From the NCBI RefSeq assembly GCF_030684315.1, contig NC_081361.1, positions 56,217,553 through 56,281,552 on the forward strand: a stretch of 64,000 bases of DNA, in the 5' to 3' direction. Position numbers and translations under genes: made by a program. Each line of letters starts with the position of its first letter. The first letter of the stretch is position 1. The notes under the pieces were generated by a model. That model ran no database searches and was not told where the DNA came from. It saw nothing but the letters and a program-made list of their open reading frames with translations. Source of the DNA: Stegostoma tigrinum. Taxonomy: Eukaryota. Positions 1 through 64,000 of this stretch are shown here, piece by piece.

Positions 1-360
1 AGAAACAGTCTGGAGACTGTGGGAGATTAGATAGGTATGGAGAATCAAGGCCATGGGACCATCTGAAGTGAAAAATGAGATAAATAAGTTCTTTTTTACT
101 GAACAAGGAGCCAATATAGGTCAGTGAGTATCAAGGCAAATAAGGGAACAACCGAAATACCTTTCAATTTCACATTTAAAACAACTCTGATTAGTTGTCA
201 ACTCTATTTATGAAAACATCTTTGGATGAAGTTATGTGAAGTCAGAAAAGCTCACATTTACCATTTCTATCAAAAAATAAAGTTCTAACTTTTTAAATGG
301 GACTTATGTTGTCAGCTGTCATTTTGGCAGTGATTCATCAATGAAGCTTCATTAAAATTA

Positions 361-552
361 CTGCAGATACTGGAATCTATACTGAAAAACAGAAAAAAAA
401 ATGCTAGAAATCACAGCAGGTCAGACAGCATCCATGGAAATAAAACAAGCTAATAAAGAGGAGTTGAAGAGTCATCTAGACTCGAAACATTAGCTTGCCA
501 AATCTCCAAAGGATTTGGTCTGATCCGCTGTGATTTCTAGCATTGTGTTTTC
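361..552. mobile_element. Degenerate Penelope-derived fold-back element with decayed hammerhead motif
   Basis: Imperfect inverted repeat (ATGCTAGAAATCACAGCAGGTCAGAC...CAAGCTAAT vs ATTAGCTTG...GTCTGATCCGCTGTGATTTCTAGCAT) around TTGAAGA-GTC-ATCTA-GAC-TC-GAAACATT at ~464-491. Confidence 0.65.
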
Positions 553-903
553 ATTACAGCTCATCTGCACAATATAATTCCTTTTGAAAAGTCTTTTTTT
601 TTTAAACTTTGTAAATAAACATTGAGAAAAATTGAAAATTTATCTTTGAGATTCAAGCAGCATCTATAAAGTTTTTAGCTTTATCCTTGCAAGACCATTT
701 CAACTCTTATTTCTTGTTCCTGAACATCCAAATTAAGGCAACACTAAAGAGTAAGAAGGTGAATGGGTGCTGTGTGACACTTTGAAACTTGTTTCTTTGT
801 GGTTAATTTGACAAATCCACAATTCAAATCATTCAGTGTCGCTGAGGAATCAAAACTTTGCCTGGAATCTTAAAACTCTTATTCAGGTCATGCCTATTCC
901 ATG

Positions 904-968
904 TTGCAGCATCTGTGAAGAAAAAGTCAGAATGAACGTTTCGGGTCCAGTGACCTTTTCTCAGAACT
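904..968 (-). mobile_element. Penelope terminal-repeat fragment with decayed hammerhead motif
   Basis: Minus strand reads CTGAGAAAAGGTCACTGGACCCGAAACGTT; same family as the 32242-32490 element. Confidence 0.55.
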
Positions 969-1443
969 GTTCCTTCTTCATTCTCTTATTGTTTGCTGTT
1001 TGTAGTTAAGCAGCGAGAAATGATCACACAAGGCAGTAATGACTAAAAAAGGGCACAGTCCCAGTTGACAGCTGGTAGCCTGCATTTTGGAAGGGGCCTT
1101 TTTTTAAAAACACAAAAAATCGAAATGACAAACGTTGAACGCAAACATTTGAATGCAGCCAACTTGTGGCACTACTGTTGAATTCTTAAATTATATTCAC
1201 CCCACCCCGCCACCTCAAAGAGGTGACAGTTCATGTCATCAATCTCATTTATGCAGCGATAAGTAACATTAATTAAAAACTTTATAGATTCGAGTTCATT
1301 TCTAAAACAAGCCTCTGCCACTGTTAAATTAACCTTAACTTTTTCTTCCAGACTTGTAAAGTAACCCAAGAGGTGGGGTGGGAGTTGTAGCACCAAAGAA
1401 CTGAACCCAAACACGACAGGACAGTTAATAGCCCAAGATGGGT

Positions 1444-2846
1444 CCCCCACCTCCTCCTCCGCTACATCGATGACTGTATCGGTGCTGCTTCATGCTCCCA
1501 CAAGAAGCTTGAACAGTTCATCAACTTTTCTAACACTTTTCACCTCAACCTCAAGTTCACCTGGACCATCTCTGATACCTGTCTGTCTCCATCTCTGTTG
1601 ACTGCCTAGAAAGTGACATCTATTTCAGGCCCACCAACTCCCACAGCTACCTGGGCTACACCTCCTTTCAGCCACGTTCCTGCAAGAATGCAATCCCCTA
1701 CTCCCAACTCCTCTGCCACAGCTGCCCCCAAGATGGGGCATTCCACTTCCAAACATCCCAGATGTCCTTGTACTTCAAGGACTGCAACTTCACCCCTTCA
1801 GCGGTCAAAAATACTCTCGACCACATATCTTGCACCTCTGCCCTCACATCCTCTCCTCGCAACAAAAACAAAGACAGAAACCCCTTGTTCTCACCTAACA
1901 CCCCACTAACCTCCATATCCAATATATCATTTGCTGCCACTTCTACCACCAGCAATCCAACCACACAACCAAACATATATTTCCTTCCCCACCCCTATCT
2001 GCCTTCCATAAGGACTATGCTCTCCACGAAACCCTCATCCACTCTACATTCCCCACTAATCCCACCTCCCCCAGCACATTTCCCTGCAACCACAGGAAAT
2101 ACTACACTTACCCCTACACTTCCTCACTCACCTCCATCCAAGGAGCCAAATAAACCCTTCAGATCAGACAGATTCACCTGCACTTCTGTTAATGTGGTCT
2201 ATTGCATCCACTGCTCCCAATGTGGCTTCCTCTACATTGGTGACGCCAAGCAGAGTCTCAGGGACCACTCTGTAGAGCACCTACAGTCTGGTCACAATAA
2301 GTGACAACACCTTCCAGTCACGAGCCATTTCAACTCCCCTCCCACTCCCTGGGCAACACATCCATCCTGGGCCTCCTCCCGTGTCAAAATGACACCACCC
2401 AGAAACTGGAGGAGTAGCACCTCATATTTCAGCTCAGGAGCCTACAACCCAATAGCCTCACTGTGGACTTTACCAGTTTCAAAAACTCCCCAACCACGGC
2501 CTCATCCCATGACCGACCAACCCTCCCTCTCATCCCCACCACCTTAACCTGACACAATCTGTCCATCTTCTCTCCCACCTATCCACCCCTCCAATCCCAC
2601 TGACCAATTCCCAACACTCCCTACCTGCACTCACCTATCACCACCCCACCTACCTTCCCCAGCCCTACCCCTCCTCTCTCGGCTTATTCCTGAGCTCCCT
2701 TGCCCCCCCATCCCCGTTTCTGAAGAAGGGTTCCCCACCCGAAACGTCAGCTTTCCTGCTCCTCTGATGCTGCCTGGCCTGCTGTGTTCCTCCAGCGCCA
2801 CACCGTGTTGTCTCTAACTCCAGCGTCTGCAGTTCTTGCTATCTCT
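1444..2846 (+). mobile_element. 5'-truncated Penelope-like retroelement (RT C-terminus, GIY-YIG endonuclease, 3' terminal repeat)
   Basis: RYIDDCIG RT motif at ~1460-1483; VVYCIHCSQCGFLYIG...HSVEHL GIY-YIG region at ~2190-2290; frameshifted; ends in the terminal repeat shared with the fold-back elements. Confidence 0.9.
2717..2752 (+). ncRNA. Minimal type I hammerhead ribozyme motif in Penelope 3' repeat
   Basis: CTGAAGA-A-GGG-TTCCCCA-CCC-GAAACGTC-AG: both core boxes, stem II and a GUC cleavage triplet. Confidence 0.75.
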
Positions 2847-2983
2847 CAAAATGAGTTGCGTTGCGGTCCGTTCATCTCTACTACAGTTACTTATGGCCCG
2901 GGCACATTACACAGTCATCCACATTCATCAACAGATGGCGACACAAATGAACAGCTTCTGTTACCCTCTTTCTCTCGCTGCAG

Positions 2984-3146
2984 CCACAGCCGGTTCAACC
3001 TCCCCAGGTGTTTCTCCTCGTTGCGGGCCATCAACTCGGAGCCTCAGCAGGTCCTCCGCATCCGAGTACGCTTGGCCCGCTGTGAATCCTCCACATTCCC
3101 GGCAGCCTCTTGGGCGGAGCACGTGACAGCAGGCTCGGTCACGTGA
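2984..3146 (+). CDS. Probable terminal coding exon of an unidentified gene (..HSRFNLPRCFSSLRAINSEPQQVLRIRVRLARC..*)
   Basis: Strong acceptor TTACCCTCTTTCTCTCGCTGCAG ending 2983; by hand count ~42 of 53 codons end in G/C in an AT-rich background; TGA at 3144-3146; ATTAAA at ~3328. Confidence 0.5.
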
Positions 3147-3354
3147 GCGCCTGTGGAATCAACTGTCGCTGGCCTGTTCAGTTCCCTGAGGTACAACAGC
3201 TGGCAGAAACTGTCAGAAACAAACTCGCACAAGTGTTGAGCAAGTGCAAGCAGGATCCGGTCCGCTCGGCCCAGCCAGCCTGCACTGGCAAGGTCACACG
3301 AGTAAATTACCTAGTGCCAACCTTCACATTAAAATGCTCATGTTTTACCAATAT

Positions 3355-3783
3355 CACTAGGGTGCAGAAAAGGTTTTCAAGGATGTTGCCAGGACTGGAT
3401 AGTTTGAGCTATAGGGAGAGGCTGCATAGGCTGGAGATTTTTTGCCTGGAGCACGGGAAGCTGAGGGATGACCTTATTGAGGTTTATAAAATCATGAGGG
3501 GCATGGATAGAGTGAATTGCAAAACTGGGAATGATTTAAAATTGAAGGGTAACTTTTTTTTACACAGAAGGTAGTGCATGTATGGAATGACTGCCAGAGG
3601 AAAGGTAGAGGTGGGTATAAAACTCCATTTAAAAGGAGTCTAAATGGGACTATGAGTAGGAAAGGTTTAGAGGGATATGGGCCAAAATCTAGAAAATGTG
3701 ATTAGGTCAGATTGGGGTGTCTGGTCAGCATAGATGAGTTGGACTAAAGGGTCTGTTTTCTTGCTGTATGACTCTATGACTAT
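3355..3783 (+). mobile_element. CR1 LINE 3' fragment
   Basis: RVQKRFSRMLPGLDSLSYRERLHRL...DLIEVYKIMRG; short tandem TATGACTC tail. Confidence 0.9.
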
Positions 3784-6111
3784 ATTGCTTGCAACATCTT
3801 CCCCAATTGCTGTCACTCACCTGAACCCCTGACTGCATAAATGGTGCATGAGCTTTGTGCTGACCACATAATTGTTCAGGACATCGCCCCATCTGCACCA
3901 TGACTAACAGGTACACTATCCACTTTTATGCTCTGCAAATCTTGTCTCTGTTTCATTCCAGGAGGAAAACAGCCCATAATCGGATCAAAAGACTCAAGAC
4001 AGGTTATGGGCTGCCCAACATTCAGCTCCTCGCCCCTTATGAGGAAAGAATCATAACTGACTGACTGCTCCAAGCAGGTCCTGGATTGTTCACAGAAACT
4101 GCGTTTGACTTATTGTGCTGGGATTACCTGAGGAAAATCTTGAGTAAGGCCTGCTGATAACTATAACAAGCTTTTATGTTTGTGCTAAACCACAAGACAA
4201 GACAACAGTAATATGAGCCTGTTATCTCTAGCTGAGGGGACAAAATGAAGAAAAGGCAAGTCAATGCAAGGCAGTAAGCATCCAGGTAGGCTCAGCACAA
4301 GTGAGCACTCAGAGCAAGTTAACAGCCCAGACATACAGCCATGTAGAGTTATGAGCTGTGTGTGTGTGTCCTTGAGCACAATATGTCCTTGCTGCAGCAT
4401 TACAACAATAGTTGCAGTTGCAGCCTGAGGTGCAACATTAATGTGCTAAAGAGTACTGTAAGTGGATCAGAGCCATTAGCATCCTTAAAGGCTGCTAAAT
4501 GTTGGATGCCAATGTCCATGGATATGGGGTGCATGTGGCTGCTGCCCATGGTGCATGCCCTCTGATATTTGGGCTAAGATTCCAATCTGAAGATCATTCA
4601 GCGCAAGCAGCATGCCAAATCCATGAGATGCTCATCTGATTTCCTTGTTGAGTTTTCCTGGCATCTAACTGGCCTGATAAGTTTGGTGAGATATTAGGCT
4701 GAATATTAATGAGGTGAGTTGGGCTGTTAACAAAGCATTTAATGACCACTAATCACCATGACTTAGCCAATCGACAATGTCCAGTGTGAATCTTACCATG
4801 GCACTTGTGAAAAGCATGAAAATTGGTACGAGTTGCTTCTGGCATTAAGGTAAGCCCTGCTGCTCTTTTTGCCAATTCTGCCACAAGTCTCACATAGCCA
4901 ATGTTGCTCAAACCTCTATAAGATTCTGCTCTACAGTATTTAACTATAATTATCATAATATACAACCCCAAAGCTAATAAAGCTCCATAAGAAATCACAA
5001 AATAGACTGCCTATAAAGAACACAAAAGACGCATTTGCTTCCATATGGGATCACGAAAATATCAACCTAATCTCTTCAAACTTTCTCGTATAATCACAGT
5101 TACAGAATCAAACTGGAAACTGTAATTGATGTCTGGAGTTTTTGTTTGATATCCTTCAGGAGTCATGACATCTTTCAGTTTTGTTGGAATCTCGAATGCA
5201 CTCAGGAATTTAAACAATTTGTATTTGATCCCTTACAAGAAGCAGTTTTAGTTTCTCATTCCGTGCTTTAATGTAATCTTACCAATACTTGTAAAGAATT
5301 TTGGTTGTATAACTTAAAACAGATGTGCTTCTGTGACTTGAAGGTGGTGTGGGGATAGATTTAGTCCTGTTAAGTTCTAAGATTGAACCTCAGTGGGTTT
5401 AAGGAATGAGATGAAGTAACCCTTAAGTCTCTTCTTATTATGTCTGCAATGGTAAAGAATTGTGTTACTCTGTATAGTTTTGGGGTAAATATGAAGCAAA
5501 ATTGCATTCCCTGGTGCATTAAAACACAACACGAAACTAAGATTCACAAAATGTTTTAGCAAGACATTTCCATGTACAGATATTAACATCAATCAGAAAT
5601 ATTTGAAATTTCCAATGTCTACCAGTAGGCAACAATTATAATCTGACATATTTATGAATATGCAAAGCTATTCAGAATTATTTTGTTTTTTTCATTAAAG
5701 CAAAACATGAAAACTGTAAACATTGTCGAGATGATGAACATGTGCCACAATTGCAGGATTCACAAAAATTTACAAAATATGAAGAAGAACCACGTATCGG
5801 AGTTAAAATGAAAATCACAATACATTCAAAAGTGCACAACATATAATAAAATGTACTTCAGACAAAAATAGTCTTGTCAAGGAGCAGATGTAATCAATGG
5901 AAACGGATAGCAAAACTGCATTAACTATCCATGGCATATATCAACCAGCTCAAAGCTGTTGAAATCTATGAGTCTACTGTTGTGGTCACTGAACTAAAGG
6001 AGAAAGGATTGCTCAAAATGTCTGGTTCACCTGATTTGAAATTTTCTTGACTGAGTGCTCAATATTGTTTGTAAGAAGATTTTAAAAGTAATGTTACTAA
6101 AAAGTACAACA

Positions 6112-6310
6112 AAAGCAGAAACCGCTGGAGAATCTCAGCAGATCTGGCAGCATCTGTGGAGAGAAAACAGAGTTAATGTATTGCGTCCAGTTGACCCATC
6201 TTCTGGACCTGAAACATTAATTCTGATTTCGCTCCACACATGCTGCCAGAGCAGCTGAGTTTTTCCAACTATTTCAGTTTTTGTTGCTGATTTCCAGCAT
6301 CCACAGTTTT
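6112..6310. mobile_element. Degenerate Penelope-derived fold-back element
   Basis: CTCAGCAGATCTGGCAGCATCTGTGGAGAGAAAACAGAGTTAATGT inverted against ACATTAATTCTGATTTCGCTCCACACATGCTGCCAGAGCAGCTGAG; GAAACATT remnant. Confidence 0.65.
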
Positions 6311-7234
6311 TTTTTTCTTTAACTACAAGTAGTTTTGTCATCTATTCTATCAATTTTATTGATTGGTTTGAGAAGCACAGAATTAAGAGGAAACTATGAA
6401 ATGCTTTCAGTTTTGCAACAATTGTCCAAATCTGATGCATGCTCACACATACTGCATTGCAATTGTACTGTTTTGTACACAATCTTAAATTTTTTTAAGG
6501 CACAGAATGTGAACATACGACAGAACTCAAAAAATGAAATATGGATTCCGGCCATGAAAAGATAAACATAGGGAAACTACAGTAATGAATTTTAATCAAA
6601 CAATACACTGATTCAGTTTCACAAATTTGCATCACTGCATTCCATATTAAGTTGACTTGTTTAAAGACGCACTATTGTTTCACAGTTCAGAATTTTGACA
6701 TTTCTTTGTGCTTCTATAACTGATAATTTCACTTTTTATTTTGATCATTTTACATTTTTTTTGTAAGCACCTTATTTTTCCCTCTGTTTCATTCTTCGGA
6801 GCCACAATAAATTACATACTTTAGAATGATTTTTGTTTCTCATCACACCTCCCTTCGAATCATTGAAAAACTACTGTCATACTGGGTTTCAATATATCAC
6901 CGGTCCTTTGGTACCTCACTGAGTGTGAATCTTGATGGTGAGCATTGGATAACCATATAAGTCTGAAGTGGGCAGTCAGTATCACCTCTACTTTTATTTT
7001 GTCTCTGATCCAAAGTTCACATCATACATGTATGAATAAATGTCAATGGATGACAAATACAGGCAGGAATGACAGCTAATTCCCTCCATCACATCGTCCC
7101 CAACTCTGCAAATTGGCTTATGATCAGTACAGCACAGAGTTGCAAATGGAACAATTCTGGTCCATGAATCTCAATCCACAAACTAGATAATGCATTGACC
7201 AGTTAAATCATCAGGGAATATGAGTTTACTTTTC

Positions 7235-9481
7235 TTATCTAATTAACAACATTTTCCTTTTCAGTAATGTTGCTATTCGTTCGTGGCTATCTGTATCTCC
7301 ACTTTCTGCAACTTGAAGTGGGGTCTTTTTTAAACTATTTGTTGACTGAAGCTTTGGTTTTTCACCTTCAGACCAGTTGATTAGTTTTTGGGCAGTGTTA
7401 AAGTTGCCCGATTTGCAAGCACAATGCAGAGGTGTTTCTTTGGCGCTATCCAAAGCATTAATGGCAGCTCCACTGTTCAACAGCAATTCTATCAGGTCCT
7501 CATCACTCTGCTCTGCTGCTATATGTAATGGTGTTTTCCGCCACACGTTCTTAATATCAATGTTTTTATTTTTTCCAGCCAATAAAAGAGCTTTGACAAC
7601 AATCTTATGGCTATTGCTGGCTGCATAATGCATTGGCGTATTACCATCTCTATCTTTAGTGGCAAATTTGGCCCTTCTGGTTAACATCAAAGATACAAAG
7701 TCCAAATGACCTTCCTTAGCAGCTAAGTGAAGTGGTGTCTTCTTCTCTATGTTCGCTGCATTGGCATCAGCCTGATTTGACAGAAGTAGACCTGCAGTGG
7801 AAGCATCCCCAACCATAGCGGCCATGTGTAGGGGTGTTTTCATATATCTGTCTTTAGCATTCACGTTTGCTTTGTGTTGGATGAGACATGCTGCTGTATC
7901 TCTGTTACCTCGTTGTGAAGCAATATGTAAAGGAGTAACTCCTTCCTTTGTGACAGCATTGACTTTAGAACCTCGTGTTATCAACATTTCTATCATTGGT
8001 GGTTGGTTATGAAACGATGCAATGTGCAAGGGTGTTTGGTTATCAGAACCAACAATGTTTGCATCCATTCCATGGTCAGTCAGCAGCTTTGCAACAGCTA
8101 GGGAACCAACCTGGACCGCAAGATGTAGTGCACTATCCATATTTGGTATTCTTTCATCTAAACGTGCACCTTTATCAATCAGAATTTTGACAGATTCAGC
8201 ATGGCCAAGTTCTGCTGCCAGCAGTAAAGGAGTGTATTGCAAATTATTTCTGGTGTTGACATCAATACCCAGTTCAATGATAATGCCCACGGTTCTGTAA
8301 AGATTTTTCTGAACTGCTTTAAAGAGTGCATTAACTAAGAGAGTAGGGTTAATTTCATTGCTATGTTCCAAGATCAGCCTAATCAAGAATTGGTTATTAC
8401 TTTTAAATGCTGCATGAATCAGGTCAACATTGACATTGGCTCCAGATTTGAGCAGTACCTTCACAGTATCGAGGTGTTCTTTGGAAATAGCATGAAATAG
8501 CGGAGTCCTGTTCTTCTCATCCTTCGTGTCAACTAGGGCACCACATTTGAGAATGGTTTGTGCTAATTTGCTTTCATCTCTGACAGCAGCCTGATGCAGA
8601 AAGGATTTATTCTTTTTATGTTTTCTGACTTCTTCTTTCAACAGCAGCTTCACAACAGAGAAATGGTTGCTCTCTGCGGCCAATTGTAATGGACTTCTGG
8701 ACTCAGTATCTTCAGCGTAAATGTGTGCTCCTGCTTGGAGAAGCAGTTTGGTTGCATCTATGTGTCCCCTCTCTGCAGCCCGGTGGAGAGGTGATTGCCC
8801 TTTGTTATCCATCACCTCTAGCTTTGCTCCTTTACTTAATAAATAGTTAATAATTGCAACATTTCCATGAGCAGCAGCAATGTGCAACAGAGTTTCATTG
8901 GAAGCATTTACGCCATTTACATGACTGTCTCCAAAAGCACTATCAAGACTAGAAAGATTTCCCAATGCTGCAGCTTGGTAGAGCTCAGTCAGTTCACTTT
9001 GGGTATGAAGAAGTCTAACACTTTTTAGGGTCTGATGTGGCTTATTTTTAGTTGCCATATTCTGCACAAATTTCGCTTCCTTTTTTTGTTTGTTCTTAGG
9101 GATTTCATCCTTATCCCTTTCCAAAAGGTATCCTACTAACTGCCTCTTGGCATTTCCAAAGCTGCCGGACACATTACTGACATAGTTTCTGATGTAATTA
9201 TACAGAGCTGGTTCCAAATACTTGAGACAAGGATAAAAAAACATTCTGCAGGCTCTCTCACCGCAACAAACCAACATATCCAGAACTCTGGAATTCTTTT
9301 CCTCCCGTGTCTTGTAATTCAACACAGCAATTCTCTTATCTGGTGAAATGATACGATTCTCAACCAACCAGTCCAGAAGATTATCTGTATTGATAATTCC
9401 TGCTATCAGTTCTTTTTTCTTGCTCTGCAAAACCTCAATTGCATATGGATTTGTATACATACCTGCACTGTTTATGAGCAT
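7235..9481 (-). CDS. caiap: CARD- and ANK-domain containing inflammasome adaptor protein (Caiap), 748 aa, intronless CDS
   Basis: N-terminal CARD-like domain (KKKELIAGIINTDNLLDWLVENRII...EEKNSRVLDML) followed by ~15 ankyrin repeats (TPLHxAA...GA.VNA); matches the fish Caiap architecture. Confidence 0.88.
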   Translation of the reverse strand: MLINSAGMYTNPYAIEVLQSKKKELIAGIINTDNLLDWLVENRIISPDKRIAVLNYKTREEKNSRVLDMLVCCGERACRMFFYPCLKYLEPALYNYIRNYVSNVSGSFGNAKRQLVGYLLERDKDEIPKNKQKKEAKFVQNMATKNKPHQTLKSVRLLHTQSELTELYQAAALGNLSSLDSAFGDSHVNGVNASNETLLHIAAAHGNVAIINYLLSKGAKLEVMDNKGQSPLHRAAERGHIDATKLLLQAGAHIYAEDTESRSPLQLAAESNHFSVVKLLLKEEVRKHKKNKSFLHQAAVRDESKLAQTILKCGALVDTKDEKNRTPLFHAISKEHLDTVKVLLKSGANVNVDLIHAAFKSNNQFLIRLILEHSNEINPTLLVNALFKAVQKNLYRTVGIIIELGIDVNTRNNLQYTPLLLAAELGHAESVKILIDKGARLDERIPNMDSALHLAVQVGSLAVAKLLTDHGMDANIVGSDNQTPLHIASFHNQPPMIEMLITRGSKVNAVTKEGVTPLHIASQRGNRDTAACLIQHKANVNAKDRYMKTPLHMAAMVGDASTAGLLLSNQADANAANIEKKTPLHLAAKEGHLDFVSLMLTRRAKFATKDRDGNTPMHYAASNSHKIVVKALLLAGKNKNIDIKNVWRKTPLHIAAEQSDEDLIELLLNSGAAINALDSAKETPLHCACKSGNFNTAQKLINWSEGEKPKLQSTNSLKKTPLQVAESGDTDSHERIATLLKRKMLLIR

Positions 9482-12189
9482 AATAGCAAATCAAAACACG
9501 TACTGATTAAGATATAGGTTGATTGGCAGCAGAAAACTTTATCTTCTTATAAATATTCAAATCTTGAAGCAATTAACATATCTGCATTTTGTTAAATATA
9601 CAAAGTTCTTTCCATAGCTGAGAGTCAATCATCATTAAATTGATATAACTTAGCGTTAGTGGAGTCTTCAGAGGCTAGCAAGATTGCACCTTGAATAAAA
9701 TGAATCCTAATCCCCGAATGAATCTTTTGCTGTCCCACTACAGCATAGCAACAAGGCTGGTCGCATTATTCCAACACAATGATGATAACAAAAACTTTGG
9801 CAAACATGTTGCATTTGGCCAGAACAATAGATGTTGAGAGATTCAATCTATTCTTGAGCATAAAGCTATCAAAAAAAGTCATTTTTCTCTGCAGTAAGCC
9901 AAACCTTGTGTTTGTCATTCAGTAATCTGACCTAAGCAGTCTATCATGAGATGTCGAAATCTGCAGCTTAGCTACTGTTGCCTGGAGTCTGTCAGGTGTT
10001 TGTGTTAAGAGGCAACCACACAACCAATACCAGGAGAAAACCTCTACAATCTGTGAAGTATGCATTTGAATCTATTGGTGTGCATCATTCCTAACTAATA
10101 TTTGCAGTTATGCAACTTGCTTCCTTTAAGAGCAACAAGTAGTTAACTCTGCCTAGTACGTACCTTGATTTAAAAAAGTGACCTGCAATAAAATATCTAT
10201 ACAACAAGCTCTCAAAATGTGTTTGCCAAGGGAGACTAAATTAACTGACAAAGTAAACAGTTTACAGAAAAAAATGCATTGAAATATCATACCATACTGA
10301 ATGCAATGTTTTTAAGATATGGAAAGATTTGTTGTAGTGAAAGCTAAGTTATTGTTTGTGTGGAACCTGGAGTAAAGAACTAGAGAACATAATTATAACC
10401 TTGAGAAAACGGACCGTGATTGAAAGCTCACATTTTTATGTGGAGTTGTATACATAAAGACTTTAATTATACCAAAAATGCTGTTTCAGAATCCATGAAT
10501 TTGTTTTTTTTAGGAAGGATTTGAAATGCTTTCAAGTGCTTGAGTGTAAAGTTGATTGCACAGTTGTGTTGATGCTATTCATCTATTAATGGAGATAATT
10601 TTAACCTAATCCACAGGTTGGGAACCCAGAAGATTGGAGGAAATGCTGATGGGTGGGTTATCAAACAACATGCCATCATATCCTGTAAGTTTCCTGATAG
10701 GTTACATTAAATTTGCTCCCAATCTTAAGACTCAACTGGGGTAGAGGTGTTAGGATAGCTTCAATGTTCTTGAAGGGAGAGTTGAAAGGCAAAATCAGCC
10801 AAGTGTTCTGCTCCTGATTTTCAGACAATGAGAACAGCTGAGATGTGATGTCAGGCGAGATAAGGGTTCACCTAAAATCAATGTACAGTACTGCAGATGC
10901 TGTAGATCAGAAATATTTTTGAAAAGTGCTGGAGAAACTCAGCTGTTCTGGCAGTGTCTGTGGTTCATATCTGGTTTGACGCAACATTTTAGTCTCACTC
11001 CCTATCAATGGTTGAGACTCACAAGTCAATCCTTCAGCTCCGGGGAGTATTTTCAACAGAAAGAAGGGAAATTGAAAGCAGGAAAGATTATTGGAACAAG
11101 AAATTTAAAAATTCCAAGTTAAAGAGATGATGGAAGTGTGCAGTTGGAAAAATTAAATCGCACATATATAGGCCTAGGATATAGGCGTGATAAGCAATTT
11201 TGATCTTTTTCGTGTTCCAATCCATTTTAACTGTTGTACCACAATATGTCCGTAAAATCACCAGGTGTAATTGGATTGTAAAATAGGCACAGATTGACAG
11301 ACACAATTTAAAATTGCAGATCAGTGAAGTGGTGTCTGGAAGAGCTGGAAGCCAAAGTGTCCAAATGTGTTGATAGATGAATAGGACTTGGTGGCACGCG
11401 AGGAGGGGGCAGAAGAATTTTTGATGAGTTGGAATTTACAGGAAAGGATAGGGTATCTGCCAGGAGAACATTAATCAGGCCCGGTAAACATAAGATGAAA
11501 ACTGTGCGACATTGCAGTATCAATGTCCTGCAACAACACGATCTTAGTAATAATTTAAATGGATGGGTAGCTGGTGTTGTTAACATGCTTTGTAAGGAAA
11601 CACTGATGATAAGTCACTCTATAACATGCTCCTTGGTAACCTTGCATAGGCTCGTAAGATTTTTCCGAAGCTGAAGAAATAATGCTCTCTTTCACTTACT
11701 GTAGAATATTTATTACTGTATTTTGAGGATGTATCTATAGGTACAGTGACCCAAAAATTGAAGTCGTTTGAACACTGGTCATCTTCATAATGTTTTCTGT
11801 ATCTATTTTAATTGAGTAAAATAACTTGAAATTAAACCTAACGAAAGAAGTTACCATTTCAGTAATTGCATACCCATCTATTTCACCCTCAGAGTAACCC
11901 TTAACCCCACCTGACCAAGTTTGGCCTGAACCACCTGACCCATAGTATTTGAATTCTAATAAGTTTTAAAGCCTTAAAAGATATTGTTGATTTTGAGACT
12001 CTATACCTGTATAGTATAAAAAAAAGGAATCAATAGATGTAGTATATTTGGATTTCCAAAAGACATTCCATAGGTTGCTACATGAAATGTTAATATGCTA
12101 GATTAGATTTATTCCTGGAGAAAACAAATGTTAGAACACAGAAGCTGCTGTCCTGGAATGTGTCCCCAGCTCTTTATTCATTTTTTAAA

Positions 12190-12543
12190 AAATCATTAAT
12201 GGGATGAGAGCATTGCTGGATAGGCAGCATTTATTGCTCATCCCTAATTGCCCAGAGGGCAGTTCAGAGTCAACCACACTGCTGTGGGTCTGGAGTCACA
12301 TGTAGGCCAGACCAGGTAAGGATGGCAGTTTCCTTCCCTAAAGGACATTAGTGAACCAGATGGGTTTTTCTGACAATTGACAATGGATTCCTGGTTGTCA
12401 TTAGATTCTTAATTCCAGATATTTCATTGTATTCAAAGTTCACCATCTGCCGTGGTGAGATTTGATCCTGGGTGCCCAGACCATTATCAAGGTCTCTGGA
12501 TTAACCATCCAGCAATAATACCATTAACTCATCACCTCCCCCA
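12190..12543 (-). mobile_element. tRNA-derived SINE
   Basis: Minus strand has a tRNA-like head and the tail GGGCAATTAGGGATGAGCAATAAATGCTG; related copies at 60440-60785 and 62015-62295. Confidence 0.75.
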
Positions 12544-13661
12544 GATGGTGTTGTTTCAAAGATGGTGTTGTTTCAATGATAGGTGAGACAGGTAGTTGAT
12601 GGGTGTCAGCCATATGGCCGAAGCAGTGGCAACTGTGAAGCAACTTTCAATGCATGATATATGAAGGGTTTATTTTTGAGCAAACACTCCTATACTGGGA
12701 GGACAGATCATTGGCAGTCCAGATTCTGAGACTTATTCATTCAAATGAATCAAGATCAAGGATTGAAAACATGCTAAAGCTGAGGCTTCAAAGGCAGTTC
12801 AGTTAGACAATGTCAGTTAGACAGTAATAGTGTCACAGCAAATTTTTCAGTGGTGCATTGCATTGAACAAGCTGCAGGGACAAAATGACTACAGATCGGT
12901 CGAATTTTATCTTCTAATTTAGCAATCAGTGATTTTGTTGTTTTTCAGTTACAATGCATCCTTTCCATTAGCAGAGACTCTTACATCCTGAATCACTGTT
13001 AACCACTATCATTTTGAACTCTGTGGGTTCCCTTCTGCAATTTTCTTTACTGAAATCACGAAGACAGCGATACCTTGTCCCAGTGCCTATTCATCACATG
13101 TGACCTCATTGAATTTGAACAGGTTAACTGATCATTGGAAAACATCACAGACATGCCTGATTTTGCATGTTCCAACAGCAGTCACTGCATGATAATCAGA
13201 AATATTGAGATAACTTATTTTTGTTGAAGTCATAGTTGGTTCTTCTATCATTGCTAGACTTGAGAGGGAAGAAATCATAGAATAGAATCATCAAATAGTT
13301 GCAAGTAGGAGGCCATTAAGCCCATCATGCCTGTACTAGAATATTGGGCAGCATTCTCACTCCTGTTTGCTTTGCTTTCCTGTGGAAAGTATACTTGCAT
13401 GGCTGCTAGATAAAACCAGAAAGATGTTTTGGTTCTTTTCAACATTCCTAGTCTTTGCTAATGCATTAAGAATGGTCACATGAGGGTTGTCAGACTGAGT
13501 AAATAATACTCATTAGAGTTAGACAAACTAGATCTCAGTTCAAATTAATCCTTCCGGGGGAAGGGTCAAAACTGATTGGGGTGGTAAGGTATAAATAAAT
13601 CTAGTGATCACCATATCAGAGAAGTGTGGATTTTTACAAGAAATATGTCTACATTTATAAA

Positions 13662-13788
13662 TTTATTTCAGAATCCACTTCCCCTCCCCCATTTCTGAAG
13701 AAGGATCTCAACCCGAAACGTCAGCCTTCCTGTTCCTCTGATGCTGCTTGGCCTGCTGTGTTCATCCAGCTCTACACTTTGTTATCTG
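13662..13788 (+). mobile_element. Penelope 3' terminal repeat with hammerhead motif
   Basis: CTGAAGA-AGGATCTCAACCC-GAAACGTC at 13695-13722 followed by CTGATGCTGCTTGGCCTGCTGTGTTCATCCAGC. Confidence 0.8.
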
Positions 13789-15294
13789 TAGCACTTGGGA
13801 TTTCTGTTTCTGAGCTGGCAGGAATAGTTTTCTTGATGCATCATTTGAGATTACCAAGCAACTACCTAAAGGGAAACACCAGTACAAAAAAAAAGGTCGT
13901 ACTTGAATATGAACATACCGGTCATACTGGTCCTTCATTTTGATGTACAAGAGAGTTAGACCAGTATACCTCATTTCTTTCTATTCATTCACATATGTGG
14001 TGACCCTTACTAAACCAGCATTTCCTGTCTATCCCTAGTTGTCTTTGTGAAGATGGTGTTGAGCTATGTCTTGAACCACTGCATTTGGAGTGTAGATAAA
14101 CTCACATTGCGGTTAGGGAGAGATTTCTGGATTTTGACCCATTCAATTTAACTGGTTTTGAGGCAATGAACAAAAGAGGAACACAATGACATGGGATTAG
14201 TTATATTACTAGGTGACAAGAAGGGGAAGCAAATAAAAAAATACAGAAACTAGAGAGAACGATAAAAATAGAAAAAAGACATCAGTAATCTTTCCAATAG
14301 AAGGGAATGAAACATCACACGATATTCAAACTAATGTATCTTTCTTAATGGATGCTGTTATTTCCAGATTGATGGAGGAGCTTCTGCTCTGCAAAGTCAT
14401 AAAATCAATAAACCTAACAGTTTTTAGATTACAGCTGAAAACTAGATAATGATGATGATGATGTCAGGTTACTGTTGATTGTCAATTTTAATTTCTGCAA
14501 ATCAAAGAATTTTTTTTTTGCATTTAACTTTTATATTTTGTTGCAATCAAGTCTTTTGGCTATCACGAGTGTAATAATGTTGCATTACCACTGGGGGTCA
14601 GTAGTGCTTCAAGAACTGAATGTTTGCGCAGCTAGAGGCCTGACAAATTTACTGCATAACTGATGGTAGATTGTGATATAATTAGACATTGACAGATGGT
14701 ATACTTATAATACAACACTAAGAAATATTGCAAATTTCAGTAACTGAAACTGTTAAGCAATTGGCTTCTTTCTTTCAAAAATGAATTTATAGATTAAACT
14801 ATGATACTTAGGATGAGGGAATTCAGAATTCATTTATCAAAGATCAATCCAAATACAAATACTTTAAAAAGCATGGAATAGCTCTAGGGGTTTAAAGTAA
14901 GAACAGAGTACTAATCAGTAATAACCAATGCAAATGCAAGATTTTTTTAACTTACTGTGAGGACTTTGCAACCAGTGTTGAATAAGATTATCTAAACTGT
15001 GGAAAATAACCACATTTTCAGATGTGATTTATGTCCACCAAAGAAACAAGATTGAAGGACATTCTCTGCTGCAATGGTAAAACATACTGTTGCAAGGGTA
15101 ATTTGAATATCTGGACCCTTGGTATTCGAAAATACTACTATAGGAAGTGGAAACCTGAAAATGCAGGTCTCTAAAAGACTAAAAACACTGTACAAAAATA
15201 AGAATTAGTTTCATTTTTGTTTTTTCTTGGACAGAGGGAAAGAGATAGGGAGAATATTAAAGTGTTGTGTGGGAAGTACACTCCTACAATGTCA

Positions 15295-15520
15295 GAGATA
15301 ATGGGAACTGCAGATGCTGGAGAATCCAAGGTAACAAAGTGTGAAGCTGGATGAACACAGCAAGCCAAGCAGCATCTCAGGAGCACAAAAGCTGACGTTT
15401 GGGGCCTAGACCCTTCATCAGAGAGCTCTCTGATGAAGGGTCTAGGCCACAAACGTCAGATTTTGTGCTCCTGAGATGCTGCTTGGCCTGCTGTGTTCAT
15501 CCAGTTCACACTTCGTTATC
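15295..15520. mobile_element. Penelope-derived fold-back element with 14-bp TSD
   Basis: Loopless palindrome centred at 15425/15426 (TCATCAGAGAG|CTCTCTGATGA); TSD CTCCT[A/C]CAATGTCA at 15281-15294 and 15520-15533. Confidence 0.9.
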
Positions 15521-18084
15521 TCCTCCAATGTCATTTCCTTTTTCATTTAAGCATTTTTAAGGCTACCTATGCTGAATTATTTAGTCAAAAGTCTATCAGT
15601 CTGATCATCGAAACAAGTTAATTTGCAGCAGTGACAGTTGTTGGAACATGGAACAAATTCCACATAAATATCTTAGGTTTCAGATGTCAACCTCCTAGCT
15701 GCGACATGGTATTAAGATGACTATAAAAGTTGTGTATGCATGCTGGTATCCAACTTTAGATCTGAATGGCTGTGACAATTGGTAAACTCGTCCTTGTTTA
15801 CATCGATCTCAGGCATATCACATTTCACAAACATCTTTGGTCCTCAAGTCCACCCATTGACTCTCACAGCAAGGGCTTCTGACAATTCAGGTGAATCAAA
15901 AAATCAGAACAGAGACTTCATTTACCTCCTGTCAATGCGGGCTCCTTCCAATTGGTGCTTTTACCTAGATGTCCATTGTTTAGAGGTAGCGAACACTAAA
16001 CAAAGAAAGCGCCATTGGTTGCTGAACCAGAATTATTGGATTAAATGTTAGGCCATGAGAAGCACTGGCAATCCAACAAGTTTTTGTTTACCTTTTCCTG
16101 TTCCAGCAGCCACCACATGAGGGAGCTGTGTCTCCATTTTACAGCCTCCAGATGTGTCTATACCCCTAATATTTAAAAGGAAGCATTAAATATCTAAATA
16201 AACTGAATTAAAAGTTCAAACAGACTAAATCACTAAACGTTTCTACGATCTTGTATTTTTGTACTAATATCTGGAATTGGATTAATAATAGTTTACAACT
16301 TTTCATCAATACTTTTAATATCAGAGAATTATCATTTTGAGATAAGGGTAAAGGAGCTTACAAATCACTTCTGATGATATTAATGTCCAAACACATTTGT
16401 GTGATATTCCTCAGTGCCAGTTTATTGCAGGAGTTCACCAATTATTTCAAGTGGGAGGAATGCCACCTCTAAAAACAAGGTACTGCGGAATGTCAGAGTG
16501 CCATAATAAACACTTGTTCGCTAATACCATCAACAGGGATTTCAGCCAGAATTGCCATCAATAAATTATTTTTAGTTTTACAAGGCATGCTTACTCTCTC
16601 AGTATTTCAGTAGTTAAATACATTGGCTGTTATGTTGAGCAAAGCAGACCACACCTGCCCCAGGTTTGAATGCTGGCCTGAGCTGTTCTTAGCCAACATG
16701 TGGATGTGTTGGTATTGGACTGTTCTCAGCCAAGACAGCTTTTAGTTTGTGTGCATCTGCGTTAGTGGAAGGAATAGTAATCACCCAGGGTTTCTATACG
16801 AGACCATTTTTCAATCTGGAAAATGTCTGTATATATCTGAAGCAGCAGCTGCTAATGTTACATTTCTCCCAGTTTTGATGTACTGAAGTCAGTAAAATTC
16901 CGAGAGAGTTAAAATTGGCAGCTGACCCATTTTACAGTATTGCAAAGAAGCAAATGAACTGTGCCTATGGATATCTGGTGGGGACAGAATCCTGCTTAGT
17001 TGTGGTAACTCTTGATCTGTTAAAGAATAACCTCTTGGTAAAAGGACTCAAAGTTAACCATGAAAATATAGCCCAGTTTGTGTGAGTGCCTTCAGGAGAG
17101 AAATATAGAAAGTTGCAAAATAAGAGGAGGAAGATGGGGATCTTGCTCTTTTAAAAAACTCACAAACACATAACTGTTTAGTCATTATTTTCACCATTTT
17201 CTGAAAAGAAATCTACTGTCTTAAGAAATAAATAGAAAAGGAATATTTTTTTTTATTTGGAGTGGACTCTCTTCCTCATCCCTGTATAGCTAGAACACTG
17301 GGAGCTAATTATTTCCACAGTGTTGTTTAAGGTTTCTACTGGAGAGTTTGTCAAGCACCTCCTTCTTGAGAAAGCAGGCATTGTTTGTTTAAACTGCAAT
17401 AACTTGATGAATTAAACAACGAAGGTTGTTTTTCTTTGTGTTCTTCATTTGTACAGATAAAACTAAAGTGATATCTTTAATAAGTTCAGATATTCTGTTA
17501 TATTCAATTATCATGGTAAAAGTTATGAACAATGATAATAAGTGGGTTATGATATCCCACAGACAATGCCAGCCTCGGACACCCAGCCTGATTACTCAAA
17601 TTTCATTTGACCTTTTATAGCCTTGTTGTAATAAACCCAGCTCTTCAACTCAATTGTTAGCAATTTACAGTGAGCCTTGGAAGAATACTTTTAAAAATCT
17701 AACTTTGAATCTTGGGAGAATTCCAGTAAACAAGCCATTCACATCAAACAAGTGTTTTTTTCTCTGGCCACGTAATATTCTCATCATATTGAAAAGATCA
17801 GTGTTGAGGTTAAAACATTAGCATAGAGCTAATGATTCACTTAATTATCAATACTCTCACATAATTGCTATCATTGTCTCCTGAAAGAGACAAAGGAGGA
17901 AGCATCTCTCAGTTTGTTGGAGTTGAGAAATGTAACTGCACCCTGTGACTGAAATACATTTGCCAAGAACCCCAGGTACCATTCAGATTTGGTGCTTTTA
18001 CTGTTGCACTGTACATGGACCACAGAACAACTCAGAATCTTTTCTTCTCTGCCATTGACAACGACCTTCATATTTATTTTAAAC

Positions 18085-18181
18085 AAAACCAGAAATTGCT
18101 GGAGAAATTTGGCAGGTCTGGCAGCATCTGAGAAGAGAAATCAGAGCTCACGTTTCAGCACCTGTGACTCTTCTTCAGAAC
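18085..18181 (-). mobile_element. Penelope terminal-repeat fragment with decayed hammerhead motif
   Basis: Minus strand reads CTGAAGAAGAGTCACAGGTGCTGAAACGTG. Confidence 0.55.
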
Positions 18182-18429
18182 ATTTATTTTAAATTAACCT
18201 GTACAGACCTATTATGACCTACTTTGCCAGGTGGGACTTGAACCCAAACATTCCATTCCAACATACCACTATGCCACGTAGTCCTTAGCCCAAGTCATAT
18301 GCTGTCCTCAGTTGGCCATACATGTTTTTAAAACAATATGCAATGTTCCTCTCAGCAGGTATGAGTTCAATGGCTCGTAAAATTTTCATGTCCAGACCTT
18401 ATTAGAAACAGACAGCAAGCTTCCCACAG

Positions 18430-19984
18430 CAGTGAGTTTGTGTGTGTCAGCAAGAGAGAGAGTCGGGTGTGTGAGATATGAGTATGAGTGTGTCTCAGAG
18501 GTGGTTGTATGTGTGAAAGAGATGTTTGTGTGTGTGGGGTAGACACGTGAGCGTGTATGTGTAAGAGAGGGAAAGAGATGGGTGAGCATGTATGTTAGTG
18601 TGTAAGAGAGAAGGGTGTGCATGTATATGGGCATGTGTGTGTGCGCGTGTGTGAGAGAGATAGAGACGGGTCTGCGTGTATGCGGGTATAGGTGTGTGTG
18701 TGTGAGAGAGAGAGAGATGGGTGTGGGTGTGTGTATGTGCGAGAGAGNNNNNNNNNNNNNNNNNNNNNNNNNNNNNNNNNNNNNNNNNNNNNNNNNNNNN
18801 NNNNNNNNNNNNNNNNNNNNNNNNNNNNNNNNNNNNNNNNNNNNNNNNNNNNNNNNNNNNNNNNNNNNNNNNNNNNNNNNNNNNNNNNNNNNNNNNNNNN
18901 NNNNNNNNNGTGTATGTGGCTGTGTGTGAGAGAGAGACGGGTGTGTGTGTATGTGTGTGAGAGAGACGGGTGTGGGTGTGTGTATGTGTGTGTGAGAGAG
19001 AGACGGGTGAGGGTGTGTGAGAGAGTGATGGATGTATGTGTGTGTGAGAGACGATTGTGGGTATGTGTGTGTGAGAGAGAAAGAGAAACAGGTGTGCATG
19101 TGTGTATATGAAAGAGGTGGGTGTGTGTATGTGACAGAGACCGGTGTGGGTGTGTGTGTGTATGTGAGAGAGAGAGAGAGACGGGTGTGCATGTGTGTGT
19201 GTGAGAGAGAGAGACGGGTGTGCACGTGTGTGTGAGAGAGAGACGGGTGTGGGTGTGTGTGAGAGAGAGAGACGGGTATGGTTGTGTGTGTGTGTGTGAG
19301 AGAGAGAGACGGGTATGGTTGTGTGTATGTGCGAGAGAGAGAGAGACGGGTTTGGGTGTGTGTATGTGTGTGTGAGAGAGACAGGTGTGGCTGTGTGTAT
19401 GTGTGTGAGAGAGAGACGGGTGTGGGTGTGTGTATGTGGCTGTGTGTGTGAGAGAGACGGGTGTGTGTGTATGTGTGTGAGAGAGAGACAGGTGTGGGTG
19501 TGTGTGTGTGTGAGAGAGAGACGGGTGTGGGTGTGTGTGTGTGANNNNNNNNNNNNNNNNNNNNNNNNNNNNNNNNNNNNNNNNNNNNNNNNNNNNNNNN
19601 NNNNNNNNNNNNNNNNNNNNNNNNNNNNNNNNNNNNNNNNNNNNNNNNNNNNNNNNNNNNNNNNNNNNNNNNNNNNNNNNNNNNNNNNNNNNNNNNNGTA
19701 TGTGACAGACAGAGACCGGTGTGGGTGTGTGTGTGTATGTGAGAGAGAGAGAGAGAGCCGGGTGTGTATGTGCGAGAGGGAGAGAGACGGGTTTGGGTGT
19801 GTGAGAGACGGGTGTGGGTGTATGTATGTGTGTGTGTGAGAGAGACGGGTGTGTGCATGTGAAAGAGATGGGTGTGGGTGTGTGTATGAGTGTGTGAAAG
19901 AGATGGGTGTGGGTGTGTGTATGTGTGTGTGAGAGAGACGGGTGTGGGTGTGTGTATGTGGCTGTGTGTGAGGGGTGACCGTGC

Positions 19985-20020
<36 letters not shown>

Positions 20021-20110
20021 CGGGTGTGGGTGTGTATATGCGTGAGAGAGAGACGGGTGTGTGTATGTGGCTGTGTGTGTGAGAGAGAGAGGTGGCTGTG
20101 TGTGTGAGGG
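18430..20110. repeat. Compound (GT)n/(GA)n micro/minisatellite with recurring GAGAGACGGGTGTGGGTGTG unit; contains two N gaps
   Basis: Seen directly; gaps at 18748-18909 and 19545-19697. Confidence 0.95.
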
Positions 20111-20420
20111 GTAGTTGAGAAACGGGGAACCGAAAATCCGACCGCTCCCTCAGCGCATAACCGAGCCAGCCGTTGCCGGTAAATGAGGCGGGTTGCGCTG
20201 GGGGATATTTGACTTAGATACCCAAAGGATAGCAGTGGGCTGCGGTTTATTTTTGAGACTCTGAGGAACATTCTTACTCTTCCGGGCGCCGCAAAACAGA
20301 ACGAAGAAAGTTCCACTTATTGGAAGCACTCGGTGCGAATGCAAGTGACCAAACTCTGCCGTAAATTGCAAAACGTGTCCTCCCATTGTCACTGCTCCTT
20401 CATTGGCACGGAAGCGTTTC
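20110..20420. promoter_or_regulatory. Small CpG-rich island, candidate promoter/enhancer
   Basis: Local CpG enrichment, GGCGGG box, GAAAGTTCC kB-like site, ATTGG (CCAAT on minus strand) motifs. Confidence 0.35.
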
Positions 20421-21249
20421 CTAGATGTTTCATATTCTGGACTTGCTGTTCTGTGTTCTCAGAGAAAACCTTTACCAACATCATGAAGTAATCATCAATA
20501 TTCTCATCTCCTGATTTTGTTGATTATTTGTGAGCAGGTATAGTGACTCCTCTGTTCCTCATCCAATCACCCGATTTTATTAGGTCCTCACTGAAACATG
20601 TTTGTGTGGTATATCTCCGTGATAAGTATGGGACCAGTACGTGCTTTTGCTGCTTATTTTCACATACTTACTGCTACAATTTACCCAAACAAAACACGCT
20701 AGTGATTTTATTGTTAACGGAGACAGTTCTCTCCTCCCCAAAAGCACCTTAATTGATTCATTCATACTGCAAACCAGTACTCAAAGTGGAAACGGTGCAG
20801 CTAATGGACTGGATACAAAGTGTGCTGAGACGATCTATTTGCTGATAGCTGTATCTAAACTGCAGGGAGAAAGTTGCTGGGAGTGCACTGTGTTTGCTGG
20901 GAGAGAGGAATCTATAATCTGGTAGCGTTAAACACACTCGATGTTTGGAAAATAAAGCTTTCCCCACTTCAACGTGATTTGTGCGATCATTTTAGTCCTG
21001 ATGCAGGCAATGGTTTTGAGTCACAACATGTATCCTATCCGCCTCAGTCCAACGTCAGCTGTTAAATTTCACGTTTTACGTGAAGGCGGTTCATCGTAAC
21101 TCCATCCCACTTTTCTTTTGAAATGCGCAGTTAGGGGAATACAGAACTGATTACAGACGCGACATTTACTTAATTCGATATCACTCAAAAAGATACATTC
21201 AACCTCACCACCACTCCCTCCCGCGTCACATACTGATGCCAATGCAACG

Positions 21250-21570
21250 CCCCAAGCCCCAGCCTAATCCCCAGCTCAAACCTCACCAGCTCTAGAGGCA
21301 GCTCGTCTGAACTTTCAGAACTCCAGCCTCCATTCAAGTTCCAGCGCCAGTCCCATCCTCTGTTGTGTCTTCAACACCAGCTTAATCCAGCTCAGTTTGA
21401 ATTTTAAATAAATCCCAGTTCCAGTTTTAGGCCCCAGCTCATGCCCAACTCAAACTCCACTCCCTATCCCATTCCCAACTTCAGTTCTAACCCAGTTCAG
21501 TCTGAACCCCAACATTTCTGACTCCAGTCGAGCTCTCATGTAGTAGTCACTCATGTTCAGCTCCAAGCTG
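21250..21570. repeat. Degenerate hexamer-like repeat (CCAGCT/CCAGTC/CCAACT)
   Basis: Repeated CCAGYY-like words seen directly. Confidence 0.6.
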
Positions 21571-21789
21571 GAGCTCACATGGATGTCAGACAAAATGCAG
21601 TCCAAAATGGCATCAACAGTAGACCAGGCACAGGAAAACTGTGCAGCTTACTGGTTGCTAAAACAGAAGAAAGTTGCAGCAGCAAAGTTCATCATGGTTC
21701 AACGTACCAACAAAATTCAGTCACCAACCAATGAAGGTTATACAGACAAAGACAATGATGATCCAAAGACTCCACACAAAACAAAGTCA

Positions 21790-22050
21790 CACACAGGCTT
21801 CTCCTGAGGTCTGAATGGTGAGAACATTAAGTGACATCAAACTTTCAGTCGCAATATTTTAGTAATAGAGCAGCAACAGAAGAGAATAGGAAGCAAATTT
21901 AGCATTCCAGATCCCGCCACCTTGTGAGACATCCAGCACCATTAATCCATGAGTGAAAATTAGCCTGTTTAGCCATATGAAGACCCATGTCAGATTGCAT
22001 AAACCTGAGTAGACATCATCCTTGAATTGAGGAATAGCTATGAAGGACTA
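21790..22050 (+). mobile_element. RTE-clade LINE 3' remnant
   Basis: ..LFSHMKT-like end and 3' tail TGAGTAGACATCATCCTTGAATTGAGGAA, similar to ~30905-30985. Confidence 0.55.
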
Positions 22051-22370
22051 TATCCTAGCTCATTCCTATTGCCAACTTCACCCACCTGTAAGCATGACCA
22101 GTATCAACCTCCATTATGTTCAAACAGAAACCCAAGGATTTGGGCACAGGCTGTCAGGACATCTATATCTTGTTGGCACATTCAGCTGCCAGTCTTCAAC
22201 ATTTATCCATTACACTAAAAAATGTAAAATAAAATCACATAAAAAGAGCATCTAACAAGCCACTCCTAATGGGTCTATCAATCAATAATTGTTAAAATAT
22301 TGGACACTACGTGAGGAAAATGCACCCGACAATCACCCATTTTTCCAAAACAACACCAGTGTTAAAACAG

Positions 22371-22992
22371 AGATCGTAAGAATTGTAGATGCTGGATTCA
22401 GAGGCAACACAGTGTGGAGCTGGAGGAACACAGCAGGCCAAGCAGCATCAGAGGAGCAGGAAAGTTGACATTTTGGATCAGGACCCTTCTTCAGAAATGG
22501 GGAGGGGGAAGGGAGCTCAGAAATAAGTAGAGAGAGAAAGGATGGAGCTATGGAAGGTGGGTGTGATGGTGATAGGTGAGTGCAGGTAGGCAATGGTGGG
22601 GATTGGTTAGTGTAATGGGAAGAGCTGATAGGTGGGAGAGAAGTTGGACAAGTTGTATCAGGTGAAAGAGGCAGGGATTGAGAGGGAGGCTTGGGCATGG
22701 GATGAGGCTGGAGTTAGGGAAATTTTGAAACTGGTAAAATCCACTTTAGGCCATTGGGCTGTAGGCAAAATATGAGCAGCTGCTCCTCCAGTTTGTGTGT
22801 GGTGACATTGTGGCACTGGGGGAGCCCAGGATGGGCATGCCACCCAGGGAGTGGGAGTGGATGGTTTGCGACCAGAAGGTGTTGTCATTTGTTGCAAACA
22901 GAGCACAGATGTTCTACAAAGTGATCTATGAGCCTCTGCTTGGTCTCACCGATGCTGAGGAAGCCACATCAGGATCAGTGGATTCAGTAGAC
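22371..22992 (-). mobile_element. 5'-truncated Penelope-like element with 17-bp TSD
   Basis: Similar to 2250-2846 on the reverse strand; TSD CAC[C/T]AGTGTTAAAACAG at 22354-22370 and 22993-23009; decayed hammerhead CTGAAGAAGGGTCCTGATCCAAAATGTC. Confidence 0.85.
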
Positions 22993-23469
22993 CACTAGTG
23001 TTAAAACAGTTGAATTTTCTGCTGTGATCTATTAAACTCCACTGCTTCAGAAGTTTCTGGATGACATCTTGTCTTAGTGGCAATTAGTTGTTAATTGTAG
23101 TGCAGGCATAAATGTCCAGAGTTTAGTTGTCTCAAAGATTGAATTCCCTATTCATCAGCTTTTCAGGAAACTGTCAGAAGTGGCATAAAATATGGAGGAC
23201 ATTTTTCAGTTTGTAATTTTATGTAAGGTTGCCAACTTTGATTGGAGATATTCTTGGAGATTTATTCACAAGGCATTTCACCAAGTGACATTTAATCATT
23301 TGACATCAATCTTGTGACATCTGAGCACTTCGGCTGGATCAAATGGCACTTGCCACTGTTATGTGTTTATCTTACTATGGTTATGTCCCCTGTAGCTAAG
23401 CATTTTTGCACGAGCAACTATTGTGCAAAATCTTCCAAGACAAGTTCCAAGGAGAAAGAATGTCATTCA

Positions 23470-23930
23470 CTTACATAGCATTTTTCACAAATTTGGGATG
23501 TCTTAACACCTGTAAAGTCTGCATTAAACATAAACAAGTACATTAGAATTATATTTACTGCCATAATGTCAGAAATGCAGCAGCTGATTTGCGGTCACTG
23601 AGCTCTTACAAATAACCATTAAATAAATGAGTGAAATATTTATCTCAGATATTGGTTGAGGATAAATTCTGGTCAGGACACTGGGATAATTTTGGCATCT
23701 GTTTGAATACTTATATTTTAGATTGTTTTATGCAATGAATTACGTGCACCTGAGCAGCAGGCAGGACCTCTTTAATGTCTCTCCCAAAAGATGCCACATC
23801 TGACTGTACAGCACTCCCTCAGTGCTGCATTGAAATATCAGCCTACATTACACATTCAATAGCAGCCAGAGTTTGTCTTCAGCCCACAGCTTTCTGATGT
23901 CGAGGCAAAGACACTATCAGTAAACCAAGA
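23470..23930 (-). mobile_element. DeuSINE (SacSINE1/AmnSINE-like)
   Basis: Reverse complement resembles the Deu domain (GTGTCCTGACCAGAATTTATCCCTCAACCAATATC). Confidence 0.65.
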
Positions 23931-24424
23931 AAATCACCCATAAAACTGACAATGAAGATAAACAGTGGTAAATCTAAGGTTTAAAGTGCAAATTGGATGT
24001 GTAAAACCTCCTCCATTAGGTTGCACTTAGCATTGACTGGAAGATTCATGCCCTGAACCAGGAGACACCCACACAAATTGGGAACATCAGCAATCCTATC
24101 AGAAGCAGAAAACATATCAAATGATCAAATCAAAGAGACTCCTGAACAAAAGTGTTGGGTTCCCTGGTCTGATCTGATGAGTAGTTGTTGAATCCTAACA
24201 GTGACAACTGCTTTAATAACATATGTGAGCACATACCTCCCTTTCACAACTATATGACCCTATAACAGCTGCTCAGATTTGAACTCCATGTGAACGGCAT
24301 ACCGGTGACTTCAGTACAGTAAAACACTTACCACCTGTCTGTTTTTGAGCTCATACCACACATTTATTCTCTTTACAATTCAATTATATATTTTATTAGC
24401 ATCGCTCATACCTGAGTGCTCTGG

Positions 24425-25406
24425 CAGTGTCTCAATTGTGGTGTGTTGTAAGGATCAGCACTGGGTTAACTGCTCTTTGTCATTTATTTAAATGATTTGG
24501 ATCTGAATATAGGAGGAATGATTAATAACTTTGCAGTTGACACCAAAATTGGTGGTATAGTGGACGGTGAAGAACGTTATCTCAGACTACAACAGGACAT
24601 TGATCAGATGGGCTGATGGGGTGACAAGTAGCAAATGGAGCTTAATTTAGTTAAATATAGGGTTTTGCATTTTGACAGGACTTATACAGTTAATGGTAGG
24701 ATCCTGGGGATTGTTGCTAAACAAAGAGACCTAGAGGTACAGGAGCATAGTTACTTCAAAGTGGAGTTGCAGGAAGAAGAAGGTGTTTGGTACACTTGCC
24801 TTTATCTGTCAGTGCATTGAGTATAGGTATTGGGATGTCATGTTGCAGCTGTGCAGGACATTGATTAGGCCACTTTTGGAATACTGTGTTCAATTCTGGT
24901 CTCCCTGCCAAAGGAAAAAATGTTAAATTTGAAAGGGTGCAGAGAAGATTTACAAGGATGTTGCTGGGGTCGGTGGTTTTGAGCTATAGGGAGAGGCTGA
25001 ATAGGCTCGGGCTATTTTCCCTGGAGCATCCTTGAGGGGTGCTTATAGAGATTTGCAAAATCATGAGGAGCATGGATATCAAGGCCTTTTTCCCAGAATA
25101 GGGGAGTTCAAAACTAGAGGGCATAGTTTTAAGGTGAGGGGGAAAGATATAAAAGGGACCCAGAGGCAAATTGTTTACACAGAGGGTTGTGCATGTGTGG
25201 AATGAGAGGAAGTGGTGGAGGCTGGTATGATTACAACATTTAAAGGCATCTTTTAAATGGGTATATGAATAGGAAAGATTTAGAGTGATAAGGGCCAAAT
25301 GCTCGAAAATGGAACTAGATTAGTTTAGGATGTCAGGTCGGCATGGATGAGTTGGATTGAAGGGTCTCTTTCCATGTGTACAGCACTATGACTCTGTGAC
25401 TCTATG
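24425..25406 (+). mobile_element. CR1 LINE 3' fragment
   Basis: Decayed FAxDTK RT motif (FAVDTK), RPLLEYCVQFWSP, ERVQRRFTRM; short tandem tail. Confidence 0.9.
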
Positions 25407-26265
25407 TTAGTATGTAGATAAAGCCTTGAAATGGCTAACAAATCCTTGAGTTTTATAAATAGAGAAAAAAATCAATCCATACTAAACGTTAGGGCAGAGT
25501 TACAGTACCAGGTGGAGTTGCCCAGTCCAATGTAGAAAGACTATAAAGCCAGAGAAAACATGGATTCATCATGATGATGCCAGTGATTGTGAAATTATGA
25601 GAAGAAATGTGGTTTTTTTATGATTTCCATGGGACAAAGAATTGAAAGAATAATTATGGGAAGATTTTACAATTTCTTTGGGAATTCAGTAATACAAGAT
25701 CATCAATTAAAATAATTACCAATAGAGTGAGAAATCTATTTATGCAAAAGTTTGTTGAAACTTAGCCTGTTTTTCTACAGGAAGTGCCTAAGACAGGACA
25801 TCTTTATGGAAAACTGAAGAAGGAAATGAAGTTAAAGCATATGGTCAAAAAAATAGGCAGTAATATAACGTTTGAATTGGTTTAACAGAAGACCAACACA
25901 GATATAATGGTCTCCTTCTCTGTTCCATACTTAGCACACAGCAATATAGACCCTGTAATTTTTCTGATCCATATAGTTAACTAACACCATATGGCTTTGC
26001 TATATCTATTAAATTATGAAGTTGAAATATGTATTCAGTGTTTGGCATTATAATTGACTTAAAACCAGCAACTGAGATATAATTTCTATGAGACTTCATA
26101 TTTCAGTTTGAAGGAGGTAACTGTAATGTATTGATACTACAGACCAGCTTCCTGACAGAGAAATTCGCACTGAGAGGACCCAGTTTCTGATAATTGATAA
26201 TATAACTAGATAATGGGGCAGCTGCTCTGTTAAGCTACTACTTAGTATGCCTATGCTATTGATTT

Positions 26266-29110
26266 CTAAAGAACAATAGAGCACAGGAACAGGTCCTTCA
26301 GCCTTCCAAGCCTGTGTCGACACATTTTGCCCTTCCACACTACAACTTCCTGTAAGTCCCTCTATTCCTTTCCAATTCATGTATTTTTCCAGGTACTTCT
26401 TGAATGCTGCTACGGTGTCTGCTTCCACCACCTTGTCTGGCAGCATGTTCCAGGCACCCACCACCCTCTGTGTGAAAAATTTGCCTCTCACATCTCTTTT
26501 AAACTTGCCTCCACCACTCCACCCCCGGACCTTGAACTTGTGCCCCCTCGTAATTGATTCATACACCCTGTGAAAAACCTCAGACTTTCCACCCTACCTA
26601 TGTCATTTACAATCTTTAAACTTCTACCAGGCCACGTCTCAACGTCCCACTTTCCAGTGAAAACAAAACCAGTCTATTCTTCATTTCTTCATTGCTAAAA
26701 TCCCCCATACCAGGCATCATGCTGGTAAACCTTTTCTGTACCCTCTCCAAAGCAGTGTGGTGACCAGAGCTTTACGCAATATTCCAAGTGTGGCCTAACT
26801 AATGTACTACAAAGCTACAGCATTACTTGCCTATCCTTATATTCTGTGCCCATTCCAATGATGGCAAGCACGCCATAACCCTTTTTACTACTTCATCTAC
26901 CTGCTCTGCCACCTTCAGCGATCTGTGGACCAACACACCCAGATCCCTCTGCATATCAGTAATGAGAAGGGCTTATAATTTCCACCTGACCCTGACCTTT
27001 GTCACCTTCTAAAATGTGTCATCTCACATGTGTACAGATTAAGTTCCATCTGTCATTTTTCTGCCATTGTCTCCAGCTGGTCTATATCCTGCCATATCCT
27101 CTGATAATTCTCACTATCTGCTACTCCATCAATCTTTGTATCATCTGCAAACTTACTAATTAGACCAGCTATGTTTTCTTCTAAATCAGTTATGTAGATC
27201 ACAAACAGTGCTGATCCCTGTGGAACACCACTAGTTACAACCCTTCAATCCAAAAAGCATCCTCCTAACACTACACTCTGTCTCCTATGCCTAAGATAGC
27301 CATGATGTGGAGGTAGTGGTATTGGTCTGGTGTGTTTCAAAACCATACAGATGTTGGGACAATGGATAAATGGACACTACGTAACAACTGCCAGACAGTG
27401 ATGTTCCCTCCCAGTGGGGGAACCCTTCAGTGCTCAAGGACATTCGGCCTCAGATCTTCAGGTAAACGTCCTCCAAGGCAGACTTCAGGATACATAACAA
27501 CGCAGAGTCGCCGAGCAGAGGCTGATTGCTGAGTTTGGTACCCATGAGGATGGGTTCAACTGGGATCTTAGGTTCATGTCGCACTTAAGGTGACCCCACC
27601 AAACTGCACCCATGCACACACATCCACACATGCACATCCACACACACACACCTGTGAATCAATGGTGTGAATTTGTATTTGCAGATTTTACTTTGTTCAA
27701 AAAACACATAAAATTAAACAGCCAATCAATATGGCGTTTTATAAATTCCTGCTTTAGAAATAATACCAGACAACTCCAAACCGTAACACAAACAGATTCT
27801 AAAGAAGCTCTCACACCTAACATGCATTGTCTGACCTAAATGTCACCTCTTCTTTACACTGCTAAAACTTTTACTTCTCTCAGGAATTCTGGGATTTACA
27901 TGTACATATTAATCAATTAAAACCTTCTAACTGATTGAAGACTTAACAGCATCTCAGGTTTGTTTAGTACATCCTCATCAATGGTGTGAACCTTTGATCT
28001 TTTACTTGTAAATTCTATGTCTATACTACCTCTCTCACTAGTACCTGAAGAAGGACTGATGCTCTGAAAGCTTGTGTTTTCAAATAAACCTGTTGGACTA
28101 TAACCTGATGTCGTGTGATTTCTGACTTTGTCCTATGACTCAGCCAATTCTGTATACATCTTGCCAGCTCAGTCCGATACAATGAGACTTCAACTTTTGT
28201 ACCAGTCTGCCATGAGGGACCTTGTCAAAGGCTTTACTAAAGTCCATATAGATAACATCAATTGCTTTACCCTCATCAATCATCTTCATCACCTCCACAA
28301 GCATCTTGATCAAGTTAGTGAGACACAGCTTTCCCTGTACAAAACCATGCCATCTATCACTAATAAGTCCATTTGCTTCTAAATGCATACTGATTTTGTT
28401 CCTGGGATTCTTTTTCAATAATTTTCCGACCACTGATGTGAGGCTTACAAGGCCTGTAATTTCCTGAATTATCCCTGCCAACCTTCTTAAACAATGGGAC
28501 AACATTGACTACTTTCCAGTCTTCTGGGACCTCCCCTGTGGCCAAAGAGGATACAAAGATGTAAGTCAATGCTCCAGCAATTTGTTTACTTGCCTCCCTC
28601 AATATTCTGGGAGTGATCCCATCAGGACCCAGGGACTTATCTACCTTAATACTTTGTAATATGCACAACACCTCTCCCTTTTAAAAAGCAACTTGGTTAG
28701 AAATTGTCACTCTTCCCCAAAATTATCTTCCATCAATTCCTTCTCTTTGGTGAATACTGATACAAAGTATTCATTTAGGACCTCATCTGCCTCTTCTGGC
28801 TCTGCACATTGATTCCCTGCTTTGTCCTTGAGTGGACCGACCCTTTCCCTGGTCACCCTCTTGCTTTATATATATGTATAAAAAGCTTTGGGATTCTCCT
28901 TAATTCTGTTTGCCAATAACTTTTCATGACCTCTTTTAGCCCTTCTAATTCCTTGTTTAAGTTCTATCCTACTTTCCTTATATACTTCAAGAGCTTCCAT
29001 CCTCCTAAACTTTGTGTAAGCTTCCTTTTTCTTTTTGACCAGGGTCATAACATCCAAGGTTCACATAACTTGCCATACCTATCCTTCATTGTCCCAGGAG
29101 TGTTCAAATT
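26266..29110 (-). mobile_element. CR1 LINE (~2 kb of ORF2), interrupted by a Penelope element
   Basis: GPDGITPRIL, GNYRP, YMDFSKAFDKVPH and FFTQRVV motifs on the minus strand. Confidence 0.92.
27300..28130 (+). mobile_element. Penelope-like element (second subfamily) nested in CR1
   Basis: GIY-YIG C-terminal remnant (GHSASDLQVNVLQG...AEQRLIAEFGTHEDG); terminal CTGAAGA-AGGACTGATGCTCT-GAAAGCTT at 28045-28073; approximate TSD TCCTATG(C/A)CT(A/C)AG. Confidence 0.8.
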
Positions 29111-29599
29111 GCTTGAAGACTAAGTAACCTCAGGCTCCTTGCCCATATTCATAAAGATTTCCTATGTATTTAAAGCCTTTGTATGTTTTCATGTATGTTC
29201 AATCTTTAACTTTGAAAATGAACAGTGAATCATTTGTATATTTTGTTCCAGATGCTCTAACTGTCTTCAAGTAGGCATCATTTATATTTCCCCAGCTCAC
29301 CAACCTCACCATCATGCAGCTGCTAAGTGCAGGACTGGATCCAAGAAATAAGTCAGCCCAAAGTCATTTGCCAAGAAACTGTATTTACTCTGCCTATAAG
29401 TATCATAGTGAACACAACTATTACCCTACCAATTTCTCTTTTTTGCTCCTGAATCTACAGGATCCTACTAATAAATGCATTGACTACGTTATATTCTCTT
29501 GCCTTCATGTGTGTGTATTAGTAAGTTATTAAAGCAAAGCTGACCTGTGATTAACATACACCTTGCATTAAAACATTGCAAGGCCCAAACTTCCAAGGA

Positions 29600-30990
29600 G
29601 GACTAGAATTACATTTCATCCTGTAGGGGCTTGACAGAAAATATAACTTCCGACTCAGTTCCAGACCTGTGAAATCAAATAAAGTCAGATGCTAGACCAT
29701 TAAATTAAGGCATCATTGTAACAAGGACTGGGCCATTGAAAATAATGCTGAAACATATGACATCCGAGAACAAAATGAAGCAGTCCACATCGCCTGGCTG
29801 AACAAATCAAGGTCAAAGATGCAGCCTTCCATTCTAGTCAAGGCTGCCAGATTCAAATTCAGGAGATAAAAGACATATGTTGGGAAGAGTTATCTGAAGA
29901 GATCTCATGATATACTGATCATCATAATATGCAAATCCACCTAAAGACCGATGTCAAATTGACAAAATCCCCTTCTCAAGGGTTACAATGCTATTGCCAA
30001 TGCTGGAAAGAGCATTTTGAACATTACCTGAACTGTGCATTCATAGCAGCAGCTGATCATCTCAAGGCTATTCCCCCAATGGTCTGTAGTAAAATTTTTG
30101 GATGAAACAGCATAAGTAAGAAAGCTCCAACAAACAGTTAGTGGACAAATATCAATAAAATCTGCATCCCCAGTGGTATTCAATTTAAGGTCTCCAAATC
30201 TAGCAGACTTTGATCACATCAAGATTCTATACACCTATATTTCAGATGTGGGAAGTAATAATTCTCCCAATTCTCATACCTTGGCAGCTACTTCTCACAA
30301 AAGGTCAACACTATCAAGGAGGTCTAACATTGGAGCTGTGTCAACACAGCCTTTGACAAACTATGGCAGTGAATGTTCAACAACAAATATCTCCGCAAAT
30401 CTCCATAAGTCATGTTGTCCAGCGCATTTGTCATTATCGTACTCCTGTGGTGACCTACATTGTGTATCAGTGACACACAACAGCATGAGAGGAGTTCCAT
30501 TAGCATTGCTTTTGCCACAAATTTGGGTACAGTGGAATGATCCTTAAGCAAACTCTGTTGTCCTTTTTGAAGCCAGAACTTGTGAAATCAACTTCAATTG
30601 ACTGGACCCTAGCCCAGACGGTTAAAAATTGTTTTCTGTTTCTTCACCTTTCAAATGGGCAATGATCTAGGGTGTATATAGAAAATGTTTCGAAGACACT
30701 CTAAACCTTTCCTTGAATGTGGCAGCATTGGTATTAATAGTTGGAGGAAGATTGCTGCAAACTGTGTGATGACTTGTTATTACATTTTGAGTCACAGCAT
30801 ATCAATGAAGAGGTAGAGTAGAGTCAAAAAAGGAAAGTAAAGACAGAAAATCAGGCTCTCACTACTGCATAGGACATCCTGACCATTTGCCTATTTAAAT
30901 TGAGAATTAGTCTGTTCAGTCACATGAAGACCTGGGACAGAAACTGATGATCTTGAGTAGATGTCAACCTTGAATTGAGGAACAGCAAGC
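29600..30990 (+). mobile_element. Degenerate RTE-clade LINE
   Basis: FSYLGS..., TAFDKLW, CFEDTL and RISLFSHMKT remnants typical of the RTE ORF2 C-terminus. Confidence 0.7.
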
Positions 30991-31884
30991 AACAGTTTCC
31001 TGAAGGCAATTGATCAGCGAGCAGCTGAGGAATTCCTGTCAGGTTTTCAAACAAAACAACTCTCGACTGAACCTACCAACATGCAACCCCACTTCACAGA
31101 CAGACACACAATATGCTCTATTCCTCACCCACTCACCTAACCAGTCCACCTATCAGATACTAAACAGATGTCATGTGTGAATGGCATGAATGACTGTCTC
31201 TTTATGAGACTGATCCAATCCTGGGTTCTGGGTTAGGCTCAATGCTAACGTACACTGATGACCAGAACTTTACCTTGCTAAGTAAATTGCCATGATTAAG
31301 AAAACATGACATCACTAAAGGTTAGGAGTGATAAAATAGGTCAAAACTTGTGGCTTGGAAACAACAATCTTGGAGTTTAAAAACCTGTTGTTTCTAGGAA
31401 ATACGGAAGATGAGAGAAAATGCAATCACCCCCAAATTTAAAAATCTTCTGAATCTTATATTCCTATGAAATACTTGTGGATTTTTGTGGATATTGAAGA
31501 AATGTAAGTTGTAAGAAAAATATAAAGTTTTATTTGCAAACTGAAATATTTGATCCTTCTAAAACAATTTAATAGACTCCTTGCAACTTCAGTGCAATTG
31601 TTCAGAATTACACACTTATCCCTTTTTTTTTACATATTAATTAACACATTTGGCCCGTTACATTTTATTTCAAAGGTGACATTGGTCTTGTATTAAGCAT
31701 CACTCGATTTATATTCCCAACATGAATTTGCTTGTTGTGAACAGCAGAAACAGTATGCTGTTTGATATGATTCCCCAGTGTTTGGGACCTATGACTTCTA
31801 CACCTGGCATCACTCTGGCACTGAAACTTATAAATCACATAAATTTGTGTGGTAGGACAATATCTTTTTAGTTTTGACAGAATT

Positions 31885-32050
31885 ATTTGAAATCACAAGC
31901 ATTCAGAGCACTGTTCCTTCATCAGGTGAAGTGGAGGGAGGCACACAGAATGTACAGGCAGATAATGGCAAGATAATTCCAGGTAATTAAAAATATTAAC
32001 AGCTAAGTACAAGTAGTCTGAGTAGAGTGTCGACAGGCTGAATATTTGTA
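31885..32050 (-). mobile_element. Penelope 3' end with hammerhead remnant
   Basis: Minus strand CTGATGA-AGGAACAGTGCTCT-GAATGCTT at ~31897-31925, followed by TTTCAAATAA as at 28078. Confidence 0.65.
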
Positions 32051-32059
32051 GCATTTGTG

Positions 32060-32860
32060 GCACATGAATATGGGCAATGATCATCTTCAATAAGAGACAA
32101 TCTGACCATTATTTCTTGAAATTTGATGGCATTACCATCACTGAATCCTCCATGATCATCATCCAGGTCAAAGCAGACCACTTGATTGATACTACATCCA
32201 TAAACGTCCACTCCCTCTAACACAAACACTCAGAAGCAGCATAAAAACCGAAAGGACTGTGATTGCTGTAAATTAGGAACAGAAACAGAAGTTGCTGGAA
32301 AAGCTCAGTAGGTGTGGCAGCATCTGTGAAGAAAAAAAAATCAGGTTTAACATTTCGGGTCCGGTGACCCTTCCTTAGAACAGCAGTTCTGATGAAGGGT
32401 CACCGGACTCGAAACATTAACTTTGATTTTTCTCTGCACAGATGCTGCCACACCTGCTGAACTTTTCCAGCAACTTCTGTTTTTGTTGTGACTCAGAAGC
32501 AACAGTCTGTACCATCGACAAGATGAACTACAAAAATTGACCAAAGATCCTTAGATAGCACTTTCCAAACACACAACCACTCCCATTATGAAGGACAAGA
32601 ACAGCTACTTGTGATCGCCGCCTACTTCTAAGTTCTGCTCCAAACCACTCACCATTTCTGATATGGAAATATATCATTGTTCCTTCAGGTCATGAGTTGA
32701 AAATCCTAAAATTCCCACCCTTACAGAATTGTGCATTCACGTACAGCATGTGAACTGCTGCGGTTCAAGAAGGCAGCTCAGTACCAGCTTCTCAACGCTA
32801 ACTAGGGATGGCGATAAATACTGGCCCAGCCAATGATGCCTAACGTGAATAAAATAAAAG
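32060..32860 (+). mobile_element. LINE 3' fragment (tail shared with the local SINE family), interrupted by a fold-back element
   Basis: Ends CTGCGGTTCAAGAAGGCAGCTCA...CTAGGGATGGCGATAAATACTGGCC. Confidence 0.6.
32242..32490. mobile_element. Penelope-derived fold-back element with 14-bp TSD and hammerhead motif
   Basis: Inverted arms; CTGATGA-A-GGGTC-ACCG-GACTC-GAAACATT at 32389-32418; TSD ACTCAGAAGCA[G/A]CA at 32228-32241 and 32491-32504. Confidence 0.88.
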
Positions 32861-32934
32861 AATTTTAATAATGGATTGGTGGTGGGTAAATTATTGGAGG
32901 TTATTCTGAAAGATATACATTTGAGAGACAAGAA

Positions 32935-33441
32935 TTCCATACACGCACCACCTTCTGCTTGAGAAAGTTTCTCCCTACATCCCTTTTATATCTTCCCCCT
33001 CTCACCTTAAACCTATGCTGTCTTGTTTTAGACTCCTCCACCCCAGGGAAAAGACCTGGCCTTTTTACCCTATCCATGCCTCTCATGATTTAATAAACCT
33101 CTATAAGGTCTCCACTCTGCCTCTGATGCTTCTGGGAAAATAGCCCTAGTTTATTCAACCTCTCTCTATAGCTCAAACCCTCCAACACTGGTAACATCCT
33201 CATAAATGTTTTCTGAACCCTTTCTAATTCACGACATCTTTCCTACAGGAGAGAAACCAGAATTGCACACAAACTCCAAAGGTGACCTAACCAATGTCCT
33301 GTATGGCCACAGCATGACCTCCCAACTCCTTTACACAATGCACTGACCAATAAAGGCAAGTATACCCAATGTCTTCTTCATTAGCCCATCTACCTGCGAC
33401 TCCACTTTCAATGAACCTGCGCTCCAAGTTCTCTTTGTTCT
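32935..33441 (-). mobile_element. CR1 LINE fragment
   Basis: MRGMDRV...HRFKVRGGRYKRDV on the minus strand. Confidence 0.85.
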
Positions 33442-33442
33442 G

Positions 33443-34350
33443 ATCAAGATGACACCCAAATTTGTGATATAGTGGACAGTGAAGCAGATTATCTAAGATT
33501 ACAAAGAGATCTTGATCACTTGAGTCAATGGGCTGAAGAGTAGCAGATGGAATTTAATATGGATAAATGCAAGGTATTGTGTTTTGGTAAGACAAACAGA
33601 GGCAGGACATATACAAATAATGATCAAGCCCTGGCAAGTGTTATAGAACAGAAAGACCTAGTGGTTCAAGTACATCATTCTTTGAAATTTACATAATAGG
33701 TTTGACAGGGTGGTTAAGAAGATGTTTGTCACACTTGCCTTCATTGCTCAGACTTTTGAGTATAGGAGTTGAGATGTCATGTTTAGAGTGTATAGGATGC
33801 TGGTGAGGCATCTTCTGGAGTACTGTGTGCAGTTCTGATCACCCTGTTACTGGAAGGATTTTATTAAACTGGAGCACATTCTGAAAAGATTTACTAGGCT
33901 GACGCCAGGAATGGAGGGTTTGAGATATAAAATAGACTAGAAAGACTGGAACTTTTTCACTGGAGCACAGGAGGTTGAGCGGTGACCTCATTGAAGTTTA
34001 TCAAATCCTGAGTAGCATAGATAAGCTGAATGACAAGGGTCTTTTCCCTGGGTTGGGAGAGTTCAAAACTGGAGGCATATTTTTAAGGTGAGATGAGAAA
34101 GATTTAAAAAGGACATGAGGGGCAACACTTTTACACAGAAAGTAGTTGATATGTGGAATGAATTGCCAGAGAATTGGTGGATACAGATACAGATACAATT
34201 TTTAAAAGACGTTTGGATAGATTCATGAATAAGAATGGTTTGGAGGGATATAAGCCAAGCACAGGCAGATGGGACTAGTTTATTTTGGGAACCTAGTCGG
34301 CGTGGACTAGCTGGACTGAAGGGTCTGTTTCTACGCTATATGACTCTATG
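33443..34350 (+). mobile_element. CR1 LINE 3' fragment
   Basis: DDTQ, QMEFNMDKCKV, LEYCVQF; TATGACTCTATG tail. Confidence 0.88.
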
Positions 34351-34695
34351 GCTGTCTGATTTGTATTTTGGACAATCCTCAAACAGCACACGTCTCGATG
34401 ATTACTTTAATTATATGTGGGCAATTGAAACTGAAATAAGATTATTGTTGAAAAGCTTTGTCCCCTGTGATCTTTGCAGAAATCCCCCAGTGCACTTCTG
34501 GTTAATTAGTAGCACAGTAACAGTCACTGACAGTTAGACGTAAAGTAGGAGTATCTGTCTGTAGGTGGATCCTTTTATTACTTTCATGGAGTGTTAAGCA
34601 AGTACATCGAGTTTCATGGTTGTTCAGAACATTCACCTCACACCTCTGGGACCTCAGCTTGAATCCAGCTCAGACAGCTAAAATGAAACTCTGAC

Positions 34696-34760
34696 ATAAT
34701 AAAATGTGAAGCTGGATGAACACAGCAGGCCAAGCAGCATCTCAGGAGCACAAAAGCTCT
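34696..34760 (-). mobile_element. Single truncated arm of the fold-back family
   Basis: GTGAAGCTGGATGAACACAGCAGGCCAAGCAGCATCTCAGGAGCACAAAAGCT flanked by repeated AA[A/G]TGAAACTCTG. Confidence 0.7.
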
Positions 34761-36865
34761 GATTAAAGTGAAACTCTGCTGTCTGTGCATACTTCAAAGG
34801 ATCTTTTATTAAAGTAACATTACAACTGGGGCATAACAAATGCTCATCAAGTAAGAAAGAATCTACAAATAAATTGACAAATAGGAAGGTTCACTCAGAA
34901 AGGCCTTTCAGCATGATTCATGTTAAACATTAAAAAAAGTCACATTAGGGTCATATCTGCTGAGGTGCTGGCCACAGGGAATTTTGCCTGTGGTTTTATA
35001 CCTGAGCTTGGAGAACCTGATGTCAATAGTGAATGACAAGAGGCGAGAAGTTTCTCACATCGAGCACAACAGCTAATAATAATAATTACAGACCATAGAG
35101 CCATAGAAAGGTTACAACATGGAAAGAACCCATGTCTGTACAGGTTGGATGAACTAAGCATCCATTTCACTCACACTTTCCAGCAACTAGCCTGTAGCCT
35201 TGCAGCTTCTGTTGCAGATCCAGGTTTCTTTTAAACGAATGAAGGTCTTGAGCCTCAGCCACCAAACTCGACAGCAAATTCCAGACACCTGTTACCCTCT
35301 GGGTAAAAAAGATTTTCCATTCCCCCCCTAATTTTTCTACTGATCACTTTAAATCTGTGTCCCTGCTAATTGAACTCTCATAGGTTCATACAAGTTCACA
35401 AAACAGAAAGCGGGCATTCAGTAGATTGTCTCCCATCCAGTTAACAAAGATGTGACTGCACTTATCCCATTTTCCAGCTCTTGTTCCATAGCCCTAGAGG
35501 ATATTGCAGCACAAATGAATACCTAAATACTGCTTAAATGTTACGAGTTTTATTTCATTCAACTACCATTTCAGGCTGTGAATTCCAGACTCTAAGCAAC
35601 CTCTGAGTGAAAACAATTCTCCTCAGCCTGCATCTGAACCTTTCACCATGTACCTTTAATCCATGTCCCTTATTATTGAACTCTTGAGGAATGGAAAGAG
35701 GGCCTTTCTATCAACCCAATCTATACCTCTCATAATTTTATACACTTCCATGAAATCCCCTCTCAACCTTTGCTGCTCCAAGGAAAACAACCCCAGTCTA
35801 TTCAATCATTCCTCATAACTTAATCCGTCCAGCCAATGCAGCATCCTGGTAAATTTTCTCTGTACCCTCTCTAGTGTTGTTACATTTGTCCTATGATCTG
35901 GTGATCAAAACTCATGCAGTTCTCCAGTTATGCACTAACCAAGATTTCAAGCAAATCTAGTGTACCCTCAGTGCTCTTATCTTCTATCTCTTGGCTAATA
36001 AAAGCAAGAGTCGCAGCTGCTTTCTTAACCACCTTATCTACCTGCCCTGCTACCTTCAAGGATCTGTAAATATGGACACCAAGGTCCTGCTGATGTTTGG
36101 TACTTCCCAGGGTCCTCCTATAATTAGCGCAACCCCCTGCCTTGTTAGGAACATTGGAACAGTGGTAGACCATACAGTCTATCAAGCCTACCCCACCATT
36201 CAAAATTATTATAGCTAATGCTTTTACCCAATCCACTCCCTGTAACTCTATGATATCAATAATCATAAGTCTATCAATCTCTACCTTAGAGGCACTCAAA
36301 TACTAAGCAGTCTGTGGTAGAGAACTCCAAAGATTCACAATCACCGAGTAAAATAAATTCCCTTCATCTTGGACTGAGGTGGTATCTCTGTTATCTTTAA
36401 ATTGTACCACAATGTTTTTAGATTTATAAACTGGTATAACATCTTACCTGCATCTACTTTGTCTATTCCTTTAAGTATTTGCTAAGTTTCAATAAGATCA
36501 TCTCATACTGTTTGAAACACTTAAGAATATGGTTTGCCCAATCTCTCTTCATAAGATAGCCCCACCACGCCTAGAACAAGTCTGGTGGAGTGTAATTGTA
36601 CTCCCTCTAAGGCGACGATATATTGTCTGAGATAAGGAGACTAAAACTGCATAACTGCAGTCTCACAAGTTTCTATACAATTAAAGCAATATTTCACTAC
36701 TCCCATAATCAGATCTTCTTGAAATAAAGTTTAAAATTCTATTAATTTTCCTAATAGCTTCATACACCTTCAGTGATATATGGAAGAAGACACTTAGGTC
36801 CCTTTGTATTTTCTGACCTCTTACCACTTAACTGTGGGTAACCCACCAAGCTGGTATATAACTTA

Positions 36866-37079
36866 GAGATAATGGGAACTGCAGATGCTGGAGAATCCAA
36901 GATAACAAAGTGTGAAGCTGGATGAACACAGCAGGCCAAGCAGCATCTCAGGAGCACAAAAGCTGACGTTTCGGGCCGAGACCCATCTGATGAAGGGTCT
37001 AGGCCCGAAACGTCAGCTTTTGTTCTCCTGAGATGCTGCTTGGCCTGCTGTGTTCATCCAGCTTCACACTTTATTATCT
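36866..37079. mobile_element. Penelope-derived fold-back element with perfect 14-bp TSD
   Basis: TSD TGGTATATAACTTA at 36852-36865 and 37080-37093; near-perfect ~85-bp inverted arms. Confidence 0.92.
36984..37018 (+). ncRNA. Minimal type I hammerhead ribozyme motif (intact core)
   Basis: CTGATGA-A-GGGT-CTAG-GCCC-GAAACGTC-AG at 36987-37016. Confidence 0.8.
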
Positions 37080-39448
37080 TGGTATATAACTTACTACACT
37101 TCATACTTTTCCACATTATATTCCATCTGCCACGTTCTTGTTATTCACCAAGCCTATCCAAATCTTTCTGAAGCCACTTTGCATCTTCCTCACAACATAG
37201 GTTGCCACTTAACTTTGCATCATCCACAAATTTGCAAGTATTACATTTGGTGCTCCACCACCAAATCTTTGGTATACATTGTGAATAGCTGGGTCCCAAG
37301 TACATGACCTCACATTTTTCTGTGTCGAATTCCATTTGCACACTGATGAGAGCAGATTGACTGGCTTATACCATACCATACCATTTTTGAATAATGTTAC
37401 AAGGCTCATCTCCGATCCTCTTTATATCTAATGAGGGTTGGAAAATGCTCCTCAAGCATACATTATTTCATTCCTGGCTTCCTTTAACAGTCTGGGATAC
37501 AATTCATCTGACCCTCATGATTTATTCACTTTCAGTTAAGTCACTGTCTCTAATGATTCCCTTCTCATTGTGCTTATTTTATCTAATATTGCACACTCGT
37601 CCTCTATAACTAGATTGTTTCCTTTGTGAAGTCAAAGACAAAGAGCTCATTAAGAACTTGTGCTGTATCATCCACCTGCCCAGCTCCATTTAAGACTTTA
37701 GGACCAAAAGACACAGGAGCAGAAGGAGCAGAAGTAGACCATACAGCCAGTTGTGTTTGCTTTGCCATTCAATGAGATCATGGCTGATCTGATAATCTTC
37801 AGCTCCACTCTCCTGCATTTTCCCGATGACCCAAGGACAATATTTATATACTAGATGATAACTGGGTCATTGAAGTGCACTATTTTCCTCTTTTGAGTTT
37901 TGTATGGAGAAATTTATTACATAGTTCATCCTCCAACTCTTTCCTATGATTTGGGAGTATATCATACACATCCAGCAGTGTGGCTTGTTTCCATTTTGTT
38001 TCTGAGCTCAACCCACATGGTCCATTGTAGGAGTACAACGAAAAGCTTTTACAATGTCTGCCATTTATGGTGACATCTTGGGTATAAGTGCCAAGGTACA
38101 AATCTTGGATACAACAGAAGAATAAAATGTAGTTGCATTACTTAACACAGTTTAAAGAATAAGTTAAAAATCAAACATTGTTCAAGGATTGACACTAGAA
38201 TAAGGTAAAAAATTTCAAACAACATCACATTGTAGCAACTCAATGCAAGGCCTCAGCACGTGGTCTGACCACCTGCACCAGACCCCGATCCAACAGCTGA
38301 CTCGCTCAGCTACAAGCCTCCAGTCCACTCCATGCTGGCACTTAGCTGCTGCAAGGTAAGTTCCAGGACTACATCCCCTGCACCGATCTCCGCCTGAGAC
38401 TTGCTGCCTGCTTCTAGAGGGGCTGCTTTCTTCACATGCTGCTTTGGAGCTTACTGCCTGCGTTGTTCCGGGACTCACAGCCTATGTGCTGCTTCAGGGC
38501 TTGCAACCCCTACGCTGTTCTGGGTCTTGCAAACCACACCCTGTTCCAGGGTTTGTTTCTGCAGGACTTGCGCCTGTGCCTGACGCTGTTCCAGAATTCT
38601 CCTTTGGACCTAAAGGGGTGGGGGCTAAGGGGGGAGAGGGGGAGGTGATGTGGGGGTGGGGGTGTGAAAAAAAGAGCAAAAAGAAAATGAAATAAAAAGC
38701 ACAGGCGGAGCAGAGCAGATCCAGCGGGAGCATCTTACGCTGGTGCAAGGGGAATGCAGAGAGAAAGCCAAATGTAGACGTCTGAACACAGTAGAAGAAG
38801 AAAGGACACCCCCCACACCCCCACCGATATATATCCCCTTCCACTGAACCCCTTCTAACTAACCAAGTTCCCACCTTACACCCACTGCAGCAAAAGCAGC
38901 GTTCAGCGCAGAGAGGGCACCTCTGAGAGAGGCCTTTGTTTATGCTTCCTGAAAATGATTGGCACAAGCTTAAAAATACCAATTTAAACCAGCACCAACA
39001 AACCAGCTACGGCTTTCCTCAGGTGTTGTATACCCATGAGTTAATGCTGTAAAAAAACTTCTCTTCTCCTGACTTAAAGACTAATGTTTGGTTAATTGCT
39101 GTCTTATAGAAAGAAAACCTATAATTTTAAATCAAAATTAGCTGTAAAACTTTCGTACTCAGCAGTTTCCTGTGCAGACAAGTTACTGCTGATGGAGACC
39201 TCAATTTTTACTTAATTTTATTAAATTACATTCTACTAAGCCTGTAATAAAAAATCATAAGTTGTTTCTCCACACAGATCTCAGTTGAAGAATTAAACTC
39301 TTAAAAATGAATTGTTTTAAAATTACATCATTTTAAAAGTTGTTTTATATCAGGATTCTCTAAATGGGTTGTAACCACATTAAGTTCTATTCCTTGAACA
39401 TTTAAAAACAGCATTTTCTTTTTCAGAATGAATGGAACCCTTGTACAA

Positions 39449-40192
39449 ATAGAATCATAGAGATGTACAACACAGAAACAGACCCTTCTGTCCAACTTGC
39501 TCATGCCAACTAGATATCCTAAATTAATTTAGTCCCATTTTTCAGCATTTGGCCCATGTCCCGCAAAACCCTTCCTATTCATTTACCCATTCAGGCGCTT
39601 TTAAATGTTGTAATTATACCAGCCATTACCACTTTGTCTGGCAGTTAATTCTATACACACACTACTGCTTGCATGTAGAAGTTGCCCCTTAATCCCTTTT
39701 AAATCTTTTCCCCTCACCTTAAACCTATGCCCTCTAGTTTTGGACTTGCCTACCCTGGGGAAAAGATCTTGACCATTCACATTACTATGCCCTCATGATT
39801 TTACAAACCTCTATAAGATCACCCCTCGGCATCCAGTGCTCAAGGGAAAATAGTCTCAGTCTGTTCAGCCTCTCCCTATTGCTCAAACCCTCCAACCCTG
39901 GCCGTATCCTTGTAAATCTTTTCTGAACCCTTTCATGTTTAACAACATCTTTCCTGTAGCACGGAGACAGGAATTGAATGCAGCATTCCAACAGTGGCCT
40001 AACCAATGTCCTGTACAGCCACAATATGACCTCCCAACTCCTATACTCAAGGTACTGACCAATAAATAATCGCACCAAATGCCTTCTTCACTACCCTATC
40101 CACCTGTGACTATAGTTTCAATGGACTATCAACCTGCACTCCATGGTCTCTTTGTTCAGCAACACTCCCCAGTACTTTACCATTTAGTGTAT
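39449..40192 (-). mobile_element. CR1 LINE 3' fragment
   Basis: LYRTLVRPLLECCIQF...ERVQKRFTR. Confidence 0.9.
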
Positions 40193-40449
40193 GTATATTA
40201 TTAATTATAACTTAAGTAATAATTTCATTAAAGCTGCTTACCAGGAGTAGAGTTTGTTAGTTGGACAGATATATTTATGTCTTCTATTTCAATATAAAGA
40301 AAATGTCTACTGTACTACACTTCACAGCAGATCAGTTTGAATTTCTGGGAATTGAATATCCTTGCCTAATTACCCAAGTGACGCAGTAAGCAGTCAGGCA
40401 ATTATATGAATGAGTCATAGAGAAATTTCAGTGTAGTTGGATAAAACTT

Positions 40450-40900
40450 AGAGGTCTTGTGGTGCAATGGGTAGTATCCCCGCCTCAAGGCAGAAGCTCC
40501 AGCTTCAAGTTCTACTCCAGGATTGGATGACTAATGAAGGTACATTGATAACATGGCTAAACGGGGATCAACATTTAATTCTTCCATCATATGCAATTGG
40601 CAGGCGATAAGAGTGGAATGATTCCTGAGCAGCTATGTGATGGAAAAAAATTGGAACTTCTAACATCAAGATTCAAACTACAACATACATGTAGAGGTTG
40701 TTTTGCAAAGCAAATCAGATTCCTTAGGGGTGGTGGTTAGCTCATTTGGCTGGATAGCTGGATGTAAATCATATTTGTACCATTAGCACAGTGTTTGATG
40801 TCTATTTGTGCTGGGCTGAGTCCAGAACCTGTTTCTTATCCTACCTATGTTGGAAGTCACAATTCTGTGATTAGGACCTGCCTTCAGACAACAAACCGAA
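40450..40900 (+). mobile_element. Two adjacent decayed tRNA-derived SINEs
   Basis: tRNA-like heads GTGGTGCAATGGGTAG...TTCAAGTTC and GGTTAGCTCATTTGGCTGG. Confidence 0.45.
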
Positions 40901-43056
40901 GATGATGATCTTGGTTTAAATTTTAAATTTCGACGATTTTCATGGTTTTCCTTACAAACTTGCATTTTGTGACCCTGCAATATATCAGTCTGCAAAACTA
41001 GTAGATGTTGACCAACAGTGATAATTTGTACTTTAATTGTTCCTTTAACATAGAAAAGTGTCTCAAAGTCTTTATAGGACCAATTATGAAATAAAACTTG
41101 ATACCAAGCCACAACAGAACTGAGAACTAAAAGTTTGATCAGAGAAGACGAGAGCCAGGTAAAGAGGCAAAGAGATATAGCAGAAAAATTCCAGAATGTC
41201 ATTCTTGAGCAGCTGAAAAAATATATCTCAAAAATGTAACTGTGATAACTATGTAAGGTAAAAGTCTTTGATGTCTAAGTGCAGTAGGCACAGTATTATC
41301 ATAACTCAGGTAGAACACTGTCAATCATTCCTACCAATTTTATAATAAAGTTCAATTTCTTGCAGACAAAGGTAGGGATGTCACAGAGGCACACAGAAAG
41401 GAGCTACCTGAATGATCTCTAGTTTTAGTGAGTTGAATTGAGAAGCAATACTTGTGTCCCCTAAACTTTTCATTCTTGTAAGGAAGTACATTGGAGGTAA
41501 TTTTAATGGAATTATTGCACATTGAACATTAAACAGAATCAAAAAGTAAATCTTGTAAAGTGTTCTAATTAATTTCAGTAAGGCAAATGTGCTGTAGATT
41601 CTGTGTTGCAAAAGGCAAAACTAGGGGTGATATAAGTATTTTTTTCTCTGGAAAGAGTGATCAATATACATTAAAAAAACTCCTGTGTTCATGGAAATAC
41701 TGCAGTAGATATTTATATCGACCTTCATAAGGCACTTAATATATCACACAGCAGATGACATTGCCATATTGATGGGCAAACATGGAAAATGTCATTTCAT
41801 GTGTTCACATGTGAATGGAAGCACTTTGAGAGAAATTAAATTGAAAGGCAATGTGGTTCTTTGTGGGACCATCAGAAGCTTTCTCTCCATTGATTTAAAA
41901 GTGACCGTTGAAGAACCTCCACTTAAATGCCTTCTATCCTGTGCAGTTCCTTTGACACCTATGATTGCTGATGGTTCTCTAAGAAGCAGCTTAAACTTTT
42001 TGTCAAGGCAGCAACACCTTGACTGTCACCTGGTTTTGATGCTGACACCAGCCATTCAGCAATTCCTGGCAAAGATTGGTGCTTTTAATTGGGCATTAAA
42101 CTCACTACCTTGATAGATTAGACAATTTGAATTTCAGATTTGTGTTGTGAGAGCAATGCAAGTCAATCAAAGTATCGGGACCCAGAATTCATGTGGATAT
42201 GATATTTCTGACACCACGTTGAAAATCTATTCCTATGATTCTATGTCACAAAAATCGTGCATTAGTTTATGGATCAACTCAATGCTGCAATGAAGGGATG
42301 ATTAAAATATGGACAAAGTGGCCTACTCTTCCCATCATTACACTGCAAGATCATCTGTGTGGCATTTACGTCTGCATATCAGACTCTTAACTATTTTTGT
42401 ACAGTGTCTCAATGACATGGAGACGCTTTTCACTTTTTCCTCCTGACTTTACATTAACACACTTTTATTTCCTTTTCATCTCTCCTCCTTTGTCTGTTCA
42501 CATTCTTCACCCTTCTCTTTCTTCTTACTAACATTTACTTCACATAGCTCACTTGAGGCTTTAAATTTCCTTCCTTCCCATTCCTGCTGGCATTCAGTCC
42601 CAATCCACCATTTGGCCAAATAAGTATGTAAGAGACAAGAAATTGATCATTTTGTATGCTGAGAAAATAAAGATAAAAATTCATTCTAGAATATAATTTT
42701 TATCTACATTGAATGTGAGCTGAGGGTAGGATGCCAAAATCCCATTTTGCTAGTGTTCCGAATCAGGTAGAGCAAGCCTCATTATCAAGGGACTCACTAT
42801 TACTGGATTCATAATACAGTGAAATGTAAACATTCAATTACCTCAAAATTGCCAAATTCTTCCAAACCAGACTTTACTAATGACAGATTGCAGACATCAA
42901 GCTTATAGCTTAAACAAAAACTAACAATTTATTCTTAGTAACATAACTTTAGCGTAACAGGAATAAACAACTAGGTATTGTAATTAATATCTATAATCTA
43001 ATCTCAATCCATGTCTCTCTTAAACTTCCAAAATCACTAGTTGCTGCAAACAATTT

Positions 43057-43832
43057 CATAGAACATAGAACAATATAGTGCAGAACAGGGCCTTCGGCCC
43101 TCGATGTTGCGCCGACTTGTGAACTAATCTAAGCCCATCCACATACACTATCCCATCATCATCCATATGGTTATCCAAGGACTGTTTAAATGCCCCTAAT
43201 GTGGCTGAGTTAACTACATTGACAGGCAGGGCGTTCCACACCCTTACCACTCTCTGAGCAAAGAACCTGCCTCTGACATCTGTCTTAAATCTATCACCCC
43301 TCAATTTGTAGCTATGCCCCCTTGTACAAGCTGAAGTCATCACCCTCGGGAAAAGACTCTCACTGTCCACCCTATCTAATCCTCTGATCATCTTGTATGT
43401 CTCTATTAAATCCCCTCTTAACCTCCTTCTCTCCAATGAGAACAGACCCAAGTCCCTCAGCCTTTCTTCATAAGGCCTTCGCTCCAGACTAGACAACATC
43501 CTGGTAAATCTCCTCTGCACCTTTTCCAATGCTTCCACATCCTTCCTGTAATGGGGCGACCAGAACTGCATGCAATATTCCAAGTGAGGCCACACTAGCG
43601 TTTTTGTACAGCTGCAGCATGACATCACGGCTCCAGAACTCAATTCCTCTACCAATAAAACCTAACACACCATAAGCCTTCTTAACAGCACTATCAACCT
43701 GGGTGGCAACTTTCAGGGATTTATATACATGGACACCAAGATCCCTCTGTACATCCACACTACCAAGAATCTTTCCATTGACCCAGTGTTCTGCATTCCT
43801 ATTATTCTTCCCAAAGTGAATCACCTCACATT
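43057..43832 (-). mobile_element. Young CR1 LINE 3' fragment
   Basis: Nearly open ORF2 C-terminus (PHLEYCMQFWSPHYRKDVEALEKVQRRFTRM...FFAQRVV) and TTCTATG tandem tail. Confidence 0.93.
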
Positions 43833-46695
43833 TCTGCAGACTCCTAAGAAATATTTACTTATATTTTACAGTCTGAGACTCATTTCTCAAAATAATCAAA
43901 TCAGTAAGTGCTAGTCCAAGTGATTCCCAAAATCATTCTGGTCCTGAAAAAAACCCAGTCAGAACCAGTTGTCCTGTTCCTTAAACCAATGTTGTCTGTG
44001 ATTGGCTGATTAAAACTGACCCTCCCTTGACTGACCAATTCGACATCCAACCGGCTGTTACTGTTAGCATAGCAACAGCTCAGTATTGACTCATTTGCAG
44101 TGTCCTCAGAACAGTAATTAAGTTTTATTATCTTCCAGGTCAGTATGCAACAGCAAATATCTGTGTTTGTTCTCTTTTCCTTTAAAACAAGCAGCTTTTC
44201 AAAGTTTAAGTCTTAACCCCAATTCACTGTGCCAACCCAAAAAGAAATTAAGAACCATAAAAAGAAAAATAGTGATGGTTTCAATGAGTCCTAGGGCATC
44301 AAAACACTTGGGCTGGTCATGCTGACACTCCTTTTCCATGTTCTTTCCCAGTTCCTTTCTCATGCTACTTTATCAGTGTACGGGACAAGTAATTTGGCAT
44401 CTTTCTTAAGGACTGAATTCCGGGTCCAGCAAAATGATTTTGAGAATTGCTATCCTCAGCATGCACCAGTTTTATTCCCCCAAATAAAGATAGTACTGGG
44501 GAGGAGTTGTGAGTAGCCACAAAGGATGCAACTGAGATCTGTGATGAGAGAAACAGTCAGGAGAGCACTGAGAATTAGAAATGTAAGTGGTGCTGATTTT
44601 CATCTGGGTACATAAAGAAATGGATATTACTCCTCAATGCAGATGCTTTTATAAATCTCAATTGGCATGTATTAAGTTATCTTTGGAGTTAATCCATATA
44701 GAATGGAATTGTTGATGTGCAGTTAAAGTGTCATTTGGCACCCAGCCAAAACAATCCTGGGTGTGCATCAACATAAGAGTGGCAATAAAGGGCAGTAGAT
44801 GAAAACCATTAGATAGGGTACTTTGCATTGCACAAATTCATCCCAAAAAAATTTGGACAGCCACAAAGTAACGGATGGATAGTACTTAATCTCTATTTTG
44901 TGGCCTAAACAAACCCATTGTAGCCAAACTTCCTCATGATAGCAGGAGAAATTATAGTTACTGCTATAAATGGCAGATTTGGTTTGAAAAATGTCTTGGA
45001 ACGCAATTTATGATGAGAAATGTGCACCATCAAGCAATTTTGGGCTGTATAAGGAAAGCAAGTGAACCATAGTGAATTTAACATATTGCAATATAAAGAT
45101 GTTTCATACATTACAAACTTGACCACATTTCAGAGGTACTTATTGGACTAATACACATGAAATAACCCGTGATTATGGGACGTGATGTAGAAACACAACT
45201 TTTTCTTGTATATACCTGAACAGTGTAAGATATATCCACACATCTCATAATTTAGTGAGTAGATTAATCTTCCATGAAGACTTAGTTACTAATGCACATA
45301 GGTTCCAAAGAGTTTACAGCACAATTAGGTCACCAAGGAATTAACATATTTCTTGGTCACAATACCACAGGATATTTATTGTCATGGTCAGAGAGCAGGA
45401 AGAGAAATCTCAAAGGCAATTGTATTATCTACTATATTTTCATGTTTAAAATGTTTCTGTTAAATAATGTCATCCTCACTGTAATTCTAAAATGGCTGAT
45501 GTTGATCACATAATTGTATTTTCAGAAGCTCTGAACTTGCAAAATACAAATATTTTGGTAAAAGCTAACACAAAGGATTTGGAAACAAGCTGCCTGCTTC
45601 CACCTAGCTCTGGAAAAGGGATCCTTAATGTTAAAATGAGCCCATCATCTCATATTGGAATCTCAAAATGGGAGACAGAACTACAATGTTTGCTTAACAA
45701 TCTTCCAATTAGCCCACAAAGATGGATATTCAGCATCTAAATAGTTGTCTTTGTCATATGAGTGAAATCTGAGGTTGTTGAATTGCTTTAATCTACAATT
45801 CTGTGATTCCAAGTCAATGACTTAACATTCATGAGAAGAGCAACTGCAGACTGTAGTAGCTAAAACATCTGTTCATTTTGTCTCCTTGAAAGGTCTCACC
45901 TCCAATAAGAATTTTGGCCATACCCTCCAGGCTGGACTCAATCTTTGTGTGCAAGAGATATTACTGCACCTTAACTATCGTCCGTCTGCATCCCAGCTCC
46001 TAGGAAAAGGTTTGCTACAGGGTTAGCTGTTGTGGATCAGACCAAACTGCCCAAAGTGTGTAGAAGAAACAGAAACAAAGAAACCTACAGCACAGGAACA
46101 GGCCCTTCGGCCCTCCAAGCCTGCGCCGATAAAGAGATAGCCTAGACCCTAACTTTTTTTTTAAAAGGCAAGTGGACGGTGCTGTGTTCAAGATGTGATT
46201 CAGTTAGTCCACTACTAAGCTCTAATCAAAGCACACCTTAAATCTATACAGCACAGTTAAAATAAAACAAAAAGAAGAATTGGCATAGCTTTACTCTATG
46301 GAAGTACTTGACAAGATAATGTATTATTTAACCACTAATCATCAATTGTTCCAATATAAGCAACATCCAATAAACCTACCACTGGTAAAGGCCATTCAAC
46401 AACACATTATTCTCACTTGCTGTCTCTCTCCAGTCCAGTAAAAAGAAACATCAAAAGAAATAACCTGCCAATTTTGATTTTTAAGGGGTATCTCTCTGTC
46501 TAAGACTTTACTCTAGCAGCAGAGAATTCAGGCTGAAAGCTCCAGCAGGCAGTATAACCCTACTCAACTAATTAAAAGCCAAAGCTAAAGTTTTCTGGGT
46601 CTGTGTAAGTCAGGTCCCACCCATTCATAATTATTTGTCTTACTTTTTATAAAAAGTTCAGTGAATTCAAAGTTGTTTACCAACTGCCTGTAGGA

Positions 46696-46830
46696 GAGTG
46701 CCCAGGGAGAGTGTGTCAATATTTACAGAGTGCCTGGGGGGAGAATGTGTCAGTATTTACAGGGAGCCCGGGGGGGGGGGGGGGGGGGGGTGTGGGTAGT
46801 GTGTCAGTATTTACAGAGTGCCTGAGAGAA
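46696..46830. repeat. ~32-bp minisatellite (GTGTCAGTATTTACAGAGTGCC..) with embedded G21 run
   Basis: Three degenerate units; poly-G at 46770-46790. Confidence 0.75.
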
Positions 46831-46945
46831 GTTTCAGCACCACTGTGAGAACACCCCTCTGCAAGAGAAACAGGACAAAATAGATCTGTTAAAGGAACAG
46901 TGTCATCATGTAGCCAGCTCATAGTCTCCCACATTGATATTGCCA

Positions 46946-47168
46946 GTGATAATGGGAACTGCAGATGCTGGAGACTCCAAGATAACAAAGTGTGAAGCTG
47001 GATGAACTCAGCAGGCCAAGCAGCATCTCAGGAGCGCAAAAGCTGACGTTTCGGGCCTAGACTCTTCATCGATGAGGGGATGAAGAGTCCAGGCCCAAAA
47101 CGTTAGCTTTTGTGCTCCTGAGATGCTGCTTGGCCTGCTGTGTTCATCCAGCTCCACACTTTGTTATC
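46946..47168. mobile_element. Penelope-derived fold-back element with 12-bp TSD
   Basis: TSD TTGATATT[G/A]CCA at 46934-46945 and 47169-47180; GATGAAGAGTCTAGGCCCGAAACGTC on the minus strand. Confidence 0.9.
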
Positions 47169-47654
47169 TTGATATTACCATATTGGATTCAGCCAGTACC
47201 AATATCTTTGACTTTTCAAAAGAAATTCATTAGTTAAAACTTCCTCCTCTCCCTTTATCATTTTTTGTTCTGTGTGTGAATGAAATAGTGAAGCCAATCC
47301 CCACATTTTGAACGTTTTGTTGATAAGCCTTATCTTTGGCTTCATCCTAAAAGGATTGTGTTATGAATTTATTTCAAAAATTGTAATCCAAAAAAAATCA
47401 GGATTTGTAGAACATCCTTTGGCCTACTTCATTAGAGAAAAGAGTAAAAAGAGAAAAGAGTACATCAAGCAATACCTCACCATCTTGATCAGAAACAGCA
47501 ATTGCTATTTAAATTCACCCCATTCCCCCTAAACTAAGCCAATATTCTTACACAGTCTTTCCATACACTCAGCTCGCAGGCAGGCACACATATTCTTGCA
47601 AGACATGGATTTGTATGAGATAATAAATCCTATTGTGCAATAGTATATCCCATT

Positions 47655-48160
47655 CATAGAATCACTACAGTGCAGGTAGAAGTTATTTGGCCCATAGAGT
47701 CTGCACTGAGCCTCCAAAGAACATAGTATCAGAGACAGTAGGAACTGCAGGTGCTGAGAATCTGAGATAACAAAGTGTAGAGCTGGATGAACACAGCAAG
47801 CCAAGCAGCATCAGAGGAGCAGGAAGGCTGATGTTTCGGGCCTAGACTGAAGAAGGGTCTTCAGCCTACCTGCTCCTCTGATGCTGCTTGGCCTGCTGTG
47901 TTCATCCAGCTCTACATCTTGTTACCTCCAAAGAACATACCTCCCTATCCCTGTAACCCCACATTTACTACCTAATCTACATACTACAGGACAATTTAGC
48001 ATAACCAATTCACATAATCTGCATATTTTAGACAACAGGAGGAAAGCCACATGGACATGGGCAGAATGCACAAACTTCACACAGAAAGTTGCCTGAGGCT
48101 GGAATTGAACCCAGGTCCCTGGTGTCATGACACAGCAGCAATGATCACTGAGGCACCATG
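47655..48160 (-). mobile_element. HE1-like (V-SINE) elasmobranch SINE, interrupted by a fold-back element
   Basis: Minus head TCAGTGATCATTGCTGCTG...GGGACCTGGGTTCAATTCCAGCC; GCTAAATTGTCCTGTAGT V-domain-like segment; CR1-like tail. Confidence 0.75.
47726..47924. mobile_element. Penelope-derived fold-back element with 15-bp TSD
   Basis: TSD CCTCCAAAGAACATA at 47711-47725 and 47925-47939. Confidence 0.85.
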
Positions 48161-48578
48161 ACATCCGTTACTTGAAGCTGATTTGAATTTAGTGCTGAAA
48201 TGCAGTAAATTTCATTTTAAAGAATGACTTGTGTGTTTTACGTACATATGCTTATGTTTGAGATGTTTAGGAGCCTCAAATATTAGGGACCTAACATTAC
48301 ATATTCTAAAAGCAAGATGATTCACAGGTATAAACTTGAAAGCAGTGTTTAATTATCCATTGGAATAGAGATAGACAAAAAGGGACATCAATAGCAAATC
48401 CATTAAAAGGAAGCTCCAATTTTCTCAGCGTTTATATTTACTATCTAAACTACCTCAGTTGGTTCATGCATCCCAAAGTCAAAATCCACATCTTTATTTT
48501 GAAAACTCTTTGATGCCTCATCCTGTTTTGCATCTGTAATCTCTTTCAAGCTCACACCCAGCCTGTTTCCATTTGTCC

Positions 48579-48884
48579 GACAACCTCATCCAGCCCCCTT
48601 GACCTGTCCGTCTTCCCTTTACTGGCCTATCCCCTCCCTACCTCCCCACCTACACTCACCCTTACTGGCTCCATCCCCACCTCTTTGACCTGTCTGTCTC
48701 CTCTACACCTATCTTCTCCTCTATCCATCTTTGATCCACCTCCCCGTCTCTCCCTATTTATTTCAGATCCCCCTTCTCCTCCCCCATTTCTGATGAAGGG
48801 TCTAGGCCCGAAACTTCAGCTTTCCTGTTCCAAAGATGCTGCTGATGGCCTGCTGTGTTCATCCAGCTCCACACTTTGTTATCT
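48579..48884 (+). mobile_element. Penelope 3' end with perfect 16-bp TSD and hammerhead motif
   Basis: TSD CTGTTTCCATTTGTCC at 48563-48578 and 48885-48900; CTGATGA-AGGGTCTAGGCCC-GAAACTTC at 48790-48817. Confidence 0.9.
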
Positions 48885-49462
48885 CTGTTTCCATTTGTCC
48901 TCTTGTTTTGGCTTTATATCCATTTCTGTCCTTCCCATTGATGGAGGAATATTTTGTGGGCTCAGGCCTATTTCTAGCTTATTTCTCTGTTCCTCTCCAA
49001 AAGTCTTGGTAAATCCTATTCTTTTGAATTTGCCTGCAGTAATGCTTCTACAATTGCTTGATTCTCCTCTGAAGGGTGATTACCGCAAAATAAGATACTC
49101 ATTTTTGTTGTTCTGGATATCCCTGGTTGTTGATCATGGGCTGTTGATAACACAGAACTTGATAATGAGCAGTGGTACTGCTTTTGTTTAATTAGGTGAA
49201 TATTTGATGCATTATTTAAAAAGCATTTCTGTTAACTGTTCAGTTATTAGTTAAATACTTGTTATTTTATTGAAAGGTTCTGTTTAATTTTAAATAAAGA
49301 AAAATTCACACATTGTAAGCATGTCTACGAAAATGCAATTTTCCTTTATTCTGAAAATGAAGTGAGATAAGAATTTAGATTGAAATGATATAGGTGTTAA
49401 TTAGTCTCCTTTCTAAGGGGAATATCACAACTTGTTTACCATTCGATAGTGAAACATGCCCT

Positions 49463-50151
49463 AAAATGCTCAGGCTGTCCTGATCAGTAGGCACTCGATG
49501 TGTTTAGCATAAATATAGTGAACAAACACAGCTAAAACAATGTTAGTAGTTTCTGGCATAATGTAGTTAAGTAATATTCCACAAATTTATTACATAAGGG
49601 TCAATAATTTCAATTGGGGCAGCACAGTGGCTCAGTGATTAGCACTGCTGCCTCACAGCGCCAGGGACTGTGGTTTGATTCTGCCTTTGAGTGACTGCCT
49701 GTGTGGAGTTTGCATGTTCTCCCTGTGTTTGCTCCAGGTAACAAGGTATAGAACTGGATGAACACAGCAGGCCAAGCAGCATCAGAGGAGCACAAAAGCT
49801 GATGTCTTGGGCCTAGGCCCAAACCATCAGCTTTCCTGCTCCTTGGCCTGCTGTGTTCATCCAGCTCTACACCTTGTTACCTAGAGTAAACACAGGGAGA
49901 ACGTGCAAACTCCATACAGTCACTCAAAGGCAGAATCGAACACAGATACCTGACGCTGTGAGGCAGCAGTGCTAACCACTGAGCCACCGTGCTGCCCCAA
50001 TTGAAATTATTGACCCTTTTGTAATAAATTTGTAGAATATTGCTTAACTACATTATGCCAGAAGCCACTAACATTGTTTTAGTTTTGTTTGTTCACTGTA
50101 TTTACGCTAAACACATTGAGTGCCTTCTGATCAGGACAGCCTGAGCATTTT
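49463..50151. repeat. ~690-bp imperfect palindrome (host DNA + HE1 SINE head + Penelope arm, inverted)
   Basis: Centre GGGCCT|AGGCCC at 49814/49815; AAAATGCTCAGGCTGTCCTGATCAG at 49463 mirrors CTGATCAGGACAGCCTGAGCATTTT ending at 50151. Confidence 0.95.
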
Positions 50152-50849
50152 CGGCCTAGGCCCGAAACGTCAGCTTTCCTGATCCTCTGATGCTGCTTGG
50201 CCTGCTGTGTTCATCCAGCTCTACATTGAGGTTATAAGTGGATGGGTCTTGGCGGCATGCTGCAAGGATCATTGTGGGCTTGTTGGGCAGAAGGACCTGT
50301 ATTCACACTATGGGGATTCTATGTCTAATCTCACATTCTTACTGTATAAAAGCAGAATAAGTGTGTATTTTGGAACCTACCTGATTTGTTTTAGTGCAAG
50401 TGTGATCAATTTGTTATAGTCAATAAGTATCTTAATCTTAAAATTTATATAAATTTTCACACTAATGATAGTAAAAAGATAAATTTGATGAATATTTAAA
50501 TACTCTATTTAAAATGTTGATTTGGATATAACTAACCAGAGGTTAAGTCAACATTTTAAAAATCACTCCTTATAACACAAATTAATTTCTAATCCATTAA
50601 CTAATTTGAACTCAGCATTATCCATTGCAAATTTTCACCACGTGCTGTATTTAAATGTAAATGTTTTGGACGGTGACAACCCTGGTATTAGGATTTTCTT
50701 TCGGGGCAGTACGCAAATATTAAAAACTCCATCGTCTTAATTAGGGTATTTTCGGTCTCATTTACAGCAAGACGATACATAAAAGCTTTGCCATGTCGGT
50801 GTCCTTTCAAAAGTAACAACTGGCAATAACTATTCAGCTGAACACATGA

Positions 50850-51470
50850 CATGGTTGTCCCTTGGGCTGTATTCGGTCGATCAGGTAATACAGGTTGTAA
50901 GGGAGGTGCTGCTTGACTGCAACTTTACTCAACCTCCCTTCTGTACCCCACCCCCACTGCAGGTGTGTTCGCAGCTTTGTGACTGTCAGATTGCAAACCC
51001 GCCCTATGGCGGCTGTCAATCAGAGCAGCCTGTGGGGCTGGGCTTCCGGGAAAGCCCCACCCAATACTGACGGACCTCTACCCCCACCCACGGACACCCA
51101 CCGCTCTCGCCCACCTCCATTGTGACATCACTCTTCCGCAAGCTCAGACGCTGAGATCACCGCGTTTTCCAAATTTGGCAATAGAACGCCCACGTTCCCG
51201 GGCGAGGCGGCTAACGTCAGCACGCCCCCGACACGCACGACCCGCGAGGTTACAAAGACGTGAATTACGAGCGCGCAAAGACCTTACAAGGGAATAACTC
51301 CCGGGTAGTCTAACGTGCTTTCCTGGGTTTTTTTAAACTTAGACTTATCTTCTTTTAATTTTTGCAGCAAAAAGAAACAAATGAGGCGTATTAACTCCGG
51401 CTGTTCCTCTCCCTTCTCCACTTGTTGCTTGTACAGTAACAGGTCTGCGTCGGCAGCAACTTTTCAAAAA
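50850..51470. promoter_or_regulatory. CpG island ~2 kb downstream of c-jun with immediate-early motif cluster
   Basis: STAT TTCCGGGAA 51044-51052, NF-kB GGGAAAGCCCC 51048-51058, CCAAT 51061, TGACATCA 51123-51130, CArG CCAAATTTGG 51169-51178. Confidence 0.6.
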
Positions 51471-53359
51471 TCTCACTAAGGGGAGGTCTCATTTTAGAGC
51501 CAAGTTTTCCTGCCCGTTGCAGATACCACATTGGCTAATTCTTTGAAGCATAAAATTAATCTGAAATTTACTACAGGAGGGTTGGAAGTACTTTCTACCT
51601 TTAGAGGGCTTAAGCGAGTGTTTGATTTTTGTGATTGTTACACAGCTTCAGTAGCAGTTTAACTTGTTCGATGTTTATTTCAAAGAAGTGGAGGGACCAT
51701 GCGACTGTTTGGTGCTAAGAACTCTCAGCTGTTGTACTTCAAACTGTATTTAAATTGTTTATAAACTTACATTTGAGTGTCACTTCATCAGAACTTTAGT
51801 GTCCAAGAATTGTTTGAATAAACAGTTAAATGCAATTGTACCTGATTTCAAAAATCCGAGCAAAACCGGCAAATCCCGTTGGACAGGATACACAAGCTTT
51901 TAAATGTATAAAAGTTACTGCTTCAGCAGTCAAGAATCAGTGGCTAATGTTATTTACTTTGTGAACTCGAAATTTTGGTGCATGTTTTATGCAGTTAACA
52001 AGTTGTGTTTGCCTTTTATTCTAAATAAAATGGAATAATGCACCTTTAAGACTGCAATTGCGGTAACGAGGCTATATAAACGTGAGTTGTTGTGGTATAC
52101 TTTAACGTAGTTCAACGATTTTGGAGTCAATTTGTATCTTGTACAGTAAAATGTTACAAATTGAATGTCAATTACTGTTTAGAAAGTTGAAACAATACCT
52201 AATTCAATTTTATGGTGCATGCAATGACTAATGAATGTTATTTCAAAAGTTTCTTCAATTGAAATTTTGTATTTCAATTTGTTCCTGGCTTTTCTACTTT
52301 TTATTTACTTGTCGTGCAAGACTGACGACCATTCGAACTCGTGGCTGAGTAAATCGATATCCACAATCAACTGAAAATGCAGTGCATTTTACAAAAAAAA
52401 GACCCCTGTCAGTAATTCACCGCGTTTTAAAATAAGTCACCTTAAGTTACATAATTTGTACCATAGTTATTTAAGGACACGTATCCACTGTTACCCCCAA
52501 TGAAGCGTATAATTCCCAGCAGAGTACTTCACAAGACTTCCCAGTTTTCACTAAGGATTCTAATTGTAAAGTAAAGCACAATTTATGGTAAAACTATTTA
52601 GAGCCAAAGTTTATGATTTTTAATAACCAGCCTTCCTTTCTGAATTGCTTCTCTTAGATTTAGTGATATGCAGTCTTAACTATTTAATTTTCTGTTAGGA
52701 AGGATTTTAACACTTCATAAGAAACATATCGAACAAACGGATCTCTATAGAGATTATGGATCTCTGGGATTGTAAATCTGAAACAGCTAGTTCATTTAAA
52801 TTACAAACATTAAGACAAAAATTAGTTTTTCAAACTTCCCATTTGCCTCCTTAAATCCATATGCTAGACTTTAATTTGTTCCAAATATTTAACATGAAGA
52901 TTTTATTCAGTCCATACATAATAATGTATGTAGGGTTATTTTGGATTTCTTATGTGACGTATTATGAAGAATTTAAAACTTTATAAATAACATTAATAGG
53001 ACATTATAAATTAAAAATAGTTTGCTGCTCTTGAGCAAAGACATCGGCAATAAGACTTTAGCACCAAGTCATAGTGTACATTTAGACCCTTTGAAAAACA
53101 AAAGGTGAAACTGAAACGCCCAATATTATTTTCGAATAATGTTGTGAACTCTATAAGAAAATGTTTTCATTCTGAATATTCCGCCTAGCAAGTTAGAGTG
53201 AACACGCGAATTTCGCCTGTTTCAAGTTTGTTAGAAAGAAACTTGACCACAAAGGACAGTTCTGTACATCCTTGATGCTAGATATACTTTCACTCCTCAG
53301 TTAAGAATTGCTGCAATATCACTGAACATTATATGCCAAGAAAATAGAATACAAAATAT

Positions 53360-53990
53360 ACGTATCTTTTCAAATACTTTATTTATACATTCTTAAATAT
53401 AATTGAACTTTTTCCAGAAGTTCTCAGAAACGGAACATAAAAAATTATATATTTTATTACAAATGGTAAACTTAGAGTCCTCCAAATCTCTTATTTACAA
53501 GAATAAATTGGGTTTTGCCCCAATAAGCAACATAAAAATAACTTACAAAGGCTATCGCTTGAAGCGGTTATGTTTTGTTGACAGAAATCATCTTTCATGA
53601 AACAAAACATAGTCTGTACATTTTTCAAGGCAAAACGACCTCAAAAGCTTTAACCTCCCTTTATTCCCTCCCACGCCCTCCCCCACATTATACTACATCA
53701 GAAGCGATCTACTCTATCGCAGTTTTTAATTCTGTAATACTGGATGATCTTGAACTGCTTCGGTCCATGCAAGACTTGGTCATAGTAAAACAATGACTCG
53801 AAATTTAGTTTTTTTTGCCGCAAACAGCATTTCAGTCAGACTTTTTTTTACATCAAGCACAGTCCTCCACGTTTTCCTCCGTACATGCGCGCTCAGGGCG
53901 CAATCAGGACTTTTCTTCTGTCTTGATCTATTTAATTCAGTCCTCTTCTTTGCATTTGTTCACCAATAGTTCTCCACTACAGTTCTTGAA
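53360..53990 (-). other. jun: c-jun 3'UTR with poly(A) signals
   Basis: AATAAA on the minus strand at 53453-53458 and 53378-53383, in a U-rich block resembling the mammalian JUN 3' end; CAGTATTA at 53735-53742. Confidence 0.75.
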
Positions 53991-54947
53991 TCAAAACGTT
54001 TGCAGCTGCTGCGTTAGCATGAGTTGGCAGCCGCTGTTTACGTGATTCATAACTTTCTGCTTCAGCTGGGCAACCTGTTCTCGCAGCAGGTTTGCTGTGG
54101 ACGCTAGTTCAGAGTTCTGCGCCTTTAAGGTTTTCACTTTGTCTTCCAGCCTGGCAATTCTCTCCAGTTTCCTTTTACGGCACTTTGAGGCGGCGATGCG
54201 GTTTCTCATTCGCTTCCTCTCGGCCTTGATTCGTTCCTGAGATTCCATGTCAATAGGAGACAACGGCGGGGTCTCCCCGGGCATCTCGGGCACCGTCTGA
54301 GGTTCTTCCTTCAATGCCTGAAGTCTGGGATGCTGCACAGGCATTTGGTGGTTCATCGGATGATGCTGGGGTGCTGCATAGTTCATATTATTGCCGTTGT
54401 AGTTAGGCTGCGCGGTGATCGAGTTAGGGTTAAAATTGTTGAGATTAGCGTAGACCGGAGGCTCTTGGTGCAAATTTGAATTGTAAACAGTACTTGCACT
54501 GGGCAGAGAGGCAGAAACCGCGATCGCCGTATTTGCAGACGGAGTTGAACATGTCACGTTGGGCAGGATATTCTGTTTATGAAGTTCTTCAAGAGCTTTG
54601 ACAAAGCCTTCAGCAAAACCCTCCTGTTCGTCCGTGACATTTCTGGGGCATAGGAACTGGGTCGGTGTTGGGGTGGTGGTGATCAGTCCATTGCTGGACT
54701 GAATTATAAGACGTTCAAGTTCAGGTGATGCGAGTTTGAGAAGTCCCACGTCCGGAGACGTTAATATACCTTCACTGTTCTTGTTCCTCAGATGGGGCTT
54801 CAAGTTGCTCGCTGGATCAGACAGGTTCAAAGTCATATTTTGTTTCAACATTTTCGCACTGTATCCATAACCACTATTTTCAGGCTGTGCAAAAGCTGCG
54901 TTCAGTGCATCGTCGTGGTAGAATGGCTGTTCCATCTTCGTAGACAT
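53991..54947 (-). CDS. jun: Transcription factor c-Jun (AP-1), 318 aa, intronless
   Basis: [10 protein letters not shown] start; delta domain; [21 protein letters not shown] (JNK sites); TTTPTP; [12 protein letters not shown]; b[28 protein letters not shown]; ends LTQQLQTF. Confidence 0.98.
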
Positions 54948-55199
54948 AGAATACCGATGGAAGAAAACTCTTTGATACAAAAGTGTTTTAAAATAGATGT
55001 AACAGAGTTCTTGAAGAGTTCGAATAAGTCTACTCGGTTACCTGTTAAGCTCACAATTTCAATAATAGAAACGTAATTTGGGAAATCAGTTGATTTCTTT
55101 TCCCACTAATTTCTCCTGCTGTACCAGTTTTCAGTAAGAATGCTACCAAATCAAAAGAAAAGTGTTCAAACTACCAAGTTCCTCCAGCTTGTTTCACAC

Positions 55200-55430
55200 T
55201 CAGCTCTGAGCACTTGCAGCGTGAGTCCCAAGCTTATCTGCAACTGGTAATAGACCCGAAATAGCAATGAGGTCATCTCGGCTCCTTCCCATTGGTTGGC
55301 TATTACGTATGGGCGTTTTAGACTTTGCATGTCCGCTCGGTTTCCATAGCAACGCCCCAGAAGATTCTAACTATCGTGGGGCATGACGGGCTGAGGTAAT
55401 GCAGCGTGGAGCATCATGGGATGACGTCTT
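55200..55430 (-). promoter_or_regulatory. jun: c-jun promoter
   Basis: On minus: jun2 TTACCTCA (55392-55399), AGAATCTTCT (55359-55368), X-box GTTGCTATGGAAAC (55340-55353), CCAAT (55291-55295), jun1-like TGACCTCA (55268-55275), MEF2-like CTATTTCGGG, GCAGATAAG (55233-55241), GCTCAGAG start region ~55207. Confidence 0.85.
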
Positions 55431-55649
55431 TATTTTGAAGATCCAGTTACCCGCTTTGGTGGAAGTCGGTGGAGTGGCGGGAAGAGTGCTGGGATTGATT
55501 TGGTGGCTTTCCCAGAATATTTTGTTTCACCCACTATCACTTGGGCTCATTTTATTTTTGTCCTCTAACTTGCTTTCTCACCCCACCTCCGCCCTGTTGG
55601 TAGTTATGTACCGCGATGATTTTACAAAGAGTGGGTGTTTGTGTGTCTT

Positions 55650-55960
55650 TTTCACCGCGCTGAAGGCGGGTCTAGATGGATGTGGGCCTGACCAATGGGA
55701 AGCTGCTTGCTGGTGGCGCTGTGCCCAATGAGAAGGTCCTGGAGGCGGGCCAACTTTCGAACGCAAACCGTCAAGGCGCCGTCCGTACCATTGTGACGTT
55801 CACGTTGACAGGCCGCCTGGGCACCTAATGGAGGCGCGACGGCCTGTTGCGCTCCCACCAATGGCAGTGACGTGGAGGCGGGTCCTCGGTCAAAGTTGGG
55901 TTGACCTAAGGTTGACCGTCTGCTCCCGTGAAATGGATCCGAGTGGGTTTTGATGGTGGT
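55650..55960 (+). promoter_or_regulatory. Candidate divergent promoter upstream of c-jun
   Basis: Three plus-strand CCAAT boxes (~55692, ~55725, ~55858), several GGCGGG boxes and TGACGT half-CREs in a CpG island. Confidence 0.5.
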
Positions 55961-58709
55961 TTAGGAGTACCACCTCCCCACCAGCCGGCGCACTCAATGC
56001 CCTTTACCAAGTGCTAAGTGAACGACTAGCTTTTCAACTGTAGGCCACCACTGTCCTTCACTATTGCCTGGCAAAAGCGTTGTGCTTCTCACCGTGAAGT
56101 GACTGCGATTGTTTTAAACTGTACATCGATTTATTTTTCGGGAAAGCGCGATGATTATTAATATGTAGGAAGATTCCTCCCGTTTAGTTGAGCCTCCCCA
56201 TGTTTATGCAGCTAGGTGGTCATTTTCGTAGTCTACCCTGAAGCAACTGTTTCTATTTAGGCGAAAATTTTCATTGGCGAGAGGAAGCCCCTTCCAACTA
56301 TATTCTTAGAGCTTTTGGCGACTTTTTTTTGGTGACATTGTGTACCCATTTTTAATCAGCAACCACAACGCTAAATAACCCACCCAGCCAGTGAAACGTG
56401 AGCTCTCTTATCCAGGGAGGATACAACAACAGACTATCTGCTCTGTACTGGGTTCTTCAGAAAATTAAAAGCTGTCTTTCCTCTGGTGTGCTAAAAGATC
56501 GGGATTCAGTGATCATAAGCACAGTGATTAGATAAATAGCTTTATTTTGCTGAGGGATCATTCTGTACAGCATAAAAGTATAACCTGTTAAGATTGGAAA
56601 ATATATTTTAACAGTTTAACTTTAGGGTTTTCTATCTGTAGGCTAGTGTATCTAATAGGTACTTGCATTTATAAAATAAAGCTTCTTTAACTAGTCGGTA
56701 CTCCTAAACTGTATTTGGCAAACAATTTTATGTAAGGCATTGCGCGCATGTCTAAACCTGCCCTCACTAAATGCTTACACATTTACACACGTGTTAGCAA
56801 ACAGGAGGAAAGGCTCGGGTAGTTTAAGTCCAGACATGCTGCAGCGTACCGGACTGATCCTGGTACAGATCAAAATGACTTGGTATAGATCAGAGTTCAA
56901 ACATGACATCTAATACATTTTGTAACTTTGCAGATGATCCAATCTTTAATTTGTTTTCTCCAAAAATAATTTTAGATGCTTGTTTTATATCAAAATGAGT
57001 TCTTTTCAGGTGTAGATTAGAATAATATCTCAAAGAATGAATCACAATGAGTGACGTTCCTGATTTTTGTAATTAATCCACATTTGCAGGGTATAAATGT
57101 ATTTGGATTAATGCATTTTCGACACTCCTTCAGTTGATGCCTCTATTTACATACTGATTTGCAAACAGATTTCGGGGTTTTTGAAAATAAATTGGGCAGC
57201 ACTTAATGATTTTGAAAGGTATTGATGTCTGCATTTTCAATGATATTCTGCTGCCTTTATTGATTTATTTATTTGTTTTCAGATCGCTAAGAAATCCTTT
57301 TTAGTGGAAACTTTGGATTGTGGAATGACACATCTATTTCCTTTTGGCAGTATGTAGTCATACAAAAGGTGGGCAAGATGATGAAAATGCCACATTCTTG
57401 GAAGCTGATTGAGCAACTTTAGACAATTATTGGCCTCCTTGTGGGTACTGGCATCCTACCAGTGCCCCTCCTGTGTGGAGAGATTGCCCAGAGCCCTGGT
57501 GGATACCATTAGGGCTCTGAGGTGAATGACGGTAGGGGGAGAATGTTATTTGGAAGTCCACTTTGCCCCGTGAAAGGACTATCTGCCAATGACTGCCTTG
57601 GTCGCAGTAGCATTACATGCAAAATGAATCATGTGAGCCCTTCCTCCACATCAATGATCTCCTAAATGTATCCCTCACCAGGACCTGCTTAACTATCCCT
57701 GGTGATCTGAAGCCCTACTTACTAGATTGTGAGGTCTACTAATGCATTCTTCTGCTCCAAATGCAGCATCAGCATTGCCCACTGATCCAGGTGGTGCTGC
57801 AATTCCTGGCGATGGGCTTCCAGGGAACAGCAACTCCAGATGTGGCCACGTAAGTGGCTGGAACTCATAAAATACAGACCCTCATTTTGTTGCCTATGTA
57901 AAGTTCAGTGCTTTATGTACAGATGAATATCCTTAACACATTAAACAAGAAATGTAGGTCAAATTAGCCTATATTAACCCACGTTAAGCAGAATGGAACA
58001 TTGAAAGAATTAATAGCTGCCCGCAGTATTAAACACAGTTTATTTTGAGGATTTATTTTGAGCTAAATTGAATATAATTTATTACAAATGTCTATGTGTT
58101 GCAGTAGTTCTAAAAAAAAGCTCATCTGTTTATATTTACAGAGTGTGCATTTTGAAACCATAAATTATTTATGTGGAATTCTAAATTTGAAAAGATATGT
58201 GTCAATTTCTCGTATAATTTGTATTTCTCCCTTAGACTTCCTTACCTTCTCTCTTTGTACTATGTGAGTTGCAGGCTGTTAACGTTGGAGATGTTCTTCT
58301 GCGCACACTTTCTGCAAGCTGTGTTAGTGCCAGTTTCATAGTCACCTTGACAAGGCTGCCTTTTTCTACTGGGATTTGGCAGCACTGTCAGGAATAAATG
58401 CTTCAAAACATTTGGGATACCCCTTTTAAGACTTCATATAAAGAACCTAGTGTTGTAAGTTGTGCATTATAGAGATAGGTTGCCTTTTACTTTCATACTG
58501 GCAGCTTTTTTTTGTGGATTCTTAATGCAATGCAATTTATGGCAAATTACATTTTAATATTTTATATCATTAAATAATTTTGAATTAGTCCATTCCATTC
58601 CGCAGAACCAGATACAGTGCTGCTTCTATCCTTATGGGTATGAAAACATACTGAGCAATATAATTCTCCTGTATACGTTTCAGAAATTCTTTCCCCTCTT
58701 TGCTGTTTA

Positions 58710-59570
58710 TACTGTTGAGTACAAAATTCAAGGCTGAAACTTTAGTGCAATGCAGAAGGAGTGCTGCATTGTTGGAGATGCCATCCTTTAGGTGAGATAT
58801 TTGCATGAGGTTCAAATGTCTGCTGGAATATTGTAAAGAACATAAGTTTATAGGAAAAGGAGTAAGCCATTTGCCCCCTCAAGCCTGCCAGCCGTCTAAT
58901 AAGACCTGGTGTGAGCTCCGTATATCCCTCAATGCCCTGATATTTTAAAACATATTTGTACCTCTCTTTTTAGTGACCTAGTTTTCATAATTGCCTGGAG
59001 TAAAGACTTCCAATATTTTCTACCCTCTGAGAATAAATTCTTCTGTATCTTGGTTTTAAATGAATGACCCTTTATTCTGTGACAAGTAATAACAAGAAGT
59101 AGGATTAGGCCATTCGGTCAAAGCTCCCAGGTCACTAGTTCAAACAATAGCAGTGAAGCACTTCTGGCATCCTGGCCAATATTTATCTCTCTAACAGCAA
59201 AAAGCATTGTTATTATTCACATTGCTGTTTGTGGGAGTTTATTGTGCTCAAGTTGTCTTTCCTAACATTTCTAACATTATTAAAGCAGCTAAACTCCAAA
59301 AGTAAAGATAACAAAGTGTGGAGCTGGATGAACACAGCAGGCCAAGCAGCATCTCAGGAGCACAAAAGCTGACGTTTCGGGCCGAGACCTTTCATCTGGT
59401 GAAGGGTCTCGGCCCGAAATGTCAGCTTTTGTGCTCCTGAGTTGCTGTTTGGCCTGCTGTGTTCATCCAGATCCACACTTTGTTATCTTGGATTCTCCAG
59501 CATCTGCAGTTCCCATTATCACTAAACTCCAAAAGTACTTCGGTAGATTCATAAGTCAGCGCTTTGCCAC
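58710..59570 (+). mobile_element. DeuSINE (SacSINE1-like) with nested CR1 fragment and fold-back element
   Basis: GGAGTGCTGCATTGTTGGAGATGCC... and TCCTGGCCAATATTTATC...CACATTGCTGTTTGTGGGAG segments; CR1 tail at ~58840-59080. Confidence 0.65.
59305..59521. mobile_element. Penelope-derived fold-back element with perfect 16-bp TSD
   Basis: TSD CTAAACTCCAAAAGTA at 59289-59304 and 59522-59537; long arm on the right. Confidence 0.92.
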
Positions 59571-59589
59571 CTCTAGTAGGATGCTGCCA

Positions 59590-60240
59590 CCAAGCAGACA
59601 TCCCTTTTCTACAGTTTGCTTGCACTTCATTCGATTTAGTTTACTCTATCTATTGCTCACAATGTGATTGCCCCTACATTGAAAACACAAAATGTGTGAC
59701 CCTGTTGCAGAATACCTCTGCTATTTCTGTAAAAATTACCCCAAAATTCTGGTTGCCTGCCACTTAAATACTATATTCCCATGGCAATATTTCTGTCTAA
59801 GGACTGCTACCTCCAGCAAAGTTCAAAACATTTTCAAGGAACAGCACCTCATCGTATGCCTTGGTACCTGCAGTCCTCAGGATTTAGTAATTGAGTTTTA
59901 CAAATTCAGAGCATGAACACCTTCCTCCAAATCTGTTCTCCCCCACCCCTCCATGCCATTTCTCTTTCAGTTTCTCCCAGCACAGCCAATGCATTTTCAA
60001 CACTTTGGATTTACCATTAGCACCCTTTCAGCATTTATCTGTCTCTCAGTTTATTATCTACAATCCCTCACTTGCTTTTCCTTTTTATCATCCCCATCCC
60101 CTGGCACTGTCTGCATTAATGTATTTCATTCCTATCTGCACCACATCTCCTTCTCTTTCTCCACCTCTCTCTGCAACCCCCCCCCCCCCCCCCAACCCAT
60201 AATCAGCATAAACACTGCCTTTTCCTGGCTACTTTCTGTT
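59590..60240 (+). mobile_element. Decayed Penelope-like element (GIY-YIG remnant)
   Basis: FACTSFDLVYSIYCSQCDCPYIE...; EQHLIVCLGTCSP. Confidence 0.75.
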
Positions 60241-60439
60241 TTTGTACCTAATCAGCTGTAAAATATTTTAAATGTCTGATGGTTGTGAATACACTATTTA
60301 TGTTGAAGTCTTTTTTTCTACCTATGCTGTATCTGGATACTAAAGTTTTCCAAGATTACTGCTTATACTTTTGCATTTTTATTTTTGAAACTATGTGTTT
60401 AAAGTTTAAGTTATTTTTATGTAATTTCAGTTGTGTGCA

Positions 60440-60785
60440 TGGAGGTGGCGTTATAGTAGTAATGTGACTAGACTGGTAACCCAGAACTCCATGCTAATTG
60501 GCTTGAATCCCACCTTGGCAAATTTGAGCTTAAAAATATCTGGATTTAAAATAGAAAAACCAGCCTAGTGATGACAGTGACACTGTCAATTGCTGTAAAA
60601 ACGTAGCTGGATCACTAATGTCCTTCTAGAGATGGTGCTGTCTGCCCTCCTTACTCATCTGGTCTTCACGTAACTCCAGTCCAACAACACTGTGACTGAC
60701 CTCTAACTGTCCTCTGGACATTGTAGCATAAGCAGTCAATGCTGGCCTTTTCAGAAATACCAACGTCCCAAGAGCAAATAAAAAT
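60440..60785 (+). mobile_element. tRNA-derived SINE
   Basis: GGAGGTGGCGTTATAGTAGTAATGTGACTAGACT...TTGAATCCCACC head; related to 12190-12543. Confidence 0.65.
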
Positions 60786-61013
60786 GAGCGACTTATATTT
60801 TAATATTACCTACTTTAGAGTTTAGGTTTTGAGCTAATGGCATGTCGGTTNNNNNNNNNNNNNNNNNNNNNNNNNNNNNNNNNNNNNNNNNNNNNNNNNN
60901 NNNNNNNNNNNNNNNNNNNNNNNNNNNNNNNNNNNNNNNNNNNNNNNNNNNNNNNNNNNNNNNNNNNNNNNNNNNNNNNNNNNNNNNNNNNNNNNNNNNN
61001 NNNNNNNNNNNNN

Positions 61014-61951
61014 TTGATTTCATCAAGAGTTTTTAGGAGCAAACAAACTTCACGGTTGTGCATTAGCGTTTTAGTTTATAAGGTCAGTGTGATTTTATTT
61101 GTTCTTTTGATTAGAGGAAACACTGATAGCTTAGAAAAAACTTTTTCATTTTACTTTGCCAACTTTACAGCATCCTCGGCAGAAGATGGAAGTGTAAAGC
61201 AGTTGCTCTGAGAAAGGGAGATGGTTTAGAACCGGTAGAGTTAGATTTCTCATAAAAAGTTTAATTTGAAAGGTCCAGAGCAGAAGTGTTTGGTTGCAAC
61301 TTAAGGAGTAAGGGCCTCGGATTCTCAAAACAAGCAATTGAAGACACATTTAAATCAAATAGATGTGAAAAAGAAGGGAATTATCTTTGGTATCGGTACT
61401 GTAAAGAAATTAGATACGATAAAAAAACTGCAGATGCTGGAATCCAAAATAGACAAACAGGAGAATATAAGTAGACAGCAGGCCAGGCAGCATCTGGAGG
61501 AAAAGAGAAGTCAACATTTCAGGTGTCACCCATCTTCAGATCCTCCTCTCTCCCTTTTTTGTCTGCAACTCCCCCTACCCCCACATCCAGCCCTGAAGAA
61601 GGGTAGTACCTGAAATGTTGACTTCTCCTTTCCTCCAGGTGCTGCCTGGCTTGCTGTGTTCTTCCACCCTCCTGTTTGTCTACTGTAAAGAAATGCTTCT
61701 GAGATTAATGGAATTGTGTTTTACTGGGTTTCTCTAAATCTTTAAATTTGTGCCCTGGGTTAATAGATTGGGTTATTCTATTTTGGTATTTGCATAATAA
61801 ACTAATTTAATTGTTAAAACTGAATGTGCAGCATTGCGTGTTTCTGTTTCACTGAAAGATCACCGCTTCAGAACCAAAAGAAAAATCTATTAAGCCAGTT
61901 TTCAGTCTGGGATCTGCATTTAATGTAATAACATTAGCTGGGATCATAACA
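61014..61951 (+). mobile_element. Probable solo LTR (5' end in or before the gap)
   Basis: AATAAA at ~61796 and 3' end CTGGGATCATAACA, resembling LTR termini. Confidence 0.45.
61411..61680. mobile_element. Penelope-derived fold-back element with 14-bp TSD
   Basis: TSD TACTGTAAAGAAAT at 61397-61410 and 61681-61694; CTGAAGA-AGGGTAGTACCT-GAAATGTT at 61593-61619; ~50-nt spacer. Confidence 0.85.
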
Positions 61952-62014
61952 CTTGATTTTATGGTAGAACTTGTATTGGGATAATAATGAAAAGGAATAC
62001 ATAATGTTATTAAT

Positions 62015-62295
62015 AGGGAAGTGATGACCTAGTGGTATGATTGCTAGACTGTTAAGCCAGAAACTCAACTAATGCCTGGGAGACAAGGGTTCAAATCCTG
62101 CTATTGCACTTGGTGAAATTACGAATCTACTGATGACTACGAAACCATTGCAAGATTGTTGGAAAAATCCATCTCCCCGACTGATATCTTTCAGGGAAGG
62201 AACTCTGCTACCCTCACCTGGCCTGGCCTGACTGTGAGTCCAGACCCACAGCAAATGGTTGACTTACAACTGCTGTCTGAAATGGTCTAGCACTC
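62015..62295 (+). mobile_element. tRNA-derived SINE
   Basis: GGGAAGTGATGACCTAGTGGTA...GGTTCAAATCC head; CAGACCCACAGCAA body. Confidence 0.7.
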
Positions 62296-62799
62296 TGTTT
62301 GTACCAAACAGTTTACAACAAAAAAAAGACTGAATTCAGGTATCCCTTGAGGTACTCTAAATTCTTTTTTTCTGAGACAGATGGAAACCGAAGGCATTTG
62401 TGACATCAGAATGTTTCTGAAGTAAATTTTTCAGTCTCTAAGAGAAACAAATTCCCTTTAGTAATTTTTCCCCTTTTTTGAATTTGTAATACATAACCTG
62501 AAATGATGAGCATTAAATACAACTTTTGATGCTGTTCTGCAGAAAAATTGTTACAAAATCCAATGTTAAATACCAATCTTTGCTACTATGATACATCATA
62601 GTTTCACAGCTTCATTTTGTGATTATTTCTTTCTGAGAAAATATATACAATTACTTTTTGTGATATCGTTCACTTTTCTAGTTACCCAAGTATCTTTTAT
62701 TTCAATTATTTTGGCAATCAATATTTTTTGTTAATGGGTAAACAAATTAAATTTTTAATACAATTTCTTGTGCCCTGCCAGAGATCCAGGGCAATATCA

Positions 62800-63930
62800 T
62801 AATATAAGTGCACAAGGGAAGGTGATATAATAGCATGGATAGAGGATTCGCTACCTAACAGGAAATGGACAGCCAGGATAAATGGGTCATAGTCAGTAGA
62901 ATGGAATAGTGAGTAGAGTGCCAAAGGGATTGATGCTGGGGCCTCAACTATTTATGATCTATACTAATGGTTTAGATGAAGGGGCTATTGTATTGAGGCA
63001 AAATTTACTGATGATGGAAAGATTGGTAGAGAAACAAAGTAGTAAAATATAAGCAATGTCCAAAGGAGGATTGCTGAGTGAGTGGGCAAAAATTTGGCAG
63101 ATGGAGTACAATACAATTAAATTTGAAATTATCATTTTGTCAACAGGTGTATGTAGAAAAGCTGGTTATTATTTAAATGGAATGACTGCACAATGCTGCA
63201 ACACTGAAGGATCTGACTATCTTTGTTCATAAGTCACAAAATATTAACACGCAGTTACACCAAGTAATAAGGCAAGGAAATGGGATGCGGACCTTTATTG
63301 AAAGATGAATGAAATATAAAATTAGGAAAGTTTTGCTTCAACTGTACAGGGAATTGATGCAAATACATCATGTCTAGTGTACGTTTTGGTTTCCTTTTAA
63401 GGAAGAATATAGATGTATTGGAAACTGTTCATTGGCAGTCATGAAGCTGATTCCTGGGAAGAAAGGGCTTCAGTAAAACTTCAGGCAAGAGAAACTTTAG
63501 AGAGACTTTCAGGAATGTTTGAGCAAGTTGGCTCTGTACTCATTGGCGTTTTGAAGATCTAATTGAAACATAAAAAAATTCTGAAGTGACATGATCAGAG
63601 TCAATGGTGAGAAGATGGTTTCCCTCTAAGGCTAATCTAGAATTAGGCAGAATTTCAAATTGAGGGCTGTCCTATTTGAGATAGGGTAACAAATAATTCC
63701 TTATCTCAGAGGGTTGTTAGTCTTTGGAATTCTGTTCACTAGAAAGCTGTGGAAACTGACGCTTTCAATATGTTCAACACTGAGTTAGATTTTTGATCCA
63801 CAAAGGAAGCTAAGGGTACACAGGACAGAGCAAATAAGACTAGTATTAGATTTGCAATGATGTTACTGAATATTGGGGAAGTTTGATGGACTGAGCTACA
63901 ACTCCTCCTCTAACTCCTTATAATTTTGTA
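62800..63930 (+). mobile_element. Old CR1 LINE fragment
   Basis: LGPQLF, KFTDDGK and WQMEYN remnants; TCTCAGAGGGTTGTTAGTCTTTGGAATTC. Confidence 0.8.
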
Positions 63931-64000
63931 ACTGTTGGGAAATGCAATCTCTTCATTGAAATTGGATTAAATAATAGTTAGGACGTTTGATTTATTTTTT

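Follow-up and report, generated by a model that had tools for sequence, protein, structure and literature searches.

Penelope remnants and hammerhead motifs in the window

The window (the whole 64,000-nucleotide stretch of Stegostoma tigrinum DNA analysed here) carries the remnant of a Penelope reading frame and numerous dispersed copies of a short hammerhead motif (Table 1). The remnant matches the L011 frame by tblastn with 45-49% identity (E to 1e-48), and the hammerhead adjoining its 3' end has a predicted cut after position 2748. The L011 frame is a natural frame of 422 aa with YIDD and GIY-YIG, the reverse transcriptase (RT) preceding a C-terminal GIY-YIG endonuclease (EN) in one frame; the Pfam GIY-YIG model scores 22.3 bits on it (E 1.6e-4), just under the cut-off of 22.6, and no Pfam RT family matched this partial frame. 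Between RT and EN the element frames have a Cys linker, C-X4-C-X2-C. Since a CX2-5CxxC linker at this place is described as a feature of Neptune and Nematis (PMC8557442), the element would appear to be an EN+ Penelope-like element, Neptune-like by a linker that Nematis also has. The hallmarks of Penelope insertion are present: 5' truncation, an inverted 5' copy and a 30-40-bp tail at one end. The copy holding the motif at 13695..13722 starts near a TATA-like box at ~13661, and the two arms of the palindrome at 15293..15521 each begin 4 nt upstream of the core, meeting at the centre as AGAG/CTCT.

Table 1. Penelope-derived features of the window, in order of position except for the element at 1418-2835, which comes first
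Position	Strand	Feature	Basis
1418..2522	+	decayed Penelope ORF (RT, thumb, Cys linker, GIY-YIG) with frameshifts and stops	tblastn with L011 frame
2720..2748	+	minimal hammerhead, intact core, stem II 4 bp, helix I 2 bp	descriptor
2749..2835	+	post-cut tail holding two putative reverse-transcription starts	blastn to young copy
464..491	+	decayed motif, 5' core lost, arm of old palindrome	sequence
935..964	-	decayed subfamily B motif, G8 lost	sequence
6108..6321	.	old subfamily B head-to-head palindrome, core lost	sequence comparison
13695..13722	+	motif, core intact, stem II broken	sequence
15293..15521	.	palindromic insertion, GAAA mutated in both arms	8-nt target duplication
18149..18178	-	subfamily B motif, cleavage triplet lost (GUG)	sequence
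22467..22494	-	motif, G12 lost, at end of GIY-YIG remnant 22594-22995 (-)	sequence
28045..28073	+	subfamily C motif, intact core, helix III palindrome AGCU, helix I 5 bp	descriptor
31897..31925	-	subfamily C motif, helix I 4 bp, one core A changed	sequence
32241..32487	.	subfamily B palindrome	11-nt target duplication
32389-32418	+	motif in subfamily B palindrome, helix I 4 bp, 16.2 changed	descriptor
34696..34758	-	copy starting exactly at cut site (AGCT at 34758); start ambiguous because ten adjacent bases may be an inverted remnant	10-nt target duplication
36863..37085	.	young palindromic insertion	14-nt target duplication
36987-37014	+	motif, intact core, without 5' strand of helix I, buried in hairpin	descriptor, fold
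46948..47171	.	young palindrome, C3-U4 lost at centre	sequence
47725..47927	.	palindrome, rearranged centre	15-nt target duplication
48582..48884	+	long direct pLTR copy; motif 48790-48817, helix III pair lost	descriptor
49754..49875	.	palindrome centred on CTAG loop of stem II, core lost	sequence
50153..50227	+	5'-truncated copy without CUGANGA	sequence
59305..59520	.	young palindrome, both cores damaged at centre	16-nt target duplication
61410..61683	.	subfamily D inverted pair, motifs 61513-61539 (-) and 61593-61619 (+)	14-nt target duplication

The descriptor employed (CUGANGA-N-stem II of at least 3 bp-GAAA-NN-UH) finds seven matches in the window, whereas 100 shuffles gave 0.02 on average and never more than 1, so the recurrence noted in the preliminary description is real. 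In 960 kb from other genome stretches there are 81 matches, with none in the reversed control, which extrapolates to ~270,000 genome-wide; a single exact pattern alone occurs 109,121 times across the 3.2-Gb genome, bearing out the expectation of a very large motif number. The suggested density of one per 4 kb fits all related remnants taken together, but intact matches are sparser (~1 per 9 kb in the window, ~1 per 12 kb in the sample).

Several individual sites need revision. An exact GAAAC-GTC, reported at six positions, is found at 2720, 13695 and 36987 but not at 48790 (GAAACTTC), 32389 (GAAACATT) or 61593 (GAAATGTT). The sites at 934, 18150, 22470, 31900 and 47045, described as decayed, lie on the minus strand; at 28045, placed in the same class, the core is intact and helix I has 5 bp, and 50155 has no CUGANGA. 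The preliminary description does not mention 61513-61539 (-), nor the palindromes' second arms, nor the related copies at 6108-6321, 34696-34758, 47725-47927 and 49754-49875. None of the 18 Rfam matches up to E=5 was to a hammerhead family, and the motifs do not conform to the canonical type I hammerhead of the curated Rfam model, with its full helices and loop contacts. The miRNA identity implied by Rfam matches was rejected: the matched segments are the palindromes themselves.

Hammerhead structure and subfamilies

At the level of sequence, our analysis confirms what the preliminary description had proposed, minimal type I hammerheads carried by Penelope elements. The association is a known one (PMC4209133), and here the terminal repeats concerned (pLTRs) belong to Neptune-like retrotransposons. 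The motifs sit in the pLTR, 200-230 nt after the GIY-YIG frame or RT/GIY-YIG remnants; the core CUGANGA...GAAA...UH is invariant across five subfamilies (N7 is T, A or G), and the helices covary between subfamilies. G10.1-C11.1 closes helix II and an extra base stands between positions 9 and 10.1; 95.7% of cells are paired, C11.1 often having decayed to T at CpG. The 15.1-16.1 segment is palindromic, ACGU in subfamilies A, O, B and D and AGCU in C, and would allow a helix III in a dimer. For the covariation we used 18 copies picked by motif, with tail-anchored column counts as a complementary check: between subfamilies 90.4% of 177 cells are paired, against 72.2% after shuffling (0/500) and 17-44% when the strands are slid, and all four helix I pairs, as well as the 15.2-16.2 pair, change on both sides.

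Helix I varies in length. It has 4 bp in subfamily B, 3-5 in C and 4-5 in D (n=2), and only 2 bp in A and O, with compensatory change (U-A, U-G, C-G) at pair 2; 61 of the 81 descriptor matches in the 960-kb sample have the 2-bp form. As far as the account in PMC4209133 goes, D. virilis is the sole reported precedent for so short a helix. The preliminary description left helix I unchecked, and in the sites that it named first it is only 2 bp. For the youngest subfamily the predicted folds favor a slipped helix (-11.4 kcal/mol), in which CUGAUG pairs with CGUCAG on top of stem II, over the hammerhead (-3.6 kcal/mol); palindromic copies are predicted to fold as long hairpins.

Candidate RNA 5' ends in inserted copies

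The 3' ends of 98 copies peak at +62-67 and +97-100 after the cut site, and the opposite ends of the copies fall into two classes. Ends of the first class are four bases before the core, with a TATA-like box 30 bases upstream of them; many carry an extra G. Among 180 tail-anchored copies, 47 end 0-8 nt before C3, as do 17/43 copies of subfamily B within the narrower range of 2-6 nt, and of 94 long copies 61 have the TATA-like hexamer at -34 and 19 have it at -35/-36. The extra G is found in 23/31 tail-to-start junctions and in 23/39 hand-classified unique-flank starts (expected 25%, p=7e-6). An extra G of this kind has been attributed to cap copying (PMC3287187), and this end is likely the transcription start, with a cap signature.

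The second class coincides with the predicted cut. Of 123 tail-to-head junctions, the 100 listed were grouped by hand into 63 loci, and 56 of these start exactly at the cut site after GUC; four others are ambiguous by 1-2 nt, one is at +1 and two at -3 and -6, while none of the listed loci is at +2 to +4 or has an extra G. As many junctions share one A, positions 0 and +1 are sometimes indistinguishable. The cut-to-tail junctions form arrays of 68-73 bp (or 106 bp) inside single insertions with target duplications. In 10/16 multi-junction arrays the tail side varies between junctions and the head side stays at the cut, which eliminates one small RNA circle as the sole source of the arrays; retrozyme identity was likewise rejected, the units having no hammerhead core. 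Units in three arrays (L188, L196, L197) share mutations, and part of the repetition therefore arose later, in DNA.

Other kinds of copy point to the same base in varying degree. Among the first 50 of 908 short palindromes, 40 have AGCT at the cut as their centre, whereas 2 have the ACGT five bases upstream, an equally self-complementary control. Short-read contigs, possibly from the assembly's own sample, contain further joints back to this base. With 200 unique-flank rows classified by hand, the cut had 18 starts and six neighbouring positions had 4.3 on average; 30 re-classified by script gave 3 against 0-3, and a random sample gave 1/180, with too few clean starts. The same junction search yielded 0 matches in subfamily C and, in an older subfamily, four with one at the cut, too few to inform.

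Taken as DNA junctions, these data suggest, indirectly, that the motifs may self-cleave after NUH (as dimers or assisted by protein) and that they process retroelement RNA, as had been supposed. Copies starting at the cut site are likely to record ribozyme cutting in the germ line in vivo. What is new here is that inserted copies appear to record two RNA 5' ends, the start and the cut site; in the literature searched we found no cut-site junction record in print.

Origin of the cut-site junctions

It could be argued that the RNA was never cut, the RT simply stalling at the base of the slipped hairpin and jumping, so that the match to the cut site is coincidental. The slipped helix is the predicted ground state of the young monomer; its base is one nucleotide from the cut with the last pair at +1, where it could stop a polymerase, and it is at its most stable in the youngest subfamily, where alone a junction signal was found. 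The prevalence of the 2-bp helix I speaks for the same explanation. We nevertheless judge it unlikely: the ends fall at one base, two pairs inside the helix, and the listed junctions avoid +2 to +4, where a stall is expected; 158/180 copies continue past the cut site towards the 5' side; and in ~9/63 listed loci (hand count) there are 1-2 extra bases, which run-off from a free end would be expected to leave. R2 is said to provide a precedent for such additions.

That the junction signal was found only in the youngest subfamily, whose helix I has 2 bp and whose hammerhead fold is far less stable than the slipped helix, counts against cutting in the source elements, as do the weaker excess among unique-flank starts and the Anolis results given below.

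Considerably less probable is some other source of the 5' end: a second uncapped start, a cellular nuclease, or the element endonuclease nicking older copies. The Poseidon element PAc of Anolis nicks its own pLTR in vitro, and cleavage of its RNA needs protein (both as presented in PMC11167929). However, insertion into old copies was discarded for the examined loci, where the target duplications are of host sequence (at least 12 nt in 15/20) and a core lies upstream in 0/20. The cap G is absent among the listed cut-site junctions, and a splice acceptor at the CAG after the core, which would give starts at +2, was dismissed since none are found there.

Activity of the dispersed copies

The preliminary description also envisaged that the dispersed copies cut host transcripts, and this we find very improbable, even below the previous alternative. 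The extrapolated genome-wide number, the 68/180 copies that keep the core and the few old-family copies that keep a 4-5-bp helix I would favor a working ribozyme set. Against it, the core decays neutrally within subfamilies (in one of them 7/528 changes in the core and 18/816 in the flank, p=0.30, so that the core is no better kept and selection on dispersed cores was rejected), and the catalytic G12 is changed in 7/48 copies. The predicted monomer fold is inactive and the palindromes are predicted hairpins. In the published experiments, single minimal motifs did not cleave in vitro according to PMC4209133, nor did 8/9 Xenopus dimer elements according to 10.64898/2026.07.22.740005. Because of this neutral decay, the 2-bp helix I of the dominant subfamily and the many long palindromes, cutting of host transcripts is unsupported, and most copies are likely inactive.

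Proposed mechanism

The RT of Penelope is related to telomerase. Our preferred reading, which we regard as probable, is that the motifs are Penelope-like minimal type I hammerheads, mostly dead by-products of insertion, whose source ribozyme cut a minority of germ-line RNAs. The TATA-like box would drive capped transcription from 4 nt before the core, and the hammerhead would therefore fill the first 32 nt of the RNA. Alone it would fold as the inactive slipped helix, cutting after GUC only with help, probably from the element's protein and from a second hammerhead pairing through the ACGU palindrome; cutting would strip the capped leader. Judging from the insertion ends, and by analogy with the mechanism outlined in PMC11167929, reverse transcription may start at two sites ~65 and ~100 nt past the cut. 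The DNA junctions show two kinds of copy: those ending at the start site, in many cases bearing the extra G, and those ending precisely at the cut, where this G is absent. From the cut end the RT may jump back to the internal start, repeatedly, generating the arrays, and the two cDNA arms are in many cases joined head to head, as seen in the palindromes of the window.

More speculatively, it is possible, if somewhat doubtful, that the Penelope hammerhead is a protein-triggered decapping switch at the extreme 5' end of the transcript, the cut end serving as a template boundary for RT jumps that re-copy the 68-nt stretch repeatedly; the arrays would then be mis-jumps of a scarless rebuilding of the terminal repeat (5' cut end to 3' cut end).

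Cutting in the living germ line, which the cut-site copies likely record, was beyond the reach of earlier work. With >100,000 young copies, one genome becomes a deep library of RNA 5' ends in which capped starts can be told apart from uncapped ends at the scissile bond; it maps the start site onto the ribozyme's first strand and reveals the reiterated jumps from the cut end. Wherever a genome has young Penelope copies, the approach offers a test by computation alone, and it yields an exact prediction for the existing in vitro system.

Comparison with known systems

The motifs resemble the min-HHRs of metazoan Penelope-like elements (Cervera and de la Pena 2014, PMC4209133) in being type I, pLTR-borne and divided into many subfamilies, in having no helix III beyond the palindromic 15.2-16.2, in the extra base between 9 and 10.1 and the G10.1-C11.1 pair, and in their dispersal as single or opposite-strand copies. 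They differ in number, with >109,000 exact matches to one pattern here against ~4,000 descriptor matches in coelacanth and ~9,000 in Xenopus, and in the helices of the dominant subfamilies (helix I 2 bp and helix II 4 bp, typically 4-5 and 7-8 bp in min-HHRs). The results set out in that study do not include in vivo evidence of cutting.

Like PAc (Frangieh et al. 2024, PMC11167929), the present element has two internal reverse-transcription starts making a 'tail', priming of both strands, uncut RNA as the main template and a hammerhead that would need help. Unlike PAc, it is Neptune-like by its Cys linker, and it has cut-site junctions and reiterated cut-to-tail arrays, which the PAc results as described there do not report; in Anolis, by the same description, no RNA-seq reads end at the cut and cleavage is not needed in vitro.

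The animal non-LTR retrozymes (10.64898/2026.07.22.740005) are, like our arrays, short tandem repeats from Penelope pLTRs. As characterized there, however, retrozyme units contain the hammerhead, whereas the arrays here run from the cut site to the RT start without a core and their junctions differ within one array; copies in the window are single or inverted, not tandem units with a complete hammerhead. Finally, known run-off re-copying differs from the present case, seen as DNA junctions, in which the jump would be to an internal start, the unit is 68-106 nt and the boundary is a ribozyme site; the two have in common repeated copying from a defined 5' boundary with few added bases.

Identity and abundance of the element

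The hammerhead motif lies 200-230 nt downstream of the end of a frame encoding reverse transcriptase (RT) and GIY-YIG, and another stretch of the genome (L011) carries a natural 422-aa frame with YIDD, a C-X4-C-X2-C linker and a GIY-YIG match that maps onto 1418-2522 and 22594-22995 of the window. Given this frame, the 5' truncation of the copies, their inverted partners and their one-ended tail, we assign the host element, by the criteria of PMC8557442, to the EN+ Penelope-like elements, probably of Neptune type. The motif itself is real, with seven matches to a minimal descriptor in the window (0.02 in shuffled sequence). A 960-kb sample from the rest of the genome holds 81 more, and its reversed control none. 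Across the 3.2-Gb assembly of the host, a shark, one exact 31-nt hammerhead pattern occurs 109,121 times (control 0), the tail 21-mer 192,135 times, and a second family with GAAAGCTH 6,236 times against 123 in the control. Among the positions named in the preliminary description, GAAACGTC stands at 2720, 13695 and 36987 and at no other; several of the sites it called decayed are copies on the minus strand, and 28045 is instead among the best-kept motifs.

Features of the window and of related loci
Feature	Location	Strand	Remarks
Palindromes	15293-15521, 36863-37085, 46948-47171, 47725-47927, 59305-59520		one long-tail and one short-tail arm each
751-aa open frame	7235-9490	-	host gene, apparently one long exon; by eye, presumably a CARD-like N terminus with numerous ankyrin repeats
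Intronless Jun-family bZIP gene	53991-55037	-	read by eye
CpG-rich stretch	20001-20500		14 and 10 CpG per 250 nt; possibly a promoter; adjoins (GT/GA)-rich minisatellite, ~18400-20150
Fragments of another dispersed repeat	3359-3781, 24777-25394, 33064-34353, 39448-40154, 43056-43749		LINE-like RT C-terminal coding remnants
Rarer, distinct hammerhead family (other stretches)	L075:2674-2719	-	stem II up to 7 bp, helix I 5 bp; perhaps from another Penelope clade
Same family	L064:5367
Copy with extra A (assembly contig)	G000:C1:115897373-115897407		intact core, then three or four added A at the cut site, then tail; might stem from a template whose cut had been rejoined or jumped
Tandem ~103-nt units (assembly contigs)	G000:C3:97303610-97303743, C42:38316764-38316897		start site to tail, hammerhead included; possible retrozyme seeds

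Selection on the fold

When tail-anchored copies are compared between subfamilies (118 of A, 67 of O, 40 of B, 11 of C and 2 of D), the most frequent core letters are identical throughout, and N7, H17, helix I, stem II and 15.2-16.2 vary together. In 18 natural copies, chosen by motif and including one misaligned row, 90.4% of cells were paired, against 72.2% when shuffled and 17-44% when slid. Within a subfamily (48 young copies with an internal core), non-CpG core positions were changed in 7/528 cases, against 18/816 for the downstream flank (p=0.30; one subfamily-diagnostic column is omitted, with which the flank figure is 29/864) and 19/528 for stem II (p=0.03); G12, which lies within a CpG, was changed in 7 of the 48. 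These comparisons argue that the fold is selected between subfamilies but not within one, and so that selection worked on source elements and not on dispersed copies.

Two putative RNA 5' ends

The 5' ends of 180 tail-anchored copies fall 47 times at 0-8 nt before C3, the first core base; the remainder lie in the core (44), far upstream (64), at the cut (7), past it (16) or elsewhere (2). Subfamily B has the same peak (17/43), and 80 of 94 long copies carry a TATA-like hexamer at -34 to -36, ~30 nt upstream of it. Of 31 tail-to-start junctions, 23 have an extra G before the start, 6 lack it and 2 are ambiguous. By hand count, the G also stands before 71 of the 100 CTCT starts listed among 2,938 and in 23/39 of the listed CTCT rows with unique flanks, where 25% is expected. 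PMC3287187 ascribes such untemplated 5' G to cap copying. We infer that the 5' strand of helix I holds the transcription start. At this site, 4 nt before the core (L028:1497-1500 and other subfamilies), older subfamilies read CCA+1TTTC, TCA+1GTTC and CCA+1GTCC, the youngest a pyrimidine-only CC+1TCTCT. Judged by consensus motifs, the strand would double as an initiator-like sequence; promoter needs may explain the shrinkage of helix I.

The second end is at the cut. We searched for tail ends with post-cut sequence no more than 12 nt further on, allowing heads from -8 to +4; this gave 123 matches, and the 100 listed resolve by hand into 63 loci. Fifty-six of these begin directly after GUC (position 0, or 0/+1 if a single A is shared), four are ambiguous by 1-2 nt, one is at +1 and two are at -3 and -6; none of the 63 starts at +2 to +4 or has an extra G. 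Twenty loci retrieved for detail, hand-picked and mostly arrays, have units of 65-73 or 105-106 nt that begin at the cut and stop at a tail end; the last unit on the 3' side mostly reaches the far tail site, and an inverted arm is frequent on the 5' side. Target duplications of 12-18 nt accompany 15 of the 20, and in no case is there a core upstream; each locus is therefore a single insertion. Ten of 16 multi-junction loci combine differing tail sides with a constant head side, and mutations common to some units indicate that later DNA duplication contributed.

Short palindromes number 908; in the first 50, the centre is AGCT at the cut in 40 cases and ACGT, five bases further upstream, in 2. 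The arms of unequal tail in the window palindromes suggest that their two strands were primed at different RT start sites; if transcribed, these would give double-stranded RNA of 90-130 bp. Among starts with unique flanks, 18 lie at the cut, whereas six neighbouring positions average 4.3 (200 rows counted by hand, with inverted, deleted and microhomology rows set aside); a scripted re-check of the first 30 rows gave only 3 against 0-3. The preceding base is G in 3/18 of the starts at the cut and in 23/39 of those at the start site (p=0.004). Clean starts at the cut are uncommon, at an estimated 1% or so of copies. Short-read contigs, perhaps from the assembly's own sample, hold further joints returning to the cut-site base. 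Older subfamilies gave 0 and 4 matches and did not reproduce the signal, which might therefore be tied to this one sequence and not to the cut site.

Proposed mechanism and alternatives

On this sequence record, the most probable reading is that source elements transcribe capped RNA beginning with the ribozyme; that a minority would be cut after GUC, with help, losing the cap; that reverse transcription would begin in the tail and run off whichever 5' end is present; and that from the cut end the enzyme would readily jump back, since that end accounts for 123 junctions and the far commoner capped end for 31. Cut-site ends could instead be made by polymerase stalling at a slipped helix, CUGAUG/CGUCAG, predicted in the young monomer at -11.4 kcal/mol (hammerhead pairs, -3.6); the end of this helix is a single base away from the cut, and stalling is therefore a real rival to assisted cutting. 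The earlier proposal that the dispersed copies cut host transcripts is unsupported, because 61 of the 81 matches in the 960-kb sample have a helix I of 2 bp, predicted folds favour the slipped helix or, for palindromic window copies, hairpins of -100 to -178 kcal/mol, and the core is retained in only 68/180 copies; most would be unable to cut, though single copies might.

Relation to known elements

No Rfam hammerhead model matched in the window. The suggestion that Penelope-like elements carry minimal hammerheads holds, given the adjoining RT and GIY-YIG frame, and PMC4209133 already describes the type in Penelope repeats, including the extra base and palindrome. An internal promoter within the pLTR is known in D. 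virilis (PMC2377424). In PAc, the Penelope-like element of Anolis, most of the RNA used as template is uncut (PMC11167929), as would be the case here. In the literature searched we found no earlier description of the cut-site junction record, on which the interest of the case rests and which bears on an open question. The element family itself is already known.

Follow-up and report, generated by a model that had tools for sequence, protein, structure and literature searches.

Insertions of endonuclease-bearing (EN+) Penelope-like elements (PLEs), such as Pen2a of Adineta, show an inverted pLTR, a tail on one side only and a TSD (PMC3846280; PMC8557442, Fig. 2). How such inverted, tailed insertions originate is a question that PMC8557442 names as open and that the accessible text of PMC11167929 leaves open. 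In the latter, a lizard PLE was found in vitro to use two RT start sites that bracket the tail; both strands were cleaved and extended, and a dimer was predicted.

A 64-kb stretch of shark DNA (the window) holds seven small hairpins that share with the Adineta Pen2a-type insertions a pLTR inverted head to head, a one-sided tail of 30-40 nt, a variable TSD and junction palindromes, but have no ORF or direct pLTR between the arms, both of which stop at the hammerhead. None of the papers reached by our literature search describes shark PLE hairpins that lack an ORF; a description may exist in Repbase, Dfam, subscription papers or supplements, which lay outside its scope.

Structure of the fold-back insertions

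All seven complete fold-back insertions listed in a preliminary description of this DNA were recovered, among 13 inverted-repeat pairs with stems of 46-93 nt and 83-96% complementarity (Table 1). They span 199-270 bp between the TSDs, and each has a direct TSD of its own (7/7). Element 3' ends face outward and abut the TSDs in all seven, the arms being joined 5' to 5'. The minimal hairpin is the commonest PLE insertion in the window (seven clean hairpins vs three TSD-flanked single arms); a TSD search at 13694 and 22370 found none. These seven clean copies from one 64-kb window form the evidence base, and counts out of seven leave out the copies at 6107 and 352 and the rearranged one at 49460-50225.

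Table 1. PLE-derived insertions in the window, with signed positions relative to the hammerhead core
Feature	Span	Strand	TSDs	Element	Arms and remarks
Hairpin, young lineage	15281..15533		15281-15294, 15520-15533	15295-15519, 225 bp	Long (antisense, tail) 15295-15425; short 15426-15519; loopless; both inner ends -4
Hairpin, lineage B	32228..32504		32228-32241, 32491-32504	32242-32490, 249 bp	Long 32242-32381; loop 4 nt; short 32386-32490; both inner ends -3
Hairpin, young lineage	36852..37093		36852-36865, 37080-37093	36866-37079, 214 bp	Long from 36866 (inner end +6 to +9); short 36986-37079 (inner end -1)
Hairpin, young lineage	46934..47180		46934-46945, 47169-47180	46946-47168, 223 bp	Long 46946-47070; slipped insert 8 nt; short 47079-47168; both inner ends +3
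Hairpin, older A lineage	47711..47939		47711-47725, 47925-47939	47726-47924, 199 bp	Long 47726-47847 (inner end +11); short 47847-47924 (inner end +1; internal deletion 12 nt)
Hairpin, young lineage, opposite orientation	59289..59537		59289-59304, 59522-59537	59305-59521, 217 bp	Short 59305-59396; long with tail 59396-59521
Hairpin, lineage C	61397..61694		61397-61410, 61681-61694	61411-61680, 270 bp	Long 61411-61542; ~50-nt spacer; short to 61680
5'-truncated frameshifted PLE	1418..2846	+			RT C-terminal part, linker, GIY-YIG, 3' pLTR (hammerhead motif from 2719), tail
5'-truncated PLE	22369..22995	-			Endonuclease remnant, 3' pLTR, tail
Single non-inverted tail-less PLE 3' end	48563..48900	+	Exact, 16 nt	48579-48884	
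Single tail-less arm, lineage B	18072..18193	-	Exact, 12 nt	18084-18181	Inner end -3
Single tail-less arm, young lineage	34679..34778	-	15 nt, one mismatch	34694-34763	
Single tail-less PLE 3' end	13661..13790	+	None detected		
Degraded lineage-B-like hairpin	6107..6322		Chance level		One-sided tail
Degraded hairpin, further lineage	352..552		Chance level		One-sided tail
Rearranged hairpin	49460..50225				~275 bp flank, two tail-less arms, inverted flank copy, second same centre, third arm

The TSDs are variable and long, as had been claimed, with lengths of 14, 14, 14, 12, 15, 16 and 14 nt in coordinate order; the range of 12-16 nt falls short of the 17 nt given previously, which none reached. 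Four are exact and three carry a single mismatch. Among 1914 random position pairs with the spacing and tolerance of the hairpins, only 4 gave a match of at least 12 nt. Microhomology of 2-3 nt is present at the join of short arm and TSD in 4/7 hairpins, and its removal leaves TSDs of 9-16 nt. Their composition is 68% AT vs 60% for the window.

The long arm exceeds the short arm by 32-42 nt in every hairpin, close to the earlier estimate of 30-40 nt, and this extension, always one-sided, is the published PLE tail. If ends picked sites independently at 50:50, one tail per hairpin in 7/7 would have a probability of 0.008. The 33-nt tail sequence quoted previously is that of the four youngest copies only. 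The outer end of the short arm lies at +88 to +94 from the hammerhead core.

Seven different centres were found in the seven hairpins, in agreement with the observation that junctions differ between copies; a junction seemingly common to 36866 and 59305 was rejected, since the two are not alike when compared in the same long-to-short orientation. The extreme truncation first proposed looks non-random, with 13 of 14 inner arm ends inside a 15-nt zone. Both arms of copy 46946 lack the first core bases, and the ~50-nt spacer of the 61411 hairpin is upstream PLE sequence that forms part of the short arm. Cleavage by the hammerhead was rejected as the determinant of the centre: the predicted site is at +28/29, and each of the 14 inner ends falls 5' of it. 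The single arm at 34694-34763 is alone in having its arm similarity stop at the predicted cleavage site.

Identity and lineages of the source elements

A PLE origin of the hairpins is practically certain. The arms are the 3' end, a pLTR with a putative minimal-hammerhead motif, of PLEs with RT and GIY-YIG. That they are Penelope-like terminal repeats, as proposed, is borne out by the remnant at 1418-2846, which terminates in arm sequence and matches the shark protein P0001 (RVT_1 plus GIY-YIG) in three frames (E 6e-23 to 4e-51); Pfam missed this frameshifted remnant (best E 0.088). A Cys pair between GIY and YIG (CCHH motif) is present in the remnant and, under a strict pattern, in 75 of 96 full-length relatives. 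The CX2-5CxxC linker upstream of GIY-YIG, which marks Neptune/Nematis-type PLEs (PMC8557442), occurs in P0001, in 71 of the 96 full-length relatives and in 71 of the 75 relatives with a recognised GIY-YIG, and has decayed in the window's remnant; going by this motif, the source PLE would best be explained as being of Neptune/Nematis type. Neither a coding remnant of lineages B and C nor a full-length partial-tandem copy with a 5' pLTR was found in the window. When proteins starting with an arm translation (the tail running into an ORF) were sought, only the C-terminal read-through of P0002 was found among 99, and none in a second set of 241.

The core motif, an extra base before helix II and a G-C first pair agree with the minimal hammerhead of PMC4209133. 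Pairing is kept in 85% of cells vs 8-49% in slid controls, and covariation was not above that of shuffles (174/500). No Rfam family reached its gathering score in the window and none matched as a hammerhead, which is a motif match only; at 36800-37150 there were only generic hairpin models, with generic microRNA models below their thresholds.

In size, in folding back and in having fixed outer ends, the hairpins would suit MITE-like DNA transposons that derive from PLE ends and are moved by a cut-and-paste transposase. Such an origin is scarcely credible: the overhanging long arm means that the termini are not mutual inverted copies, the TSDs vary in length with or without the microhomology, the ends match PLE 3' ends and their coding counterpart is a PLE, and single arms are also flanked by TSDs. 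The hairpins are not MITEs, and the preference of the preliminary description for target-primed retrotransposition over MITE transposition is supported.

To speak of one family proved too narrow, because at least four PLE lineages are represented among the arms of the seven hairpins. Arm identity among the four young copies is 85-97%; young-copy arms share 80-88% with 47726 and 57-66% with 61411, and 32242 shares 51-56% with the two young arms compared. Both arms of each hairpin belong to the same lineage. Arm divergence is 5.6% within copies vs 7.4% between them, and the values for long-long (7.3%), short-short (7.7%) and long-short (7.4%) comparisons are so alike that no arm-specific lineage is indicated; nor did the 8 young arms carry, at any of their 20 variable sites, a variant marking long or short arms. 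Two variants are common to both arms of one copy (+10 in 46946, +21 in 15295), and at two sites that vary between copies the arms of one copy disagree (+15 in 36866, +78 in 46946). In the 49460-50225 complex the inverted flank copy (90-91% identity) and the arms (90%) have diverged similarly. A metagenome scan for further copies gave 0 matches to a 31-nt pattern, and the 120 loci matching a 19-nt pattern were all rejected as chance, the longest arm alignment being 19-29 nt in 120/120.

Each hairpin was probably formed anew at its insertion site, the likelier of the two options first offered, as centres differ even among the four young copies. The other option, spread as ribozyme-bearing non-autonomous hairpins, is less supported and in our view improbable. 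It would involve a few master hairpins that spread with PLE protein supplied in trans and whose centres were diversified later by palindrome instability, and it fits the likeness and near-identical outer ends of 4/7 copies, their dense occurrence in the window and the existence of non-autonomous PLE derivatives in Chlamydomonas (PMC8557442). Against this stand the lack of any shared centre among the seven and of arm-specific variants, the absence of the first core bases from both arms of 46946, and the need for one master in each of at least four lineages. The 5' end of the master RNA would also have to hit the other start site exactly, every time, and this RNA is predicted to fold into a ~90-bp duplex (-171 kcal/mol) that would hide the ribozyme and the binding site. 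Perfect palindromes are unstable, and the central differences among hairpins could postdate insertion.

Two-ended priming or fold-back

On balance, we lean towards each hairpin being one insertion of an endonuclease-bearing PLE by two-ended priming. The GIY-YIG nuclease would cut both target strands 9-16 nt apart, as the TSDs suggest, and element RNA would be reverse-transcribed from both 3'-OH ends of the staggered cut, starting from one of them at a proximal site about +93 from the hammerhead core and from the other at a distal site, the tail end, at about +127. Both cDNAs would stop at -4 to +11, close to the hammerhead's 5' boundary, perhaps, as a speculation, owing to priming on a pLTR copy at the RNA 5' end. 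Short self-complementary stretches or end-joining would serve to link the cDNA ends head to head, and the TSD would result from filling of the gaps. With one long cDNA instead, the same process would give an element with an inverted 5' pLTR, the textbook form. In Drosophila Penelope the hammerhead begins at the end of the intron, and transcription starts ~120 nt above that point (PMC2377424, PMC4209133); an RNA starting at the hammerhead edge is thus without precedent in the literature accessible to us.

The main rival, ranked above master hairpins, is single priming followed by fold-back, likewise anew each time, which we consider possible but doubtful. Here a cDNA primed at the tail end would stop near the hammerhead, fold on a short palindrome and copy itself, the copy being cut or halted ~33 nt early and joined to the other target end. 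One tail per hairpin would then be obligatory, as seen in 7/7, and with nuclease resolution, proposed for the tail in PMC8557442, no added coupling would be needed. Loopless or palindromic centres (15295, 46946 and the 49460-50225 complex) point the same way, junction palindromes having led to the self-priming proposal of PMC3846280, as does the inverted flank copy at 49460-50225, which synthesis running into the flank would give. Fold-back would also account for the variants common to both arms, as would gene conversion at a later time. However, the three TSD-flanked single arms stop at the short site without a partner; their 3' end matches the short-arm end of the hairpins, which can therefore be a priming site without fold-back. 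The ~50 nt of upstream PLE in the 61411 short arm are absent from the long arm, so that fold-back would require either that the first cDNA end was long and looped out or that the short arm had a template of its own, and the two sites at which arms disagree are a weak hint of two templates. Both tail boundaries, moreover, are RT start sites in vitro (PMC11167929).

Under two-ended priming, the strict rule of one tail per hairpin needs coupling, still hypothetical, because the accessible text of PMC11167929 reports no difference in start site between the two strands for the lizard PLE. A more far-reaching and rather speculative reading is that one protein dimer, bound to one RNA, primes both ends of the staggered break at start sites ~33 nt apart, always one each. 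If true, the RNA would be copied twice and the two cDNAs linked to finish the insert, so that no ordinary second-strand step would take place; an RNA ending at the hammerhead 5' edge would yield the hairpin by default; a single rule would cover the TSD, the tail and the inverted pLTR of all PLEs; and such junctions, with ~90-bp hairpins, would be archived in very large numbers in shark genomes.

These stubs preserve a clean record of the PLE insertion mechanism. As both target joints and the centre lie within 270 bp, thousands could be read from any shark assembly or from short reads, and such collections could serve as a test between two-ended priming and fold-back. The stubs are readily mistaken for MITEs or microRNA hairpins. 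Ten hairpins in 64 kb extrapolate to roughly 150 per Mb if this one window is typical, a density at which they may be a source of dsRNA and of local rearrangements, e.g. that at 49460-50225.

Comparison with known systems

In LINE-1 twin priming, both target strands prime cDNA and an inversion with TSD results; its two parts come from different RNA stretches, whereas the hairpin arms copy the same ~90 nt. MITEs are likewise small, non-coding and fold-back, but the hairpins lack symmetric TIRs and a fixed TSD. Like the putative hammerheads of the hairpins, the PLE-derived dual hammerheads of Schistosoma are minimal, oppositely oriented and close, lying on opposite strands 100-700 bp apart (PMC4209133); the accessible account is without TSD, tail or junction analysis, and the hairpin cores here abut or overlap. 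Retrozymes (PMC6155905) bear hammerheads in direct repeats that release a circle, in contrast to the inverted, putative motifs of the hairpins.

The lizard element of the in vitro work, Anolis Poseidon PAc, belongs to the Poseidon clade, unlike the PLE described here, and the accessible text of PMC11167929 reports no hairpin products or start-site coupling. As in the hairpins, its ends ~33 nt apart bracket the tail, roughly 90-130 nt past the hammerhead, and its targets are AT-leaning like the hairpin TSDs. Inverted pLTR, tail and TSD are already published for PLEs, and these hairpins are the minimal case.

Structure of the hairpins and their target duplications

The preliminary description had reported seven fold-backs of ~200-270 bp, each with one arm ~30-40 nt longer, its own target site duplication (TSD) of 12-17 bp and a junction that differs among copies. 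This observation is real and was seen correctly: all seven are included in the 13 inverted-repeat pairs found across the window, they measure 199-270 bp from TSD to TSD (n = 7), one arm exceeds the other by 32-42 nt in 7/7, and the centres, where the arms meet, are all distinct. Direct repeats border every hairpin (14, 14, 14, 12, 15, 16 and 14 nt; exact in four, with one mismatch in three), the measured range thus being 12-16 nt, and the identical search at 1914 random position pairs gave at least 12 nt in 4. The earlier argument that the elements look like MITEs, yet carry long variable TSDs that favour target-primed retrotransposition, holds with these lengths, and a MITE origin is extremely improbable. 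The counts omit two decayed hairpins and a rearranged copy, all additional to the original seven.

Features of the window (hairpins by start position)
Position	Strand	Feature	Remarks
15295		Hairpin, young lineage	Loopless centre
32242		Hairpin, lineage B	4-nt loop
36866		Hairpin, young lineage	Offset join
46946		Hairpin, young lineage	8-nt slipped insert
47726		Hairpin, older A lineage	Offset join
59305		Hairpin, young lineage	Offset join
61411		Hairpin, lineage C	~50-nt spacer
352; 6107		Decayed hairpins	
49460-50225		Rearranged copy	~275 bp flank, two tail-less arms, inverted flank copy, repeated centre, third arm
18084-18181; 34694-34763; 48579-48884		Single arms	Own TSD, tail-less
1418-2846	+	Longer remnant	Ends in arm sequence
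22369-22995	-	Longer remnant	Ends in arm sequence
27306-27569	+	Possibly older PLE remnant of another lineage	Weak match to GIY-YIG part of P0001 (E 6e-4)
46705-46775		34-nt tandem duplication	Lies shortly upstream of hairpin 46946
7235-9490	-	751-aa single-exon ORF	N-terminal CARD, many ankyrin repeats (Pfam)
53991-55037	-	ORF without introns, presumably c-Jun (bZIP)	Hairpins 59305 and 61411 lie 4-6 kb upstream
3086-3781; 24535-25394; 26096-26951; 33082-34353; 35729-36092; 39792-40154; 43056-43749		Decayed LINE-like 3' fragments (families D9-D19)	Presumably CR1/L2-like
18440-20110		Long (GT)/(GA)-rich tandem array	Two assembly gaps
60851-61013		Third assembly gap	

Identity and lineages of the arms

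Because the arm sequence also terminates two longer remnants, one of which (1418-2846) matches the annotated whale shark protein P0001 (RVT_1 and GIY-YIG domains) in three frames, the arms represent, judging by sequence, a pLTR, namely the 3' terminus of a Penelope-like element (PLE) with an endonuclease, in agreement with their earlier identification as inverted Penelope terminal repeats. Among the 96 full-length relatives of P0001 (823-1939 aa), 71 hold a CX2-5CxxC linker, a feature of Neptune and Nematis elements (PMC8557442). These matches point to the window being shark DNA. The PLE 3' ends point outward and the 5' ends meet at the hairpin centre; with positions counted from the start of the hammerhead core, the outer end of the short arm falls at ~+88 to +94 in the young lineage and that of the long arm at ~+125 to +127. 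The arms contain a motif that fits the minimal hammerhead of PMC4209133, with predicted cleavage at +28/29. Its putative helices have 85% of cells paired vs. 8-49% in slid controls; covariation was not above shuffles, and an Rfam search of the window gave no hammerhead match.

The hairpins had been taken for one family, which they are not: arm identities are 85-97% within the young lineage and, relative to it, 80-88% for 47726, 57-66% for 61411 and, to the two young arms compared, 51-56% for 32242. Within a copy, the two arms are without exception of one lineage, and the single arms, tail-less in 3/3, come from the lineages that also left hairpins. Since several lineages make hairpins and also single arms with TSDs, the hairpin is an insertion mode common to several PLE lineages.

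At 34679-34778, a young single arm loses its similarity at the predicted cleavage site, and the next few bases resemble the start of a second arm; this is either a copy of cleaved RNA or a collapsed hairpin. Lineage-B insertions 895-967, 18084-18181 and 32242-32490 have the same or adjacent inner ends (-3 to -5); putative helix I starts there with its 5' strand, and a CAG at this place could mark a splice acceptor.

Formation of the hairpins

Either de novo formation or spread as ribozyme-bearing non-autonomous elements had been envisaged, and the distinct centres and the lack of arm-specific variants favour the former. In eight young arms (+9 to +93) none of 20 variable sites separates long from short arms; between-copy distances are equal (long-long 7.3%, short-short 7.7%, long-short 7.4%) and arms within a copy differ by 5.6%. 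Variants +10 and +21 are each restricted to both arms of a single copy, and +15 and +78 occur in both arms of 59305 plus a single arm of a different copy, which hints, if weakly, that arms can derive from different templates. Descent from master hairpins, whose RNA would form a ~90-bp duplex (-171 kcal/mol by folding) and require both ends fixed in every round, is unlikely, although a perfectly symmetric master would likewise leave no arm-specific variants and the sample is small. The junction comparison, proposed genome-wide, was made within the window, where 7/7 centres differ and none is shared; palindrome centres can alter after insertion, which counts against the de novo reading. Metagenome scans for more hairpin copies gave no true copies.

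With modest confidence we favour two-ended priming, of which a direct TSD with cDNA-sense sequence on both target 3' ends would be the expected trace, given a staggered cut. The lizard Poseidon protein, a predicted dimer, cleaves and extends both strands in vitro, where hammerhead cleavage is dispensable, and has two internal RT start sites, one either side of the tail (PMC11167929). The short-arm end coincides with the end of single-arm insertions and can therefore act as a separate priming site; its joint shows microhomology of 2-3 nt in 4/7. Inner ends lie at -4 to +11, and hence upstream of the predicted cleavage, in 13/14; the exception is 61411 with ~50 nt of upstream PLE sequence. The cDNA may thus stop near the ribozyme 5' edge, perhaps the RNA's own 5' end; the Drosophila transcription start sits further upstream (PMC2377424). 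Exactly one tail occurs per hairpin (7/7; probability 0.008 under independent 50:50 choice), and two-ended priming therefore needs coupled primings, for example via a dimer on a single RNA that would be copied twice; PLE reverse transcriptases are not known to have RNase H.

Fold-back of a single cDNA, put forward from junction palindromes (PMC3846280), explains the one-tail asymmetry without extra assumptions; it is a possible route that we hold only tentatively. It suits the rearranged copy, whose inverted flank repeat is as divergent as its arms, but fits the tail-less single arms and the 61411 spacer less well. In the rearranged copy the recurring centre is a 6-nt palindrome, identical both times, the return joint has microhomology of ~7/8 nt, and a TSD search found none; it resembles either fold-back synthesis that extended into flanking DNA or a subsequent template switch, presumably of the duplication-inverted triplication type.

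Comparison with known PLE insertions

Searches of open-access papers turned up no description of PLE hairpins without an ORF as the predominant shark insertion type, and the available portions of PMC5753468 and PMC6155905 do not treat hairpins. Inverted pLTRs, a one-sided 30-40 nt tail and variable TSDs are known in PLEs (PMC3846280; PMC8557442; PMC8969392), and Schistosoma has opposite-strand minimal hammerhead pairs 100-700 bp apart (PMC4209133). The hairpins are mostly accounted for by known PLE architecture, of which they are a minimal variant, and they offer compact material to decide how PLEs form inverted, tailed insertions.

Follow-up and report, generated by a model that had tools for sequence, protein, structure and literature searches.

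The locus described here is found in a 64-kb stretch of DNA, hereafter referred to as the window, and comprises a 695-bp palindrome, extending from 49460 to 50154, near an intronless Jun-family open reading frame. When the window sequence was searched with blastn, the palindrome aligned with its own inverse at 87.8% over 712 columns with an E value reported as 0.0, and a repeat search of the window recovered its arms as two segments, one of 238 nt (91%) and one of 90 nt (90%). A palindrome of ~690 bp had been predicted originally, and both searches bear this out. Read from left to right, the locus consists of host flank, the head of a SINE, a first repeat arm (A), its inverse (B), the inverted SINE head and flank, a third arm (C), and the tail of the SINE. 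This order of parts and their coordinates, likewise predicted, are confirmed at the level of the assembly, apart from minor corrections. The features of the locus are listed below.

49460..49616, no strand: unique host flank, original left copy, with an 8-nt centre-like site at its left end; its sole other match in the window is its own inverted copy
49617..49735, plus strand: SINE head, tRNA-type, with decayed A and B boxes (from alignment to the neighbouring SINE and box motifs)
49736..49814, minus strand: arm A, the end of a Penelope-like pLTR, truncated 5' and stopping at the tail-less 3' site
49807..49822, no strand: fold-back centre, a 16-bp perfect palindrome around CTAG (hammerhead stem II loop)
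49815..49882, plus strand: arm B, inverse of arm A, with an 11-nt deletion after 49843
49883..49998, minus strand: SINE head, inverted copy, retaining ancestral CpGs that are gone from the left copy
49999..50154, minus strand: unique flank, inverted copy (92.4% over 157 nt)
50146..50162, no strand: return junction, where the host end meets the re-copied centre (mirror point between 50157 and 50158)
50158..50225, plus strand: arm C, the third pLTR arm, lacking the last 11 nt before the usual 3' end as well as a tail and a target-site duplication
50226..50330, plus strand: 3' tail of the interrupted SINE
53991..54947, minus strand: Jun-family open reading frame, intronless, its stop 3.8 kb from the palindrome

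Layout of the duplicated host DNA

The host DNA copied backwards at the palindrome amounts to 276 bp and is composed of the unique flank and the SINE head. The two flank copies (49460-49616 and 49999-50154) differ at 12 of 156 positions, and the two copies of the SINE head (49617-49735 and 49883-49998) at 9 of 114 with seven gap columns. Arm A (49736-49814) is distinguished from arm B (49815-49882) by 6 mismatches in 68 positions in addition to the 11-nt deletion in arm B. The palindrome is the only self-match in the 64-kb window that takes in unique DNA beside Penelope-like repeats. Local alignment of flank against flank yields a score of 222 at the palindrome versus 13-29 at the nine other palindromic insertions of the window, and an inverted flank is thus observed at one of ten.

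The interrupted element combines a tRNA-derived head containing A and B boxes, which were located with a sequence pattern, and a LINE-like tail; presumably it is HE1 or V-SINE. Its head aligns to a neighbouring SINE copy with a score of 89.5 (shuffle maximum, 50). The tail (50222-50330) aligns to the 3' half of the same neighbor with a score of 54.5, a value reached by none of 1937 random pieces of the window, and it resembles all four of the other 3' ends in the window. On the neighbouring copy, which is itself diverged, the head stops at position 142 and the tail begins at position 208, such that roughly 65 nt or more of the SINE middle is missing, as had been predicted.

That the 695-bp unit is a mobile element present in many copies, with no relation to the DNA around it, is highly improbable. 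The SINE whose head falls within the unit resumes beyond it as the tail, in the same order and on the same strand, in keeping with the local origin of the duplicated DNA that was originally proposed. In addition, the unique part (49460-49616) has no copy within the 64 kb other than the inverted one, and no target-site duplication flanks the unit for any of three boundary choices (best score 6, within the null). Likewise, a MITE or other terminal-inverted-repeat element was rejected on the lack of both a flanking duplication and dispersed copies in the window.

The repeat family and its ordinary insertions

The family of arms A to C has 15 further close members among the arms of the window; all arm counts exclude two distant ones. 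Two feature entries concern this family.

1442..2846, plus strand: broken RT-linker-GIY-YIG remnant, then a pLTR of the family of arms A to C, which identifies the family
15294-15521, 36865-37080, 46945-47170, 47730-47927, 59306-59523: head-to-head mini-insertions of the family, with 12-16 bp duplications

The remnant reading frame at 1442-2483 aligns, in order, to proteins carrying RVT_1 and GIY-YIG domains, with E values down to 2e-28, and these proteins also contain the linker Zn-finger motif. With Pfam alone the endonuclease remnant was left unidentified (E=0.055). Because the RT and GIY-YIG remnant precedes a pLTR of the same family, arms A to C are assigned by sequence to an endonuclease-containing Penelope-like element, and the Penelope identity given in the original prediction is upheld. 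According to the motif criterion of PMC8557442, seen in part, the family probably belongs to the Neptune clade; the motif is present in all ten relatives examined and decayed in the window remnant. A second RT-GIY-YIG remnant with a pLTR of this family is located at 22369-22995 on the minus strand, and weaker endonuclease fragments are found at about 27408-27572 and at 59612-59910.

A search pattern for the core identified a minimal hammerhead core in eight family or related copies, which fits the description of the min-HHR in the portion of PMC4209133 available. Rfam returned no match at the gathering score, and at a loose threshold only generic hairpins and no hammerhead. A 25-nt motif from the arms matched no loci in metagenome, genome, and viral contigs.

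All 15 of the other arms end at one of two fixed 3' sites, with an optional tail of 30-40 nt, and arms A and B end at the shorter site. Each of the five other head-to-head copies displays a 12-16 bp target-site duplication together with one tailed and one tail-less arm, both of the same subfamily. The duplications score 10-16, against a null with a 99th percentile of 7 and a maximum of 10 (300 draws). The centres of these five copies are all different, and each contains a spacer. The inverted pLTR plus tail is a known Penelope-like architecture (PMC3846280, in part). The rule of one tail per insertion agrees with a scheme in which both ends of the target are primed and reverse transcription begins at two sites. 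Two such start sites, and extension on both strands, are described in vitro in the accessible text of PMC11167929, and the pair of 3' ends seen in the family is consistent with them.

Several further insertions were noted. A second SINE (47640-48170, minus strand) is likewise split by a head-to-head insertion, which has a clean duplication of 15 bp and a centre that is more scrambled; this locus serves as a local control. Older palindromic insertions of other families are located at 392-552, 6107-6307, 32256-32489, and 61426-61682, all without inverted flanks; those at 32.3 and 61.5 kb contain hammerhead-like cores.

Junctions, age, and origin of the palindrome

At the centre of the palindrome, the 3' half of stem II is reflected across its loop, the self-complementary CTAG. 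Family copies read GGGTCTAGGCCC at stem II, and the centre is therefore not the native stem. The original prediction had equated the centre with the stem II palindrome, whereas only the 3' half of the stem is represented. Unlike the five other head-to-head centres, it has no spacer. The CTGANGA core is kept in none of arms A, B, and C, and an active ribozyme at the centre is thereby ruled out.

At the point where the duplication ends, the host strand has the sequence TTTAGGGC, a 7/8 match to TTTCGGGC of the centre. This host site (49458-49465) is the first 7/8 match in the 1786 nt to the left of arm A, and the only other one in that interval is contributed by another arm of the family. Such matches occur window-wide at 0.25 per kb per strand, and the probability of one falling within 5 nt by chance is about 0.1%, a figure that serves as a guide only given that the 8-mer was picked after the junction was seen. 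The return junction repeats the mirrored centre, together with the last 8-9 nt of arm A, ahead of arm C, and from this it follows that arm C was joined through a DNA template. The fold-back or template switching proposed originally is supported by the position of the return junction on a 7/8 match to the centre.

Arm C is the only one of the 18 arms to fall short of both fixed 3' sites, its tail and last 11 nt being gone. No tail was found at any of the palindrome arms, compared with one tailed arm at five of the five other head-to-head copies. Lacking a target-site duplication, and having an inverted repeat that exceeds the element, the locus is not a canonical head-to-head Penelope insertion. 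It displays instead the features by which template switches are recognized, namely an inverted segment that copies adjacent DNA and switch points that are self-complementary or microhomologous. The junctions point to serial microhomology template switching, which may well have occurred during the insertion itself; that it took place soon afterward can be entertained only tentatively.

The palindrome arms differ at 27 of 338 aligned columns with few gaps, and 20 of the 27 differences are transitions. The right copy keeps four CpGs that the left has lost, and the left keeps one that the right has lost. The old age originally suggested for the structure is supported by these differences and by the loss of CpGs on both sides. 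The flank copies differ at 21 of 270 positions (7.8%, interval 4.9-11.6%), as compared with 20 of 362 for the other arm pairs pooled (p=0.26) and 8 of 68 for arms A and C (p=0.33). Given the lack of significant contrast among these values, the duplication is about as old as the insertions of the family. Mismatches are not significantly enriched toward the centre (4/29 versus 23/309, p=0.27), and no homogenization of the arms along the palindrome was seen.

These differences also bear on whether the palindrome might be an assembly or read artefact, either a fold-back chimera or a mis-join. N gaps do occur elsewhere in the assembly, and the best public runs hold 0.80-0.83 of the sampled words, where 0.817 would be expected if the inverted block were absent. 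These best word shares come from one study (four rows), possibly the source, and a sequence difference of 0.6-0.7% between samples gives the same word share as a missing block. A second organism holds 0.25-0.26 of the sampled words in three studies, a value that carries no position information. Runs with shares of 0.14 or less were left out of account, and the runs listed include none of RNA, which counts neither for nor against. An artefact is nevertheless very improbable. In addition to the preponderance of transitions and the scarcity of gaps, each side keeps CpGs that the other lost, and arm B has the family-majority or own-subfamily base at every one of the five positions where arm A stands alone. 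A faulty copy cannot restore ancestral bases, and a fold-back read chimera is for this reason unlikely. Furthermore, the 7.8% divergence is far greater than the 0.6-0.7% implied for samples of the same label, and the bases shared at either junction number no more than 16.

A comparison of the three arms yields signals that are more difficult to reconcile. Arms A and B share two same-direction CpG losses near the centre, both of which are kept in arm C, and the probability of this by independent decay is about 0.003 by a rough count. The shared losses imply either later arm-to-arm correction or the copying of arm B from an already aged arm A. At the return junction, on the other hand, one of these two CpGs survives in the copy of the arm A end. 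This speaks for an early event, although a loss of 1 nt must then be assumed. Finally, arm A contains two adjacent bases of the other subfamily (9 of the 15 arms) where arms B and C agree, a mosaic type represented in none of the 15 other arms. No single-template model explains these bases without conversion or a second RNA. Every model of the three-arm signals requires one unlikely extra step.

It is possible, although we put it forward with some reserve, that the palindrome arose in two steps. A normal head-to-head insertion of arm A and a tailed arm C would have created a palindrome lacking a spacer and would have been followed before long by a U-turn at the centre during replication or break repair, by backward copying of arm A and 276 bp of flank, and by a return to the centre through microhomology, with the right-hand deletion coming along or later. 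The sequence does read exactly as flank-A, the inverse of flank-A, and centre-C, and such an origin accommodates both the CpG losses common to arms A and B but not C and the spacer-less centre. It demands, however, extra independent events for the end of arm C, the tail, the target-site duplication, and the SINE middle, and none of the 15 other arms shows such changes. The CpG retained at the junction means that any delay was short. In addition, the inverted run of 340 nt is longer than any event reported in great apes (at most 128 nt) in the accessible part of PMC7954356, which is a study of short-range events only.

Twin priming with mixed templates is an improbable alternative and amounts to a variant of the preferred scheme given below with a different template strand. 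Both target ends would have been primed on different RNAs and the cDNAs annealed at CTAG, and the growing strand, templated at first by the second cDNA, would have moved over to arm A at the 11-nt deletion. In its favor, arm B matches arm C before the deletion at two subfamily-diagnostic bases and arm A after it, and the pairing of one tailed with one tail-less arm at all five other copies is what two RT start sites would give (PMC11167929, seen in part). Both arms of those same five copies are of one subfamily, however, the mosaic type of arm A has no parallel among the other 15 arms, and the shared CpG losses stay unexplained.

The explanation that we prefer, and that seems to us about evenly balanced between right and wrong, is that the palindrome represents the neutral scar of one aberrant Penelope-like insertion into the SINE that proceeded by serial template switches. 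The enzymes, and the order of the steps, are proposed provisionally. The left target end would have primed reverse transcription at the tail-less 3' site, a habit observed for the family, to produce arm A. The new strand presumably halted in hammerhead loop II, where the centre is positioned, and turned at the self-complementary CTAG. DNA-templated synthesis would then have continued back through the arm and, unusually, beyond the priming point and 276 bp into host DNA, the product of which is the inverted flank and SINE head. At the first 7/8 host match, the strand may have paired once more, either with the tip of the hairpin or with a second cDNA, and from there copied the centre and the arm again, yielding the observed junction and arm C. 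A final joining of the strand to the right target end, resected as far as the SINE tail, would account in one chain for the short arm C, the absent tail and duplication, and the missing SINE middle. The palindrome would since have decayed with no sign of function.

Two rare anomalies coincide at the palindrome, the inverted flank (1/10) and the short-ending arm (1/18), and the one-event model is favored on the grounds that it explains both at once. Against it stand the CpG losses shared by arms A and B, which need arm-to-arm correction or an already aged arm A. The original prediction had ascribed both the duplication and the deletion to the insertion. Both are present and may stem from the one insertion event; replication slippage at the fresh palindrome after a normal insertion would yield the same product and fits nearly as well.

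We consider it unlikely that snap-back overrun and return to the hammerhead loop are regular in Penelope-like integration and hence a systematic source of host inverted duplications, with the length set by the nearest host loop match. If this were so, a genome with the density of the window, roughly one palindromic insertion every 6 kb, would be expected to contain many such long hairpins, and their junctions would reveal whether the inverted pLTR arises by self-priming or twin priming.

The predicted hairpin and comparison with known systems

The Jun-family frame at 53991-54947 we take to be c-jun; its matches to solved structures do not separate c-Jun from JunD. A role for the hairpin as a cruciform or as dsRNA in c-jun read-through transcripts was suggested originally. 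Such a function in Jun regulation today, which would be compatible with any origin, is very unlikely. The predicted fold is indeed strong on both strands (-555/-563 kcal/mol; 15 mononucleotide shuffles gave -186 +/- 7), and a CpG-rich block that contains a CRE/AP-1-like site is situated about 800 bp away. If the left SINE head were transcribed by Pol III, the RNA would be mostly hairpin, the first T4 being at 50017. The boxes of this head are decayed, however, the divergence is at the level of unselected insertions, and the interval from the Jun stop to the palindrome contains seven AATAAA signals. The mismatches compatible with G-U pairing show no strand bias (9 versus 11, p=0.82). The longest perfect run in the hairpin is 30 bp, and the central perfect core extends for 8 bp per side, a length that disfavors cruciform extrusion. 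That extrusion starts at the centre is given general support only in the available portion of PMC7999016. The suggested role is not supported, the perfect core being short and the wobble-compatible mismatches balanced between the strands.

Other observations were made in this region and elsewhere in the window. The CpG-rich block (50950-51500; observed/expected 0.97, 51000 bin) contains a TGACATCA site at 51123, is positioned about 2.7 kb downstream of the Jun stop, and is a possible enhancer or promoter. The almost wholly hairpin transcript of the left SINE head would extend over 49617-50017 on the plus strand; one from the better-kept right head would stop at 49797. Host exons were sought between 9.6 and 53.9 kb, outside of the palindrome locus and 18.3-20.4 kb, among the 150 longest of 207 minus-strand and the 150 longest of 214 plus-strand stop-free frames. 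The minus strand yielded one RT fragment and two weak matches below the cut-off and the plus strand none, in a search from which short exons would escape, so that the palindrome could still lie within an intron. The RT fragment (28143-28508, minus strand; RVT_1, E=3e-7) belongs to another retroelement. A single open frame of 748 amino acids with a CARD domain and many ankyrin repeats is located at 7235-9481 on the minus strand, and a low-complexity CA-rich array with two N gaps and spurious long open reading frames is found at 18386-20271.

With respect to known systems, the palindrome resembles the insertions of endonuclease-containing Penelope-like elements, with which it shares head-to-head pLTR arms, a palindromic junction, two fixed 3' ends, and a parent element encoding RT and GIY-YIG (PMC3846280, PMC8557442, and PMC11167929, each consulted in part). 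It differs from the canonical insertions in that the inverted copy reaches 276 bp into host DNA, a third arm is present, and the tail and duplication are missing. What the accessible portions of these three papers describe is capture of host DNA between pLTRs and not an inverted copy of the flank. Self-priming has been proposed for Penelope (PMC3846280, in part), and the manner in which Penelope-like elements build inverted ends is called undefined in the sections available of PMC8557442 and PMC3846280. The open-access texts consulted, seen in part and with supplements excluded, contain no report of this architecture for Penelope elements, and the available part of a preprint on animal retrozymes holds nothing on sharks, palindromes, or target sites.

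Parallels are also found in other classes of retroelement. At R2 snap-back 5' junctions, the cDNA end primes synthesis on itself or on nearby target DNA; these are engineered insertions of another element class in human cells, and the run-through into the flank with a return to the hairpin tip is a feature of the palindrome that the portion of PMC11371274 available does not describe for R2. Target-site deletions, inversions, inverted duplications, and hairpins formed by self-annealing of the cDNA are recorded for LINE-1 in the corresponding part of PMC11702581. Those cases are somatic and experimental, whereas the palindrome is old, small, and copy-neutral outside of 0.8 kb. Short-range template switches under the four-point model (PMC7954356) and ODIRA-type events (PMC10766186), as far as these two sources were available, similarly produce an inverted copy by way of short inverted repeats or microhomology, with deletion possible. 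The 340 nt of the palindrome falls between the short events of the former and the large copy-number variants of the latter, and its trigger, unlike theirs, would be a retroelement ribozyme loop.

On this analysis, the palindrome would be a single neutral one-off, a variant of known retrotransposon snap-back chemistry with close precedents in L1 and R2. New are the end of the duplication on a 7/8 host match to the centre and the junction that re-copies the centre. The locus appears to preserve DNA-templated copying that started and restarted at a ribozyme loop and crossed into host DNA, and it poses the genome-wide question of whether such duplications end at sites that match the loop sequence. 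Although probably harmless, it records how a Penelope-like element can duplicate DNA at its landing site.
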